64,000 bases of DNA, taken from Botryllus schlosseri. Its lineage: Eukaryota. Location of the stretch: assembly GCA_051294905.1 (NCBI GenBank), contig CM119371.1, forward strand, positions 34,288,001 through 34,352,000, written 5' to 3'. Positions 1-64,000 of this stretch are shown in pieces (the stretch's first letter is position 1; each line of letters begins with the position of its first letter). A program made the translations under genes and the position numbers. The notes under the pieces are model-generated. The model ran no database searches, was not told where the DNA came from, and worked only from the letters and a program-made list of their open reading frames with translations.

Positions 1-382
1 AGAGTGCTACTAGTCTTATAAAAAGGGTACACTGTCCGTTTTGGTTGTCTAGCTGACGATTTTTTTCTTTCGACTTGAAGTCAAAGTCACGTCTGGTCAG
101 AATTATCCAGAAAAGTCCGAAACAAAGTAACAACTAGCCGAAAATATTCGAAACTAATTCTGCAATATGGTTATGATGCCTGTACAATGTATTCATGCTG
201 CAATGTCTTGTCGAATGAAACCTTCTCGGAACTATGGTAGCATGGTAGGTCAAGAGTAGGTCAAAAAAGTTGAAAGTCACACGAGTTTTGACTGCCATGA
301 TAGCTGCAGAAGAATTTGCGTGTGCTGGTGCAACTCGAAGGTGGTGGGTGCAACCGATTTTGCAACGCCGGCCTATACTGGG

Positions 383-821
383 TAGGCTTACCATACGTCC
401 TCTTTTAAGAGGATTTGTCCTCTTTTTTTGACTTTTTTGGAAGTGTCCTCGGAGGACGCCCTTTTGTCCTCTTTTTTGAGATTTTGTCCTCTTTTTTGAA
501 AATTTAGGTCAGATTTAGAGAAAATGGCGAGTGACATGCCGCAAATTTGCACAGAAGTTACGCTCTGACGGGTATTTCGAAGTGAAAAACGGTGATTTTA
601 GCTCTGAGCGAAAAGATGACCTTTTTTTTAGTCATCCACCTGGCAATGTGGAGAGAAAAACGGTATTTTGAGATCTGAGCGGAAAGTTGACCTTTTTTTT
701 AGTCAACCGATCGCAAAGTGGGAACAATTCACCGGTTTTTGATAATTCTTCCTCGATTTTGCAAGTCTGAAATTTCTGAAAAAGTGTCCTCTTTTTAGAT
801 TTCCAAAATATGGTAAGCCTA
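383..821. mobile_element. hAT-type (Blackjack-like) MITE, copy 1
   Basis: Perfect 13-bp TIR TAGGCTTACCATA/TATGGTAAGCCTA; 8-bp TSD ATACTGGG (375-382, 822-829); closely related copy at 18109-18504. Confidence 0.92.
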
Positions 822-1060
822 ATACTGGGTAAGTGAAGCAGCTCAACCATTTAGTACTACCTCGTAGTAATTCGTTTCGCAATGCCTCGCCAGTAGGTCC
901 GTCCACCAAACGGCTTGAGCAAAAGTGACGCTATTCAAGTCTCGACACTGGTTTATATATATGGATACGCATGAGCGCATCTCCCACGTCTCTCATCGCC
1001 GGTGTTGTCGCCGAGTTAATTGACACTGCCAAATAAAATCGTGCTATGAAGTTGTTACCT

Positions 1061-1070
1061 GGGTATTTCC
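1061..1070 (+). promoter_or_regulatory. NF-kB/Rel-like site, E2 copy 1
   Basis: GGGTATTTCC, 38 bp upstream of TATA; preceded by GTTACCT as in the copy 2 promoter. Confidence 0.6.
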
Positions 1071-1098
1071 TGGAGGAATATCGGGACTGGTAGGTAAG

Positions 1099-1106
1099 TA
1101 TATAAG
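1099..1106 (+). promoter_or_regulatory. TATA box, E2 copy 1
   Basis: TATATAAG, 68 bp before the ATG; equivalent element in all five intact copies. Confidence 0.7.
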
Positions 1107-1166
1107 TGAACGATTAAGTCAGTGGTGGATTGTTACGCAAGGTGAAGCAGCATTATTTTAAGAGAA

Positions 1167-1637
1167 ATGGCCATGAAAAGATTGCAGTTTGAGTACAAGA
1201 AATTTTTACAAGAGCCGGGGAAGCTTCCTATTAGAGCAGGACCGATCGACGAATCTGACTTGTATCATTGGTGGGCGACGATAGAAGGACCTCCCGGTAC
1301 TGCGTTTGAAGGAGGGGTATTTCGAATTCTTATAGAATATTCCACCGAATATCCATTCAAACCACCGAAAATGCGATTTGACACCAAGATCTTCCATCCA
1401 AACGTCAGCAGGCGGGGTACAATATGCGTGGATATTTTACAAGCTCAATGGTCGCCAGCACTGACAACGGAAAAAGTGCTTTTATCGATATGTTCTCTGC
1501 TAGCGTCGCCCAATCCTGACGATCCTATGGACGCCGAGAGTGCAAATTTGTACGTGGAAAACCCAAAACTCTACGCTCAGCGGGCTAAGCAATGGACGGA
1601 GCTGTACGCCAGAGGTTCTCCCGCAGCGGTTTATTGA
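1167..1637 (+). CDS. UBE2D-like: Ubiquitin-conjugating enzyme E2, UBE2D/Ubc4-5-like, copy 1 (156 aa, single exon)
   Basis: Complete UBC domain motifs: AGP, YPFKPP, HPN (77-79), catalytic Cys87 (TICVDIL; codon 1425-1427), WSPALT, LLSICSLL, PNPDDP. Confidence 0.96.
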   Translation: MAMKRLQFEYKKFLQEPGKLPIRAGPIDESDLYHWWATIEGPPGTAFEGGVFRILIEYSTEYPFKPPKMRFDTKIFHPNVSRRGTICVDILQAQWSPALTTEKVLLSICSLLASPNPDDPMDAESANLYVENPKLYAQRAKQWTELYARGSPAAVY

Positions 1638-2246
1638 ACGTGATTCCATAAAAAGAGCGGTGTTCAGTATATACTTCATGTATTTCTTACTGAACATTGA
1701 ACTGCATGTTTGGAAAGAATTTCCTGTAATAGCCTGTTACGTCTGAAGGCTATAATCCACTGTGAATCGCAATGATAGTGATTTTTTAAAAATCTATTTT
1801 GTTATAAGGTCAAGCCTTAACAATACATCTGCTATTATGCGACTTATTGGTCATACATGTGTTGATAGTTTCATACAGTTTAAATAATAATGCAAGAGTT
1901 AATTTTACACAAACAAAATTGCTTTTCGTCCGAAACAAAATATTTGATATTTCAATCTGCGTACATGAGTTAAACTCTCGATTGCACGCCATAAACTTCC
2001 AAATGTCGATTACCAGCAAGATTTTTCTCATCTTGTGCTAAATTTTTTACGACAACAATTCGTTCCTCGATACTGATCAAATCTGCAGTTTACAGTGATC
2101 TCGTGTTGGCATTTTCCAATTGTCGAATTCTTATTATTTGGTGGAGCAAAATGTTTTTTTTCGTTCAATAATTATACATGTGATATCCATTTATGTTTTA
2201 CATGCTTGTTGCAATGGATTTTCCGCGTACACATCTGAAATTTTAT

Positions 2247-2252
2247 AATAAA
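2247..2252 (+). terminator. Putative polyadenylation signal, E2 copy 1
   Basis: AATAAA inside a ~60-bp block well conserved with the copy 2 flank (AATAAA at 12172-12177). Confidence 0.5.
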
Positions 2253-2859
2253 ATATACCAAACCAATACTTTACATTTCGCCAAATCCTTCGTAACACAT
2301 GAGCGTGGCATACGAACAATACAAAATATAAGTTTCGATATACGCAACAGTCATTGCGAAGTCTGTTCAAAGCTATCAATACCAGAAGCACTTATTAGTG
2401 ACACGTTTCCAATTGCAGAAGCTTGAAGATAATGCTGTATAGACTAGCAGTATGTCGGTGCTCTTTGGTCGAGAATGACACGGTAATTGATATATCCAAT
2501 GTTCTGTAAGTTGATTTAGAGTACAGATTGCACGAAATGTCAACAATGATAGGGAATTTAGAAGCTATTATAAAATTCCAGATATACCGATAAGTCCCTT
2601 TTATTCTGACTCTGCTGCATCGTATATAAATGAAGTTGATACTAGATGTATTTTGAAATTGCTGGCAGAAACTGAAAATTCTAGTTGAAATATGTCACAT
2701 TGGAAATCGTCAGAAAATGTTCGTGTGTGCAAACATCCTTCATAACCGACGATCCGTGTGTTTCAGTCGAGGTGATGTCCCAATTTTGAAGTAGGACGGG
2801 AACTCCCCGAATCTATAGGTCTACATATCAAAATACTGGCCCGTGGATCGTGTAGATTC

Positions 2860-3813
2860 CAGTGTTGGGATCAAGTCAATACCTTCGAGTCACGAGTCAT
2901 CTCGAGTCATTGCACATTTTGACTCGAGTCAAGTCAAGTCAATCGATTTTCGAAAGTGACTCGAGTCAAGTCAAGTCACTCGTTTTTTGGATGTGACTCG
3001 AGTCAAGTCAAGTCAAGTCAAGTCGAGTCACGAGTCAAGTCACAATTCAAGTCAAATTGAATTTTCGAAGTATCAGTGTCGATTCGAAGTAATTACATTT
3101 TGCTAGCTGAGTGAAAGACAGTATAATTTGCCATTTATCTGACATCAAATAACTAATGTAAAGTTTAATATGCATGCAAGAACGCGTCTATCACGCACAC
3201 GTAGAACCGCAAATAAAATACGCGACTAACTGTATACCTATGCTACAGTCTGTTATTATATCAGTCATTAGGATCGAATACGAAGCCTCGAGAAGTTGTA
3301 ACAAATTGATATGGATTTGAATCAAACAAGAGGGTTGGTAAAGGTGATCACTGCGCAATGCTAGCAAGCAGTGAGCCGTACGTCTAAGAGACATGGATAG
3401 CCTACGTTCATTGCTATTGTATTCTTCTTCTTCTACTACTAATACTACTACGACTACAACGTAACCTGTGATCATTTCGTTGAGGTCAATATATTTGTGA
3501 TGCAATAATGGAGGATCATTCAAACGTACATTCAGTGAATGCCTGGTTACTCTCACAAGTGGCACATAGGCGTATCGCGAACAATACGGACTTATGCCCA
3601 AAATACACTGATTTGATTGATACCGTTTTCTTGATGACTTGAAATTGACTCGTAAATTTTGCGTCGAGTCACGAGTCAATCCGCATTTTTGAAGCGCCGA
3701 GTCAAGTCAAGTCAAGTCATTTTTGCAAAGTGACTCGAGTCAAGTCAAGTCAAACGAAAAAGTGACTCGAGTCTGACTCGAGTCAAGTCATGACTCGAGT
3801 CATCTCAACACTG
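2860..3813. mobile_element. hAT-type MITE with GACTC/AAGTC subterminal repeats
   Basis: TIR CAGTGTTGGGAT/ATCTCAACACTG; 8-bp TSD GTAGATTC (2852-2859, 3814-3821); GACTCGAGTCAAGTC arrays at both ends; absent from the paralogous copy 2 flank. Confidence 0.92.
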
Positions 3814-4718
3814 GTAGATTCTACGCTGTGAAGTAGAACTTTACCACGGACTTGGGTTTGGGTGCGGCATCCAGATAAGGTTCAACGTTAGGTTAGGTTG
3901 GATAGGCTTACTGGCCGCGGTTAGGGTTATTCACATGGTCAAGTGTCGCACGCTCCATTGCCGTTTTTGATTGTGTCGCTAGCTTAAATGTTGGACTAGG
4001 TACCACCTGTTTACCGCGGAAGATTTTTCCAACTTATTTCCCATGGTCTTAGTAAATAGATCTACGTAGTGACACGATATCGTTTTCTGTGTATTTATAT
4101 AAACCGCTGATGATGATCCAAGGGCTTTGAAGGCATGAGATGTTTATCTCCATTGGAGCGTAACAATGTTCGTCAATGACGTCTCGCTATACATAACCAG
4201 AAATGGTTTTACGCACGGCGCTCTTCTGTTGCCTTCTAGCTCCATTGTTCAGTTGCACAATGTGTTCAGTTCATATGACGCACGTGCCCCGCGGCCCGTA
4301 CTGTTTCTGTGGACTTTGAAAATGTCAACATTTTCTTTTGGAGATACTTATACTCGCGCTGACGTTGTACCACGGATATTGGCAATTGCGCACACACGAG
4401 AAACAAATAAATCGTCAGACCACCAATTTATAAGCAGGTTACGCAGGTATGGAGAAGGTGGATTTCAGTCCAGTCCGGTTCACAGACGTGCCTGACGCCT
4501 TGCATACGCTTAATAAGTTTGATTGTGCAGCCTTTCTGTTGTGCATAACCATTACAATGTAGCAATGCAATGTAAGTCGCAACTCTTGGTTTAATGAGGA
4601 TAAACGTGAGTCACATAGTGTAGTAGGTTATTACCGCCAAGAATAGTCTCCATTCCGCCAACCGCCTTGGCGTGTAAGACATAACTTCTTTATAATATCG
4701 GCTGATAACTATCTAAAG

Positions 4719-5862
4719 CAGTGATTCCCAAGCGAGGCCCCGAGGCTCAAAAAATATATTAAGAAATCGATTTATGACGAAAAATAAAATTTGTATTTAT
4801 AAAATATTCTTGCTTGGCTTGGCCTCTTTAGTTTTTAATTATAGAATTGCAAGAAAGTTGTGAGTATAGACTGCTAACGTTACGTCACTGCTGTTTCGAT
4901 GCAATGTGCCCTAACTTTCCAGTTGAACGAGCAGTAGCTATAGATATAATTAGGTATTGATAACTTTCAAAACGGGAGGAAAATACTGAAAAATAGTAAA
5001 TTTTTCCCACTTCGTGGTCGCTTGACTAAAAAAGAAAAAGAGGCTCAACTCCCGGAAAATACAGTTTTTCTTTCACATTAACAGGTGGTTGACTGAAATA
5101 AAAGGTCAACTTTCCGGTCCAGCTCCCGAAATAGCCGCCATAACGTTACTACAGTGCTGACTAAATGTATATCAGTCGAAATTGGCCCTATATGTAACCA
5201 AAATCCTAAAAAAAGAAGACAAAATCGCAAAAAAGAAGACATTTCGGCGTCCTCCAAGGACACTTTAAAAAAAATCATAATAGAGGATAAATCATCTTTA
5301 AAGAGGACGCATGGTAACCCTATGATAACTAGATGTGCAACACGTGACTCACGGTTGAATACGCTATTGGGTACTCTTCCCCAAGAAAAAAAATACGCAA
5401 GATATATAGAAATGGGAATATCAGACTTGGCCATGACCGCACCACAACGCCCAAGGCATATAAAGTTTTAGGCCATGTAACATGTGACTCCAAGAAGTGT
5501 GTCAGAACGATCGGCAGCGAGAAAGCCTTGGCCGTAAAGGACTGTTATTATGCTGATCAAAAACTTCGAGATACCAAAAACTTCCGATCATATTGACCGA
5601 TTCAGTGATGAAACTAAAGAAATTACTCGCGCTTTGCACGTTTAGGCGAGAAAAGCTGATTCACTCAACGGACACCCAATGCAGCAGATAAGTAGCGGTA
5701 AACAGTGTACAGTTTTGAAATCTCACCAGGGCAATAAAACTACTCCCAAATAGCCATGATGACTGTTTGGGTCCGTTTCATAGCCGTAGTATTCGTGCGG
5801 CCCCGACCGTACTCTGAAATTCTAAATTTGGCCCTCACACCGGAAAAGTTTGGGAACCAGTG
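4719..5862. mobile_element. hAT (Buster/Charlie-type) MITE
   Basis: TIR CAGTGATTCCCAA/TTGGGAACCAGTG; TSD ATCTAAAG; both ends shared with 51483-53189. Confidence 0.9.
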
Positions 5863-6349
5863 ATCTAAAGTTCGTTCTCTAAGTGATTGCCTAATCGCGT
5901 CGAGCAAGTGCGACGGTGAAGATATCGTGCCATAAAGTTTGTTAATAGGTTAAGAGACGATGACGCGCAGCTGGAGCGTGAAGGTTCTGTGGAAATTTCA
6001 ACAAATTGCAGCTCCATTACGGTGGCGTTCTGAACAAAATGGCTGTGGCAATTTTTTTTTCGTTTTGCCCTTCAATTTGAGACCACATCATTTTTAGAGT
6101 GCAGTGTCCCTTTAAATATCCGTTGAATATATCGGTGTTATTAGTGAGGGTATATGAATAAAATTCATAATGTCGTGGAAGCTTTCAATTGATACCAATT
6201 TTATCCATTTTCGAGCTCGGTAAACCGGTGAAAAATTAACTCAAGATTTCCTTTGGCCAAATGGACAGTATAATGTAAACCAATCGCAGTGAGCCGTGAG
6301 ATTTGCTTGTGTCGTCTGTCCACACATTGTAGGACACTATGGTCAATTG

Positions 6350-6600
6350 GTCATGGTCATACTCTTGAAAACGATTGCTGTCAGCAAGCATTTTTCGCTT
6401 GGGTAAAATACGCTGTATTTTGGATAGGAGTGCTGGATATGGTTCCTATAAAGACCTGACGATCGAAGCACTAGACGTTCTTGCACAACACAACATTTGT
6501 TTGGCCGGAAAGTGTCTTCGTGCACTATAGTTGAACTCAAACCGAGGCAAAAGAGTTGTCATGATGGCCTAAACCGGCAGCTTACTTGTTGCACAGCTAT
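6350..6600 (+). mobile_element. Degenerate hAT transposase C-terminal relic
   Basis: Aligns by eye to 27040-27300 (cagcaagcattt...tgtattttggatagga...aagcactag...gacgttcttg...tgtttggccg). Confidence 0.55.
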
Positions 6601-6986
6601 GGTCACGGTGATTGATCATATTCAGTAGGGAAAATACCTTAGCTTACCAGTCTAGTAAATCGGTTGATTATTTGATTGACTTCACTTCACGCGTTCAAGT
6701 CATGTTGCACGCGAGTCGTTTATCCATGGTAGACGTTTTCATACCGAGCTGTATGTACGTCGTACGGTTTTCTCTGTGGCTGTTTATGGTTGTTTCAAAT
6801 TTCAATACAAGATTTCTTCTAAGCTTCAATATGAAGTAATGTGGCGTAGTTGTAAGTCCAGCCTGTTGTCGTTAGCACGTGGTCCCCATACCCACAGGCC
6901 ACAGCCACCACATAATAAAGTACTCTAGACTCTCTGGTTTATATAGCGACTCGGAGTATATGTCGTGTCATAGCTACTATCTAGAG

Positions 6987-7966
6987 TAGTGGGTCCCAAC
7001 CTTTTTTGGTGTCGGAGCCTCATATCAAATTTCAGAGTACCTTTGGAGCCGCACGAATACACTCATTAGGTATAACAAAATTTATAAAGCATGAAGGCCA
7101 ACCAACTCATAGCAACACCAACAAGAAAAAAATACACAAATCAATTTAATGTCCAACTTGGCATTGGCTTTGAGCTTCAAGAAGTGTGTCAAAGCGAAGC
7201 GAATTGCAGAGATTGCAGTACGCAGTAGCTGCGTCAGGTGGTCATTGGTCGATCGATCGCGATTTTGATTTCTGGTTCTGAGCATTTTGCTAAAAAGCGC
7301 TACACATACATAAGTTAATCACATTTTCTGGGCATTGGTTATCAAGTTGGGATACTTTCCCTCTGGAACCTGACTCCAAAATTCAGGTCTTCACGTTGAA
7401 GTAATTGCTTGAGCTCGATATCTGACTGCATGTCTAGCAACTCGAGTTTAAAATTTCTAGGGGCAGTGGCCACATTAATTGCAATATGATTATACGCGCA
7501 AAAAAAGCATTCATTCCGTCAATGCGGCGGTCGAACTCATCAATATCGTTGCTAATAAGCCTGGTGTATGCATCTAATGAGCCATTGGTTCGATGGTCAG
7601 ATACCGTTTAAAAATTTGTTGTAACACCACCTATACTTAAGTGTCTGGTGGTGAGATGACTTAAATTTGAGTGCCGATCCGAACGCACTTGAGTGTGAAT
7701 AGCCTATACGTTTTGGCGTGAGTTGAGTAACGAAATCGTTGCTGAGTAGAGAATTGCTACCCGACAGCAGAGGAATTGGTCTCCACCCTTGATTATAAAC
7801 TCGAGACTCCAAGCCGAGCAAGAGTGATTTTTAAACATGAACTATATTTATTTGGTATAAATTGATTTTTTAATATTTATGTGGGATTTTCAGACGTCAA
7901 TGAGAACCGCAAGAAGGCTAGCTGGGAGCCGCATGCGGCTCTCGGAACCGCGTTTGGGAATCACTG
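6987..7966. mobile_element. hAT (Buster/Charlie-type) MITE
   Basis: Imperfect TIR TAGTGGGTCCCAA/TTGGGAATCACTG; TSD ATCTAGAG (6979-6986, 7967-7974). Confidence 0.85.
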
Positions 7967-7970
7967 ATCT

Positions 7971-8001
<31 letters not shown>

Positions 8002-8647
8002 TTTCATCCAACCAAAATACATAACAAACAGAGGGCAATGATGGTGGTACAGAAAATATGCATGCACAATATTCGGTATCAGATAGGAATGATCGATACG
8101 ACCGTGAAGGTCGATTAGTCTGATCACACCCACATCAAACAGGTACACTTGTCTCGACACAGTCTGGCCGTGAAAACTGTTAGTTAAAAAAGTAAAATAA
8201 AAATAAAAATTTACCGACAGTAGCAAAAGGTCAATGAAGCAATGTCTTTGTGAGATAGCACAACAGTGTTAATATAACGACAAGAGGTGACTAAGTTGTT
8301 ATTTATTGAATCTATTACAAGGCAACTCACGGATATGTTGTGGTAATGCATTCCAAGTGATATGTCCTTAGTAGTCGATAGATCTCTTAGTTAGGTTGCT
8401 ATTGGGTTGGGGTAAGTAGATATTTCCCTTTGACAAGGATCTCGTGTAATGGGAGTGGACATTTTAGCAGGTATGAAAAAGTCATCGAACACAGGAGGCA
8501 AACTATTAGAAAGATATTTGTGTATAATTTTGATACTTCGAAGCGATATAGTTCGTCAACTCGCAAAATTTGATGCTTACGGTAGTAAGGCAATAATTTG
8601 GCTCGTAAAGGTAAAGATGAAATCAGCCGTATCGCACGATTTTGCAC
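7971..8647 (-). mobile_element. 3' end of a non-LTR retrotransposon (CR1/L2-like) with (CT)n tail
   Basis: Minus-strand peptide QNRAIRLISSLPLRAKLLPYYRKHQILRVDELY resembles a LINE ORF2 C-terminus; minus strand ends AATAAATA followed by (CT)12. Confidence 0.7.
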
Positions 8648-9022
8648 GGTTCTATAGCCGTCTCATACTATCTTAAGCGATGTGCAGCCCGTTTATGTCA
8701 TCGCATGAAAGTTCCATATCATATACCGGGGGTGCCTACAATTTCTACATCACCAGATCAATTACGGTGCATATTTATGTATTCCATCTCGTGATATACA
8801 TGGCCTTAAACGGTAGTGGAGGACGCAAGTCGACGAAACCACCGGACTCCGTTCGATGCACCATATTTAGGGCTAGGCGGTTCATGGTAGAGCGATCGTA
8901 ACGCGTAGAATTCTCTTCTCTTCTCTCAAATTTGCAAGTATGAGAAAATAGTCTTCGCTTGAGTACACAGCATCAAATTCTGTGCGGTATGTAACTAGGA
9001 CAACGCTATCATTTGGTACGAG

Positions 9023-9058
9023 TATAGATAACTAACCTACGTAGGTTAGTTATCTATA
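9023..9058. mobile_element. 36-bp perfect palindromic micro-element
   Basis: TATAGATAACTAACCTAC|GTAGGTTAGTTATCTATA flanked by 7-bp direct repeat GTACGAG. Confidence 0.85.
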
Positions 9059-9279
9059 GTACGAGCCGCGATAGAAATAGTACATGATTTCAATACATGG
9101 TTGTTTCAAACAGTATTTTTCCGCTGTTTACGACTACCTCGTGTAACAACTCTATATTTAGTAATGGGCAACCGTCTGTGAAGTCTGCTGCCATACGAAG
9201 TACCATTAGTAGCTTATTCGTTTCGACGTCTCAGTAGTGCGGTATACAGAATAACTAGAAAGCCCTAACTTGGTACCGA

Positions 9280-9900
9280 CTTATTCAAATTTACTATTCC
9301 TGATGTTTCCAGGCATAAGCGGACTTGATTAATCTCGAATCCACGCGCTAGCCATCCATCAATGCACGCCAAATGCAAATCATTATGCAGTAAGTCAATT
9401 TGACAACGATATGAAAGTTATGCCCGATGCCTGCCTTCATGAACATGGAGTGCAGTAGGCAATCGACAAAACTCGCTATCAGTAGCAACTAAATCTTCGA
9501 TGACGAGATGCTGTTTCGAATGGCGTTGCATCACTTAATCGCTTCGGTGGATTTAATTAAGCCCGATATTGCAGAACAGTAACGATGAGAAGGACTGCTT
9601 TTTCCAAAAACATACGTGTCAGGTGAATTTTCGTTTGTTCCGCTCGCGACTTCGCCATAATTGGTATTAACAGTTAATGAGCGCAACGAGGTAATGTCAC
9701 GGAGAAACAAAGATTCAAAGCATCGTGACATATACTGACTATACCCGCAGCTCTCTTTCATTACAGTCACTCTGAATTATTACGATCGGTTTTCAGACAG
9801 CAACCTTCGTAATCTATTTGCCATGCATGGCGCCAACTTATTAAACAGTGCCTCTTCCCATCCTTCAGTTCGGGGCCCATTTTTATTGCAAGTTCTAATG
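9280..9900 (-). mobile_element. Possible highly decayed reverse-transcriptase relic
   Basis: Correctly ordered weak minus-strand fragments (GPE..LFNKLAPCMA; VFGKSSPS; HVHEGR) resembling LINE RT N-terminal motifs; many stops. Confidence 0.3.
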
Positions 9901-10167
9901 TGCGTCATATTGCTAATTCCAACCCTGCATTTCAGTGACGTGATAGCCTATAAAAATGTACACGATACCTAGCGACGACTCGGGCCACATAATGCCGCAA
10001 TGCTGAAGTACATATTGACGTTTCAAACGTCGCCAAATTTATCAACTTGGGTAATCACTAATCATATGATATAATACTCCCATAAAATCAATATCTTCCT
10101 TCGCTTCGTCAACAATTTCGACGAGGACATGCATGGAAATATAAGCTCACGCCTTAACGGTCTAGGC

Positions 10168-10481
10168 CAGTGGTTCCCAACCTTTTTCGACTCATCGACC
10201 CCTTTTCAAGCTCAACGCCAATCATCGCCCCCCAGATTTTGTGAACCGAAAATTCGGTATACAAACTGTAATCAGCGGCAGGTTGACTAAAAAAAAGGTC
10301 AACTTTTCTACTCATTGCGAATTTTCCACTTTTGCAACTAAATTTCCGTGGGTTGACTGAAAAAAAAGTCATTTCTCCGACTTGACTCCAATATAGCCGT
10401 TTTAACGCGTCATCGCCCCCCTATCGCCCTTCGCTATTTTCGCCCCCTAGGCCGTCGAATCGCCCACGTTGGGGATCACTG
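10168..10481. mobile_element. hAT (Buster/Charlie-type) MITE
   Basis: TIR CAGTGGTTCCCAAC/GTTGGGGATCACTG; TSD GTCTAGGC. Confidence 0.9.
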
Positions 10482-10965
10482 GTCTAGGCCAGACCGGACA
10501 ATGTATTCGGGCGTCTGAGTTTTGCTACGTTGATATTGAGCGGAGTGTAAAACGGGTTTCTATACTTGATACCGATATTACCCCATTAACAGGTTATACA
10601 GCAGTAGCCAGCACCCCAATCGCATTGATTTGGTTTTTATGATACAATGAACATATGAAGTCAAGATTGACCCCGTACGCCTGCTAGATTATTTACATCA
10701 GACAACGATATCAATTTCATTGATTGGCCCAATAAGTATCATTCGCTGACTACCTATGTGTATTTCGCTCTTGATGGTGTGTGATTGCAGGTCAAGCTCA
10801 CAGCAGAGAGTCACTAAATATTTACTGACGGAGAGCTGGATATTTTGAGTAAACTTTTGTAACAAAGCAAGTACAATTTTTGAGATTGTCAAGGTGCATG
10901 CTCGATTAGTGATGATTTTTTTTATGCTGCCAGCGCCATAAGTCTACCGCATCACGCGGTTACCT

Positions 10966-10976
10966 GGGGAGTCCCC
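10966..10976 (+). promoter_or_regulatory. NF-kB-like site, E2 copy 2
   Basis: GGGGAGTCCCC; reverse strand contains GGGACTCCCC, fitting GGGRNYYYCC; 41 bp upstream of TATA. Confidence 0.65.
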
Positions 10977-11006
10977 TACTGAAATTTACGCCGGTCGTTG
11001 TCTCTG

Positions 11007-11014
11007 TATAAATA
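11007..11014 (+). promoter_or_regulatory. TATA box, E2 copy 2
   Basis: TATAAATA, 66 bp before the ATG. Confidence 0.72.
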
Positions 11015-11072
11015 CGGAGAGTGACATTGTCGAGCGATTCAATAGCGGTGAACAACAACGCCTGACACAGAA

Positions 11073-11543
11073 ATGGCTATGAAAAGGCTTCAGTACGAGT
11101 ACAAGAAATTTTTACAAGAACCCGGGAAGCTTCCTATTAGAGCAGGACCGATCGACGAATCTGACTTGTATCATTGGTGGGCGACGATAGAAGGACCTCC
11201 TGGTACAGCGTTTGAAGGAGGGTTATTTCGCATTCTTATAGAATACTCCACCGAATATCCCTTCAAACCACCTAAAATGCGATTTGACACCAAAATCTTC
11301 CATCCAAACGTCAGCAGAAGAGGTACGATATGCGTGGATATTTTACAAGCGCAATGGTCGCCAGCACTGACAACGGAAAAAGTACTTTTATCAATATGTT
11401 CCCTGCTTGCGTCGCCAAATCCTGACGACCCTATGGACGCCGAGAGTGCAAATCTGTACGTGGAAAACCCAACACTCTACGTTCAAAGGGCTAAGCAATG
11501 GACGGAGATGTACGCCAGAGGTGCTCCGGTAGTACTTTATTGA
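11073..11543 (+). CDS. UBE2D-like: Ubiquitin-conjugating enzyme E2, UBE2D-like, copy 2 (156 aa, single exon)
   Basis: 147/156 residues identical to copy 1 by manual count; HPN and Cys87 intact. Confidence 0.96.
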   Translation: MAMKRLQYEYKKFLQEPGKLPIRAGPIDESDLYHWWATIEGPPGTAFEGGLFRILIEYSTEYPFKPPKMRFDTKIFHPNVSRRGTICVDILQAQWSPALTTEKVLLSICSLLASPNPDDPMDAESANLYVENPTLYVQRAKQWTEMYARGAPVVLY

Positions 11544-12441
11544 ACGTGATTCCATACCAGATCGGTGATCAGTGTAACAGGAAAACTTCTCAACATATAC
11601 TTCATATATGTCTTGCTGAATACTGAGCTGCGTTTTCTGAATGAATTCCATGCCATACCCAGGTACAGAGTATAACTCTGATGTGTATAACCCACTGTGA
11701 ACTGCTATTATAGTATTTCTATTTCTCTTTTGTAATATCGCCAAAGCTTTACCAATATCTCTGCATATATGTGGCTTAAGATAACAGTTGATTTTACACA
11801 AACAAAATTGCGTTTTCTCCGAGACAACTAATAAAACATCATTGTTTACCGGAACTGTAATATTTCTATGCATTCTATTCGAACAATGTGTATTATTTCT
11901 ATCTGTCTACATCAGTAAAACTATCGATTTTAGTCAATCTATTTTCAAACGTTGATTACCCGTGAGCTTTTTTTCACTTGTGGTAAATTTTTACCAGCAG
12001 CTCGTTTTTTGTTACTGATCAAATCTGTATCTCTGCTGACATTTTCTTATTGTCAGATTCTTATTATATGAAGAAATCCTGTGCTATTTTCATTATTATT
12101 ACTTGTGATAGCCATTAATGTTTTACGTGCTTGTTGCAATGGATTTCCAGCGTATACATCTGAGATTTTATAATAAAATGAACCAAACTAATACTTTACG
12201 TAGCATATGTGTGTGGCCTGCGAACAATACAAAATATAAGTCTCGCTTATACCAGGAGCACTTATCAGTAACACGTTTCCGATTACAGTATATCTTAGAG
12301 ATAAAGCTGTAGTAGCCAGGTTGTATTTTGGCGCTTTTCGGCCGAGGATAATACTGTGATAGATATATCTCGTGTATATATATATCTCGATATATCTCGT
12401 GTATATGTAGATATAGGCCTATCTCGTACGTTGATTTAGAC

Positions 12442-13260
12442 CAGGGGCGGGCAACATACGGCCCGCGGGCCGGATCCGGCCCGCGAAGGGATTTTGTCCG
12501 GCCCGCGGACAGTTTTTCGTCTTATATAATAATGCGGCCCGCGGCTACAGTCTGCCAAGATTCCCCGCTACTTGCTTACTACGTCAAATTTTAGTGACTG
12601 TATGGTATTATATACAATACATGTATGCGCATTGCGCAGCGTGCGAGAGTGGAGCTTACGCGTAAGTTCGTCGAAACGGGAAGAGTTGCATTATCTGCAT
12701 TTACGATGTACTCAACCCTAATATCGTTTGTGGTAATCATGGTGTTTGTCGACTACAATGGTCATTTACACCAGGCTGATATTTCTTGTTTTTGATTCCG
12801 TAGCCGGGTCGCGGGCCACTTTTCAAATGTCGTAGAAGCCGCGATCCGCATGAATTCAATATCGAGATAAAATAGGCCACACAGTTGAACAAAGACGCTA
12901 TCACGTCACCTATTCAGCCCTAATGAATTGATATCTCGGTACATTTGGGGTACTGGGCTTATCGAACGCCTTGAAATCTTAATTAGTGATTGCTGCGTGT
13001 GTTGATTGATCAGAGAGAAGCAGACATGGCGGCGCCTGTATGACAATAATGCTGTTCTCAAATTCACATTGTCTTCGTCATTATCGGCGAGAAATGACTT
13101 TGAAGTGACATTGCTGTCGTTAAATACATTCATTAAATGCGATTTACAACTTGTATATGTGGATAAATGGGCGAATAATGCATCGATTCAGCAAACCGGC
13201 CCGTCAAGTACATAATTTTCCTATATCCGGCCCGCCAGCTGGAGAAGTTGCCCGCCCCTG
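12442..13260. mobile_element. hAT (Buster/Charlie-type) MITE containing a SINE fragment (~12725-12803)
   Basis: Perfect 14-bp TIR CAGGGGCGGGCAAC/GTTGCCCGCCCCTG; TSD ATTTAGAC; empty site in the copy 1 flank at ~2514-2521. Confidence 0.93.
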
Positions 13261-14699
13261 ATTTAGACAAAGTACAGATTGCACGAAATATCAGCAAGGT
13301 TAGGATGCTGGGTGTATGCTAAAGTTCGACTGGTACCAGACTTTAGAGGCGATATGAAAATTGCAGATAAACCGATAATTACAGTTCTTTCATGCTATGC
13401 TTCTGTTTCATCGTAAATAAATAAACTTGATACTGAATGTATTTTGAAACTACTTCCAACAATTGAAAATTCGACTTATTCGATAAATAAGTTACATTTA
13501 AATATCGCCACAAAATATCGGTGTATCGGCAATAAATCCTTCCTAGTCGGCGATCCGTATGTGTCGATCGAGGTGTTGTCCCAGTTAAAAACAGGACGGT
13601 AAGTCCCCGAATCTAAGAGTACATTTCAAAGTATGGATTTGTGGATATAGTAACATGCTACACAATATCATACAAAACTTTACCACATGGTGGGTTCAGG
13701 TTAGCATTAGGATTGGGGTCAGGGTTGAGGTTGAGGTTAGAGTTTGTGTTACATGGTCAATGCGATATTCTCAATGGTCGATGTTCATCGTGTCACAAGC
13801 TTCAATGTCGGGCAAGCGAAAGCCTACTTACAGCAGAAGAATTTTAGACTTGTTTCCCATAGTATCGGTAAAGGTGTGTACGCCGTTACGCGATATCATG
13901 TGCTGCGTCTTAATCTAAACTGCTGCTAATACATGGGATTTGAGACGACCGAGCACTTCTTAATTGATGGCGAACGCTATTCGACCCAACGCGATCACTT
14001 GAAGACGATAGCGGTCTTTAGACATATCATTTCGGATCACAAATCTGTTTTCAGATTCACGGATTTTACTACCATCAGTGCCTGAATTTGTTATCCTCAC
14101 CGGCAGACAGTTGTAACGCTAATGAATTTCTTAGACTCTTTAGACCTGGTGTAAAATGCCATAGTAGCCAATAACCAAATATTACAATAGTAACAACAAC
14201 AACACCACGGGATTTGTCAACACGAGATGATTAGCCCTGCTAGCGTCAACACGCGTCAATGCTGTTTTACGCTCGTCACTACGCCACAGTATTGTATTCT
14301 TTACATGGAATCGTATTGTAGGAAACCAAATGTACGCGTTCATATACGCACGTATAACCCGTGGTACGCCCTCGTTATATATACTTACATGGAAGGTGTG
14401 TCATGGGTACGACAGCAAACACGAGAACCAAACAAAGCAACAGCATGTTACGCAGTTGCGGAGAATGTGAATTTCAGTCCAAATATAGGGAAGCCGCTTG
14501 CAACAGACTTGTATATGAAATTCTGCATATATTATTTGGTCATGCTACATATATGTATTGTATAAACAACGTCACCTATTGTGTGTCACAATTTCGCACT
14601 AATCAGGAAATTATATTCACAATCTAAATATGACGTGTTACCTCCAAAGTCGTCTACTTTCTTATCACCCTCGATAAGCGGGTTGCTATTGGTGTATAC

Positions 14700-16013
14700 C
14701 AGTGGCTCCCAAACCTTTTCGACTAATTGTCCCTTTCTCAAGCTCGACACTGATTCCGCCCCAATATTTAAGGATCCAAAAAGAGGACATATATACGAGA
14801 AATTTATTCATCTAACTGTGATCGCTGGTGAATTGACTATAAATAAGGTCATTTTTTCGAGTGGGTGCTCTGAAAACCGGTTTGCGCGTCAACTTTCCGT
14901 TAAGTCAAGACTAGGGCGATTTTTTTACCTAAAAATAACAATTTTGACATTTTTTGATCTTAAAAAGCCTAATTTCGACTTCATGTATGTAAATTAGGTG
15001 TTTTCCCACATAATGTTAGAATACTACTTATCTTCATTTCTGGTTGGAACTGTCTGGCTTTACTTTTCTGGTTGAAACTGTCTGTCCTTACTAAGTAGTT
15101 TGGCCTGAAAAAACCTATTTGACTTAGAAACTGAAATATTTTTACATGAAAAAACTTTATTTTAACGAAATCTGGACCGATGAAGAATTCCAGTAGTTAC
15201 ATCACGCATTATGGTAGAAATAATTAGGATTTGTCGTAGTACAACGAAAGACACTTCCCTACATTCTCGTATAGAAAGTGTCCGTCCTCACTAAGTATAG
15301 CTTGTCAAGAATAGAGAACGAACGTTCAACAGCAGCTGTTGCTGTTGTTGGCTGGCAACACTGAAGTTGTGCGTACACTGCTGGTGACAAACCGTGTTTC
15401 TTCATTCTGACAATGTTGTTTATATCACAATTTTTCATCATGCACTTCTTGATATAGGGACCATTGCCAACGCAGTTTTGCTTCAGTTAGGATATTGCGG
15501 CACGCTCAGCATAACACCATGTCAACCGGGGCTCCGTGTCAACCTATTTGTTTTATCTGGCCGTTTATGGTTCACAATGAGCAGATAATATTCCGTCTAC
15601 AACGGTAGGCCTATAAAGTAGACCAAAAGCTATAAGATGCCGTACGATAAGCTCACCGACAGTGCAAACATTTACGATGCAAACGAAATGCAGGTGGCAA
15701 ATTTTTTTTTTAAATTCGTAAACAATTTTAACAATTTTTTGACCTAATGCTACAATTTTGACAAAATTTTGACTTATTATGACATTTCAAAAAAATCGCC
15801 CTAGTTATGGCCTTTTTTAGTCAACGTTTGTGTCATATGCAGAACAAGCCGTCTTCATGTGTATTTCTTGGCCGTGTTGCTTAAATACATCTCACAGGAC
15901 GGTCTAACATTTTCGCCCCCCATCGCACCCATATCGCCTCCTTTGGTATTTTCGCCGCTTTGATTCTCAAAATCGCCCACTCGGGGCAATATCGCCTACG
16001 TCGAGGACCACTG
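14700..16013 (-). mobile_element. Non-autonomous hAT element with transposase dimerization-domain relic
   Basis: CAGTGG...CCACTG ends; TSD GTGTATAC/GTGTATGC; minus-strand peptide QPTTATAAVERSFSILDKL at ~15300-15360. Confidence 0.8.
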
Positions 16014-16568
16014 GTGTATGCGACTGTTAATTATTATGAATGGTATTAGTGTGGTCGCGTATTCGACATTACTCGATGTAATGAGATGCGTGGGATGGCA
16101 GACAGCCCATTTACACCCGCCTCATTCATAAACTTTACGTTATTTAATGATCGGGACGACAAAAGGTATGAATGCACAATTTACCGACATAAGGGAATAA
16201 TTTCAGTGTTACCTCCTGTATGAATCATTAGAATAGTTTGGATGGGTGATGGTTCGAAAAATATGCACTGTGCGAGTCATGTCGTGACGGTTACCAGATA
16301 ATAAATAGGCCTTAGGTCGATATCTGTAGAATGTGTCATATGTGTAGTTATAGGCGTGTAACACTATGACACCACATATATTTCCCAGGTATGCACAGAC
16401 TGTTTGTGTATTCATTTCTCAAAGTTGACAGTGCATATATATTGCAATTACGACATGCAGTAAAAACCTGGCAATTAATTGAACGCAACTTACCTAGCGT
16501 GAATGTCTTGTTGTGGTCAGATGCCGTACAGTGCAGATAGGCAGCTGTGTATTTCCATCACTTATGAC

Positions 16569-18088
16569 AAGGGCATGGTATGGAATGGTATGGAACGAAA
16601 TTTCGGTAGAGAATATGTAAATGTGCAAGTGTGGTATGGTATGGTATGATATGTTATGGCATGGAAGTTTCCAAGTATGGTATGGAATGTTTTGCCATAC
16701 TTCCTTACTTTTTCCATACTTGATAGTTTTCCCAGAGCCATGACAATGATCCTACTTTGGATTTTTCCAATCGATTGCAAACCTCAGAAGTCGCTCACTG
16801 TATATGTAGTAGAAAAATGATTGTAGTGATGTAAAATTTTATTCTAAGACATATTCTAATGTAGTGGTTTCCAACAGGTAGGAAAGTTATGGGTTACTAT
16901 GATTGGGAATAGTCTCACTTGTAAATAAAATCTTTACCCTAATAACCTCTGTGATTAAACGTCTTTATGAAATGCCGATCGTATCTCTAGTATTTCTTAA
17001 CTCATTTGCAATTCAGCAATTCGTATTATCACTTGACTCCAATTAGCGAGAATCGACTGGACAGCGGCACGTGAACTCGCATATGGGTTGTTATTCGTTC
17101 GTACGCGAAATGGTGTGATTGAAATCACCTAATTCATTATAATAAAGGTTCATATGTGTTTTATATGAATATGTGTATTCACAGGAGATCGCGGACTCCT
17201 TCTTTGACAGCATAGCCGGACTCGTTATAAATGAAATACATATTTCTTTCTTTTCCAGTTATAGTAGCATGCGAAAGTGTAGCTTATGCGGTTTATATCT
17301 ACCATACGCATAAGTTTGTCAACACCAGGAAGTTTATCCGACCCATGCATTATTCGGCATTTTCACATGTAAATTGATGCTACTAAACTACATTTGGTGA
17401 AAGTTCAAACCCTTCCTATTTCCTATTTTTCTGTCGGCTTTTGCATACATTTTACGGAGCGGCAACATTGCGTTTACGGTTACCAGTTCACTGCGCATTA
17501 ATTTTATTGCGTGCTATTTAATTCTGGTGGTCTTAACTTTCGCCAATAGGAACTCTTTACAAAACAAAGTCTTACCAAATTTTATTGAATTTAAATTAAT
17601 GAAGAAAAAAGGTTGGGAACCAATCGTCTGATTTGACACTACATTTGTTTTATGTAATTTTGTACATGATGTAACTGATAGCAATGCGTTACCACACTAG
17701 AATTACATGTCATGAGATTTTGTTCTGATTTCTGAATAAACCCGTGTGTATATATTATATGATTCCGTCTTCGATGATTAGGTAACCTGCATCGCTGACG
17801 ACATATGATATAAAGAAACTATAGGGATATCATTGGTGCAGCTGGGTCGTTCAAATGCATAATTCCATCCAAAGTAATTGTAATATAAACGCCGTAACAT
17901 TTCCACAAATAAAAAATAGAACATCACTCGAGACGTTAGACAAGTTGCGAATGTATGGGAAAAGTATCAAATATGGTATAGAAGAATGTTGCTCTGGTAC
18001 GCAAGATTGTTAAGTATGGTATGGTACGATCGTGGCAGTTATGGAGAATGATAAATTCCTATTCCATTCCATACCATACCATGCGCTG
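16569..18088. mobile_element. Old MITE with ATGGT/ATGGA pentamer subterminal repeats
   Basis: Left AAGGGCATGGTATGG matches the reverse complement of right CCATACCATGCGCTG; TSD degenerate. Confidence 0.6.
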
Positions 18089-18108
18089 GTATGAAGAAAT
18101 TGGTAGGG

Positions 18109-18504
18109 TAGGCTTACCATACGTCCTCCGGACGCCCTTTTGTCCTCTTTTTTGAGATTTTGTCCTCTTTTTTGAAAATTTAGATCAGATTTAGAGCAAA
18201 TTGCGAGTGATATGCCGCAAATTAGCACAGAAGTGACGCTCCGGCGGATATTTTGGAGTGAAAAACGGTGAATTTCGCGCTGAGCGAAAATATGACCTTT
18301 TTTTTTTCTTAGTCATCCACCCGGCAATGTGGAGAGGAAAACGGTATTTTGAGCTCTGAGCAGAAGTGATGACCTTTTTTTTTAGTCAACCGATCACAAA
18401 GTGGGAAAAATTCACCGTTTTTTGAGAGTTCTACTCCGGTTTTGCAAGTAGCAAATTTCTGAAAAAGTGTCCTCTTTTTAGATTTCCAAAATATGGTAAG
18501 CCTA
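18109..18504. mobile_element. hAT-type (Blackjack-like) MITE, copy 2
   Basis: TIR TAGGCTTACCATA/TATGGTAAGCCTA; TSD TGGTAGGG; closely similar to 383-821. Confidence 0.92.
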
Positions 18505-18844
18505 TGGTAGGGCCCTAATGCATTCTGTGGACTCAGTTGTACCCTTACAAGTCAAGGAAAGGCTGGTAAGGTGTGCTCGCTTCTACCGAAGCGCCTATAG
18601 AAAAAGTATCAACAACGCAACTTTTCTGCGACGCGATTGCACTGCACATTGCCATTGCCGCGATGCCAGCTGATCTCACTCTCGCCGCGCAGCTTCATCC
18701 TTGCTCTTGAGCTACTCTTTCATTTCACCAGACAGCATTGTTGCGTCACACTGCCAATCTCCTCAACAATGATTAATTTGGGGCTGATTATGGGGGCTCC
18801 AGGGCCATTAGCGGAATAAATTTTATCTTTTCGCCAGCGTCAGC

Positions 18845-19292
18845 GTCAGAGTATTTGGTTGTATTAAGGTATGTATCGGCCTGGCTGATGCGAAACCCTT
18901 GTGGTACAACCGATACTTCCAATCACTCTCACACCTAGGAAGAGTATGGCCTTTTGGCCTTCATATTCTGACACCGGGATCTGTGTCAGCTCGACTGGCC
19001 AGTATCCCAGGCACAAGTATGGTGGCGGCGGGACAAGCCTCCGCAGACGCCCCCAGCCAACGCCTCCTTGTGCCAACTGTTTGCACCAACAAGTGACGAA
19101 ACTTATTGGTAGAAAAAAGAAGCAAACAGGAAGCAACCTTTTGGGAGCTCTTGGGTACTTTGGACCCAAGAGTGACCTATTAAGGCGCTTCTGGCAATAG
19201 CAACATGATGTAGTGCCATGCGGCTGCCGCAAGCGTAACGGGGTGGAGGTTTACTGCGGTTCCTCCAGGTAACCCCTAAAAAAAAAAAAAAA
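18845..19292 (+). mobile_element. Poly(A)-tailed retroposed insert
   Basis: A15 tail at 19278-19292; flanking direct repeats GCCAGCGTCAGC (18833-18844) and GACAGCGTCAGC (19293-19304). Confidence 0.75.
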
Positions 19293-22017
19293 GACAGCGT
19301 CAGCTTTCGATTGATACCCGGTTCATCAAATTTTATGCTCGGTAAGCCGGTCAAAAATCACCTTCAATTTGCCTTTGATTAAATGTAAAGTATGACGTGA
19401 CCAATTTAATTGAGACGTGAGATTTGCTTGTGTCGACACCATATAGGACACTATGCTTGAATTACCGTGTTCAAATGCGTCATTAGTAACCGGGGGAAGT
19501 ACCGAGAAGCGCTGCTCGGTAATAATACGACGCGCCGGCCGGCATAGTACCGCAAGTACCGGTGACAACGACGTAATGTCAGCAGCTGTTCCATTGAGCA
19601 GCATTCTTACCTATTGCTGTCCCCATTATGCAGCCGCATTGGCTCGTGTGTACACATCACACTGCATGCCGCAGTTACGTAAGCTTTATAAGTAGTCGTC
19701 GGAAGGGGCCGTTTACACTTAAATTCACGTGCCTTGGAGTCGACTTTCATCAAAATACACCAACCAGGGCTCTGTCAACAAAAGGAGTTCGTGCACCTTC
19801 TAAGATAGTACATTGAACGCTTTCTTGTTCGAAATTTCATGCTGGTGACGTCATATTTTGAGATACGATGGTTGATATACAATGTTCTTTCCAATTCTCT
19901 ACCAGTTGCTGACGATTACCCCTGAAAAGTGTCGGCCAAAAGTATTCGGGTTCATTTCAATATGAATATACTATACAATTGTATATGGAAGTTCTGTATT
20001 TCCAAGAAGCTCTTCACAAGTAGTTTTGCACGTAAAAATGCAGACTGGAGTCTGCTTTCTTACAAATGCCGATCAAAATGTCAGACTGAAGGACGTCAGA
20101 GGTCGATGACTTCCAACGACCCTATGTCATGTATGCTTGACATCTAACATCGTGTCGTATTCATAAACCAATGATCAAGCATACAAGCAGTGTTGGGATG
20201 AGTCACGTTTTATAAATTGCTTGACTTGACCCGGCCTCGACATATGACAAAATTGGGATGACACATGTCCCGGACAGGATTTTCGAGGTCATTTTTACTG
20301 CAACAAACACCAATCAATCCTAATTGTTTATCCACCAGATTCCATTCACTTTATGTTTTCGGTATAATTAACTACAACGCAGCCCAAGCATGCTATAAAT
20401 TGACGTATTAATATACCCTTCATTGAAATTATAATATATTTACTACCATGCACAAATTTATTTGATGAGTATCGGTTGTGTGGAAATAATAGAAATTTCG
20501 CGCATTAAATGTATTCCTGTCACACATGTCGGATTCCATATTGGGTCGCTAGATTTTAATCACGATGTACGAACAACGATAGCGCACGGTAGTTTTCGAA
20601 TAACGATATGCTTCACCCACTATTACGAAAGTTCAACTCCAATGGCAATTTCGATGAGTTTGGTATTTGTTAACGAACGGATAATGTTTGATGACGTGAA
20701 ATTGAATCGACATCGCAAGGTGTGAAATAACTTAACCTAACCTGATTCAAGCCGTTTGTATGACTTAACTCGGGACTTGAATAGTAAAGCACATCAACAG
20801 CTTGAATTTGCGTTAGTTCTGTTATCGATGGCGCTCAAGACCGTAAGGTACTGGTGGACTCACAAAATTTTTCAATTTTTTTTTATTGCAGAATCCTAAA
20901 GTATGAAACTAGGTCTTTTCAAAAATGTATTGCTCTTGTCTGATTTCGAATTAGAAGAATGTTAAAATACGATTTGAAACCATCCCTTTTCGTAGAAACT
21001 CACTCCCCCATACAATTTCATTTATTTAAATGTTATACCCACAAGCAAAAACCTCTACACCCTCCAGACATTCGTTCACAGGGGTAGTGCATATGCCTCG
21101 TCTTCGCCCTTTTGAATGTGTGGAAAGCATAATTTGGTACCAAAAGGTGACAATGGCCTGATTTAGACTCATGCAATTACAGTGCATACCTCATCAGAGT
21201 ATTCCTATGTGCAATATTGTATTGCGGTCAAAGTGATAGCTGACAGATGCTCATTAGCAGAGAGTCTCATGAACCGACGTCCAAGGTTTAATTGCGTGAC
21301 CTTCGACCATCCGGTCTGGCGAACTTTATCCTCCCCGGCCGCTATTTATAACGTAGGTGTATACGCGAGCTTCATTTTGTCAGAATATGGTGTCTATAAG
21401 TCCTATTGTAATTTCGTAATAGTGACCCTAATTCCAAAGTACGTGTATGTAATATTGATTGCAACTGGCGTGACAAGCTGCTGCGGTAAAGATCCGTTTC
21501 GTATATATGCGTCATAAATTCTACGTGCCTATATGCAACTGTGCATACGTTCCTACGTTTCTACGTGCAAGCCGAATTTGGATTAAAATGTTGTACTCGA
21601 TTTATACCGCGGTGTAAGTCTGAGGTAGGTTCCGGTTTCGTGTGTCATGGGTGTGTATTCACACTCATATATTAGGGGTGGTATACGGGTGGAAATACAT
21701 ACTATTTTCGCTGAGAGTGTGCTTACATTCCATACATCCTGTTCTACATTCATTACACGCCCGCATGCGAAATTAACCCTTCGCCGATATTGCTAATCTA
21801 AGATACCCGAGTGGTTACAGTTACAGTTACAGCATAGCGTTACACTTTATTATGTAACCGTTATTGTTGATACTGTTGCGGTTGCTTTGCTATTTATGGA
21901 GCTTTGACTGCATTGGTATTTTACACCAAGCCCTCACTTTCTATTCATATCATTCTAGATTTGCCGACATCCAACAATTTCGTTCTAGGCGCTTATAACA
22001 ATACTTATGCAAAAATG

Positions 22018-22100
22018 GTGGAGTCGACCTCGGTCGGACGCGAGCTCACAACCCATTGGTCTTGTAGCTGTGGAACGTATACCACTGCGCTATTTCTCCC
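22018..22100 (-). mobile_element. tRNA-derived SINE head
   Basis: Reverse complement ATAGCGCAGTGGTATA...ACCAATGGGTTG...GTCCGACCGAGGTCGACTCCA matches 37862-37935. Confidence 0.8.
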
Positions 22101-22530
22101 CAATCCTATTCCATGGCTTGTGAAGATTGTCTGAATTATTGCTGTGCACGTCAATCAATATCCTATTAACAATATCAAGCATAGATCTGTTTCTATTAAA
22201 AATCAGAATCTGAATTAGAATCTGAAAGATAATAACTATAGTATTCATTCGTATGCTTCTATTCTGTGCTATCGCGTAATATTTCCTTGCATGTGTGACT
22301 TGATGTGGATGTACCATGTGCGTGACTTCGTGTACCAATGGAAGAAATAAAATAAAATGATCTCTCAAGTGTGAGCCATCTGACCTTGTTTTTTGCATAT
22401 ATTCTCAGTAATGTAAGTTTTTCCGGCTAAGCAAGCACTTTCTGCATGGTTACAACGCAGGCTGCACGGAAGCTGAGGGTCCGATTTCCATTGAACGCGC
22501 TACTATTATTATTACTACTTCTACTCCTAC

Positions 22531-23135
22531 CAGTGATGAGCATCGGAGCGGAGTCAGAGTGTATTCGGACCGGAGTTTTGCCGATTTTGTGACAGTCGGA
22601 GCGGTGTCGGAGTTTACTACAGATATTTTTTCGGAGATTTTCGGACTTTTGTAACTTTTGTCCCCGATATCTTTGGATAGCTCTGACCAGAAGACACTAT
22701 CTATTACCAACAAAAATACAGACTGTTGACACCTTGTAAAGTTGTAATATGACGGGTAACATGCGAAAATGATTGCAAAGTGCATATAAATCAGCCGTCT
22801 GCACTGTTAGAGAGTAGATAATGCTATAAGGCCAACCATATCATTACATTTATTGAGTAAAACATATTACCAAGTGTACCATTCTTGCCACTCTAATGAT
22901 ATGGTTAAAATGGTATGATTGGCCACGAGCTATCTTAACCTAGTGATCTAGCAAGGCATTTTCGTTGAGCAGTGTCTGTAGGCCTAATCTGTAGTGAGTG
23001 TCTGGTGATTCGGATACTTGACGAGATTATTCGGAGTATCTCGGAGTCTAGGATTGAGCTCTAGGGAGTTTTCCTCAGACACTAAAGTTGTCGGAGGGAT
23101 TCGGAGTCTCGAAAAGCACTATCCGCTCATCACTG
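22531..23135 (+). mobile_element. hAT-type MITE with CGGAG/CTCCG repeats, copy A
   Basis: TIR CAGTGATGAGC/GCTCATCACTG; TSD ACTCCTAC; strand is relative to copy B. Confidence 0.92.
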
Positions 23136-24624
23136 ACTCCTACTACTATACTAGAATTGCAAATTTCTCCGATTTCTACCATGACGTAGGGTGGGAATCA
23201 GATTAATGGCACTTTCTGGTACAGAATTTAGCTTTCATGACCTTTAAAAGTGGATGAGAACGGGTAAACAATACCAATTCGTAGGATCACAGTGGTGGAG
23301 TGGGCCCTATTCTCGTGTACCAGCCCACGACATCGCGAAAATCTGGTACACTTAAGTACAACTCATTACACCTCTGAGATATATGTCGATAAGAATGGGT
23401 GTGTTTGACTCGTAAAACTATAACTTTTTACCTGAAAGTGTCGGTGGCTTGATTTGCATCATACACTGTGGCGGAATTCTGGTAAATAAACCCATATTTA
23501 CAGTTCACATGTGTGTTAGTAGCTGGAATATACTAAGCCAGTGCTTTTCAACCTGTGTGACAGTTCGCACTTGTGCGAATGAAAAAAATTGCAGTGCGAA
23601 TGACGAAGGTGGTGCGAACGGTGCGAATGAAAATCCCGGATGAGTGCGAACGACGAAGATGGTGCGAATGGTGTGAATGAAAATCCTTGATGAGTGCGAT
23701 TGAAAATTGCGAATAATATTTGTTAATTTTTCTGACCTGGAATAATTCAAGTAAACCTAATGGGAAATTCAAAGTCAGTGTAACTTTGTTGTTGCGACGC
23801 AATTGTAAAAACTTGTTTAACTTACGACGCACCATTAATCGTAGCTCTCACAAGCCGTAGTGAATTAATATTTTCACACTATAATTATTATGTAATCTAA
23901 ATCCTGGTTTGGAAGCTTGTGTAGTCGCAGAAACACAGCATATCAGCTCGTCTGAGCCTGCGACAGGCTGGAAAAATAACGTCAAATTGACTTTCTGCTT
24001 TCTTTCGCTAAACAATCATCATACTTTCGTAATGACTGGCACGAGGATAGTAGTAAATACCAGCATTAGGCTACAGAGTCACATTTGCAAGTTGCTGTTA
24101 CGGGAATTTTTACCCCTTCAATGGTTATTAAAGTATGGACCGCAACGGGTATAATTTTGGGTCGACACGGTGCCAGAGCTATCTGCTAATATGTATGTAA
24201 TATTTGTTGAATTTATTGCAAAAAATCCTGCGATAGTATTTACAAATCTACGGCCACGGTGTTGGGTAGCCTACTGTAGCCAATAAGCGAGACACGCAGA
24301 AAATATGGCGTTATCATGAGAATTCATGATAAGATTTGTCTGACTGGTTTTTCTGGAAAACATGGTCGAAGACCGTTGGAAAGAACTAGTGTATAAGTGA
24401 CTAGGGGTGTGCAACGAGCTATTTCAGGCCTATGAGACTCATTCATTTCGAGGCCACCCCCTTCTGCGTCGGGTCACATGAGGACGTAAAGTTTTGGCCA
24501 ACAAACCGCTGGTAAAATGCGGTGCCAAAACATAAGCGTCGACAAAGCCTCGGCCAAAACATGTCCGACGCTGGATGGCTAAACCATTCGATATGGATGG
24601 ATAAGGATATGATCCGTTGTTGAC

Positions 24625-25235
24625 CAGTGATGAGCGGATAGTGCTTTTCGAGACTCCGAATCCCTCCGACAACTTTAGTGTCTGAGGAAAACTCCCTCCG
24701 ACTCCGAAGAGCTCAATCCCAGACTCCGAGATACTCCGATGAATCTCGTCAAGTATCCGAAACATAATTAACTACAGACAATGTTCAACGAATGCCTTGC
24801 TAGATCCCTAGATTAAGATAGCTCGTGGCCAATCATACCATTTTAACCATATCATTTGAGTGACAAGCATGATACACTTGATAATGTGTTTTACTAAATA
24901 AATGTGATAATATGGTTGGCCTCAGAGTATTGTCTATTCCCCAGCCCCAATTGCAGTGCAGATGGCTGATTTTTATGCACTTGGCAATCATTTTTGCATG
25001 TTACCCGTAATATTACAACTTTACAAGGTTTCAACTGTCTGTGTTTTGGTTTGTAATCATAATCAATCGTGTATTCTGGTCAGAGCTATCCAAAGATATC
25101 GGAGACAAAAGTTACAATACTTCGAAATTCTCCGAAAAAATATCGGTAGTAAACTCCGACTCCGCTCCGACTGTCACAAAATCGGCAAAACTCCGCTCCG
25201 AATCCACTCCGACTCCGCTCCGATGCTCATCACTG
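24625..25235 (-). mobile_element. hAT-type MITE, copy B (inverted relative to 22531-23135)
   Basis: Same 11-bp TIR; TSD TTGTTGAC; interior is the reverse complement of copy A. Confidence 0.92.
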
Positions 25236-25277
25236 TTGTTGACACGAAATAGTGCAGTTCTTGCAATCCGAGTAGAC

Positions 25278-26560
25278 CAGTGGTTCCCAACGTGGGCGAT
25301 ATCGCCCCCAGGGGGCGATTTGTCGGTCCAGGGGGGCGAAAATAGTCAAGGGGCGATAGGGGGGCGAAAACGGACGAAGGGGGCGATTAGGGGGGCGATG
25401 GCGTGGTGAAATGGCTATATTGGCGTCCATGACCGTAACTGCCACACCCAAACCCCCAATTGAGATGGGGGCCCGAGCTCGAAGGGGGCCCACAATTTTT
25501 TCGTGAATTAACATTAATTATAGAGTAATATTTTGGAAATTTAGGCAACTTTTTCAAAGTAATTTCGCGCTGCGCGCCATTTCCTGATCGCATATTTCTT
25601 GCTTATTGGATACTATTCCTCCAAGGAATAATACGCATGAGGTATAGAAATGGGCATCTCGGCGTCAGCCATTATCACACCATGACGCACCAAGACATAT
25701 GATGTTTCAGGCCATGTAACATGCGACTCCGAGAAATGTGCCAGAACGAGAAAACCTTGGCGGAAAAGGACTGCCTTTATGCTGACCTATACTTCGATAT
25801 ATATATGATATACATAGGCCTATATATTTAATTGTCCATAGGCGCCTAAATGGCTGGCGCCAAATGTTCGTGTCCTGGCAATCAGAATCCCACAAAAAAA
25901 TGCCATCTCGCAAAGAAAAATTAATTCCCAGTGCAGAAATACCAATTTGAAATCGTGTGCGTCTAGTACGTATGGGCGATTTGAATATATATTTGACATA
26001 GCAGACAGGCCACGAAATGTCATTACGTAACGAAGTCATTATACCCACGGGTCCGCCCAAATATTTTCAATTATTATTTACGGGCGCTACATTTTCCAAG
26101 ACACCTTTCACTCAGCTTTACCGGTAAATCTGAATACATGAGCAGAGAGAGGATACAAAATTGACTGCAATATATATGCAATTCCCGATCAGATTGACCG
26201 ATTCAATCATAAATGATAGAAATTTTTCGCGCTTAGCGCGAATTAAGCCGACTAACTAAAGAGTCCAACAATTTGTGCTGAGAAGTATAGCGGTAAAGAG
26301 GTATCGGGGGAGTTTGGTCTGAGGGATGCAGAAGTTTGCTTTATCGCCCTATGGAGGAGGGTCAAGACCAACGTATTGGGAGGGGGTGACGAAATGCTGT
26401 TACGGTCCTTTGGGAATCAAGTCGGAGAAATCACTTTTTTTGTTAGTCAAATCACCAAAATTTAGCTGGAAAAGTGTAATTTCGAGGTCGAGCCGAAAAG
26501 TTGACCTTTTTTCTTAGTCGACTCGCCGGTGATTTCAGTCTGTTTCCCCATTTTTCGGTT
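25278..26560. mobile_element. Partial hAT MITE (family of 10168-10481, opposite orientation)
   Basis: Begins CAGTGGTTCCCAACGTGGGCGAT with GGGGCGA repeats; second TIR not found, so right boundary is approximate. Confidence 0.65.
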
Positions 26561-28453
26561 CCCAATACATATTTTTATAGAATTTTGGATAGAATTGTTG
26601 TGTGATCGTTCTGTATATGTCATGTATGTCCGTAAAATCGCAGCATACTACTACTGTATTATTAAAAATGAATTCCTTTTCATGGGCGAGGCTCGCGTCG
26701 CGAGATGCCAAAAGAACTCAGATTTTGCTAGTTGTCTAAAAGCTGATTTAACGTTATTCAACTGTTATGAATTCTCAAGTTAGATTGGCCTAAATAGCAG
26801 AACACACGGTATCGTGAGTATATTTGCTCTTCCCACATACTCGCGAGACAGAAAATGTGAAATCGAAAAAAAAAAACAGTCGGGGCAGCGTATCATAAGG
26901 TAGCGAGCTCTAATGTGCGTACTCTCCTTGATCGTTTGGACCTTATTTTCCACCTTCTTTTCCAAGATATAAGGCAAACGCCTCAACACAAACACATGGC
27001 TTTTCACCCTTTCGACTACCTGGAGCCTCCTAGACCTTTTTGTCAGCTCTCAAAATCGATTCCTTCCAGCAAGCATTTATTCACTCATGAAAAATACGTT
27101 GTATTTTGGATAGGAATGCAGAACAGCTTTTAAGACCTGGCCGTCCAAGCACTAGTAGACGTTCTTGTACAAAACCCATGAACTTGTTTGGCCGAGAAGG
27201 GTCTTAGTGAAATAGTAGAAATCAAAACGAGCGAAAATAGTAGCCTTTTTAATGAGACACGTGATGGCTTGAGATACATAGTATCCAATTTGTTGCACAA
27301 ATAAGTTGTATTTCATCTTATTTTTGTATAACAATTTTCGGTTGTGCGAATGAAATTTATTTTGCAAAAAAAGGGCGAATGAAGCTCAAAAAGGTTGAAA
27401 AGCACTGTACTAAGCCATGGCATTACGGTGTTTTCTAGTAGGAAAATTCTGCATTTATGTTATTCATTTATATATTTAACGAGATTTAAACTTAGATGTC
27501 AATATTGATATCGATTTTAGTAGACGCATTGTCGGTCATTGGAGAAACAAGATTGAATGAAAACGAACAATGAACCTAATTTTGGAAGAGGTTTTACTAT
27601 ATGTGAGAAGGCATTTCCCTATATCTTTACAGCGTTGTTTTACGTATGCAAAATACTATTTTACCAAGGACTATAGGCTTAGAATTAGCGTGGAAGTACC
27701 TCACTAGTCACTGGAAATGCAATGTAAAATTATGACGTAATAGTTCCGGTTTCGTTGGGAGTTTCCACATTTCGTTTGTAATGGCAATATGACATGCAAA
27801 GGTAGATCCGCTTTTGACTGAAATGATGAACCTAGTTCCGCATATCTCCTATCCAATGCTACCGAGGGAATATCGCTATTTAATCCAGTGGTAGTACACC
27901 GGTGTTCCATGGAACACTTTCGGTTCCGCGAACCAGTTTCTGGAGTTCCGTGGAGGTCGAGACACACGCTCGGCTCAACTCAACATATGATTAGTGATGA
28001 CAATCCCGTCTTGGCCATCATTGGGTGCGGGCAATTAGACCTGGTCCGTAGTTGCATTGTGACTGCTGTGGTAGTACGTCATGTACAGTAGCGTACGCAG
28101 GTTGGGGGTCGGAATTGAAGCCCCGTTCCCCGGAAATGCCAATTCCCTCTCCATTTGTTGAAATCCCGTTTGTAATCATGTAATTCATGTCACGCCGCTA
28201 CATTTCCACCTATCAATACGATGACACATATCCAGTGGAAGTCTCGCATTTCTGAACTTTTGTTTGACAGGAAACGCAGAAGTAACACCAATGTGCGATA
28301 AATAAACATTAATTTGTTTTTGTGTTATATGTAAATTATATTTTAGTGATCTCGTTCTTTTAAACGCTCTGTTGATGCACATTTTGTGCACCAGCGATGT
28401 ATAGTAATGCATTATATGCTGCGTATAGTTTTTATGACCCAGCGAAAATTCGG

Positions 28454-28636
28454 AGTTGCTGTTATTATTATTGCTGTTTGTGGTATTCATGGTGTTTGTC
28501 GACTACTATGGTAATTTATACCAGGCCGATATTTCTTTATTTTGATTCTGGAGCTAACGACCTGTTGCACGGCGCAGTACTAGACTTTTATTAAGACACC
28601 GCTTACGCGCATGGAATGGCGAGGAGCCTAGATAAA
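28454..28636 (-). mobile_element. SINE body and tail fragment
   Basis: Reverse complement matches 37960-38140 (GTAAGCGGTGTCTTA...GGCCTGGT...GAATACCACAAA...GCAATAA). Confidence 0.8.
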
Positions 28637-29112
28637 AAAGATTCAGGTTCCGCGAATGCTTGCAGATTGGCGTAAGTGTTTCAGGGATTGGCTAAGGTTA
28701 ATAACCGGTGATCTAATCACAGCATGACCATCATTCAACCTTCATCCAACTTCTCGGTAATATTTCTAGAATTTTACTGGCACTATGGTTGACAGAGGCG
28801 CATTAGATGACGCATTGAAATTCTAACTGATTGCGTCGGTATGTCAAATCCACATTTGCTTTGTTTTATGGTATGCGGACTTTGACTGGATCGGGTCACT
28901 ACGCGAAGCTGCTGTTGTGTAGACTGCATATTGTACACCTGTGCTTGTTTGTGGATGGAGTCTTTGTAGTTTGTTCCATACAAAGAACCTCACATATACC
29001 AATCCTGAGCAAAACATACTGAACTGACGATTCGGACTGTCAGTTATTCGACTTACCTGCCATTAGATGTTATTCACATTTACACATCAGATTGAGGGGA
29101 TTAAGTATTTAG

Positions 29113-29438
29113 CAGAGATGAGCGGATTTGAAATTTCTATGTCCTAATCCAATCCAAATCTGGACCTTCAAATCCAAATCCAAATCCTAATCCATAACTT
29201 TTTCATATTCAAGTCCATGTCCAATCCTAATCCGATTCCAACTGGAAATTCAGAAAAAACGGATTTGTTTGCCGCCATTCGCCACACGACATTTCAATCT
29301 CCCAGAAAATAGGTAAATCCAATCCAAATCCTAATCCGTTCTGAAAAAAAATGTCTAATCCAAATCCAATCCAAATCCGACAAAATTTTACAAATCCTGT
29401 TTTTTTCAAAACCTAATCCTAATCCATGCTCATCTCTG
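29113..29438. mobile_element. hAT-type MITE with AATCC repeats
   Basis: TIR CAGAGATGAGC/GCTCATCTCTG; TSD GTATTTAG. Confidence 0.9.
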
Positions 29439-30030
29439 GTATTTAGGTCTTCACAGTTGTTTACGGGTCTTATGGGATCCGCGGTTTCGCAGAAACTCTT
29501 TATTAAGGCCCCTGCCAAGATACGAATATAGATATAGGAAGAAAGAGGTATTGTTTGTACCTACGCACCATCGCGGTGCTTTGACTGAATAGGTTCAAAA
29601 CAACGGAAAAATTATGGTTTAATCTTCACGAATTTTCCTGTACGCCCAATGTAGGATTGACAAGCACATAGCGGAGAAGCAGCGAATACCAATTATATAA
29701 ACGATTCTTTGGCATGACCCCGCACACTGCAAACGTTTCAATCATTCAGAGCGATATGCCAATGAAATGCAGAGAATAACATTTCACTTTATATTCTGTG
29801 GACAACTGAAATCACGCTTATTGACGTATTTACATTGTGCCTTGGTACCTTGTGTTTTACCCCATATTGTATTTTAACGTTAGGTTTATTCCGTTCATAA
29901 TGTTAGGTTGGTAAAGCCGGCAAACCACTCTAGTCGACAATATCATTGAAATCACCAATATATCAGGAATCGAACCAACACTTTCATTACAGTAGTCACA
30001 TTTTATCGGAAACGAGGGTAGCTATTTCTG

Positions 30031-30138
30031 GGTTCTATACCAATACCGATAAAACCATTACCCTGAACGAACATCACCGAGAATTCCATTACCGAGAATG
30101 GACATTACCAAGAATGGACAGTACCGAGAATGGACATA
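30031..30138 (+). repeat. Single arm of the ACCGAGAAT foldback element
   Basis: Starts GGTTCTATACCAATACCGA as at 36523; about six 15-bp units. Confidence 0.75.
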
Positions 30139-30408
30139 TGTTTGTGTTTCATATGATTAAACGCCTCGGCAATTCTGATTATAAAAACCTTTATATTTTC
30201 ATGGCGGTTTCTGATTTGCCGTAATAATTTTCTGCGAACTATAAATGGCCGAAGGGATCAGCGTTGCTTTCAAGTAGAACATGTATTGCCATACATTTCT
30301 ACTCAATTACATGTAGAAGTTGTAATTTCTGAGACATGTAAAAACTGCTTCAGGTGGAAGAGGAAAATGAAAGCTCTGAGATGTACCAAAGTCTGTATGT
30401 GTCTAAGT

Positions 30409-31437
30409 CGGGCCTGGGCAAAGTGCGGCTCGCGGACCAAATGCGGCGCACGAAGCTATTCTGTGCGGCCCGCGAAAGGTTGTTTGGAATTCAAAACATA
30501 AAACTTGCTTTCTGAATAACTAAAACCATATAGCCTGTATCAACTGTACAGGAAATTCGTTTACTTTGAAGCCTGTTCATGTTTATTAATATGTCATAAT
30601 CACGCTGCCTCGCATGCGTAATCCAGATTCAAAATAAAGGCAATGTGGCAAAGTATGAGTAGCAATTCAAGTCACAAGAAATCAATCGTTCCTTATAGTT
30701 TTAGTTCAAACCTTCTTTGTTGCCATTTTCACATTACGTATTATACGATATGCGGTTGAAATTGTAACCTGATACTTTTCCAAATACCTAATTTGTAAAA
30801 CAAGTCAATCAGTGCTTGCGATTAATACATGACTCATCGTATCGATACCCATAAAGGATTAACGGTCATGCCAAAAAAGGAAAGCCGAAAACTGAAATTC
30901 AAAGAAGGTTTATACTTCAGAGCACTAGATATTTGTATGCTGGAGTCAGAGGTAAACTCGTCCTTTTAGTTTTTGGCGAGCATGTCGCCGACATTAAAGA
31001 TTATAATTGGAATCTGTCTTATGACAAAAACACGAAACACTCGTTCAAGGGAGGGCGAAGTTTAAAAAACTGAAAGTTTCGCTCAACATCAAGGCTATTT
31101 AAACTGCACACTGCTCGGAGGACAGCGGCCAAGAAAATAAGCCTTCTACTATTGCAGATACATTTCGGTGCAGTGGTTCACGAACTGGGGGCATGAAAGC
31201 ATCAGTTGTAAAAAGTTTTTGTTTCGAATCAGAACGGCAAATAGATATTGTTTCAGTTAACCGTAACTTTCTCATTACCTAACATCAACACATTCACAGA
31301 GCAGCACTTATTAACAGTGTAATTTATAAATAAAATTAAAATACGCTGGAGAATATAACTAAAATTCTTCACTCGGCCCGCAAACGTATTTTCTACTTCT
31401 CATTTGGCCCGCGGAGGAAAATAATTGCCCACCCCTG
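30409..31437 (+). mobile_element. Non-autonomous hAT (Charlie/SPIN-like) element
   Basis: Imperfect TIR CGGGCCTGGGCAA/TTGCCCACCCCTG; TSD GTCTAAGT; relic peptide YLYAGVRGKLVLLVFGEHVADIKDYN at ~30930-31010 resembling the transposase N-terminus. Confidence 0.85.
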
Positions 31438-32426
31438 GTCTAAGTATATTTGGTGGGGGAAGGGGTCGCATACTTTTAGCAGTTACTCGGAGGTGGCTAT
31501 ACACGAAATCTGAAGATGTAACGTCTACGTATAGCGCGATATGACTATAATGACACTATCCATTGGTAGAATATTCGTAAATGTATTCAGTTACCGCGAT
31601 TCAGGGGTTATTTCACGCCATTCTTATGACAATTTAACTCACGAGAGTGGTGCAATCTTATCCTTAAACTACATTATACTATTTAAAATTGCAAAAGTTA
31701 ATAGTTCATCCAAAATACTGTTCAGGTAGAAATGGAAGTAGTCTGAAAACGTATAGACACTATAGCAAGTACGAGAAGAAGGCAAAATCTACTTGAGTAA
31801 CCTGAAAAAGTATTAATAATCGACATATATATTATCTCAGAAACGTGATGGCATTGGGCAAAAATAACGCCGGATTCGGATTCAGGGCCCCAAAATTAGG
31901 TAATAATTTCCAAAACAAATCGCCGAAGAATCCTGTAGACCAGCGTTATGCATGGTATATTCGTGGGTGTATATCTCTTTATGGAATATCTTGATGGAGA
32001 GGGTGGTGTAGAGCTTCGATTGTTTTAGTAAGTAGCAATGTCCTCGGTCCTGTCCTTTGAATAAGTTCACCCAGGCTTTCTTTAGCGCTCGTGCCCACGC
32101 ATTGCTGAGGGGAGCCTCGGGAATACGCAAAATGATAGTAAAACATATAGGGGTGGTCTTCGCGGCTGTACAATATAGCGGAGTCTGTTGACGATCCTAC
32201 ATAGATATGGAATACCAGTCACACCGACCCCATGACGTCATACTTTATGATGTTCTTGTAGGATGCGTTGGCTACATGTGCAATGTGCAGTGTCATGTAC
32301 AATTCTACGTACATTGTACAAGTATAGTCAACAACAAGAATGTCACGAGCGGGATATATTGATGTCAGTCAGAGCTTATTGTGTTGTCTCGATTTGGAAC
32401 ACATCATATGATGCTAACGTCTAGTA

Positions 32427-32726
32427 CAGTGGTTCTCAACCTTATTTTAGACACGTCCCCCTTTATGATAGTGAAAAATCTCGCGCCCCCATTATCGTCA
32501 TATCACAAAATCCAGCCAGGATGCTAGTAAACCCAACAGCTTGTTTGATGGCATGGCAGGTTATGACTATTGATTAGAGAATTCAAAAATATGAAATTCG
32601 GTCTATATAGAGGGAAACACGCGTGAATTGGAGGTAAATCACGCAGAGCACGAAAAAAAAATCAGTTGACCACTTCTTCGCGTCCCCATTCAGATGCTTT
32701 CACGCCCCTTAGGTTGAGAACCACTG
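32427..32726. mobile_element. hAT (Buster/Charlie-type) MITE
   Basis: Perfect 16-bp TIR CAGTGGTTCTCAACCT/AGGTTGAGAACCACTG; TSD GTCTAGTA. Confidence 0.93.
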
Positions 32727-32985
32727 GTCTAGTACGTGGTACAGTCTACTTGTGTGTAATACTTGTTCAACCGAATCTGTGACGCAGAATTGAGTACTAT
32801 TTCGATATTACAATCAAGTTTCGATGACATTTTGATAACTACCGGCCATATGTGATGTTATGAGTATAACTGATGAGTAAGGACGCAATTACGTTGATGA
32901 TGCTGACTTGACGGACTATTTTGTCATCCGACATGCTGTTACACACCTTTAATGCCTGAAGAACGAAGCGGGATGCACTGATTCA

Positions 32986-32997
32986 GGGGAATTCCCC
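32986..32997. promoter_or_regulatory. Distal palindromic NF-kB site upstream of E2 copy 3
   Basis: GGGGAATTCCCC, a perfect 12-bp palindrome containing consensus GGGAATTCCC, 665 bp before the ATG. Confidence 0.6.
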
Positions 32998-33531
32998 AGC
33001 CCTTGTAAGGTATACTGGTATATGTACCGTTAGTATGGGTGCGCTGTTATGTATGGGGTCCTAGGTGGGGTCGTATTTACTTTTAATTATGGCCTCACCT
33101 AGGAAAGCACACAATGTGGGGTGATGACACTCACGAACCAATGATGCCATGTGATAAAATTGAATCGTCGCATACAGATTAGATTTCTTATACAGACAAT
33201 CGATATACTTATTATTCATATCAGAGATAACAGTTAAAATGAGCTGAGCTCGCCACTATGCCATTAGACACTAGATCATGAATACCGACTTCCATCATAT
33301 GCATGTTACGACAGGTGGTTATTTTAGTCTTTCTACTCCGCCCCTTCCCCTTGGTTAATTCAAATCTTCAAGTCAACGTCGGAATATATTCCGCAAAAAT
33401 TACGTCTCGAGGACTGACAAAGAATAAGTTAATCACTGAGTATACAAGTGTTAGAAGGGACATATCACTGTACTATCGATAAAAGAAATGGCAGCTGTGA
33501 TCTACCGAATCGTTTCTGTAGGCTGATGTTT

Positions 33532-33543
33532 GGGGAATCACCC
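33532..33543 (+). promoter_or_regulatory. NF-kB-like site, E2 copy 3
   Basis: GGGGAATCACCC, one mismatch to consensus, 46 bp upstream of TATA. Confidence 0.5.
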
Positions 33544-33577
33544 GGTATATGTCCCTACTTTGTAGCACAGTAGGTCC

Positions 33578-33587
33578 TATATATATA
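33578..33587 (+). promoter_or_regulatory. TATA box, E2 copy 3
   Basis: TATATATATA, 73 bp before the homologous ATG. Confidence 0.68.
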
Positions 33588-33650
33588 CTGGCTACGCATA
33601 TACGAGGACCAACCATCAAGCAACAGTGCACAGCAACATTCAAACGAAAG

Positions 33651-34154
33651 ATGGCTATGAAAAGGCTTCAGTACGAGTGTAAAAAGTTTTCTAATGAGCC
33701 CAGCACGCTTCCTATTAAAGCAGGACCGATAGACGAATCGGACTTGTATCATTGGTGGGCGACGATAGAGGGGCCTCCCGGAACCCCTTTTGAGGGAGGG
33801 GTATTTCGAATTCTCATCGAATACTCAACAGAATATCCGTTCAAACCTCCGAAAATGCGATTCGACACTAAGATTTTCCATCCTAACGTCAGCAGGCGGG
33901 GCACGATATGCGTGGATATTTTGCAAGCGCAATGGTCACCAGCACTCACAACGGAAAAGGTACTGCTATCGATATGTTCCCTGCTTGCATCTCCCAATCC
34001 TGACGACCCTATGGACGCCGAGAGCGCTAATTTGTACGTGGAAAATCCGAAGCTTTATGCATTACGGGCCAAGCAATGGACCGACATGTATGCAACTGCA
34101 TCGTCATCAATAACGCAACGAGTCGAAAGGGATCAAGGGATCACAGTCTATTAA
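33651..34154 (+). CDS. UBE2D-like: Ubiquitin-conjugating enzyme E2, UBE2D-like, copy 3 (167 aa, extended C-terminal tail)
   Basis: MAMKRLQ start homologous to the other copies; the ORF-track start at 33549 lies upstream of the TATA box; HPN and Cys87 intact. Confidence 0.95.
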   Translation: MAMKRLQYECKKFSNEPSTLPIKAGPIDESDLYHWWATIEGPPGTPFEGGVFRILIEYSTEYPFKPPKMRFDTKIFHPNVSRRGTICVDILQAQWSPALTTEKVLLSICSLLASPNPDDPMDAESANLYVENPKLYALRAKQWTDMYATASSSITQRVERDQGITVY

Positions 34155-35555
34155 ATTTGATTTCTTTTGAATTGAGTTTCACAGATGTGCGACGAATTAG
34201 ATATCCATACGTTATGCATACGGTATTTCAAAACGTTTACACTTTACACATGTGTTAATGAATTGTCCTTAGTGAGTTTATCGATGGTCACTGAACGCTT
34301 TCTAAATGTGTTGGACATTGATCTTAGAACTGAATTCACTAATATTATAGTATACGCTTCGCTGATCGAAGGACAGGTTTTCAAAAGTTTCCTGTTTGTA
34401 TTTGGTAGATTGGTTGTTAAAATGGTTCTTTAAGTGAATATATTCGGTTTCCAAGCTATATATTTTTCGATACCATTTTATAACTGTATACCGTTCTTTG
34501 TATGACTCTATGCAATTAACCCTTTTCATTTTATACTTTTCTCAAAATCTTTCTTCGAGCTATAGACGTTTCAGTATGGAATAAAACCGTGTCTGCGTAT
34601 TTTGTTTATCCTACGACATCATTTATAATTTTACATCACATTCGTAGCCAAGGCTACGTATATGGAGCAGGACATAGATCCGTAAATTTCTTCCAACAAG
34701 GACGTGGATGGTTGGGTTGCTAACACATTTATATCTGACGTAGCTTTATACGCCTTGAAGAGCATCCTGAGAACTAACATATGCGAGATGTTTTTATATT
34801 TTCTATGCTTCGCTGTTGTAGAGTGTAGTGCATGTGTGTACGTACACGTACAGTACTCCGAAGTGAGGGTCGGGGTGTTTTTTCTCGACGGTTTCTTGCG
34901 ACTTTGCCGAAATCGCTAAACATTTCAACAAACCAAAGACCTTTGAGTAGAAAAGCTCATACTTGCTGCTATAAATGTAGAACAACATTTGTTTGAGTCT
35001 TGGGGATGTAGCAGGGCGTATGATAAAATTAAAGAATGACTACGATGCGTTCACACCATGCTCATAAAAGTCATGGAAGAACACCTGTAAGGTTCCCATG
35101 TCTGTGTTATGTTGTTACGTTTGCATAAACAATATGATGTTTATATTGTGGATTTGTATGTGGATGGTACATTTACTGTTATATTCCTTTACCTGGTAAA
35201 TCCTGCCAATCATGATCAGTCCTAGGTAGTTTTGATGATTATCAAGGCCGTGTACAATATGAAAATGATCTCGTGAATTCTATATAACCCTGAAATTTAT
35301 CACATTTACTAGACTAGTGAAAAATCGCGGCACTCAAATTAGAACTAATCCTTCATTTTCAGTCATTTTTCGTCCAGATCATAATGCACACCAACGCAAG
35401 GAATGACTCAGAAACGCACATTAAACATACATTATCCGCGCATTCATCCACTTATCCAAGGAATGAATCGTATTTACCGTAACCGTCAAGTAATACATAG
35501 ATACCAAACCAATATTTATTGAATTTATTAACGTACACCCCAATACCTGTTGAAG

Positions 35556-36023
35556 TCAATGAGACGTTTGCGGTCGGCCGAAGTTGTCAACAAGTTCTTT
35601 GAACTCTAGGTGTATGTCGGACATAGAAACCCTTTGTATAGACTGCTTGTGAACATCAGTTAGATTGGAACGCAGCTTTGTCGTGTTAATGTTCATGGTC
35701 GAAAATGCTATCTCGAAAATGTATGTAGACCCGAACAGAACAAGTAGTTTATTGGCCATTTTTCACATGTTGGCAAACTCGAATTCATACAGTCACTCAT
35801 AAAATTTGTCAATGCTTTGGGATTTGAATTTCTCTTTCAGGGTGGAGTCATACCGAAGATCAATCATCTCCAGCTCCATGCAACCTACATTCACTATATT
35901 TGACGTAGTAAGCAAGTAATGGGAGATTGCGGCAGACTGTGTCCGGACAGTAAGACCGGAAACTGTCTGTGGGCCGTTCAAAAATCCTGTGGCGGGCCGC
36001 GAGCCGTATGTTGCCCGCCTCTG
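35556..36023 (-). mobile_element. hAT (Charlie/SPIN/GTF2IRD2-like) transposase C-terminal relic with one TIR
   Basis: Peptide LLVLFGSTYIFEIAFSTMNINTTKLRSNLTDVH...RPQTSH*; TIR GTTGCCCGCCTCTG ending at 36023. Confidence 0.85.
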
Positions 36024-36522
36024 GTATAAGGCATGTGAAACGGACTGAAAACCATAACTTTGTGACGTCACCTCAGGTCATAGGTTTGTGCTCACGTTCA
36101 TGTTCATGTTCACACTAGCCAGAACATTTCAGGGGTTTCCACCATCCACGACTTCAGGGTAATGGAGGACAACTTATATCGGATTAAAATAGAGTTTGAC
36201 ATGACGAACCATGGATAGTTGACGTATGTTTACATGCAGTGATGTTCACAACGGGTGAAATCTTTCATCAGCTTCTTCTAGTCACCACGACCAATATACC
36301 TTCGTAAGTACATCAATGACGCGAATTCGGGCGCTGATCAACAGGATCTACCTATAGAATACTTGACACGATGTCAGCTTTATTCGCGCGTCAGAGCTTT
36401 GATGGCGATTGAGGACTGAAGCTGCCGCTGTCAATATATCCAGTCGAACGAATGAATCTTTAGGTTAGGCAAACATTATGTAAGAGGTGTGTCGGAGGTG
36501 GGCGCAGTAATGTCATAAATTA

Positions 36523-36929
36523 GGTTCTATACCAATACCGAGAAAACCATTACCGAGAATGGACATTACCGAGAATGTTATTACCGAGAATGGACATTAC
36601 CGAGAATAGTCATTACCGAGAATGGACACCACCGAGAATGGACATTACCGAGAATGGCCAATGTCAAGAATATAGGTTACTGGGACTGACGTTGTCGCGA
36701 AATGTATGCCTGAGCATCGATACCGAATGTGGCAACACCGTGATGCACTCACACGACCTGTGCATATGCATAACATGCCTGCATTGCATATATTGCATTC
36801 TCGGTAATGTCCATTCTCGGTGGTGTCCATTCTCGGTACGGTCCATTCTCTGTGGTGTCCATTCTCGGTGGTGTCCATTCTCGGTAATGGCATTCTCGGT
36901 AATGGTTTTCTCGGTATTGTCCAGACACC
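36523..36929. mobile_element. Short foldback element with 15-bp tandem-repeat arms (Mutator-like)
   Basis: ACCGAGAATGGACATT-type units on the left, their reverse complement on the right; GG..CC termini; 9-bp TSD CATAAATTA/CATGAATTA. Confidence 0.85.
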
Positions 36930-37852
36930 CATGAATTACGCATAGTCGCATACTCCTATCATTGGAAACATCAATAAACTCCCTACGTACATACCTGACC
37001 ACATAATACACCGATACTGTAGTAATAACCCGCTATTCGATTACATATATATAGCCCACGGCCACTTTTCAGTTCAGAGTCATCTCTGGACGACAAATAC
37101 ACTTGTAAAATTTGCTACTGCGAATTTTGCAACGCGGAGAGGCCCTCTGGTGTTCCATGACATCACTTATTTCTTGAGATATACCTTGCATAAAAATGTT
37201 TATAGTTGTTGTAGAAGCAGAATATCCCCGCAGGCTTACTATATATGCACCAAAATCATGAGTATAAATGTCAGGAAAAGTAAACGAGATTAGGCTTCTA
37301 ATCGCGCTGAGCGCGAAAATATTAGCCCAAACTTATCGGAAAAACCTTCACTCACGAGACGCACAAGATTCCAAGTTCTTATTTTGATAGTGCGCGGCAT
37401 TTTCCCCTGCGGTACGCATTTGTACGGTGGGGCTCAGATTGCAAAGACATTATTCTATTAAATACGAAAATTCCAAGTCACCTGAATCGCGCTGTGCGTG
37501 AAGAAAATGTTTAGGTTGACTTGAAATCTCTCAGATAATTTGAAACCAATTCGTAAGTTTAAATGGAACATTGACGGCCATCAACATACGCAACTTTAAT
37601 TATGTTTATACAATACAGCAGCACATAACCTGATTGTTGTTTTAGGTCTGATTGCGGTCGTACGTCCCCAGGCTGGCCAGTGGCCACCCCTGGTGTAATC
37701 GAAATAAAGATGAGCAAAGCTGCAACGTATAAGAAATGCTAAATACTAATCAGGGCTCGAGGTTACCGGACCACCCTCTAACATGCTGGCTCTCAAACTC
37801 GACCCCCGAAAGCCCTGGATACGCCCCTGCAATTATATACGGAGTGTTATTT

Positions 37853-38144
37853 GTGTGGCGAGATAGCGTAGTGGTATAAACCCTAGCTGCAACACCAATG
37901 GGTTGCGGGCTCGAGTCCGACCGAGGTCGACTCCAGAATTCCTACCCAAGTGTTGGAGGTTTATCTAGGATCCTCCTCGCCATCTCATCCGTGTAAGCGG
38001 TGTCTTATAAAGGCCTAAAAGTATGGGCCGTGCTACAATTCGGCATCTACGGAATGAAATATCAAGAAAATTGGCCTGGTGTAAATGACCATAGCAGTTG
38101 ATAAACACTCTGAATACCACAAATAGCAATAACAACATAACACT
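37853..38144 (+). mobile_element. Full-length tRNA-derived SINE
   Basis: Pol III A box TAGCGTAGTGG (37864-37874); B-box-like GGCTCGAGTCC (37908-37918); (CAA/TAA)-rich tail; 9-bp TSD GTGTTATTT. Confidence 0.88.
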
Positions 38145-39056
38145 GTGTTATTTATAAGCTCGTCTCAGGAAGTTCCAATTCGAAATGTCTCAGCCATCGT
38201 GGCGGTTTTCCCGATCATTATTATATACAGATATCGCAAGCTGAACACATCGTAACTAGACCCTGTTCTACTCCAAAAGGAACCTGAAGTGTCATAACCA
38301 ACGTTAATGAGGAGGAGGAACATTTGCATGTGACGTCACAAAAAGAATGTAATTTACAAGTTGCATAGAGTTGACATGAATGTTGTACGATATTGCACAT
38401 CCGGTCAACCTGTTCTGGAGCATAAACGTGGATATTTATTGTGATAGCTAGTCATTGGTTCACGGATCTAGTACACTCCAGTACACCCCATCCGAGTACA
38501 CCTATTAAAAATATGGTACACCGTCGGGTGTACGATACACCCGGTAGAAGAGCCCTGAACTAGATGGTCCATGCATAACGATGGTCCCGTAGTGAATGAA
38601 AAGTTCCGCAAGCGTGCATGCTTCTTGAAAATTACACTGGTACTGTACCTGCCGCGAATCCGTGGTGGCTCCACCCAGCAATTTTATTGTTATTTATTGT
38701 TCGTTAAGAATCCTATGCCACGTTATAGTTAAGGAATGTGAGACCACCGTTATAACACCGCGTGTTTCCACAGAGCCCGTCCTACGCAAATAATACAGAT
38801 TATCATCATTATGTATAGGTTCACCACACGTGAATCATCTCAGAATCATTTTGAAACCCATGCGGTAATGTATATTTGTAGTACTAGTCATACTATACTC
38901 TGAGGGATGACATTGTTGATAGAGCAGCGCGAGATGTATACAGTCGGTGAATAAGCGCGGCGACAAAATTTAATGTAAACGGCGATGATTTTATTGTCTG
39001 CTTACCCGTCAGCTGATAGGATTGCAATAATTCAAATATACATAATGATATCATCT

Positions 39057-40269
39057 GGGGGGGCATTACAAAACAATGCGGTAAATCAGACTCTCCGCCA
39101 GCGGTAACGAGTTCTCTCGAATGCGAATACCGCATTGTGTCAAAATTGGTATTTCAAAACATTTTGCGTCCAGCTCACGCAAGAGCGCATTGAACTCACG
39201 TAAACTCTCGTAATTCCAGACGCAACACAACGTTTCGCAATCAACGCACTAGTTTGTGATTTCGCCAAGTCGGCAATCTCAGTACAAAGTAATACCAAAT
39301 GAGGGCTTATAATGCTGTGTGGTCAGCAACGATTTGCAATTTAGCCGCGATAATCTTTCACAAACAGGGAAATGGAAATACCCGAATTGTTTGTGATTTT
39401 GCTCTGAAGAGAACAAAATACAGGCGAGGCTTACGGTACATCATAGTTTGTCTGCTTACGGCCGCTGCGTCTAGAATCACGCGTACATTGAGTTTTAAGT
39501 TCGTATGAGGATACAGTAGGAGCAATACATGTATAACATTCTGGAAACATGACCCTGATCGTAATTCTCAATGACTTTATACGATTATCGAATTACTCAT
39601 CGACAAGCCGACCACAAGATATGCTAGCCAAAGATAAAAGGTGAATATTAAATAAATCTATTTGACAATAAATTACTAACCTACGGAGGTTAGCAATCTA
39701 TAATTTAACATTATAATAACATGCTTCCGGCATGGAACTCTAGTCCTCGTTATATCCATACAGGCCGTAAACGGCGTGAGGCACTCAGTCCACGCGCTCA
39801 CTGGTCCATATGTGAATTCAATTCAAGGCGTTATATATCGCCACTGCCTTATTTCGCTTGATTTTACTAACAGTTGGGCCTACGAAATATAACCCAATTG
39901 GGTGACTTACAGGACATGTCATCTCATATCGATTACTGCCTCACTTCTTTACCATATTGAAGTGGAATATTAAGAATTTGCAGTTCAAAAAGCTGCAATT
40001 TACAGCGCGGATTCAACTCCATCAGCTAGAAGATAGGCGGTAAGTTAACGGGAGAAATCTGCGCGAACTTCGCGGATAGTGACGTTCGTGATGCAGACCT
40101 TTTACGTTTTCTCTCGATTCCCGCGTTTTGCGGTAAGTCAATTTCATCGGTAAAAATGCTCTCGAAGAAATCGTTATTGAGGGTTTTGTAATCGCAATTG
40201 TCCGCTTCTCTCGAATTGTGTCGGTAAATGTTGATTCCACAGGCGGTAGTTGGTTTGTAATGCCGCCCC
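39057..40269. mobile_element. Old MITE-like element
   Basis: Inverted termini GGGGGGGCATTACAAA and TTTGTAATGCCGCCCC; TSD unclear. Confidence 0.45.
39667..39702. mobile_element. 36-bp palindromic micro-element, diverged copy
   Basis: AATAAATTACTAACCTACGGAGGTTAGCAATCTATA; flanks ATTTGAC/ATTTAAC (6/7). Confidence 0.7.
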
Positions 40270-40738
40270 TATGTATAAAAATATATCACATATCTAATGT
40301 ATCTCGTTATGGAAATCTCTTATTTGGATACCTAGACACAAACGATGAGGTAAACAGTATTTATATACCACGGGGTTCTTCAGTGTCTACGTTTAGCTTC
40401 ACTTTCGTAACACCACATACACTCAACACTAACACCATTTTTCTGTATTGGTTGAAATCGATCTAATCAGAAATCACGGCTGATTTGAGTCCTATTAATT
40501 TTGTAAATCGCCATTATTTGGTTATAGTGATACATTTTATATGAGAGGTGTTCTCAATTGTCATCTCTCTACAATTTGGACAAGTTCTTCCTTTGCATAG
40601 TGAAATTTGTTTCATTTTAAGTTCGATTGACAGTGTCACACCGCCGCTTCTGTGGATGTCCAAGAGACTAATCTTATCGAATTAAGAATGGTTGATGGTT
40701 ATGGTTATTCGAATCATACTCCTTGAATACAATTAGTC

Positions 40739-41300
40739 CAGTGGTTCCCAACCTTTTTCGACTCATCGAAACCGTAAAATGGGCATACAAACTGTAATCA
40801 CCGGTGATTTGACTAAAAAAGGTCATTTATCCGGCTTGACTCCAAAAGAACCGTCACAGCACTTCGTCAGGCCCCCAACACGTTGGCCTTGGGCCCCCAT
40901 ATGGTGATAAACAGAACTTCTTTGGGGCTTCGCGGCCGTCGCCCCTCAGAACCTCTCCCCTGATACCTCCTTACCGCTACTTCTCAGCAAAATTGTTGGA
41001 CTCTATGAAAAATTTCTATCATTCATGATTAAATCGGTCAATATGATCGGGAATTGCATATATATTGCTGTCAATTTTATCCTCTCTATGCTCATGTAAT
41101 CAGATTTATCGGTAGAGCTGAGTGAGTTGTCTTGGAAAATAAAGGGCCTGTAAATATTAATTAAACATATATTCGGGCGGACCCGAGGGTATAATGACTT
41201 CGTTATGTGATGGCATTTCGGGGCATATCTTCTATGTCAAAAGATATTCAAATCGCTCATACGTACTAAACTAAAAGACGCTTACGATTTCAAATTAGTC
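40739..41300. mobile_element. Partial hAT MITE
   Basis: Begins CAGTGGTTCCCAACCTTTTTCGACTCATCG, identical to 10168; interior is the reverse complement of ~25940-26460; right end missing. Confidence 0.75.
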
Positions 41301-41719
41301 GATTGTGCGATTTCTAGTTGCTACATGCTAAGAGATCGACTGCAGGGAGTACAACCTAATTTACAACAATTAGTACATTATTAGTACATATTAGTACATA
41401 TCTGAACAGTTTAACCCTCCCTGCGACTTAAGATGGTCATTCGGTAATCATATTTTCACATCAAAATCCTTATCGAGGGTAAATCGTACAGCAGGGGGTA
41501 AGTAACGAAATCCTTCGACTTTTCTGAAATACTCACATGGGTTTCGTACATTTCACCTCTTTGCGTACATGTTTCGATTACTTCACCTTCTATTACAACT
41601 ATGGGGACTAAGACTACTTGAACTATACGTATTGTTTTAAGGTTTTAGATTGTGTCAGATTGAAAGCAGTATATATGGCAGATTCACATCCATTTCAGCA
41701 GTGATTGCCACAGCAACTA

Positions 41720-42892
41720 TGCGATTCTGACCCTATATCGTGGGGAAAACGAACCGAACGTATTTTGATCGTCAATAGAGCGCTTTTAAAAAGTGTTTCA
41801 CACACCGTGAATGGTTTGAGCAGAAACAAGTACTAGAAACGGGAACGTCGAAAGCTGGGTTTGTAACTCGGCGTCGAGCAATGAATTTGCTTTCCCCGCC
41901 TGAGCTTAGAAAAAAACGAAGGTAGCTTGGTGGCAAGCCCAGCAATCCATATGTCGGGCATTGTTAAAATTGGCAGCGACGTTACAGACGCATCTTTCAA
42001 AATTGCTTAGAATATCGCTAAACCCAAGAAATATGCTAGAGAGGGTGTGATTTCAATAAGACTTCAACATACTGTGCGAATATTCGCTGTTTCCAGAACT
42101 TAGCAGCGAGGCCAACATGACCTGACAAATTTCGAAGCTACAGTTGTGTGATTCAACTGTGACAAGAAGAGTAACAGCAATGCCAGTCGATCTTTTATTG
42201 CATTTTCTGATCCATTTTGCCGCGTAGACTACTTTTGCTTAGGATTGGACGAATCCACCGACTCCACAGACAAGGCATAGCTAATTATCTGGGTGCATTT
42301 TATCAGAGTAGACATATTTGCAGAGGAAAATCCGAAAAACAACAAATTTATAAAGCTGACTCATCATCAACATTATTGGTGCAGGGCTCGATCAGCCATG
42401 GAAGTAATGGAGAAGGGTTGAATGGTTTGCTCAGAAATGACCCCGAACAACAGATTTCTTCTGATATCACTGAGGGCAGAAATTCATGATAATGGCCTCT
42501 GTAACAAAGGGGTGACCGTTATTTCATACTTGCCCAATGCACATGTACACTCCCGCATTGAAAGAGGGAGTTCAGTTCTCTATTGGAAGGGTTTGGGGTG
42601 CGTATACCTACTTAGAAACGAATGCAATGCAGGCGCCATATGGGGATTTACTTGCGCCGCTGGAAGATACATATTCTCACCAAAAAAAAAACAAGCCAAT
42701 GTAAACTTACGAACGCTGTCCATTAATGCTTTAGAATGCATGAAAATGTACTAAATGCCAGTATACGACTGGTATAATTGTAGTAGCCTAAATTTAATAG
42801 TAGCTCACAAATACATAATAATATTCTGCGGCCCGCAGCGTCTTTATTTGTAAAAATGCGGCCCGCTGTACAAGGGAAGTTGAGAACCCCTG
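41720..42892 (+). mobile_element. Decayed hAT (Charlie/SPIN-like) transposase with right TIR
   Basis: Relic peptides VTDASFKIA*NIAKPKK (~41980-42030) and YFCLGLDESTDSTDKA*LIIWV (~42230-42295, first catalytic Asp motif); TIR GTTGAGAACCCCTG ending at 42892; left boundary approximate. Confidence 0.85.
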
Positions 42893-43363
42893 TTCGATAG
42901 GGTTGCATTTAAAACAATAATCAATTAAAAACAAACATGTTTAAAACAAGTTCCTAATATAAAACATGTTTTTATTGTTTTTGTTGTTGTTTTTAAGTCA
43001 ACACGCCACGAATATTCAATTGTGACGTCATAATGGATTGGCATTGACAATTGAAAATATAGGGTAAATATAGCTCCTTTGACGAAATATCTGTACTACA
43101 ATTGTTGAACCGACTATATTGAGTGTTCCAACCATCCCATATCGATATACGTCGGCTAATTCGCATGGTAATTGTCCAGGCTGATACAACATGCTTTTTG
43201 GAAAATAGTTACACAATTGTAGCATAGTTTTACAACTTAAAAAAGAAACATTTTTTTCAAGGCCTTTCTTTAAAACATGTACCAAATAAAGTGTTTTATA
43301 ACACCGTTTGTGTTCAATGCAACCCTAGTACTGTATAGGTATGGTACACGATTTCCTGTACAT

Positions 43364-43374
43364 GGGAATTCACC
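43364..43374 (+). promoter_or_regulatory. NF-kB-like site, E2 copy 4
   Basis: GGGAATTCACC, one mismatch to GGGAATTCCC, 58 bp upstream of TATA. Confidence 0.55.
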
Positions 43375-43421
43375 TGGTAATCGAATGTAAATACAATTAA
43401 CGAAGTGCACACAGTTGAAAG

Positions 43422-43428
43422 TATATAT
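43422..43428 (+). promoter_or_regulatory. TATA box, E2 copy 4
   Basis: TATATAT, 80 bp before the ATG. Confidence 0.62.
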
Positions 43429-43501
43429 GACCGACAGCAGTTTGCGGAACCAACACAACGAATCTGTCAGCCATATATGCACCGAGTGAATAAAGCAGCG
43501 C

Positions 43502-43999
43502 ATGGCTTTGAAGCGGTTACAGTACGAGTGTAAGAAGTTTTCACAGGAGCCGAGGGACTCTGCCATTCGAGCAGGGCCAGTCGACGATATCAACCTGTAT
43601 CGGTGGTGGGCCACCATCGACGGACCCGAAGGAACGCCATTTCAAGGCGGCGTTTTTCGAATCCTGATAGAATATCCAACAGAATATCCGTTCAAGCCGC
43701 CGAAAATGCGATTTGAAACGAAGATTTTTCATCCGAATGTCAGTCGTAAAGGCACAATATGCGTAGATATTTTGCAAAAGCAGTGGTCACCAGCGCTGAC
43801 GACATCGAAGGTCCTCTTGTCCATATGCTCCTTGCTTGCTTCTCCCAATCCGAATGACCCGATGGACCCGGAGAGTGCGAGTCTATATTTAGAAAACCCT
43901 ACAGAGTACGCCAAACGCGCGAGTCAGTGGACCGACATGTATGCCAAAGACGCTGTCCAGTGTTCGGGTTCAGTACAGAAAACAATGTATGTCAAGTGA
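43502..43999 (+). CDS. UBE2D-like: Ubiquitin-conjugating enzyme E2, UBE2D-like, copy 4 (165 aa, most divergent)
   Basis: MALKRL, AGPVDD, FQGGVF, YPFKPP, HPN, TICVDIL, WSPALTTSKVLLSICSLL all intact. Confidence 0.96.
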   Translation: MALKRLQYECKKFSQEPRDSAIRAGPVDDINLYRWWATIDGPEGTPFQGGVFRILIEYPTEYPFKPPKMRFETKIFHPNVSRKGTICVDILQKQWSPALTTSKVLLSICSLLASPNPNDPMDPESASLYLENPTEYAKRASQWTDMYAKDAVQCSGSVQKTMYVK

Positions 44000-44110
44000 C
44001 GTTGACATCAGGTTAGTAGCATACTTTATCGATTTCTCTCGCTTTCATACATAGCGATTCGCAGCATAACTATCTATCGAAAGCAACGACCAATTTTGCG
44101 GCTTCGTTCC

Positions 44111-44589
44111 GCCTCGCTGAGGTTGTATTCAGAATTGTTTTGCGGCAGCGTCTGTAGGATTACTGGAAATTCGAAAGTCATCTTCCGATAGCGCAGAATT
44201 TATTGAATCTGGCCTTGATCGAAAGCTACTGTCTCACCGATTCCGAAAATATAAATTAAAATATGATTAGACACCGAACCACCCGGAATTCGCCCTCCAA
44301 GTCTGAAATATCGGCATTGTCCGAACAGTCGGAGATCCGCAACGCGTCATTGTGATGGTCATTGTTTTGGGGTCATCCGATTGTTCTGAACAATACACAT
44401 TTTAGATGTTTAGGGTGATTTTTCGTCAAAGTACGAAGCCTGGCCATATTTCAATTCATATTTCCGGAATCAGTGCGACAGCAGCGTTCGATCAAAACCA
44501 GATTTAGTAAATTCTGTGCTCTGGGTTATAACTTTTGGATTGCATGAAATCCTACAGTCGCGCAATTCTGAATCCTGCCTCAGCGAAGC
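44111..44589. repeat. Long imperfect palindrome just 3' of E2 copy 4
   Basis: 44111-44268 pairs with 44442-44589; inner TTGTCCGAACAGTCGGA pairs with TCCGATTGTTCTGAACAA. Confidence 0.85.
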
Positions 44590-45121
44590 TGAGAAATCGG
44601 TCTTTCCATTCTATGTTTACATTCGATAATAAAACTCTCGGTAACCTACACTTTTAAACCAGCAGCTATATACCGAAGCACAATAATGTAGATTTCAGCT
44701 TTGATATCGTTGCTGTGTCTGGATTTTACGTGCTGACTATAGTCTACGGTTGTGTGTTGATATCGACTTGACTTGTCGTCGGAGGGGGGGGGGGGGCGGG
44801 TCTTCACTGGTTCTCAATGTATTGCGACAACCAACCAGACGGTGTCAGAAACGAAATATATCAAATTTTTCGGAGTAACGAAGTAGATTCTTCAGTTCTT
44901 CCATAGTTGTCATGATTTGAGACTCTTTCGTTATTTATTTTAGACTTTTTTTAGGAAAACGATTTTTAATGTCAATGTACTTAAAGTTTTTGCGCAGTGG
45001 ATGTTGCAGAGGGAAGGGTAGTTTGGGAATATGTTTGCACCACTTTCATGAGCGAGATTCTCTAAACGACTGGGCGAAAACTGAACCTATTTTTGAAAAT
45101 TGCACCGACTTCCAATTTCAT

Positions 45122-47430
45122 CGTATCCGGACAATACCGAGAATGCTATTACCGAGAATGCTATTACCGAGAATGCTATTACCGAGAAGGACAATACCGA
45201 GAATGGACATTACCGAGAATGGACAATACCGAGAATGGACATTACCGAGAATGGACAATACCGAGAATGGACATTACCGAGAATGGACAATACCGAGAAT
45301 GGACATCACCGAGAATGGACAATACCGAGAATACTATTACCGAGAATGGCTATTACCGAGAATGGCTATTACCGAGATTACTATTACCGAGAATGTCTAT
45401 TACCGAGAATACTATTACCGAGAATGACCATTACCGAGAATGGACATTACCGAGAATGCTATTACCGAGAATGGCTATTACCGAGAAAGCTATTACCGAG
45501 AATGTATATTACCGAGAATACCATTACCGAGAATGACCATTACCGAGAATGGACATTACCGAGAATGCTATTACCGAGAATGACCATTACCGAGAATGGA
45601 CACTACCGACAATACACTTTGGCGCACTAATGCTCGGCGACCTCACGTCCCAGAGACCACCCGAGGGTGTCGACGCGATAAGCGATCTCCCCCTTTGCTG
45701 CACAGACTAACCGAACCGATCGGGCTCGGAATAGTCGTTTGAAAAATCGCAATTTTCGAATTTTATACCCGTTTTTACGAAACCTTCGAAATTTCCATCA
45801 TTGTTTTACGTATGTTAAAAAATAGGTGATGTAGCCTAGCTAGACAGACAGTGTCGCAATGACCTAGATTTGTTTTGATACACGTATTACGAGAACACGT
45901 TGAAAATGAAGCGATTTAATTTGTGAAATGTCACCAAGTGCACTTACAAGGAGTGTTTATGGTATGACGTTGGGAGATCAAGATAAACGCCGGGCACCAG
46001 CATTAGGCTGAAACTTCGCGCTTATGGACTCAAGGTAAAGTCAAATTTAGCTGAATTATCATGCAACCATCATCAGTGTTGTGCACACATTAACTGTAGA
46101 GTGCTAAACCAGAAAAACTGTATTTTCCTGAAATATAACCATGATATATGTCGTAATTCGGTAGACGTTTAATATTTCAAAACGAATTCTTGAAATACGT
46201 GGCATTTCTTGGATATATTCGCAACATATGGCCCCAATATTGAGAAAGTGATTTTCGAAAATCTAGAATAGTGGTTATGTATATTGTGTATCACAGAAGA
46301 AAATATACTTCGTGGCGAGGTCTCAATAACTTTGCTGGGACGGATTAGGGATTAATATGTAATTTCTATCCCAAACTATTGTTTACAATTTTGCGGGTAC
46401 AAAGAACTTCAAATCCCAACATTTCAAAGTCAACCTGACTGATCTTTTAGTACTCGAACTTTTCTTTGCATAAACCCCAACATAACATCTCTCAGCAGCA
46501 AAATGTTTGTATCAGTGAGCTATTAATTGGCAATTAAAAGGAGTTTGCACAGTACGATATATTTCATATCAAAACCCGTTCTGTTGATGTGAGTACTGAA
46601 GCTTTTGCACTTATGAAGCGAAACTGCCTCATGATTTCCCTGATATTAGGTTATAAATCCTTGCACACGAGCAGTCAAAGCTGGGGATAGGACATGCAGT
46701 GTAATAAGTGTGGAATATAAGCTCATAATCTATCTCAGGGCTCGGCAACTGTTCGTATGCTGCAGCGCGCCAAACATTTTTAATTTTGTCATATTTATCG
46801 TTTACACCCAGGAATCCTACCAACCGCCTATCTGCTGCTGACAATGGCATCGGTTACACCCGTGCTTCTTACAGTAATGGTAGCGAAGGGTAAAAAAGTT
46901 GGTCGCTACTGCATTACACGTACGTAATCTGTACGTAATGTGGTTATGGTGTATGGTTACTTTGGTCGTCTCCAGTCCACTGTGTTCGGTACCATAGTCA
47001 TACAGTGTCAGTCCCATCAAACATGTTACGATGATATGGTAATATACATTCTCGGCAATGTCCATTCTCGGTAATAGCATTCTCGTTAATGTCCATTCTC
47101 GGTATTGTTCATTCTCGGTAATATCCGTTCTCGGAAATGTCCGTTCTCGGTAATGTCTATTCTCGGTAATAGCATTCTCCGTGATGTCCATTCTCGGTAA
47201 TAGCATTCTCGGTAATGTCATTCTCGGTAATGTCCATTCTCGGTATTGTCCATTCTCGGTAATGTCCATTCTCGGTATTGTCCATTCTCGGTAATGTCCA
47301 TTCTCGGTATTGTCCGTTCTCGGTAATGTCCATTCTCGGTAATAGCATTCTCGGTAATGTCCATTCTCGGTAATAGCATTCTCGGTAATGTCCATCTCGG
47401 TAATAGCATTCTCGGTAATAGTAGGGAACC
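45122..47430. mobile_element. Foldback element with long inverted arms of 15-bp tandem repeats (Mutator-like)
   Basis: ACCGAGAAT-containing 15-mers at 45131-45610 and inverted at 47040-47420; perfect 9-bp TSD CAATTTCAT (45113-45121, 47431-47439). Confidence 0.92.
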
Positions 47431-48798
47431 CAATTTCATTTGCTTATTCGGTGTTGGTCGCGAAGGTGGATTTAGCAATTTCAAAGACCTTCAATTTCTA
47501 TTTTCACTGCAAGTAGTTTTGGCAAGTCTTGGAAATCGATACAGTTACTTACAACTCTGCAGCCAACTCGCCTATAAATATTCTGACGCCCAATGCCAAT
47601 TACTAAATGTGTTAGTAAACCAAAATAAAATACCATCGTTCACTTTCATTATTATAGTAATACCAAGTATTAGATTCCACTTGGTATGGATAACGATGCG
47701 TTTTTTTCTTCATTTTTCCTAATTATTGGCGCGTTTCCCTCATCTAACCATCTACTATACCCGCTAGTAGGACTTGCGTGATCTTGCAAGTGGATTTACA
47801 ATCAGCGATTGAATACCAGCGTGCTGTAATTTCTTCGGCGGAAGTCAATTCAGGAGCCATTCATACGTACATGAAGTCCCCTTGTCAGTATTGATGATTC
47901 GTAGACTATTAAATACATGTAGCCGACTGTCACTGTTACAGTCATAAGTATGGTGAATATTTTGTGACCTATAATTAAAACTTTGACATTTTCTTACATC
48001 AATAAACTTTATTTTTACAAATGTGTGCCGTATGAAAAACTCACGTAGTTACACTACGGATTATTTTGCAAAAAGTCCAGATTTATTGTAGTACGGCGAG
48101 TTATGCTTAGCTACACGATCTTGTAGTCAGTCAGTGGGTAGGGTTACCGTATTTTGAGATCCGTCTTTTCAAAAATTCTGAAAGCTCCAGCACCGGAAAA
48201 AACTGAAAATTAAAAAGAAAATCGACCGATAGTACATGTGTTGACTAAAATATGGTCATACCTGTCACCGGCCCTAGTAAAAACACATAAGCGTATATTT
48301 ATAATATATATGTTTTTCAGGTTGCAAGAAAAGACATACTGTAAATGACCTCTTTTGAACCTTATCATATTTTCTCATTCCACATATTCATTGATTGCAT
48401 TACAGTGTTTTGTGATTGTTGATTGGTTGTATCCTTAAAATCAACCTATCATGACGCTTAATGAGCACTACATGAACCTTTCATTTCACACAAGACAATT
48501 ATCCATAATAAGATACATAAATTGTATGGTGGCAATAGCAGTTTGCGATGTGGTGATGAAGATTGAGAAGTCAGGAACATGTGGGGTACCTTTAAAATGA
48601 CACCATAGATCAGGAGAGGTCAACCCGTGACCCGGGGGTTAAATGTGGTCCGCGAGAAGGTTTTGATTGGCCCGTGAGGTAATTCTATAAATTAATTATG
48701 TTATCACAGAAATAAATTACCGAGGAAAGTTATTGTGAGCTTGCAGGACATCCAAACATTTCATGAACCTGACCGCGAAACGTGGAACAATTAATCGA

Positions 48799-49162
48799 AT
48801 CAACGAATCAAACTATCGAAGGGCCCATGGAACGCTCTCTCAATGAAGATTGTTCAAAATGCTTCTAGAATACTCGACGGAATATCCCTTCAAACCGCCT
48901 AAAATGCGATTCGAGATCAAGATCTTTCATTCCTACGTAAGCAGAAGAGGGACGATATGTGTTGATATTTTGTAGAGGCAATATTCACCGGTACTTACTA
49001 CATCGAAGATTCTTTTGACGATATGTTCTCAACTCGCCTCCCAACCCAAATGACCGGATGGACACTGAGAGTGCAGATCTATATTTGCAAAATCCCGAAC
49101 TTCATTTCAAGCGGGCTAAGCAGTGGGCGGAAATGTACGCTGTCAATAATTCAGTCGTGTAG
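48799..49162 (+). pseudogene. UBE2D-like E2 pseudogene (sixth copy)
   Basis: Translates across frameshifts as INES/TIEGP/GTLSQ*RLFKMLLEYSTEYPFKPPKMRFEIKIFHSYVSRRGTICVDIL*RQYSPVLTTSKILLTICSQLAS/PNDRMDTESADLYLQNPELHFKRAKQWAEMYAVNNSVV*; TAG at 48973-48975; 2-nt deletion near 49040. Confidence 0.93.
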
Positions 49163-50493
49163 CAGGCAGTCGATACTTGTATTCACAGTAGGTGGATTAT
49201 AGGTTGTAACTGCAAGGTTACTTGTAGAAGCCCATGTTTGTGCGGTGTAAACAGATGTCATTGAAATGCCAATGAAATAGAATTGCTGAATCGTATTTCT
49301 AAGTAACTCGATTGTATACCGAGAGAACTTGCTATTTTGGACGGTTTTCCCGCCTTTCTTCGTCAGCAAAATCTGGCGGGGTACCAATTTAGAACCGCCA
49401 AAAGGGAACTCCAATATTCAAGTCTCAGTACAGTACCGATGCATTTGGGAATGTTGTTGGCTTCAGGTTTCAAAATGGCTGACAAGAATGCCTTAGCATT
49501 GCACAATAATGCGGACGGGTACAAATGGAAATATATATGTGTGCCATCGGAATCGAGACTCTGCCATCCCCCCTCGCCTGCTGGTGTTCGCGCAAAGGCA
49601 ATACACACGTCATTCAGACTCCTACATGTTAAGGCATCTTTTTTCTACGATTGACTCGGGTACCGAAATAAAATTTGAGCGCAAATGTACTTAAGATGCT
49701 AGGGAAGTGGTAGCAACACCACAAGTTGCTAGTAGGGTCGCGAATTCTAACTTGAAGGAAATTAACCCGTTATCTCTGACAGGATCCAGTTGCATTCTAG
49801 CTTACATATCCCCAACAAAATAATCTATGAGCTTTTCCGTAATGACTCGACATTAACTTATTCATAGAAATGGTGGCATTGAGTTGAATACAGGTATTTG
49901 AACATGTAATAACATATTTTGTGAAATTATTAAGATTTGCTTCTACGTAGTCAGGTATAGGGAGCATGAAATATGCGGACGTAATTGCAACATCCAGTTT
50001 GGGCTTTATAGCTTAGAATAACTGCCACACAGAAAAGATCATCAATGAGGTGCTTCTACGCTGCACGAGAAATGATCGTGTGGCGATTATAGGCGCAGAA
50101 GCCAGTCTAATCTTGACTGTCGGTAACGCTGGTATAAACCAAACACAGCCATTTACTACAATTATTGAATAGACAATGACACAAAGTAGGCAAGGACAGA
50201 ATAAACGTAGGATTTATAACAATGCTTGCAAATCTTCAACCGTCCTCACAGCAAAGTAACAAACAAAAAAGGTCTATCAATTGAATATATAGAGAAGGAA
50301 AACGAGACTGATAATGATGATTACACCGAGTAGTAATCAAATAGAAATACACAAATTACACACGAAACAAGGTAATGCCGTACGCACGCGTTAACATGAG
50401 GTTTTTAACCCTACAGATAGACAATGTACTACTTACCTCATCCACTGAATATTTTCTTATATTGCACGGTATATCGAGATCGTATACCAAATG

Positions 50494-51182
50494 AAGGGTT
50501 ACCATATTTTCTTGGCCGGAATTCCGGTCACTCTTTAGCGCCTCATAGTGGGTTTTAAAATGGGGTATGAACACATATGACGTCACACTGACAATGCTTT
50601 GCCTATCGAATGTATAAGGAGTGGATTTTTAACATAAGTCGTGAATTAAATAGTAATGGACTATTGGGCCATCTCGAATTTGTGCTCTGGTGAATACTAG
50701 GGCCTTCTCATTTGATCTGCAACAGACTTCTCCACGCGCCTGATGAAATTGTCTGGCCCGCCGGCTGTGTGTTTGACAGCTCTGCTATACTGTTGGGTCG
50801 TTGCAGATATGTGTTTGTGTGTTTTTCCCAGGACCGAAGCAACACGTTTAAGCCCAACTCCTGCTTCAAAAACACTGGTCTGAGGTCCCACCGTAGGATG
50901 ATCTATGCAACTTCTGAAGACTTAACTGTATGCATCTGGTTTCTATATGTGCCTCTGGTTGTTAAATTTCCTGAATTCATTCCGTCAACAAGATTGTTTT
51001 TTTCTTTATCGCTAAAGAATTATCCATTCTCAGCCTACGTTGATTTAGGAAAAGAATTTCAGCTCCCTTCAAGCCTTCAAAATTACGGACATTTAGGCAT
51101 ATTTCATCATTTCCTCCCGGACGCAGTTTCAATAGTGAAATTCCGGAAAGGACCGGGAAATTCCGGCCGTAAGGCAACCCTA
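50494..51182. mobile_element. Old Blackjack-like MITE
   Basis: AAGGGTTACC...GGCAACCCTA termini; flanks ACCAAATG/ACCAAATA. Confidence 0.6.
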
Positions 51183-51482
51183 ACCAAATATGATCATTAG
51201 CAAGTTGACGCGGAAAGCATGTTGACGCTCGCCCCAGGTCAATGAGAATATAGATACAACTATAACTTTGCGTCGACCAAATTGCTCGATGAAACTGCTG
51301 GATCACTTCCATAATTGCATTCTTTATTCTCATTAGAGGTAGTTTTGTTTGGACATGACTTAGAAATCGCAACTTCTTGTAACTGAGTTGAAATTGACGG
51401 CGTTACAGTTCCATTTACTCATACTTGAGTATCAACGCTGACTACTTCGAGCACTCCTGCTACGTTTATGAACTTTGTAGAC

Positions 51483-53189
51483 CAGTGATTCCCAACCGCG
51501 GCCCTGAGGGCCGCATGCGGCCCGCAGATAGCCTTGTTGCGGCCCCCACAAAATATTAAGAAATCGAGTATTGACAAAAAATAAAATTTTACATTTATGA
51601 AATTCACATACTTGGCTTGGAGTCTGTAGTTTTTAATTAGGATTGCAGGATAGTCGTAAGTAGACTACTAACGTTACGTCGCTGCTGTTTCACAGCAATG
51701 TGCCCTAACTTTCCAGTTAAACGAGCAGTAGCTATTATAGATATAGGTATAGACAGGACCATAACTGTGGCACGACACACCCTCCAATTGGGGAGGAGGC
51801 GAGCTCGAAGGGGGCTCAAAATTATTTCGTGAATAAGTATAAATTATAGAGTATTTTGTGAAAATTTGTGCATCTTTCTACTCTAGGCGTGATTTCATGC
51901 TGCCAAATATCTTGACTTATTGGTACTCATCCTCCCCAAAAAATATTTATCGAAATGGTCGTATCGGCGTTTGTCATTAATGCGCCACGAAGCACCAAGA
52001 CATATTAAGTTTTACGCCATGTAACTTGCGACTCCAAGAAGTGTGTCATAACGATTTTCAGCGAGAAAACCTTGGCCGAAAAGGAATGCCGTTATGCTGA
52101 ACGAAGCTTCGTTATATATACAAAATACTGTCTTGGCAATCTGAGCCACACAAGACACATATCATGCCGCAGGGACAAATTATATTCCAGTGAAGAAATA
52201 CCAATTTGAAATAGTGTGCGCCTATTAGTTTAGTAGCATACGTTTGGGCTATTCTATATATTTTGATATTATAGCAGACAGAAGGTTACGAAATAACATC
52301 ATGTTACGGGGTCATACCAACGGGTTCTGCAGTGTCCAAGACACCTCAGTTAGCTCTACCGGTAGATATGATTACGTGAGCAGCGAGGACAAGAAATTTA
52401 TAGCAATATATATGCAATTCCCAATAATATTGACCGATTTTATCATAAATTATCGAAAATTTTGCGCCTCGCGCTGGCTCACTGAACGGTACAGTTAATT
52501 TCGTGGTGAAAGCGAACAAGGTGATAGGGGTCGGTTTTTCACCCTATGGGAGCCCAAGACCAAAGTTTTTCTGGGGGAGGGGGGCTCACGACACGAAGTG
52601 CTCTTTCATTCCTGCCAACGGATATACGCCCGAAGATGTTTATTTATTATTGAGGGGTCCTACCTTCTTAAACACACCTCCCTCGGCTCTACCTGTAAAA
52701 CTGATTACGTGAGCAGAGAGAGGATAAAAATTGATAGCAATATACATGCGATTCCCGATCATGTTGACCGATTCAATTATGAATTACAGAAAATTTTCGC
52801 GCTTCGCGCGTTTAGGCAATAAAAGCTCACTCACTAAACGGCCCAGAAAGCAGCATAATTGGCAGTCCTACAGCTCACGACCGAAACGTCCGGATAATTT
52901 GAAAGCTACTGTCGCACTGATTCTAAAAATACGAATTGAAATCTCGCCAGGGCAATAAAACTGCTCCGAGATAGCCACTAAAGGTCAATTGTTCTGAACA
53001 ATGGGAGCGCAGCAACATAAAGACCATAACAATAGCCAATGGCTTCGAGCGATTGATGGGAACAATGCCAATTTTCATATTTTGATGACTATTTTGGGTC
53101 CTTTTCATTGCCCTGGTATTCGTGCGGCCCCGACCGTACTCTGAAATTCTAAATTTGGCCCTGACACCGAAAAAGGTTGGGAACCACTG
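51483..53189. mobile_element. hAT (Buster/Charlie-type) non-autonomous element
   Basis: TIR CAGTGATTCCCAACC/GGTTGGGAACCACTG; TSD TTGTAGAC; internal duplication ~52340-52475 vs ~52680-52810; same family as 4719-5862. Confidence 0.92.
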
Positions 53190-54264
53190 TTGTAGACTGT
53201 AGGCGATACGTCATTTCTATAGGGTCGATACGTATCGCATTTCCAATTCCAGCCTGATGAAGTCCCTTATTAGTTCCCTGGTCCGCTACCGACATATAAG
53301 GAAGTACTTCTATGTTACAGTGTGGTTTCTAACAAAGGAAATAGGCATGTTATAGTTATTACGGTTAGGTAAATTTAGCCCCACTTCCCCGATCACTGGT
53401 GACTGTGAAGAACCATAAGAAAGTAATGGTGTCTTGGCGCTACGTTTCCTCTTGCGCAGGGTATTTTTAAGCTTCTTTTTGTCAAACTTCAAAATGCAAA
53501 TGAGCTTTTGGCACAATATAGAAAGTGCAAATTTAGTTCTGGTTCCATCGATATTTTGCTACTGAGGCACTCTCTTTTCAATACCAAAATAGTAATCGCA
53601 CCACTCTTATCAAACTCCGTGGTAAAGTCCCCAACCCTAACGTCTAAACCGGCAATTTAACTTGATTGCGTCATTTTGCCAATACCGCATCTCTTTGTTG
53701 TGTCACAACAACATGCGAAGTCTATATCGGACCACGTGAAATCGATACTATAATTGTTGTTTATTGGATTCGCCGCTGTGTTTCTCAATGGACTCGTGAA
53801 AGGTATATTGCAAACAAAGATCGTATATGATCGTATATGATACTCCAACACAGAACAACCTGGCTGTAATGCAGTATTTTGATTGAGGGAAATTACCGAT
53901 TCCGTTCCCACGCTTTCTTGCGCCATGTGACTACAATGTTGATGAAATATAAAACGGACAAAGTAAATGGAAAACGTCATAGTTCTCAAACCTTCAAACC
54001 ATTTCATCAAGTCGCGATAAACATAGTCAACGTGATATTACTAGTACTTCTACCGTATTTTCAGCACGGCAAAAGATGAGATTTTGCCGGTAAATAACAC
54101 AAAAGTAGAATTGTTGCGTTTGACTTTGATGATATTCATACATTTCCCTGGTATTTACAGGCAAAAGTTACAAAAACAAAGCAAAGCGAAATTTACAAAA
54201 GCAAGTCAAATTTCGCATTTACTGCACGAATATTTCTCGATTCCCTCAACTAATGCCTGTAAGG

Positions 54265-55397
54265 CAGAGGTCTCAAACTCAAATGTGCTCGCGGGCCAGT
54301 TTTCCAGTTTTGACGACGCCGCGGGCCGCAGCATTTATAGGGGTATTCTGTCTTTCCAAGTAGGCCACAAGGCGGGGGTGAAATTTCCTATTGATAGTGA
54401 TCCAGCAGACTGACAGTAAACACACCTCTTTATAATGTGATTTACTCTTGTATCGATTTATGCCTGGCACGAAAAGAATCTTCATATTTATAACTATGTG
54501 AATAGAATTGTTATTGTACTTGATATATATTAATTTTAAGATATAGACATCATATCGGCGGACAAATGTCTGATGCAATCATAAAATGCTATCGGGTTAT
54601 AATTTTGCAGCTACTATGAATATTTTGAATTTAACAGATTGATAATAGACACTGATCTGATATCAAAACATTTTTAGGTTGAGCAATGTAATTCCAATCC
54701 AGGATTCGGGTATACTTCTGATAAGTAGGTTTTAATCCCAATGATAAATATCAAATATAAGTGCAGAAAAAATATAAATATAATATAAATATGTTAATGA
54801 GTGTGTCCTAGTCATTGAAATGTCGGAGCGCCGAACAGCCCATTGTTGGTACGTGGTTGGAGCGTACCACTACGGTACTCGGTGCCTTTAAGTGGCTAGT
54901 TAGAGAAATACCAAGCTGCGACCTTCTGATCTATTACTATTCCCCTGATACGCGATTAGTTTGCTGCGTTCATGGCTCTAACAAATTCACGGCATTCCGA
55001 GTCCACTCGAGTCATGTTCATTTTTCCATCGAGTTAGCCCGAGTCCGAGTAATTCTAAGAAAGGTCTCGTCCAAGTATAGATAACTAACTAACCTACGGA
55101 GTTTAGTTATCTATATAGTCCAAGTCCCACTAACAACTTTCAGTCACGACTCGTCTAAGGGTCAGGTTTTGTCATCATGAATTGGAAATCTGGCGAAATA
55201 GTGAATCGTCCATTGCATGGTAGCGTTTGCAATTGATGTGATAGTGTCAGGCTTTCGGAGCAATTTAAGAGGGAATTTTCCCTTTATAACCAGAAAAGAT
55301 ATATGTCACACTTAGATATTGACAAATTATTAAAAATCTAAAATGTCGTCGCGGGCCGCACAAAATGCTCTGGCGGGCCGCGTGTTTGAGATCTCTG
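54265..55397. mobile_element. hAT (Buster/Charlie-type) MITE
   Basis: TIR CAGAGGTCTCAAAC/GTTTGAGATCTCTG; TSD CTGTAAGG. Confidence 0.9.
55076..55117. mobile_element. Palindromic micro-element, third copy
   Basis: TATAGATAACTAACTAACCTACGGAGTTTAGTTATCTATATA flanked by 7-bp direct repeat GTCCAAG. Confidence 0.82.
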
Positions 55398-56070
55398 CTG
55401 TAAGGTGTAAGGAATGATCATAATTAACGAGTCCGGGAATTTGTTTACACGAAATATCATTGAACTTATATACAATCGTCAAGACGCTCCAAACTGATTC
55501 CGTCTCTTTCTTTGTATCATTGTGGCTGCATCACAGAACAACTGTGACAGATGCTGACAGAGACCGTCGAGCAACGTTTGCCATAAAAATCACGAAGGTA
55601 TAGGGCTGGTAATACGGACATTTTCTATAAATCCTTTTTAAACCAGCATTTCAGCAGGTTTCATGGCTGCATTATGTTTTTGGAAATACATGGATTTCGT
55701 CTAAAAGTATTGTGAAAAGTATCAGCGACTCACTCGAAATGCGATAAAAAGAGCACATTTGGGTATTTTGTGCATCTTCGGAGGACAGTTCACTTTTCAT
55801 GGGAAAATACCACAAATCTTCCTAAAATATGACATATGGTAGGCCTGAATACCAGTATAGTCTACTCATCGCTCATTGCTCAGTTAGCTACAGCCATGTA
55901 GAAAATCTGAATTACGTGTCGTTGTACCACGCATCCAGCAAGGACACGATGACATTTCCGGTTTCCAGTCTGCGTCTACGGTCATTGTCGTAACTTTTAG
56001 CCCTCGATCACACTCTCCAACTAAATATACCTAGGCCTATGTCAGAGAAGTTCAGCCCGTGGCACATAAC

Positions 56071-56870
56071 TAGGGCTGGACACAATCATTCGAGTACTCG
56101 AATCTGAATCGTGTATTAATTTTAATGATTCGAGTCGAGTAGTAAAAGACGATTTTTTTCGAGAACTGAAATTATACGCTCCTCGCAACTGAAAGTTAGT
56201 TTATCAACGAGAATTATAGTTTCGATACTAATCAATCAATCAATCAATCAATCAATCAGGTTTATTAACATTTTCATCGTTTCAAAACATCACAAGACTG
56301 CGATACAATGAAAAGATAGGAAGGTGTCGAAACAGCTTGGAGTAGCCATTAAGATTAGACACCCACCTTAGCCTAGGCGAAGTAAATAAGAAGCATGCAC
56401 ACTGAATGAAAAGTAATGCAGAGAATATAAGACGCAAGCGACAAAATGGGGTGGCATGTGGCGGAGGGCGAGGTCGATGTTAGGTCGTGGTCCAGTAATC
56501 CTGAAGCCTAATTTTCACTGTTGAAGTCTTGCAACCTTGATTGGCCGTATCGTAGCATACGAAACATTTAGTACGAAGCTACGAACGTTACCGGAAATAG
56601 CACATTTCCGAAGTCATGATCATTCCACAACATTGTCACCCAGTGCAATGAAATCGGTATGATAGGAAAAATACCAAAGTATATTTAATGTGATGGAAAA
56701 CAGGCATTATATTCTTTGTGCTCGCATAAAAGGTACATTTTTGAACTTTGACATATTACATTCTGTTATGAAGTCATAATGATTGATACTCGATAACTCA
56801 ACTCGAATCGAAGCATATATTGCGTGATTCAGAATCGAATCACGAAAGCACTCGATTTTGCGCAGCCCTG
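56071..56870. mobile_element. hAT-type MITE (TAGGGCTG family) interrupted by a retroelement tail
   Basis: TAGGGCTG...CAGCCCTG termini; colinear with 58101-58610 apart from a ~280-bp insertion. Confidence 0.85.
56231..56510 (-). mobile_element. 3' fragment of a non-LTR retroelement with (TGAT)7 tail
   Basis: Minus strand ends AATAAACC(TGAT)7; segment absent from the sister MITE at ~58258. Confidence 0.7.
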
Positions 56871-56901
56871 TCATAACACGTGAATTCACGTCACTCTAAA
56901 T

Positions 56902-57403
56902 CAGGGGTCACCAACCTTTTTGAAACCAAGAGCTACTTCTTGGGTGTTGAATAATGCGACGGACTACCAGACACTCCCGCCGTTAATCTGCGCTCATTCG
57001 GGCTTTATCACTTGGACATTCAGATCACTCGGCAGGATTTCCACCCCTTGCCTATAACAGAATTCCATAAAAATTTCAGTCCGCGGGACTCACACCAGCG
57101 TCTACGGGCTCAATAGCGCACTGCGCGCCGATGCGCCAATCTCCGATACGCGACTATAGGGAATATTACTTAGATTCCCGTTAAGCCTCCGCGTGGACGA
57201 AGACGAGAAACGCCCCGATCGAAAACCGCGTTCATGTGTTCCTTAGGGTCAACTGACCCGTGTTCAACTGGTGCTCATATAAAACCATTCTCCGCTTCGA
57301 CTTTCAAATCTCTCATTTGAATATTTGCTACTGCGACCGCGGGCGATTCATTTGGTTCTCGCGCGGTACCGGTAGCCCGCGGACACCGCGTCAGGGACCC
57401 CTG
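56902..57403. mobile_element. hAT MITE carrying a 28S rRNA-like fragment
   Basis: CAGGGGTC...GACCCCTG termini; TSD CTCTAAAT/CTCTATAT, with the right copy split by the next insertion. Confidence 0.85.
57241..57338 (-). pseudogene. Degenerate 28S rRNA fragment
   Basis: CTTAGGGTCAACTGACCCGTGTTCAACTG...TTCTCCGCTTCGACTTTCAAATCTCTCATTTGAATATTTGCTACT closely resembles, from recall, the reverse complement of a conserved eukaryotic LSU rRNA segment. Confidence 0.8.
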
Positions 57404-57407
57404 CTCT

Positions 57408-57999
57408 AAGGGTTTTAATGACTCGAGTCATGACTCGACTCGAGTCCGACTCGAGTCACGATTTTCTGATGACTCGACTTGACTCGAGTCATTTTCTCAA
57501 AATACGAGAATGACTCGACTCGAGTCAATCTGTGTCGTGACTCGACTTGGACTTGAGCCATTGCGTATGACTCGAACCAAGTCATATGACTCGAGACTCA
57601 GAAGGCCGAGACCGACATTTCATTGTAATTTCGAAGAATAGTAGAGTAACCACACTATTGGGATTTCGTCAATTGGTACTGGTACTTGAAAATGTGACCA
57701 GAAACGACAAAAAGTGAGGAAATTTAGTACATTATGAATTCGAACCATTCGATATCAACTAGCAGAGTTATAAGAAGTGTGTTTAACGAGACTTTAACTG
57801 GAAACTGAGCAGTCAACACAATGACTTGGACTCGGACTCGAGTCATAATACCATGACTCGGACTCGACCCTCTGATCGATGACTTGGACTCGGACTTGAC
57901 TCGGTCGCGAGTTGAAAATGACTCGACTTGACTCGAGTCAAAACTATTAAAGTGAGATTGACTTGTGACTCGGATCCTTGAGACTTGGTTACAACCTTG
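57408..57999. mobile_element. hAT-type MITE with GACTC repeats
   Basis: TSD CCTGCTCT (57400-57407, 58000-58007); imperfect termini AAGGGTTTTAA/TTACAACCTTG; GACTCGAGTC arrays. Confidence 0.85.
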
Positions 58000-58100
58000 C
58001 CTGCTCTATATCATCCCATGATCCACTCCTTCATTTGATCGATATAAAGTAAGGTAGCCTTCCACAATGAGCTATGAACACTTCGAACAATACTTGAGAC

Positions 58101-58610
58101 TAGGGCTGGGCACAATGATTCGAGTACTCGAATCTGAATCGAGTACTAATTTTATTGATTCGAGTAGAGTAGTAAAAGACAATTTTCTCGAGTACTGAAA
58201 TTATACGCTCCTCGCAACTGAAAGTTAATTTACTAACGATAATTATAGTTTCGATATTAAGTTTCATTGTGGAAGCCTTGAAACCTTGATTGGCCGTGTA
58301 GCAGCATACGAAACATAGTACAAAGCTACAAAAGTTACTGGAAATAACACATTTTCGAAGTCATGATCATCCCACAACATTGTCAAGAAGTGCAATGAAA
58401 TCGGTATAGTCGAAAAAATACCTAAGTATTTTCAATGTGACGGATAACAGGCATTATGTTCTTTGTGCTGGCCTAAAAGATTCATATTTGAACTTTGACA
58501 TAGTATATTCTGTTGTGACGTCATAATGAGTGATACTCAAATACTAGACTCGAAGCGTAATACGTGACTCAGAATCGAATCACTCAGGTACTCGATTTTG
58601 CCCAGCCCTA
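58101..58610. mobile_element. hAT-type MITE (TAGGGCTG family)
   Basis: TIR TAGGGCTGGGCA/TGCCCAGCCCTA; TSD CTTGAGAC. Confidence 0.93.
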
Positions 58611-59807
58611 CTTGAGACTATACAGGAGTCCATAGCTTTTAACAGTGCGCTGGTTCGTATGATTCGGAGCAAGTCATCAGGGTCGACTTGGGTAATGATT
58701 AGGACTGGACAAAACTGAACGACCTGACAGATTCGCTTCGCGCCGAGTCAAGGTTTCAAGGCTGCCACTGTGGGACCACGACAAAGATTCACAGTGCCAA
58801 TAGCGTTTAAATTCGTTACTCGAAATATTCGACTCTTGCTGCTCGGCTCGAATCAGAACAATTGATTCTCGAATCGTTGTGCCCATGCCTAGTAAAGACG
58901 CTTTATAAGTATAGCTCATGAACTGGGCAAGTGTGAGCACCATACAGCGAGCTAAGTATAGACAGACCATGAATCATATTTGATACATTTTGGTTGATCA
59001 AATTCCTCGGAAACTGCCTTGGCAGTCGTGAAAGCGTGAATCGCTTAGAAATGGGACTTATTTCGGCGGGCTATTGGAACACCCATCAACTGAGCCTTAA
59101 CCTAACCTTCAACGGCAAATAGACATACCTACGATGACCACTGGCCTGTGATCTTTATCAATCATATATCAAACAAATACTGCTCCAATAATAAATCATA
59201 TCGAAGCTATTTTATCTACCAAATAGCTTAGTATAGTCCATAATGTCTGACTTTCCGCCGATAAACATGAGATTCAGTATCCTAGCCCTCAATGCAGTGA
59301 CTGCATTTCATGATTGTTGAGGTAATATATTACTCTAGAATCCGATTAAAACATATTAGCCGATTCACTGCACGACTTTGTTTCTTATCGCATGTTTGTG
59401 GAAATAATTATGCAAACTGCGTACTTTTAGGTGGGTAAATATTTGAAGAACTTGAACTTGAACTTCGATAAATACTCAAACTAAATCATTCATGAACTGA
59501 ACATCAACGGACAAATACCAAAAATCATGAAATCTTTTCATTATTTACGTTTCTCATCCTGGCAACAGGAAAGACCCTGCCTCCGCACTTGCCTCCGCAA
59601 GTTGTATTATTCGTTTTTGAGGTATCTGCCTCTCTATACATTGTAAAAATTGACTCCAGATTTCCAATACCAGGTTTATTCGTAATTTTTCGGTTAAATT
59701 CTGCTGTTTGCCACGAGCAAAGTCAAACATTTCAAATCATATGATGAAGCAGAATAAAACCGGCTATGCAATGAATAGCTTGGACAACACATTTTCCGTA
59801 TTACCAC

Positions 59808-59817
59808 GGGATTCCCC
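59808..59817 (+). promoter_or_regulatory. NF-kB site, E2 copy 5
   Basis: GGGATTCCCC, exact fit to GGGRNYYYCC, 47 bp upstream of TATA; second weaker site GGAAAGACCC at 59568-59577. Confidence 0.7.
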
Positions 59818-59854
59818 AGCTCATACGACTCTTTGTTGGTAACCCTCTTCGTCC

Positions 59855-59864
59855 TATATATAAA
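59855..59864 (+). promoter_or_regulatory. TATA box, E2 copy 5
   Basis: TATATATAAA, 64 bp before the homologous ATG. Confidence 0.75.
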
Positions 59865-59918
59865 GCGTAGTTGCTGATAAGCACAATGAAACGGCCGGCA
59901 ACAAGGGTTACACGAGAG

Positions 59919-60389
59919 ATGGCTACGAAAAGGTTACAATACGAGTATAGAAAGTTCTTACAAGATCCCGGGAATCAGCCTATCAAAGCGGGGCCTATTA
60001 ATGAATCCGACTTGTATCATTGGTCAGCAACGATAGAAGGGCCTCCCGGAACTCCATTTGAGGGAGGGGTTTTTCGAATTCTCATCGAATACACAACAGA
60101 ATATCCATTCAAACCTCCTAAAATGCGATTCGACACGAAGATTTTCCATCCAAACGTCAGCAGGAGGGGTACAATATGCGTAGATATTTTGCAAGCGCAA
60201 TGGTCGCCTGCACTAACGACGGAAAAAGTACTTTTATCGATATGTTCTTTGCTTGCGTCTCCTAATCCTGACGATCCTATGGACGCCGAGAGCGCTACGT
60301 TGTACGTAGAAAATCCGACACTTTATGCGATTCGGGCGAAGCAATGGACCGATATGTATGCACGGGGTTCGCAGATTACAGTTTTCTAA
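59919..60389 (+). CDS. UBE2D-like: Ubiquitin-conjugating enzyme E2, UBE2D-like, copy 5 (156 aa, single exon)
   Basis: MATKRLQ start homologous to the other copies; in-frame upstream ATG at 59886 sits at about the expected transcription start; HPN and Cys87 intact. Confidence 0.95.
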   Translation: MATKRLQYEYRKFLQDPGNQPIKAGPINESDLYHWSATIEGPPGTPFEGGVFRILIEYTTEYPFKPPKMRFDTKIFHPNVSRRGTICVDILQAQWSPALTTEKVLLSICSLLASPNPDDPMDAESATLYVENPTLYAIRAKQWTDMYARGSQITVF

Positions 60390-62461
60390 ATGTTGTGGTA
60401 TATATATCGTGTTTCACAGTTTCATGTTTATTCATATCAGTAAGCTGTATGGAACTTGCTTATGCAATATGCATTTTCTCACACATTTTTCTTAACACTG
60501 CTTTATATGGGTTAGCTTCACTGGTAAGTCACTGTGAACACTTCAAGTTTAAATTCATATCCCTATATAATGGATGACGACTACGAATTTCAATACTTTT
60601 TCATGCCGCCAGTATTGCAACTATAGGCCATTTTCAACGATTTCAAATTTGAACTGAAATGATGAATTCACTTTTTATTGTTTTGCTATTTTCTATTTAA
60701 TTCAATGTTGTTATATGCAGATCTAATTAATCACAAAATAACTAATAATTCAATTCGTTTATAGATGGTTAACACTTTTTTTAAATTGTTCAAAAACTTT
60801 TTATCAATAAGCACTTTTTCAATCTCGTGCGGCTTCATAGAAAAATTGAGCAAAGCACGAATATTGAATCCTTTTCGCTAATCAAATCGTTGGTTTACGA
60901 TGAATATAATTTATTAGTAGGCCTACGTTTTTTCTAACTCGCAATATATTCCTTCTGGAAACTCTTTCTGTTTTCAATATGTGTGCATTGTGTATTATTT
61001 CGTTATTCGGAATAGATTTACTGCATTTTCATCCGACATTTTATAAATTCGGACATTTTTACGCCCACTTCGAAGACTTTCTATGAGATATTGATAATAA
61101 AAATACATATATTAAACAAATATTCGCAAAAATGAACGAACTCTCATGGTCTTCAAAGACCAGTCCCATTCCTTACTGAAGACAGAGCATAGCGTTTCAG
61201 TTTCATTGTAGCTTTGGTCAAATCACTTCTTTCAAAGCAGTATTCACCTGCTTGAGTACATGGAATGCCACCTTTTATCCATTTGTGTAATGCTGTTCCT
61301 ATGTTGTTATGGAAGTCTACATACTCTACAATTGCAACACACTTGTTTGTAGGATACAACACTGTTATTTTCGAACAGTCAAACGCCACAAGGCCTTATC
61401 GTGATCAACAGGGAGAAATGTGCAAAATTGAATACAATGTACTTTACAGTAGCCTACAATACAATAGCAGAGAGATTGTTGCGCAGCCGGTCACGTCACG
61501 TGCCTCTTGTTCAACACAAAAGCGTTGGTGCGTGAGTGATATGGGTGAAGGTTCACATGATTTACGCATATATATGCTTTGATCTGATTAGAGGTGTGCT
61601 GAGTGTCACAATTCGCGTCACATTTCGCGCCACGGCTGACAGTAATGAAATATTTCTCACGTGGAAAAACACGTGATTTTATCGTATTTCATTGTAAACT
61701 TTTACCTGGCTGACCGACATAGGCTACCTGTATGACACATATATAACCTGCAAATCGTATAAAACCAGAAGGTAGCGAATGGAAATACTTATGATTTCCG
61801 CGTATGTTGCTATTGTATACAGCAGTGGTCCTCAAACTTTTTCAGACACACCCCTCTTGATGATAATGATAACTTTGGCGCAGCCCTTTTTGTAATCTCG
61901 AAAAAATACTGATAAGAACATCCGGAATCTTTGCAATCCCAACGCATTGATTGATGTCATGGCATGTTATGATTGTTAAGAGACTTCTCAAATATGAAAT
62001 TCGGTCTATATACAAAGAGAAATAATTATATGGACAAGAGGTATAAATGTTCAGTTCAATTGAGTTCAATATTTTGTCAAAAATAATCATGTGGAATGGT
62101 AGTACGTAGCATATAGATATTTTAGCAATTTGGGGGTGTAATAATTCTATTACCCTACTTGAGCTTGACTCAAACGTATACCTGACCGCAAGAAAAATTA
62201 AATATCAATCGCGCAGACCACACGCCATACGGACTTGACCTTATAAGAACATATCTAATTTTTCCACATCTTTATGCCTTCCTACGCATTATGCACAGAG
62301 GCTTGACTCACAGACTATAAAAGCCTCATCCAACAGCTATACGCAATACGCATTCATCAGTTACTCTTAATTCAGAGACATATTGCGATCGCTGCAAGGT
62401 TCGGTATCAGTCAAATCTAACATCGCTGTATGGATGGCACGACGTAATGGCATATCAAAGT

Positions 62462-62618
62462 GGCTGCGACTCCGGCTCCGACTCCGACTCCACACATTTT
62501 CAATATACCGACTCCGACTCCTGAGTCTTTAAACGTACCGACTCCGACTCCGACTCCGACTCCGACTCCTGAGTCTTTAGACGTACCGACTCCGACCTCG
62601 ACTCCCGATTCCGACTCC
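62462..62618. repeat. (GACTCC)n hexamer array, probably the subterminal region of a MITE
   Basis: Repeated CCGACT units separated by two near-identical TGAGTCTTTA(A/G)ACGTA spacers. Confidence 0.75.
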
Positions 62619-64000
62619 AGCAATATTACCAATTTACTTCGAAAATTATGTGCCACATTTTCGGTTGAATGACTATATCATACAACCATTAAACATATGC
62701 AAACATATTATTAACAGTGGCATGCTAAATTGTTTCATTGTGGCACAGCTCGAATTATCCACTATGCAATTAACATGAAAGAAAGATTTGCTAAATATCC
62801 TTCATTTTTCAAGTTTTTATAACATGGACTCTCTAATATCCTGAAATGTATGAATCATTCAAATATGGCAGATATCCAATCATGGATAATAAAAATGTAG
62901 ATAAAAAATCCAATTGTAGCTCTTGTGTATGAGTCAGCAACTAATAAAGAGATTAAACTTACTAATTTTGTCATTGCACACTATACTGATTACAAGCACA
63001 TACACTCTCACTACTAGTATCAATGGTCATAAATGGAATTTAGTCAAGTAGTCAAAGACCGTAGCCTATGTCTAGTCTACATGTACTTAATCAAGTATTC
63101 GAGGATTGGACTTGCAGTCTTTCTTAATCATTTGTTCGACCCGAACAGCTAAGCTACACTACACATGTTTTTATTTAGTCAAGTGGGAAGCATCGTTTGG
63201 TCATATTTACATCATTTTTACAATTTTACCAAACCAGCCGATGCATTTTCTCTGTCACAGTATCATGGTATAATCCCAAAAATTGCATCAATTTTGACTG
63301 CATCGCGAAAATGGGTATTGCGATTTTCTTCCCCTCTGCAAGTGAGTTGTAATTTGCAAGTAATGTCTAATTTCATCTATATCAGGGGAGGGCAACTTTT
63401 TCGGCCAAAGGGGCACATGAGATTTACGAACCATTGCGTGGGCAACTGTAATGTTGATAACCTTCTTTAGTCGTCCGATAGGAGCGAACCGAATTGGGTA
63501 ACATTGCAAACAAGACTTATATTTGTACGCTCTAAAATTGATAACAATATGTCATGCAGCTGTGCAGTGCAAAATATTTTTCCAAGATAATGACTGAATT
63601 ATATCAATAAATATGTTGCTAACATACATTGGGGGTCGCATCTGTATACCACTGGGCTGATTTGGCAAGGACATGATTATTCTAGGTTTAGACATAGCAA
63701 AATCGACGGTATCAGTGAACATGCCTCTATCATTTTGTGCAAATGTTTTGTCGACGATCTCGCTGCGAGTGCACAAGCGAAACCGCATGTTGGACGACAC
63801 GTTATCTCCTAATTGCGAATATAGTTAGACTCAATTCTGTGAATAATAGGTATTTATCATTTTCAGAAGGGGGCTCAAATACTGAATGCAAAAAATCTAG
63901 TGACAATGAATCATGCGAAGTACCGAGAAACAAAGTCAAATAAATCTGCTATGAAATATTCTACTTTATGGTCGTTTGCGAAGATCTGGGATAAATGTGG

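Follow-up and report, generated by a model that had tools for sequence, protein, structure and literature searches.

The locus considered here raises the question of whether a kB-like motif shared by tandemly arranged E2 genes of Botryllus schlosseri is a genuine promoter element and, if so, which factor would read it and to what effect. The stretch of DNA analysed (the window) is 64 kb long and holds one section of a tandem array that comprises 23 loci over 372 kb; in the whole genome, at least 118 matches to the array-type E2 were counted. Situated in the window, all on the + strand, are five intact UBE2D-like E2 genes, each with a single exon, and a sixth copy that is broken. A first-pass annotation of the window had described these as a tandem battery of five co-oriented, intronless UBE2D-like genes plus a pseudogene. 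This inventory agrees with the open reading frames, as every intact copy is read in a single open frame, and with Pfam, as all five intact ORFs match UQ_con end to end (E 1e-47 to 1e-49). The size of the unit had to be revised, the real unit being the array of 23 loci.

E2_1 (1167..1637, + strand) encodes a protein of 156 aa, as does E2_2 (11073..11543, +), which is 94% identical to it; the 3' flanks of the two genes are similar as well, up to about position 12245 on the E2_2 side. E2_3 (33651..34154, +; 167 aa) has a longer C-terminal tail, and 33651 is its likely start because the in-frame ATG at 33549 precedes the TATA box. E2_4 (43502..43999, +; 165 aa; 77% amino acid identity to E2_1) is the most divergent copy in the window. 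E2_5 (59919..60389, +) comprises 156 aa when read from the Met that is homologous to the Met of the other copies; a further in-frame ATG is found at 59886, about where transcription is expected to begin. The broken copy (about 48735..49175, +) exhibits at least two frame changes and in-frame stops, lacks a start codon and has its HPN motif changed to HSY. Six pairs of window genes with finite dS gave dN/dS values of 0.04-0.10 at dS from 0.34 to above 1, and dS was saturated in all four pairs that involve E2_4. The array copies are thus old, and their proteins are under strong purifying selection.

Aligned with human UBE2D1, to which an array E2 is about 52% identical over 148 residues, the proteins match at Cys85, HPN, Phe62, Pro95, Asp87 and the NPDDP loop, and are predicted to be catalytically intact. 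Extracts of one study (PMC6349121) describe F62A,P95D as a variant that is unable to bind a RING E3 and report that backside ubiquitin binding of UbcH5B is abrogated by S22R. With the catalytic Cys, HPN and the RING-contact residues kept, the array E2s should load ubiquitin and serve RING E3s. The backside residue Ser22 is Arg or Lys in array proteins (Arg in the UBE2D1 alignment), and stimulation by backside ubiquitin would consequently be expected to be absent.

Upstream of the five genes, GGG..CC motifs were found at all of the positions listed in the first-pass annotation, each string occurring once in the window, and the distances from motif start to TATA box were likewise reproduced. For E2_1, the kB-like site GGGTATTTCC (1061..1070, +) deviates from GGGRNYYYCC by one mismatch and is preceded by GTTACCT; its TATA box TATATAAG (1099..1106, +) starts 38 bp from the site start, with the ATG 68 bp further. 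The site of E2_2, GGGGAGTCCCC (10966..10976, +), also follows GTTACCT and is perfect on both strands, with the TATA box TATAAATA (11007..11014, +) at 41 bp. E2_3 carries GGGGAATCACCC (33532..33543, +) and, at 46 bp, TATATATA (33578..33585, +), while E2_4 carries GGGAATTCACC (43364..43374, +) and, at 58 bp, TATATATG (43422..43429, +); both sites have one mismatch and read CACC in place of the expected YYCC. The E2_5 site GGGATTCCCC (59808..59817, +) is perfect, preceded by ATTACCAC and followed at 47 bp by the TATA box TATATATA (59855..59862, +). As had been claimed, all sites fit GGGRNYYYCC or are one mismatch away (two perfect, three with one mismatch). A distal perfect palindrome, GGGGAATTCCCC (32986..32997, no strand assigned), lies 665 bp 5' of the E2_3 ATG. 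The decayed promoter of the pseudogene (48630..48692, +) has kept ACCCGGGGG and a TATAAAT at 48686, and its second half-site is gone. Across the 64 kb, 7.3% of 80-bp windows match at up to one mismatch and 0.67% perfectly, and a motif-blind 8-mer test on the five promoters found that shuffled sets reached 5/5 in 94 of 100 trials. Taken alone, the five window promoters are weak evidence for the motif.

Better support than the window could provide comes from paralogues outside it, which carry the module too. A GGGRNYYYCC match occurs at the same position in nine of nine of these paralogues and is perfect in eight. Counting window and outside copies, a site allowing one mismatch lies between -150 and -60 relative to the ATG in 14 of 14 array genes (10 of 14 perfect); these stand for about 11-12 independent lineages, as L005/L006 and L008/L010 are near-duplicates. 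Control windows taken farther 5' of these genes contain a site in 8 of 98 cases (1 of 98 perfect). Since paralogues share descent, such counts are non-independent trials, and what carries the argument is that the site is conserved while its surroundings have diverged, not binomial probabilities. A motif-blind search of eight out-of-window promoters returned TATATAAA and GAAATCCC as top 8-mers, each in 8/8, a number reached by none of 100 shuffled sets. When 12 promoters are aligned with MAFFT, mean column identity is 35% and all columns conserved at 90% or more fall within the kB-like or TATA block; with promoters 35% alike outside these blocks, the earlier remark that little else upstream is alignable holds. 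The consensus module reads TACCY-GGGGANNYCCC, followed by a spacer of 31-47 bp (58 bp in a single copy), TATA, 39-91 bp and ATG, the 5' flank TACC(T/C) being conserved in addition to the kB consensus. In pseudogenes, the site was lost in all three cases examined. From these comparisons, the kB-like site with its TATA box is a real, position-fixed and selectively maintained promoter module, and its presence across the array suggests a switchable E2 battery.

Beyond the array, a more distant subfamily, whose proteins are about 60% identical (subfamily B), has four copies that retain TACCTGGGTATTCC plus TATATAAA; three of them belong to the eight scored intact genes of this subfamily, the other five of which have no site, and the fourth (L038) is partial. 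Canonical-like UBE2D copies have no site upstream (0/3). Genome-wide, ACCYGGGGANNYCCC has 25 matches, seven of which lie upstream of array genes in gene orientation, and the same extended motif is found eight times near genes without assigned identity at C12:7.21-7.44 Mb, pointing to a wider regulon. Between the two bulk RNA runs compared, expression of the genes is not constitutive. In run X12, of which about 6% was used, reads cover the E2_2 coding sequence and 3' UTR, with a summed depth of about 19-36 across 11260-12093, and E2_1 has reads at low depth; in run X16, reads on both genes are zero. No splice joints were seen in the reads over E2_1 and E2_2. Similarity between the reads and the window is 95-99%, with fixed differences; the reads consequently derive from another strain or individual, and the contrast between the runs could be caused by tissue, stage or strain.

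The interpretation of the first-pass annotation, an NF-kB-induced E2 family with a role in immunity, is partly supported. In the explanation favoured here, held with about even confidence as a whole, the array is a large, old tandem set of single-exon, catalytically intact E2s of the UBC4/5 (UBE2D) type, in which selection holds the kB palindrome and TATA box in place while the remaining promoter drifts beyond alignment. Most likely, a Rel-homology factor (NF-kB/Relish/Dorsal-type) would bind the palindrome and a signal would turn the genes on; binding by Rel/NF-kB and immune induction are what we infer from the site. The proteins would then load ubiquitin and work with RING E3s without backside-ubiquitin stimulation. 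The likely partners are RING ligases of the IAP/TRAF type that act in cell-death and innate-immune signalling, a suggestion based on known UBE2D biology and on the gene neighbours of sister E2s in other elements: E2s in virus-like elements adjoin Bcl-2, BIR, Death-domain and caspase genes, some E2 copies elsewhere in the genome adjoin IAP genes, and in another repeat unit a 3xBIR+RING IAP lies 1.7 kb upstream of the E2 (ORF end to E2 start).

That the GGG..CC strings are chance, functionless matches in AT-rich promoters would suit the powerless motif-blind test on the window and its three mismatched sites, but is contradicted by the out-of-window paralogues, the control windows, the restriction of promoter conservation to the kB-like block and TATA box, and the loss of the site from pseudogenes, and is regarded as very improbable. 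A weightier, though still unlikely, alternative accepts the cis-element and assigns it to a non-Rel factor, or to a composite that includes a TACCY binder, the genes forming a tissue- or stage-specific battery (e.g., germline, embryo or stress). The conserved TACC(T/C) flank, which to our knowledge no kB consensus covers, the on/off contrast between the RNA runs and the wider regulon on C12 speak for it. Against it, the core fits the literature kB consensus, perfectly so at the rates given above for array genes and controls, and we know of no other factor family with a GGGGA..TCCCC preference. Rel-homology domain exons are present at five places on four contigs of the genome. In addition, one array site has as its core GGGAATTCCC, which extracts of one study describe as the kB probe of a sea-anemone NF-kB gel-shift assay (PMC5700166).

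Less probable again is an origin of the array as domesticated E2 cargo of Maverick/Polinton-type elements, acting as a decoy or counter-measure against such elements and not in ordinary immune signalling. Judged by sequence, the nearest relatives of the array family are the E2s of virus-like mobile elements that carry apoptosis regulators: Maverick/Polinton-like elements of the same genome encode E2s 64-69% identical to array proteins, as compared with about 51% for canonical-type UBE2D copies, and in the tree the element-borne E2s group together as a single clade (100/95) within the set of array lineages. The single-exon structure, too, would be in keeping with a viral or retro origin, and the elements are recent, as their copies are 98-99.5% alike. 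However, monophyly of the host array is not rejected by an AU test (p 0.33). When the tree is rooted with canonical UBE2D, array lineages appear basal, a pattern just as compatible with capture by the elements. No kB module accompanies the E2 copies in the elements (site upstream in 0/6 and 0/4). The 90 other ORFs of at least 85 aa in the window gave no Pfam match, so that the window is free of element core genes.

The favoured explanation, a Rel-switched host E2 array, can be compared with several known systems. With UBE2D1-4/UbcH5 (yeast Ubc4/5), the array proteins share the UBC fold and the aligned residues described above. They differ in that the array genes are single-exon, occur in dozens of copies and group as a clade of their own, separate from canonical UBE2D (100/99); their products have two extra residues before the Arg/Lys at Ser22 and C-terminal tails that vary in length from 8 to 50 residues. 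Virus-encoded E2 enzymes also exist, e.g., that of African swine fever virus. The sister E2s in virus-like elements beside anti-apoptotic genes resemble these, whereas the window genes reside in a host-type tandem array.

Lineage-specific expansions of IAP (BIR-RING) genes are described for invertebrates such as bivalves in extracts of three papers (PMC7831173, PMC8917759, PMC13159474). According to these extracts, such expansions likewise represent a tandem and dispersed, partly intronless ubiquitin-system family with ties to apoptosis and immunity, but consist of E3s, with the UBC domain occurring only within BIRC6-type proteins. The B. schlosseri genome is also BIR-rich, with a very large repertoire of 664 first-look candidates. 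A literature search turned up no account of an expansion of stand-alone E2 genes or of its promoters. Promoters that combine a kB site with a TATA box are typical of rapidly induced immune genes, namely vertebrate NF-kB targets and insect antimicrobial-peptide genes. Although the array promoters drive E2 enzymes instead of effectors or cytokines and also conserve the TACCY flank, they have in common with such promoters a GGGRNYYYCC-type palindrome tens of bp 5' of the TATA box, in front of compact, intron-free genes with a short 5' UTR.

An ATG-to-stop open reading frame (ORF) scan of the window, combined with Pfam searches, identified five intact E2 genes on the forward strand, namely E2_1 (1167-1637), E2_2 (11073-11543), E2_3 (33651-34154), E2_4 (43502-43999) and E2_5 (59919-60389), together with a broken sixth copy at ~48735-49175, which shows at least two frame changes and in-frame stops, lacks a start codon and carries HSY in place of the HPN motif. 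This gene content, five co-oriented, single-frame UBE2D-like genes and one pseudogene, is that described in the first-pass annotation. The five ORFs encode proteins of 156-167 aa; two can be lengthened in frame by starting at an earlier ATG, but in both cases this codon precedes or coincides with the point where transcription is expected to begin. Sequence likeness among the window copies is confined to the coding sequence (73-85% at the nucleotide level), with the exception of E2_1 and E2_2, which also share ~700 bp of their 3' flank. A Pfam scan of 90 further window ORFs of at least 85 aa, which multi-exon genes with short exons could escape, returned no matches and, as far as seen, the window contains E2 genes and repeats only. 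A six-frame search of the 495.5-Mb assembly with E2_1 yielded at least 118 matches. Twenty-three E2 loci are located between 34.121 and 34.493 Mb of the same contig (C1), so that the window, at C1:34288001-34352000, forms part of a 372-kb array; a few further copies were found on small unplaced contigs.

The array E2s are old genes under strong purifying selection: dS is 0.34 between E2_1 and E2_2, 0.7-1.5 for most of the remaining window pairs and saturated in comparisons with E2_4, while dN/dS among the window copies ranges from 0.04 to 0.10. With regard to a retrogene origin, the array genes are intron-free and, except for E2_1 and E2_2, their likeness ends within ~20 bp of the ATG; given the age of the copies, neither poly(A) nor target-site remnants would be expected.

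All five window proteins match the UBC core domain PF00179 over positions 1-139 of 140 (E 1e-47 to 1e-49), and their closest solved relatives are human UBE2D1-3 at ~52% identity. There is no doubt about their fold. Alignment to UBE2D1 showed that the catalytic Cys, HPN, Asp87, the NPDDP loop and Phe62 and Pro95 are all kept, the last two being described as RING-contact residues in a published study (PMC6349121). Across 11 array proteins, the positions of the catalytic Cys, HPN, Phe62 and Pro95 are invariant and the TEYPFKPPKMRF and QWSP loops show no variation; variation is concentrated in helix 1, in the stretch preceding the Arg/Lys that replaces Ser22, in the residues immediately following HPN, and in the C-terminal helices and tails. 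Ser22, the residue responsible for backside ubiquitin binding, aligns to Arg. This position is occupied by Arg or Lys in all array copies, by Lys or Arg in copies carried by mobile elements and by Gln in a distant array subfamily, and Ser22 is retained by canonical-like UBE2D copies of the same genome. In UbcH5B, according to the same study, the substitution S22R abrogates both backside ubiquitin binding and the stimulation of discharge catalysed by an IAP RING (PMC6349121). Judged by these residues, the array E2s would be charged and serve RING E3s but be blind to backside ubiquitin, and the replacement of Ser22 leads to the concrete biochemical prediction that stimulation by backside ubiquitin is absent.

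In a phylogenetic tree, the array family was split from canonical UBE2D with support of 100/99 by a branch of 1.5 changes per column, rather than being grouped with it, and is a derived sister family. The element-borne E2s, themselves one clade (100/95), are placed among the array lineages. An AU test did not reject a monophyletic array (p 0.33), and the gene may have passed in either direction between array and elements. Canonical-type UBE2D copies with Ser22 at C6:17876687-17880943 and C9:11999332-12002775 were also found to be single open frames and lack the kB-like site; two of them lie in tandem, 0.8 kb apart. Other parts of the genome contain multi-exon E2 matches, such as two pieces 1 kb apart at C15:8306799-8307963.

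Each intact window gene had been reported to carry a match to the NF-kB/Rel consensus GGGRNYYYCC upstream of a TATA box. The five motif strings were all recovered at their positions, each of them unique in the window, at distances of 38, 41, 46, 58 and 47 bp from the TATA box, as claimed; two fit the consensus perfectly and three with one mismatch. The accompanying impression that little else upstream can be aligned was also borne out, as likeness is restricted to the coding sequence save in E2_1/E2_2 and a MAFFT alignment of 12 promoters showed a mean column identity of 35%, which is consistent with the old age of the array copies. All columns of at least 90% identity in this alignment belong to the kB-like or the TATA block. 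The background is appreciable: the window as a whole contains 67 sites with at most one mismatch, six of them perfect, so that a site is present in 7.3% of 80-bp windows and a perfect one in 0.67%. A motif-blind 8-mer search restricted to the five window promoters was powerless, with shuffled sets reaching five of five in 94 of 100 trials. Taken alone, the window would leave the claim open.

Upstream DNA was read for all array copies of which sequence was available, including paralogues outside the window that had not been seen in the first pass. Nine of nine out-of-window genes of the window's subfamily carry a site with at most one mismatch, which is perfect in eight (for example GGGGAATTCCC, GGGGAGTCCCC, GGGGAACTCCC and GGGACTTCCCC). 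From these sites it is 74-122 bp to the ATG and 32-39 bp to a TATA-like box; in one gene with a site, the TATA box is missing. When all 14 array genes were pooled, a site was present between -150 and -60 in every one (10 perfect), compared with 8 of 98 control windows (one perfect), seven windows of 90 bp each being taken farther upstream of the same genes. The comparison with background frequency, on which the first-pass annotation had made its claim depend, is thus in favor of the motif. The loci L005/L006 and L008/L010 are near-duplicates, so that the 14 genes represent ~11-12 independent lineages. When eight promoters from outside the window were searched motif-blind, TATATAAA and GAAATCCC ranked as the top two words, both present in eight of eight, a value reached by none of 100 shuffled sets.

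The distant array subfamily, which shares ~60% protein identity with that of the window, has kept TACCTGGGTATTCC and TATATAAA in four copies, including the partial gene L038; counted between -150 and -60, the site is present in three of its eight intact copies and missing in five. Three pseudogenes, two of them duplicates of each other, could be read at their 5' end: the site is gone from all three, with only ACCCGGGGG remaining in one, and the TATA box is kept in each. Upstream of E2s borne by mobile elements, the site was found in 0/6 and 0/4 cases, and in 0/3 upstream of canonical-like UBE2D. The extended motif ACCYGGGGANNYCCC occurs 25 times genome-wide (64 times for the backwards-read control), and seven of the 25 matches are located upstream of array genes in gene orientation. 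The conservation of the site in the array, its loss in pseudogenes and its absence from other E2s lead to the conclusion that it is, very probably indeed, a real cis-element maintained on working genes.

Further motif occurrences were noted around these genes. At window positions 32986-32997, 665 bp upstream of E2_3, there is a perfect 12-bp palindrome, GGGGAATTCCCC; the sequence after it, GGTATACTGGTATATG, is similar to a repeated unit on contig C12 (see below). A perfect site, GGGAACTCCC, is found at 2798-2807, 1.16 kb downstream of E2_1; the block around it is conserved on the 3' side of E2_2 as well, but with a decayed site. These two and a position at 13598-13608 may act as distal elements or may be what is left of former promoters. 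Five loci (L002, L012, L013, L015 and L031, two pseudogenes included) share a conserved stretch after the TATA box, CATCGTCGAGCGATTCAATAG...GAACAACA. This stretch probably represents the 5' UTR or the start region in a single sub-lineage.

Which factor recognizes the site can be approached from its sequence and from the genome's Rel proteins. The core of the array site is a textbook kB site, and one array site contains GGGAATTCCC, which served as the probe in an NF-kB gel shift in a study on a sea anemone (PMC5700166). The genome exhibits 13 exon-level matches above cut-off to the Rel-homology domain PF00554, at five places on four contigs. On the 5' side, the TACC(T/C) that immediately precedes GGGG comes close to the kB core in conservation, which the 3' flank does not; with conservation extending past the kB consensus, the site may be recognized by a composite or by a factor of another kind. 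On the opposite strand the flank reads (A/G)GGTA, which may point to a second factor or to an extended half-site. One Rel-homology DNA-binding match, at C10:14106241-14106633, lies inside a stop-free frame of 1711 aa, unusually long for a single exon, and sits in a region rich in repeat units carrying an IAP and an E2 (C10:14.43-14.76 Mb).

A cluster of eight of the 25 genome-wide ACCYGGGGANNYCCC matches was observed at C12:7206941-7437302 (loci L063, L064 and L065). Here, the 36-nt unit ATGTAACCTGGGGAACTCCCCGGTATATGATAAGGT occurs twice in L063, 453 bp apart, and its 25-nt core has four genome hits, all at this locus. In three 1.5-kb stretches at C12:7.21-7.44 Mb, no motif-oriented ORF of at least 50 aa with a recognizable product was found. 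A further gene family controlled by the same factor may be located here.

Sequencing runs mapped onto the window provided information on transcription. In the bulk RNA run X12 (~6% read), the coding sequence and 3' UTR of E2_2 were covered at a summed depth of ~19-36, with reads present 40 bp past its TATA box, and E2_1 was covered weakly (~2-4); no splice joints were seen in X12 reads over E2 genes. In the bulk RNA run X16 (~13% read), depth was zero on E2_1 and E2_2 and nearby repeats were covered. The mapped reads are 95-99% alike to the assembly with fixed differences and so derive from another strain or individual. The comparison of the two runs shows transcription and non-constitutive expression, nothing more. 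No pile-ups of molecule starts were reported in the mapped reads over the window. Nine small runs of uncertain kind contain 5-10% of sampled words; the two of them that were mapped (X1 and X3) mostly covered repeats and do not enter the results. A repeat at 418-834, alike to 18130-18504, showed very high depth in all four runs mapped and, at 524 and 629, loose ends that resemble poly(A); it is probably an abundant, transcribed short retroelement. The window also contains two inverted pairs of arrays of the 16-bp minisatellite GGACATTACCGAGAAT (45129-45613/47038-47419 and 36548-36657/36796-36923), the larger of which encloses ~1.4 kb. These pairs look like subterminal repeats of a DNA transposon, and long ORFs within the minisatellites are repeat artefacts.

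Many of the at least 118 E2 matches are dispersed, near-identical copies. Two families of elements were recognized among them. The first is 17.8 kb long, with inverted ends of ~240 bp and two copies that are 98.1% identical (L051 and L052, C1:20441000-20460999; L053 and L054). The second measures ~19.4 kb, with inverted ends of ~416 bp and two copies that are 99.5% identical over the first 14.7 kb (L055 and L056; L057 and L058). Between the two families, likeness is 72% over 10.6 kb. By the criteria of equal ORF length and score, ~11 copies of each are contained in the E2 match list, of which those named here were verified. Both have the 15-20 kb size, long terminal inverted repeats and near-identical copies of Maverick/Polinton elements. 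Of the integrase and packaging ATPase typical of such elements, an rve integrase with a chromodomain is encoded in both (E 2e-13 and 6e-10) and a Pox_A32-type packaging ATPase (E 1e-9) was found in the first, the corresponding ORF of the second family spanning a locus junction outside the scan. A 1236-aa ORF of the second family has no Pfam match at E 0.01; its nearest Atlas clusters carry PF03175, the family of protein-primed polymerases (score 0.97, 18/30 hits), which amounts to a lead and not to a match, and its 1309-aa counterpart in the first family likewise spans a locus junction outside the scan. The candidate capsid and protease ORFs (425 aa and 150 aa) gave no Pfam match. At the element ends, both families carry an E2, a BIR protein and a Death-domain protein as cargo, to which a Bcl-2-family gene is added in the first and a caspase in the second. 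Both families are virus-like elements of Maverick/Polinton-like type whose cargo relates to cell death. A search of a viral contig collection for close relatives of the element-borne E2 found none.

A third repeat unit of more than 19 kb, whose copies are 85-93% alike (L059 and L060, C3:29431000-29450999; L061 and L062), encodes an LRR protein, an IS1595-type DDE transposase, a 564-aa IAP with three BIR domains and a RING, and an E2 located 1.7 kb downstream of the IAP, as well as a CCHC gag-like ORF and an RT-RNaseH-Tpt1 ORF. This unit is a mobile E3-E2 pair. The arrangement of a BIR match 2-3.5 kb upstream of such an E2 in the same orientation was found in at least 20 places (25 matched, place lists being compared by eye). 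A genome-wide BIR search returned 664 first-look candidates, and all 150 of these that were scored exceeded the Pfam cut-off. Identical 394-aa ORFs account for many of the BIR matches and are arranged as inverted pairs at a spacing of ~6.7 kb; this points to a further element that has BIR genes within or close to its inverted ends.

Taken together, the observation of an E2 array with kB-like and TATA promoters is confirmed and considerably strengthened, and it is established that a functional, expanded E2 family carries a conserved promoter made up of a kB-type site and a TATA box. The interpretation offered in the first pass, a family induced by NF-kB and acting in immunity, is partly supported: Rel binding, immune induction and a partnership with IAP/TRAF ligases can reasonably be inferred, and the mechanism as a whole is given roughly even chances. 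kB plus TATA minimal promoters are of the kind that drives fast-response immune genes. A more far-reaching model, which we consider rather unlikely, proposes a signal-inducible E2 layer, in which dozens of Rel-driven, backside-blind UBC4/5-type E2s would re-tune the output of the expanded IAP/RING ligases in infection and cell-death decisions and would form a front against virus-like elements that carry the same E2 with Bcl-2, BIR, Death-domain and caspase genes. UBC4/5-type E2s are usually regarded as constitutive, few and interchangeable, and regulation and specificity are normally ascribed to E3s; if the model were true, E2 supply would be a regulated and contested step of innate immunity, on top of E3 specificity.

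Here, by comparison, is a genome in which a UBC4/5-type E2 has been multiplied many times under strong purifying selection, with the same minimal promoter on each working copy. If Rel factors bind, it would offer a ready-made system to ask whether E2 supply is regulated in invertebrate innate immunity and cell death, and the promoter module is small and sharply defined and so directly testable. The element-borne E2 beside Bcl-2, BIR, Death-domain and caspase genes provides a natural case of a ubiquitin-pathway gene common to host and mobile element. In the open-access literature, no description was found of an expanded stand-alone E2 array, of kB-driven E2 genes or of Maverick/Polinton elements with E2 and cell-death cargo. 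The kinds of system that underlie the array are both known: the UBC4/5-type E2 and the kB-driven gene battery.

Follow-up and report, generated by a model that had tools for sequence, protein, structure and literature searches.

In a tandem array of E2 ubiquitin-conjugating enzymes, five intact genes were found to encode a basic residue at the Ser22 position of UBE2D, on a backside surface that is rebuilt at many residues. The window, that is the whole stretch of DNA analysed here (64,000 nucleotides), is C1:34288001-34352000 of a 495.5-Mb, 219-contig animal genome. Five intact E2 ORFs are present in the window, all intronless and all on the + strand (starts at 1167, 11073, 33651, 43502, and 59919). 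According to the reading we favour, with a probability of roughly 0.55, these are immune-inducible and catalytically normal E2s that exchanged the processivity boost for another backside contact and work with IAP/TRAF-type RING partners in immune or cell-death signalling.

Copy 1 (P0001; 1167..1637, + strand) encodes 156 aa and matches Pfam UQ_con with an E value of 6e-47. Its PIRAGP stretch is encoded by window 1227-1244, and the AGA codon of Arg23 (1233..1235, + strand) corresponds to the Ser22 position of UBE2D. Arg is also encoded there in copy 2 (11073..11543, + strand; AGA, 11139-11141) and copy 4 (43502..43999, + strand; CGA, 43568-43570). Lys is encoded in copy 3 (33651..34154, + strand; AAA, 33717-33719) and copy 5 (59919..60389, + strand; AAA, 59985-59987). 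In copy 3, translation probably does not begin at an in-frame ATG (33549) that precedes the TATA box, and an ATG at 59886 could lengthen the ORF of copy 5 by 11 residues. A sixth copy on the + strand (~48720..49159, the start being approximate) is broken, with a damaged 5' part, stops, a frameshift, and loss of HPN. An assembly artefact as the source of the window copies is excluded by dS values of at least 0.32 between them. Short tandem-repeat families, some of them inverted, were seen at 36520-36920, 45130-45615, and 47040-47420.

The first-pass annotation had claimed a basic residue at the Ser22 position in all copies, and this was confirmed: the five intact copies have R, R, K, R, and K. 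In the structural alignment and the AF2 model, R/K23 falls on the Ser22 position and the AGP anchor fixes the register. The best three PDB matches to residues 1-68 of copy 1 are UBE2D1 constructs (5FER, 4AP4, and 7ZJ3) that read CRAGP, with R placed on R, and the fourth and fifth matches read CSAGP. The AF2 model has the UBC fold with a mean pLDDT of 81.7, and residue 23 is located within strand E22-28 (b1). A Foldseek search with this model returned UbcH5/UBE2D structures as the top matches (best TM 0.89, rmsd 1.6 Å). Ser22 is present in all five canonical UBE2D-type genes of this genome. Among 113 database matches outside the subfamily, position 22 is Ser in 107, Thr in 5, Asn in 1, and basic in none.

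The backside footprint of UBE2D is described, in a passage of PMC6349121, as centred on Ser22 and made of strands b1-b3 with Pro17, Pro18, and Gln20 of the a1-b1 loop. A footprint for MUB is given in a section of PMC4996978 and comprises Asp16, Pro17, Pro18, Thr19, Ser22, Ala23, Gln34, Ala35, Thr36, Met38, Val49, and Met147. A ubiquitin variant whose position overlaps the backside site has its Ile44 in contact with Phe51, according to an excerpt of bioRxiv 2024.03.10.583603. In the window copies, the six UBE2D backside residues P18, Q20, S22, Q34, M38, and F51 are all changed (5/5). Q34 is replaced by W or S, M38 by E or D, and F51 by R in every copy; residue 20 is P or A, and P18 is lost. A23, T36, and P17 are unchanged. 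Compared with UBE2D, one residue has been gained in the a1-b1 loop and one in the b1-b2 loop. The idea of a natural S22R equivalent thus stands for the position only, since most of the listed backside residues are altered and the window copies are not UBE2D plus one mutation. Because the backside is changed at many residues, a loss of ubiquitin binding is likelier than from S22R alone, and a single R23S reversion would probably be insufficient to restore it. Judged from the residues, canonical backside ubiquitin binding is very likely lost in the window copies, as had been proposed.

The copies had also been regarded as E2s that may favour mono-ubiquitylation or priming. Their intact catalytic residues and purifying selection agree with working enzymes; a preference for mono-ubiquitin does not follow. 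S22R UbcH5B still makes chains and reaches in 20 min the ubiquitylation that the wild type reaches in 5 min, as reported in part of PMC9954413. Sections of PMC4822130 describe backside binding as a throttle or a brake that also docks E3 elements, and state that removal of backside contacts can even increase chain building by UBE2E3. Therefore, mono-ubiquitylation is possible and not implied, and a true preference for it is doubtful.

The functional residues were said to be retained, which is correct for HPN, Cys85, Asp87, Asp117, Phe62, and Ser94-Pro95-Ala96. The Arg5 equivalent is also kept in the five window copies. Two residues of helix 1 do not fit the statement. Lys8, which we take to be an E3/E1-side residue, is replaced by Tyr in four window copies and by Phe in one, against Lys in 94 of the 113 database matches, and Asp12 is changed to Lys in all five. 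Therefore, not every E3/E1-side residue is retained.

The genome search for E2 relatives gave 118 six-frame matches, and 78 near-full-length E2 rows were extracted, two of which are duplicates. Array cluster 1 has R/K at position 22 in 17 of 17 copies (16 on C1 and one on the small contig C163), and a single copy on C9 has K. The E2s of two Maverick families are likewise basic, with K in 11/11 of family A and R in 8/8 examined of family B (13 listed). Array cluster 2 has Q/H in 8/8 and group D has Q/E in 3/3. In a third group of mobile E2s, carried by a retroelement, position 22 is Q in 19, R in 1, and K in 1 of the 21 examined (28 listed). Cluster 2, group D, and the retroelement E2s form a nested Q22 clade with Q/H/E in 30 of 32 rows. 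Two retroelement E2s, L082 and L083, have K or R inside this clade, each one base away from CAA. The basic residue is encoded in the subfamily by AGA, CGA, and AAA. The database members of the subfamily are seven unnamed proteins with R/K at position 22 in six and Q in one. A profile search against 1.84 billion representatives gave, among its best 150 matches, P0007 plus one more divergent member, P0139, whose residue was read from the printed sequence and whose membership was assigned by tree. In the same 150 matches a regex anchor called 127 Ser and left 13 without an anchor, and the other basic calls are mis-anchored or mis-started proteins. A search based on P0064 gave 70 Ser, 1 Thr, and 36 unparsed (n=107). 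None of the database subfamily members, seven and one more from the profile search, is a named protein.

The array E2s are under purifying selection. The NG86 dN/dS is 0.04-0.10 with dS of 0.32-2.9 in the 17 scorable pairs among 28 array pairs, the other 11 being saturated. On a tree of 20 rows, chosen for lying on the R/K branch, position 22 changed four times and each change was between R and K. Among 11 outward backside positions it alone has no class change, and 60 of the 146 columns of this alignment likewise show none. Trp34 is kept in 17 of the 20 rows and position 55 is acidic in 19. The confinement of position 22 to R and K along the branch supports another backside partner, which the first-pass annotation had listed as an option. 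The result can also be read as a simple loss, in which the backside is unused and Arg/Lys22 is merely tolerated on strand b1 with no new partner. UbcH7 carries a natural Arg at the Ser22 position, as noted in part of PMC9954413, and among 15 further E2s of this genome that could be aligned, 3 have Lys there. On the same tree, outward positions 20, 32, 38, and 53 each undergo 5-6 class changes, and the Q22 clade exists; it implies that the basic residue is dispensable across the subfamily and was given up later. However, only R and K are exchanged although synonymous sites saturate, and the conservation of Trp34 and of the acidic position 55 would be unusual for an unused surface. A loss without replacement is considered unlikely, and a backside that was rebuilt for another contact is preferred.

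The subfamily is a single well-supported clade (98/99). One tree places it outside the UBE2D/E group (80/87), so descent from a Ser22 ancestor can only be presumed. Joining the subfamily to P0064+P0272 (p 0.32) or to the host canonical genes (p 0.056) was rejected in neither case, and the Styela clava protein P0064 (Thr22) could be an intermediate, its grouping with the subfamily being compatible with the tree test. In view of this placement, the subfamily is filed as UBE2D-like and not as UBE2D. The quick tree omitted 15 of the 78 genomic rows (duplicates, near-identical copies, one broken copy, and UBE2A), and the AU tests, the UBE2D/E placement tree, the chimera test, and the 20-row tree used hand-picked representatives. 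A UBE2G2/UBE2D chimera, suggested by the look-alikes EYK, PIDE, and KMRF, was not supported. The diagnostic columns of copy 1 favour D in every segment, with D/G2 counts of 6/3 of 20, 7/6 of 19, 10/2 of 21, and 13/1 of 25; in columns 81-148, 23 of 46 match D and 3 match G2. The half-trees of the chimera test were uninformative (p 0.64 and 0.22). A retrocopy origin based on intron absence was rejected. Intron absence is uninformative on origin because introns are also missing from the canonical UBE2D, UBE2A, UBE2E, UBE2N, and UBE2G2 genes of this genome. Many housekeeping E2 genes are single intronless frames (L045, L046, L049, L068, L111-L126), and the canonical UBE2D-type genes are clustered at C6:17.84-17.89 Mb. 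In a sub-branch of the array (L013 at C1:34121100, L015, L014, L008/L010, L012, and L051) the Asp117 loop is degenerate and the C-terminal tails are extended. Catalytic losses occur in L013 (Cys-to-Ser) and L015 (D87N), both of which retain long ORFs, and the dN/dS of this pair is 0.33, above that of the intact copies.

A TATA-like box stands 64-80 bp above the start codon of every window copy, and a kB-like site lies about 30-57 bp above the TATA box (38-57 in the window copies). The sites were scored against GGGRNWYYCC, which we take to be the kB consensus. The site of copy 1 (1061..1070, + strand; TATA-like box at 1099..1105, + strand) has one mismatch, as do those of copy 3 (33533..33542, + strand; TATA at 33578) and copy 4 (43364..43373, + strand; TATA at 43422). 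Perfect sites are present in copy 2 (10967..10976, + strand; TATA at 11007) and copy 5 (59808..59817, + strand; TATA at 59855), and the 250 bp upstream of the broken sixth copy contain none. A site with at most one mismatch is located within -150..-60 in 14 of the 17 cluster-1 copies and is perfect in 10, a count from related array copies that are not independent samples. The controls are post hoc because the motif was first noticed by eye: control windows further upstream (n=8) have a site in 0-2 of 17 copies, the best of 200 shuffled patterns gives 5/17 perfect, and perfect sites occur in 11 of 748 background tiles. No site of any grade was found in seven canonical E2 promoters or in four Maverick E2 promoters. 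The sites vary in the degenerate middle and keep the runs of G and C, and the promoter pairs are otherwise at the identity of random DNA (median 0.54 vs 0.53). In the three cluster-1 copies that lack a site, the start codon is missing or the gene is disrupted; the broken L008 and the Cys-less L013 still carry the site. In cluster 2 a one-mismatch site is present in just 4 of 8 copies. The Rel-homology genes of the genome are represented by 13 exon matches. A TGTTACCT/TACCC-like stretch, also TACCTG-like, lies directly 5' of the kB site and is partly conserved in the array promoters (window 1052-1060 and equivalents). The window holds 12 kB matches against 3.6 expected; several overlap one another, and two E2 promoters account for four of them. 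Perfect matches away from start codons are at 32986-32997, 51155-51164, 27757-27766, and 2798-2807.

Outside the window, subfamily members are carried by mobile elements. The family A E2s lie inside a 17.9-kb Maverick with 243-bp terminal inverted repeats, and the family B E2s inside a Maverick of ~19.4 kb with repeats of ~420 bp. Both families have AGTAGT ends (AG..CT), and a 6-bp target duplication was seen in 3/3 copies read. An rve integrase-chromodomain was detected in both (E 2e-13 in A and 6e-13 in B), and a Pox_A32 packaging ATPase (E 1e-9) in family A, the sole family tested. A Maverick ORF of ~1300 aa gave no relevant Pfam match when a protein-primed PolB was sought, and in the search for a double jelly-roll (DJR) capsid a 443-aa ORF scores 0.98 to clusters in which 14-24% of members have a DJR-like domain, below the recognition bar of the tool. 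The E2 is adjoined by a Bcl-2 gene in family A, and family B carries a caspase-family gene and a BIR gene. With coordinates read by eye, every E2 of family A (11/11) and of family B (13/13) has a matching integrase within ~10 kb. The E2 of Maverick A is flanked by a tRNA-Ala and a tRNA-Pro gene, and this element has a tRNA-Leu in addition; in Maverick B a tRNA-Ala follows the E2 (L031:1785-1857, 2582-2653; L032:5746-5829; L035:2515-2586). The Maverick B copy L066 (C1:36392000-36399000) has an E2 gene split by ~2.2 kb of other sequence. In the third carrier group, 27 of the 28 E2s have a Tpt1-ended pol at a distance of 8.8-15.7 kb downstream. This retroelement exceeds 22 kb and encodes a Gag zinc knuckle, RT, RNase H, Tpt1/KptA, an ISXO2-type transposase, and an LRR protein, with a BIR-RING IAP ~1.7 kb from the E2. 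Its loci include L091, L039, and L040 at C3:29.428-29.450 Mb and L128-L130 at C7:15.81-15.83 Mb. The ISXO2/Merlin-type transposase is present in two distant members. An integrase domain was not found in the retroelement, and blastn found no terminal repeats. There are 135 Tpt1-domain matches genome-wide.

A single clade of all mobile E2s was rejected (p-AU 8.7e-5), which implies at least two transfers; monophyly of cluster 2 was not rejected (p 0.25). The nesting of the tree and the absence of element remnants from the array favour a transfer from host to element. The opposite origin would be an array domesticated from an element-borne E2, with the backside shaped inside a virus-like element. 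Such an origin would suit a subfamily that forms a long branch without a named cellular relative and has most of its genomic copies in elements. However, 16 element proteins gave no tblastn match in the 291,037 bases of the array and neighbouring host DNA, by which element debris was also rejected as the nature of the array. The element clades fall among or beside host rows, and the positioned kB site is confined to host copies. A domesticated array is judged distinctly unlikely, and capture of a host E2 class by the elements is the favoured direction.

An escape from backside regulators has also to be considered. The rebuilt face may have freed these E2s from inhibitors of the MUB/UBL3 type or from AO7-like E3 elements, such that they stay charged while canonical UBE2D is damped. 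Part of PMC4996978 reports that MUB3 fails to inhibit AtUBC8 S22R, and the residues altered here fall within the MUB footprint. AO7 backside binding reduces processivity, as stated in a section of PMC4822130. However, the conservation of Trp34 is not explained by escape itself. A search for host MUB/UBL3 gave no match, and its control was likewise without a match. As the whole explanation, escape is quite improbable; it is partly compatible with the favoured exchange of the processivity boost for another contact.

Transcription was followed with RNA reads aligned to window 850-2350. From the bulk run X13 came 565 reads, 449 of them only 90-95% alike, which fall on the ORF and on some of the 3' region; at copy 1, reads cover window positions 1156-1617. 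The single-cell run X11 gave 45 reads at 1972-2226, 37 of them at 95-99%, which pile up directly upstream of a poly(A) hexamer (2247..2252, + strand). Run X17 gave one read and X1 nine contigs of uncertain kind. Copy 1, or its close alleles or paralogues, is transcribed in some samples, and most X13 reads may come from other alleles or paralogues. The divergence of read counts by sample (565 in X13 and 1 in X17) would also suit a gamete- or tissue-specific E2 array that is not immune-induced, comparable to sperm ubiquitin systems, and an extracellular system of this kind is described for an ascidian (PMC10341865). However, the position-fixed kB-type site and the carriage of IAP/Bcl-2 together with the E2 by mobile elements speak against it, and this reading is given little probability. 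Least probable are E2s acting as decoys that sit on RING E3s and hold back the ubiquitylation carried out by canonical UBE2D, for while F62, P95, A96, and R5 are kept and L013 and L015 have lost catalytic residues within long ORFs, the window copies keep all catalytic residues under strong purifying selection, the higher dN/dS of the degenerate pair fits decay, and the earlier proposal of competition for E3s is weakened by the change of K8 to an aromatic residue and by D12K.

In the favoured reading of immune-inducible E2s with an exchanged backside contact, the array (C1:34.12-34.49 Mb) would be a host tandem amplification of a lineage-restricted UBE2D-like subfamily. The Rel/NF-kB site above the TATA box would probably turn the array genes on in immune or stress signalling. 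The E2s would very probably accept ubiquitin from E1 and cooperate with RING E3s, using the unaltered active site and the contacts of loops L1/L2. Arg/Lys22 together with Trp34, Glu38, Arg51, and the longer a1-b1 loop would remove the docking surface for the Ile44 patch of ubiquitin. The ubiquitin-stimulated boost of rate and processivity would then be absent, and the output would be slower or shorter than that of canonical UBE2D. The basic residue may have been kept since the rebuilt face makes a new contact, for which the chances are about even, and the partner would probably be an accessory segment of an E3. Mobile elements carrying Bcl-2/IAP would have acquired subfamily members on two or more occasions; this suggests that the E2s operate in cell-death or NF-kB control. 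A bolder version is tentative, with the odds against it: an NF-kB-inducible E2 class would have traded the backside for a basic/Trp surface that binds an IAP-/TRAF-type E3 element, and Mavericks and a giant retroelement with an IAP-E3/E2 pair would have captured this class independently for the control of host cell death.

E2s are usually conserved housekeeping genes. An apparently immune-inducible tandem E2 family that is shared with mobile elements suggests that E2s, beyond E3s, can join the conflict between host and element. If the bolder version is true, it adds a class of E2s devoted to ubiquitin signalling in immunity, as well as an E2 cargo of Polinton-class viruses and retroelements, neither of which was found described. 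The single residue alone is modest news, UbcH7 having it already. Backside binding has been studied almost solely via the engineered S22R mutant. The present genome offers natural pairs, that is a UBE2D-like enzyme apparently without the site and under selection beside canonical paralogues, by which the in vivo role of the backside can be tested. In the searched literature, which covered few subscription papers, neither a kB-marked UBE2D-like subfamily with a basic residue 22 borne by Mavericks or retroelements nor a paper on a Polinton-borne ubiquitin-conjugating enzyme was found.

Among known systems, UBE2D1-4/UbcH5/Ubc4-5 (2YHO, 3PTF, and 2FUH) share the bare UBC domain with the window copies, with TM ~0.88 and no acidic loop. 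Unlike UBE2D, to which they are ~50-55% identical, the window copies have the rebuilt backside, an aromatic residue at K8, and D12K, and they stand in a tandem array with kB-type promoters. The S22R constructs 5FER, 4AP4, and 7ZJ3 have Arg at position 22 as in the R-bearing window copies. UBE2L3 is not known to have the lysine chemistry of the Asp87/Asp117 type, whereas the window copies keep Asp87 and Asp117 and are UBE2D-like elsewhere. With its natural Arg, UbcH7/UBE2L3 shows no backside binding of free ubiquitin, as stated in a passage of PMC9954413. Models for a dedicated backside partner are provided by UBE2G2-G2BR, Ubc7-Cue1, UBE2B-Rad18, UBE2C-WHB, and UBC8-MUB, as treated in sections of PMC4822130 and PMC4996978. 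The accessory genes of adintoviruses/Mavericks include Bcl2 and IAP homologues (Starrett et al., PMC8502044, in part); the main-text passages of that paper on ubiquitin mention no E2, and its supplementary figures S1/S2 could show one. Another comparison is the pI215L protein (UBCv1) of ASFV, a large DNA virus. ASFV encodes IAP and Bcl-2 homologues. Its E2 is termed the only known viral E2 in a passage of PMC7771050. By description, pI215L is set apart by its acidic tail. In contrast to this E2 of a large DNA virus, the E2s described here sit in 18-19 kb Mavericks and in a retroelement and have close host paralogues.
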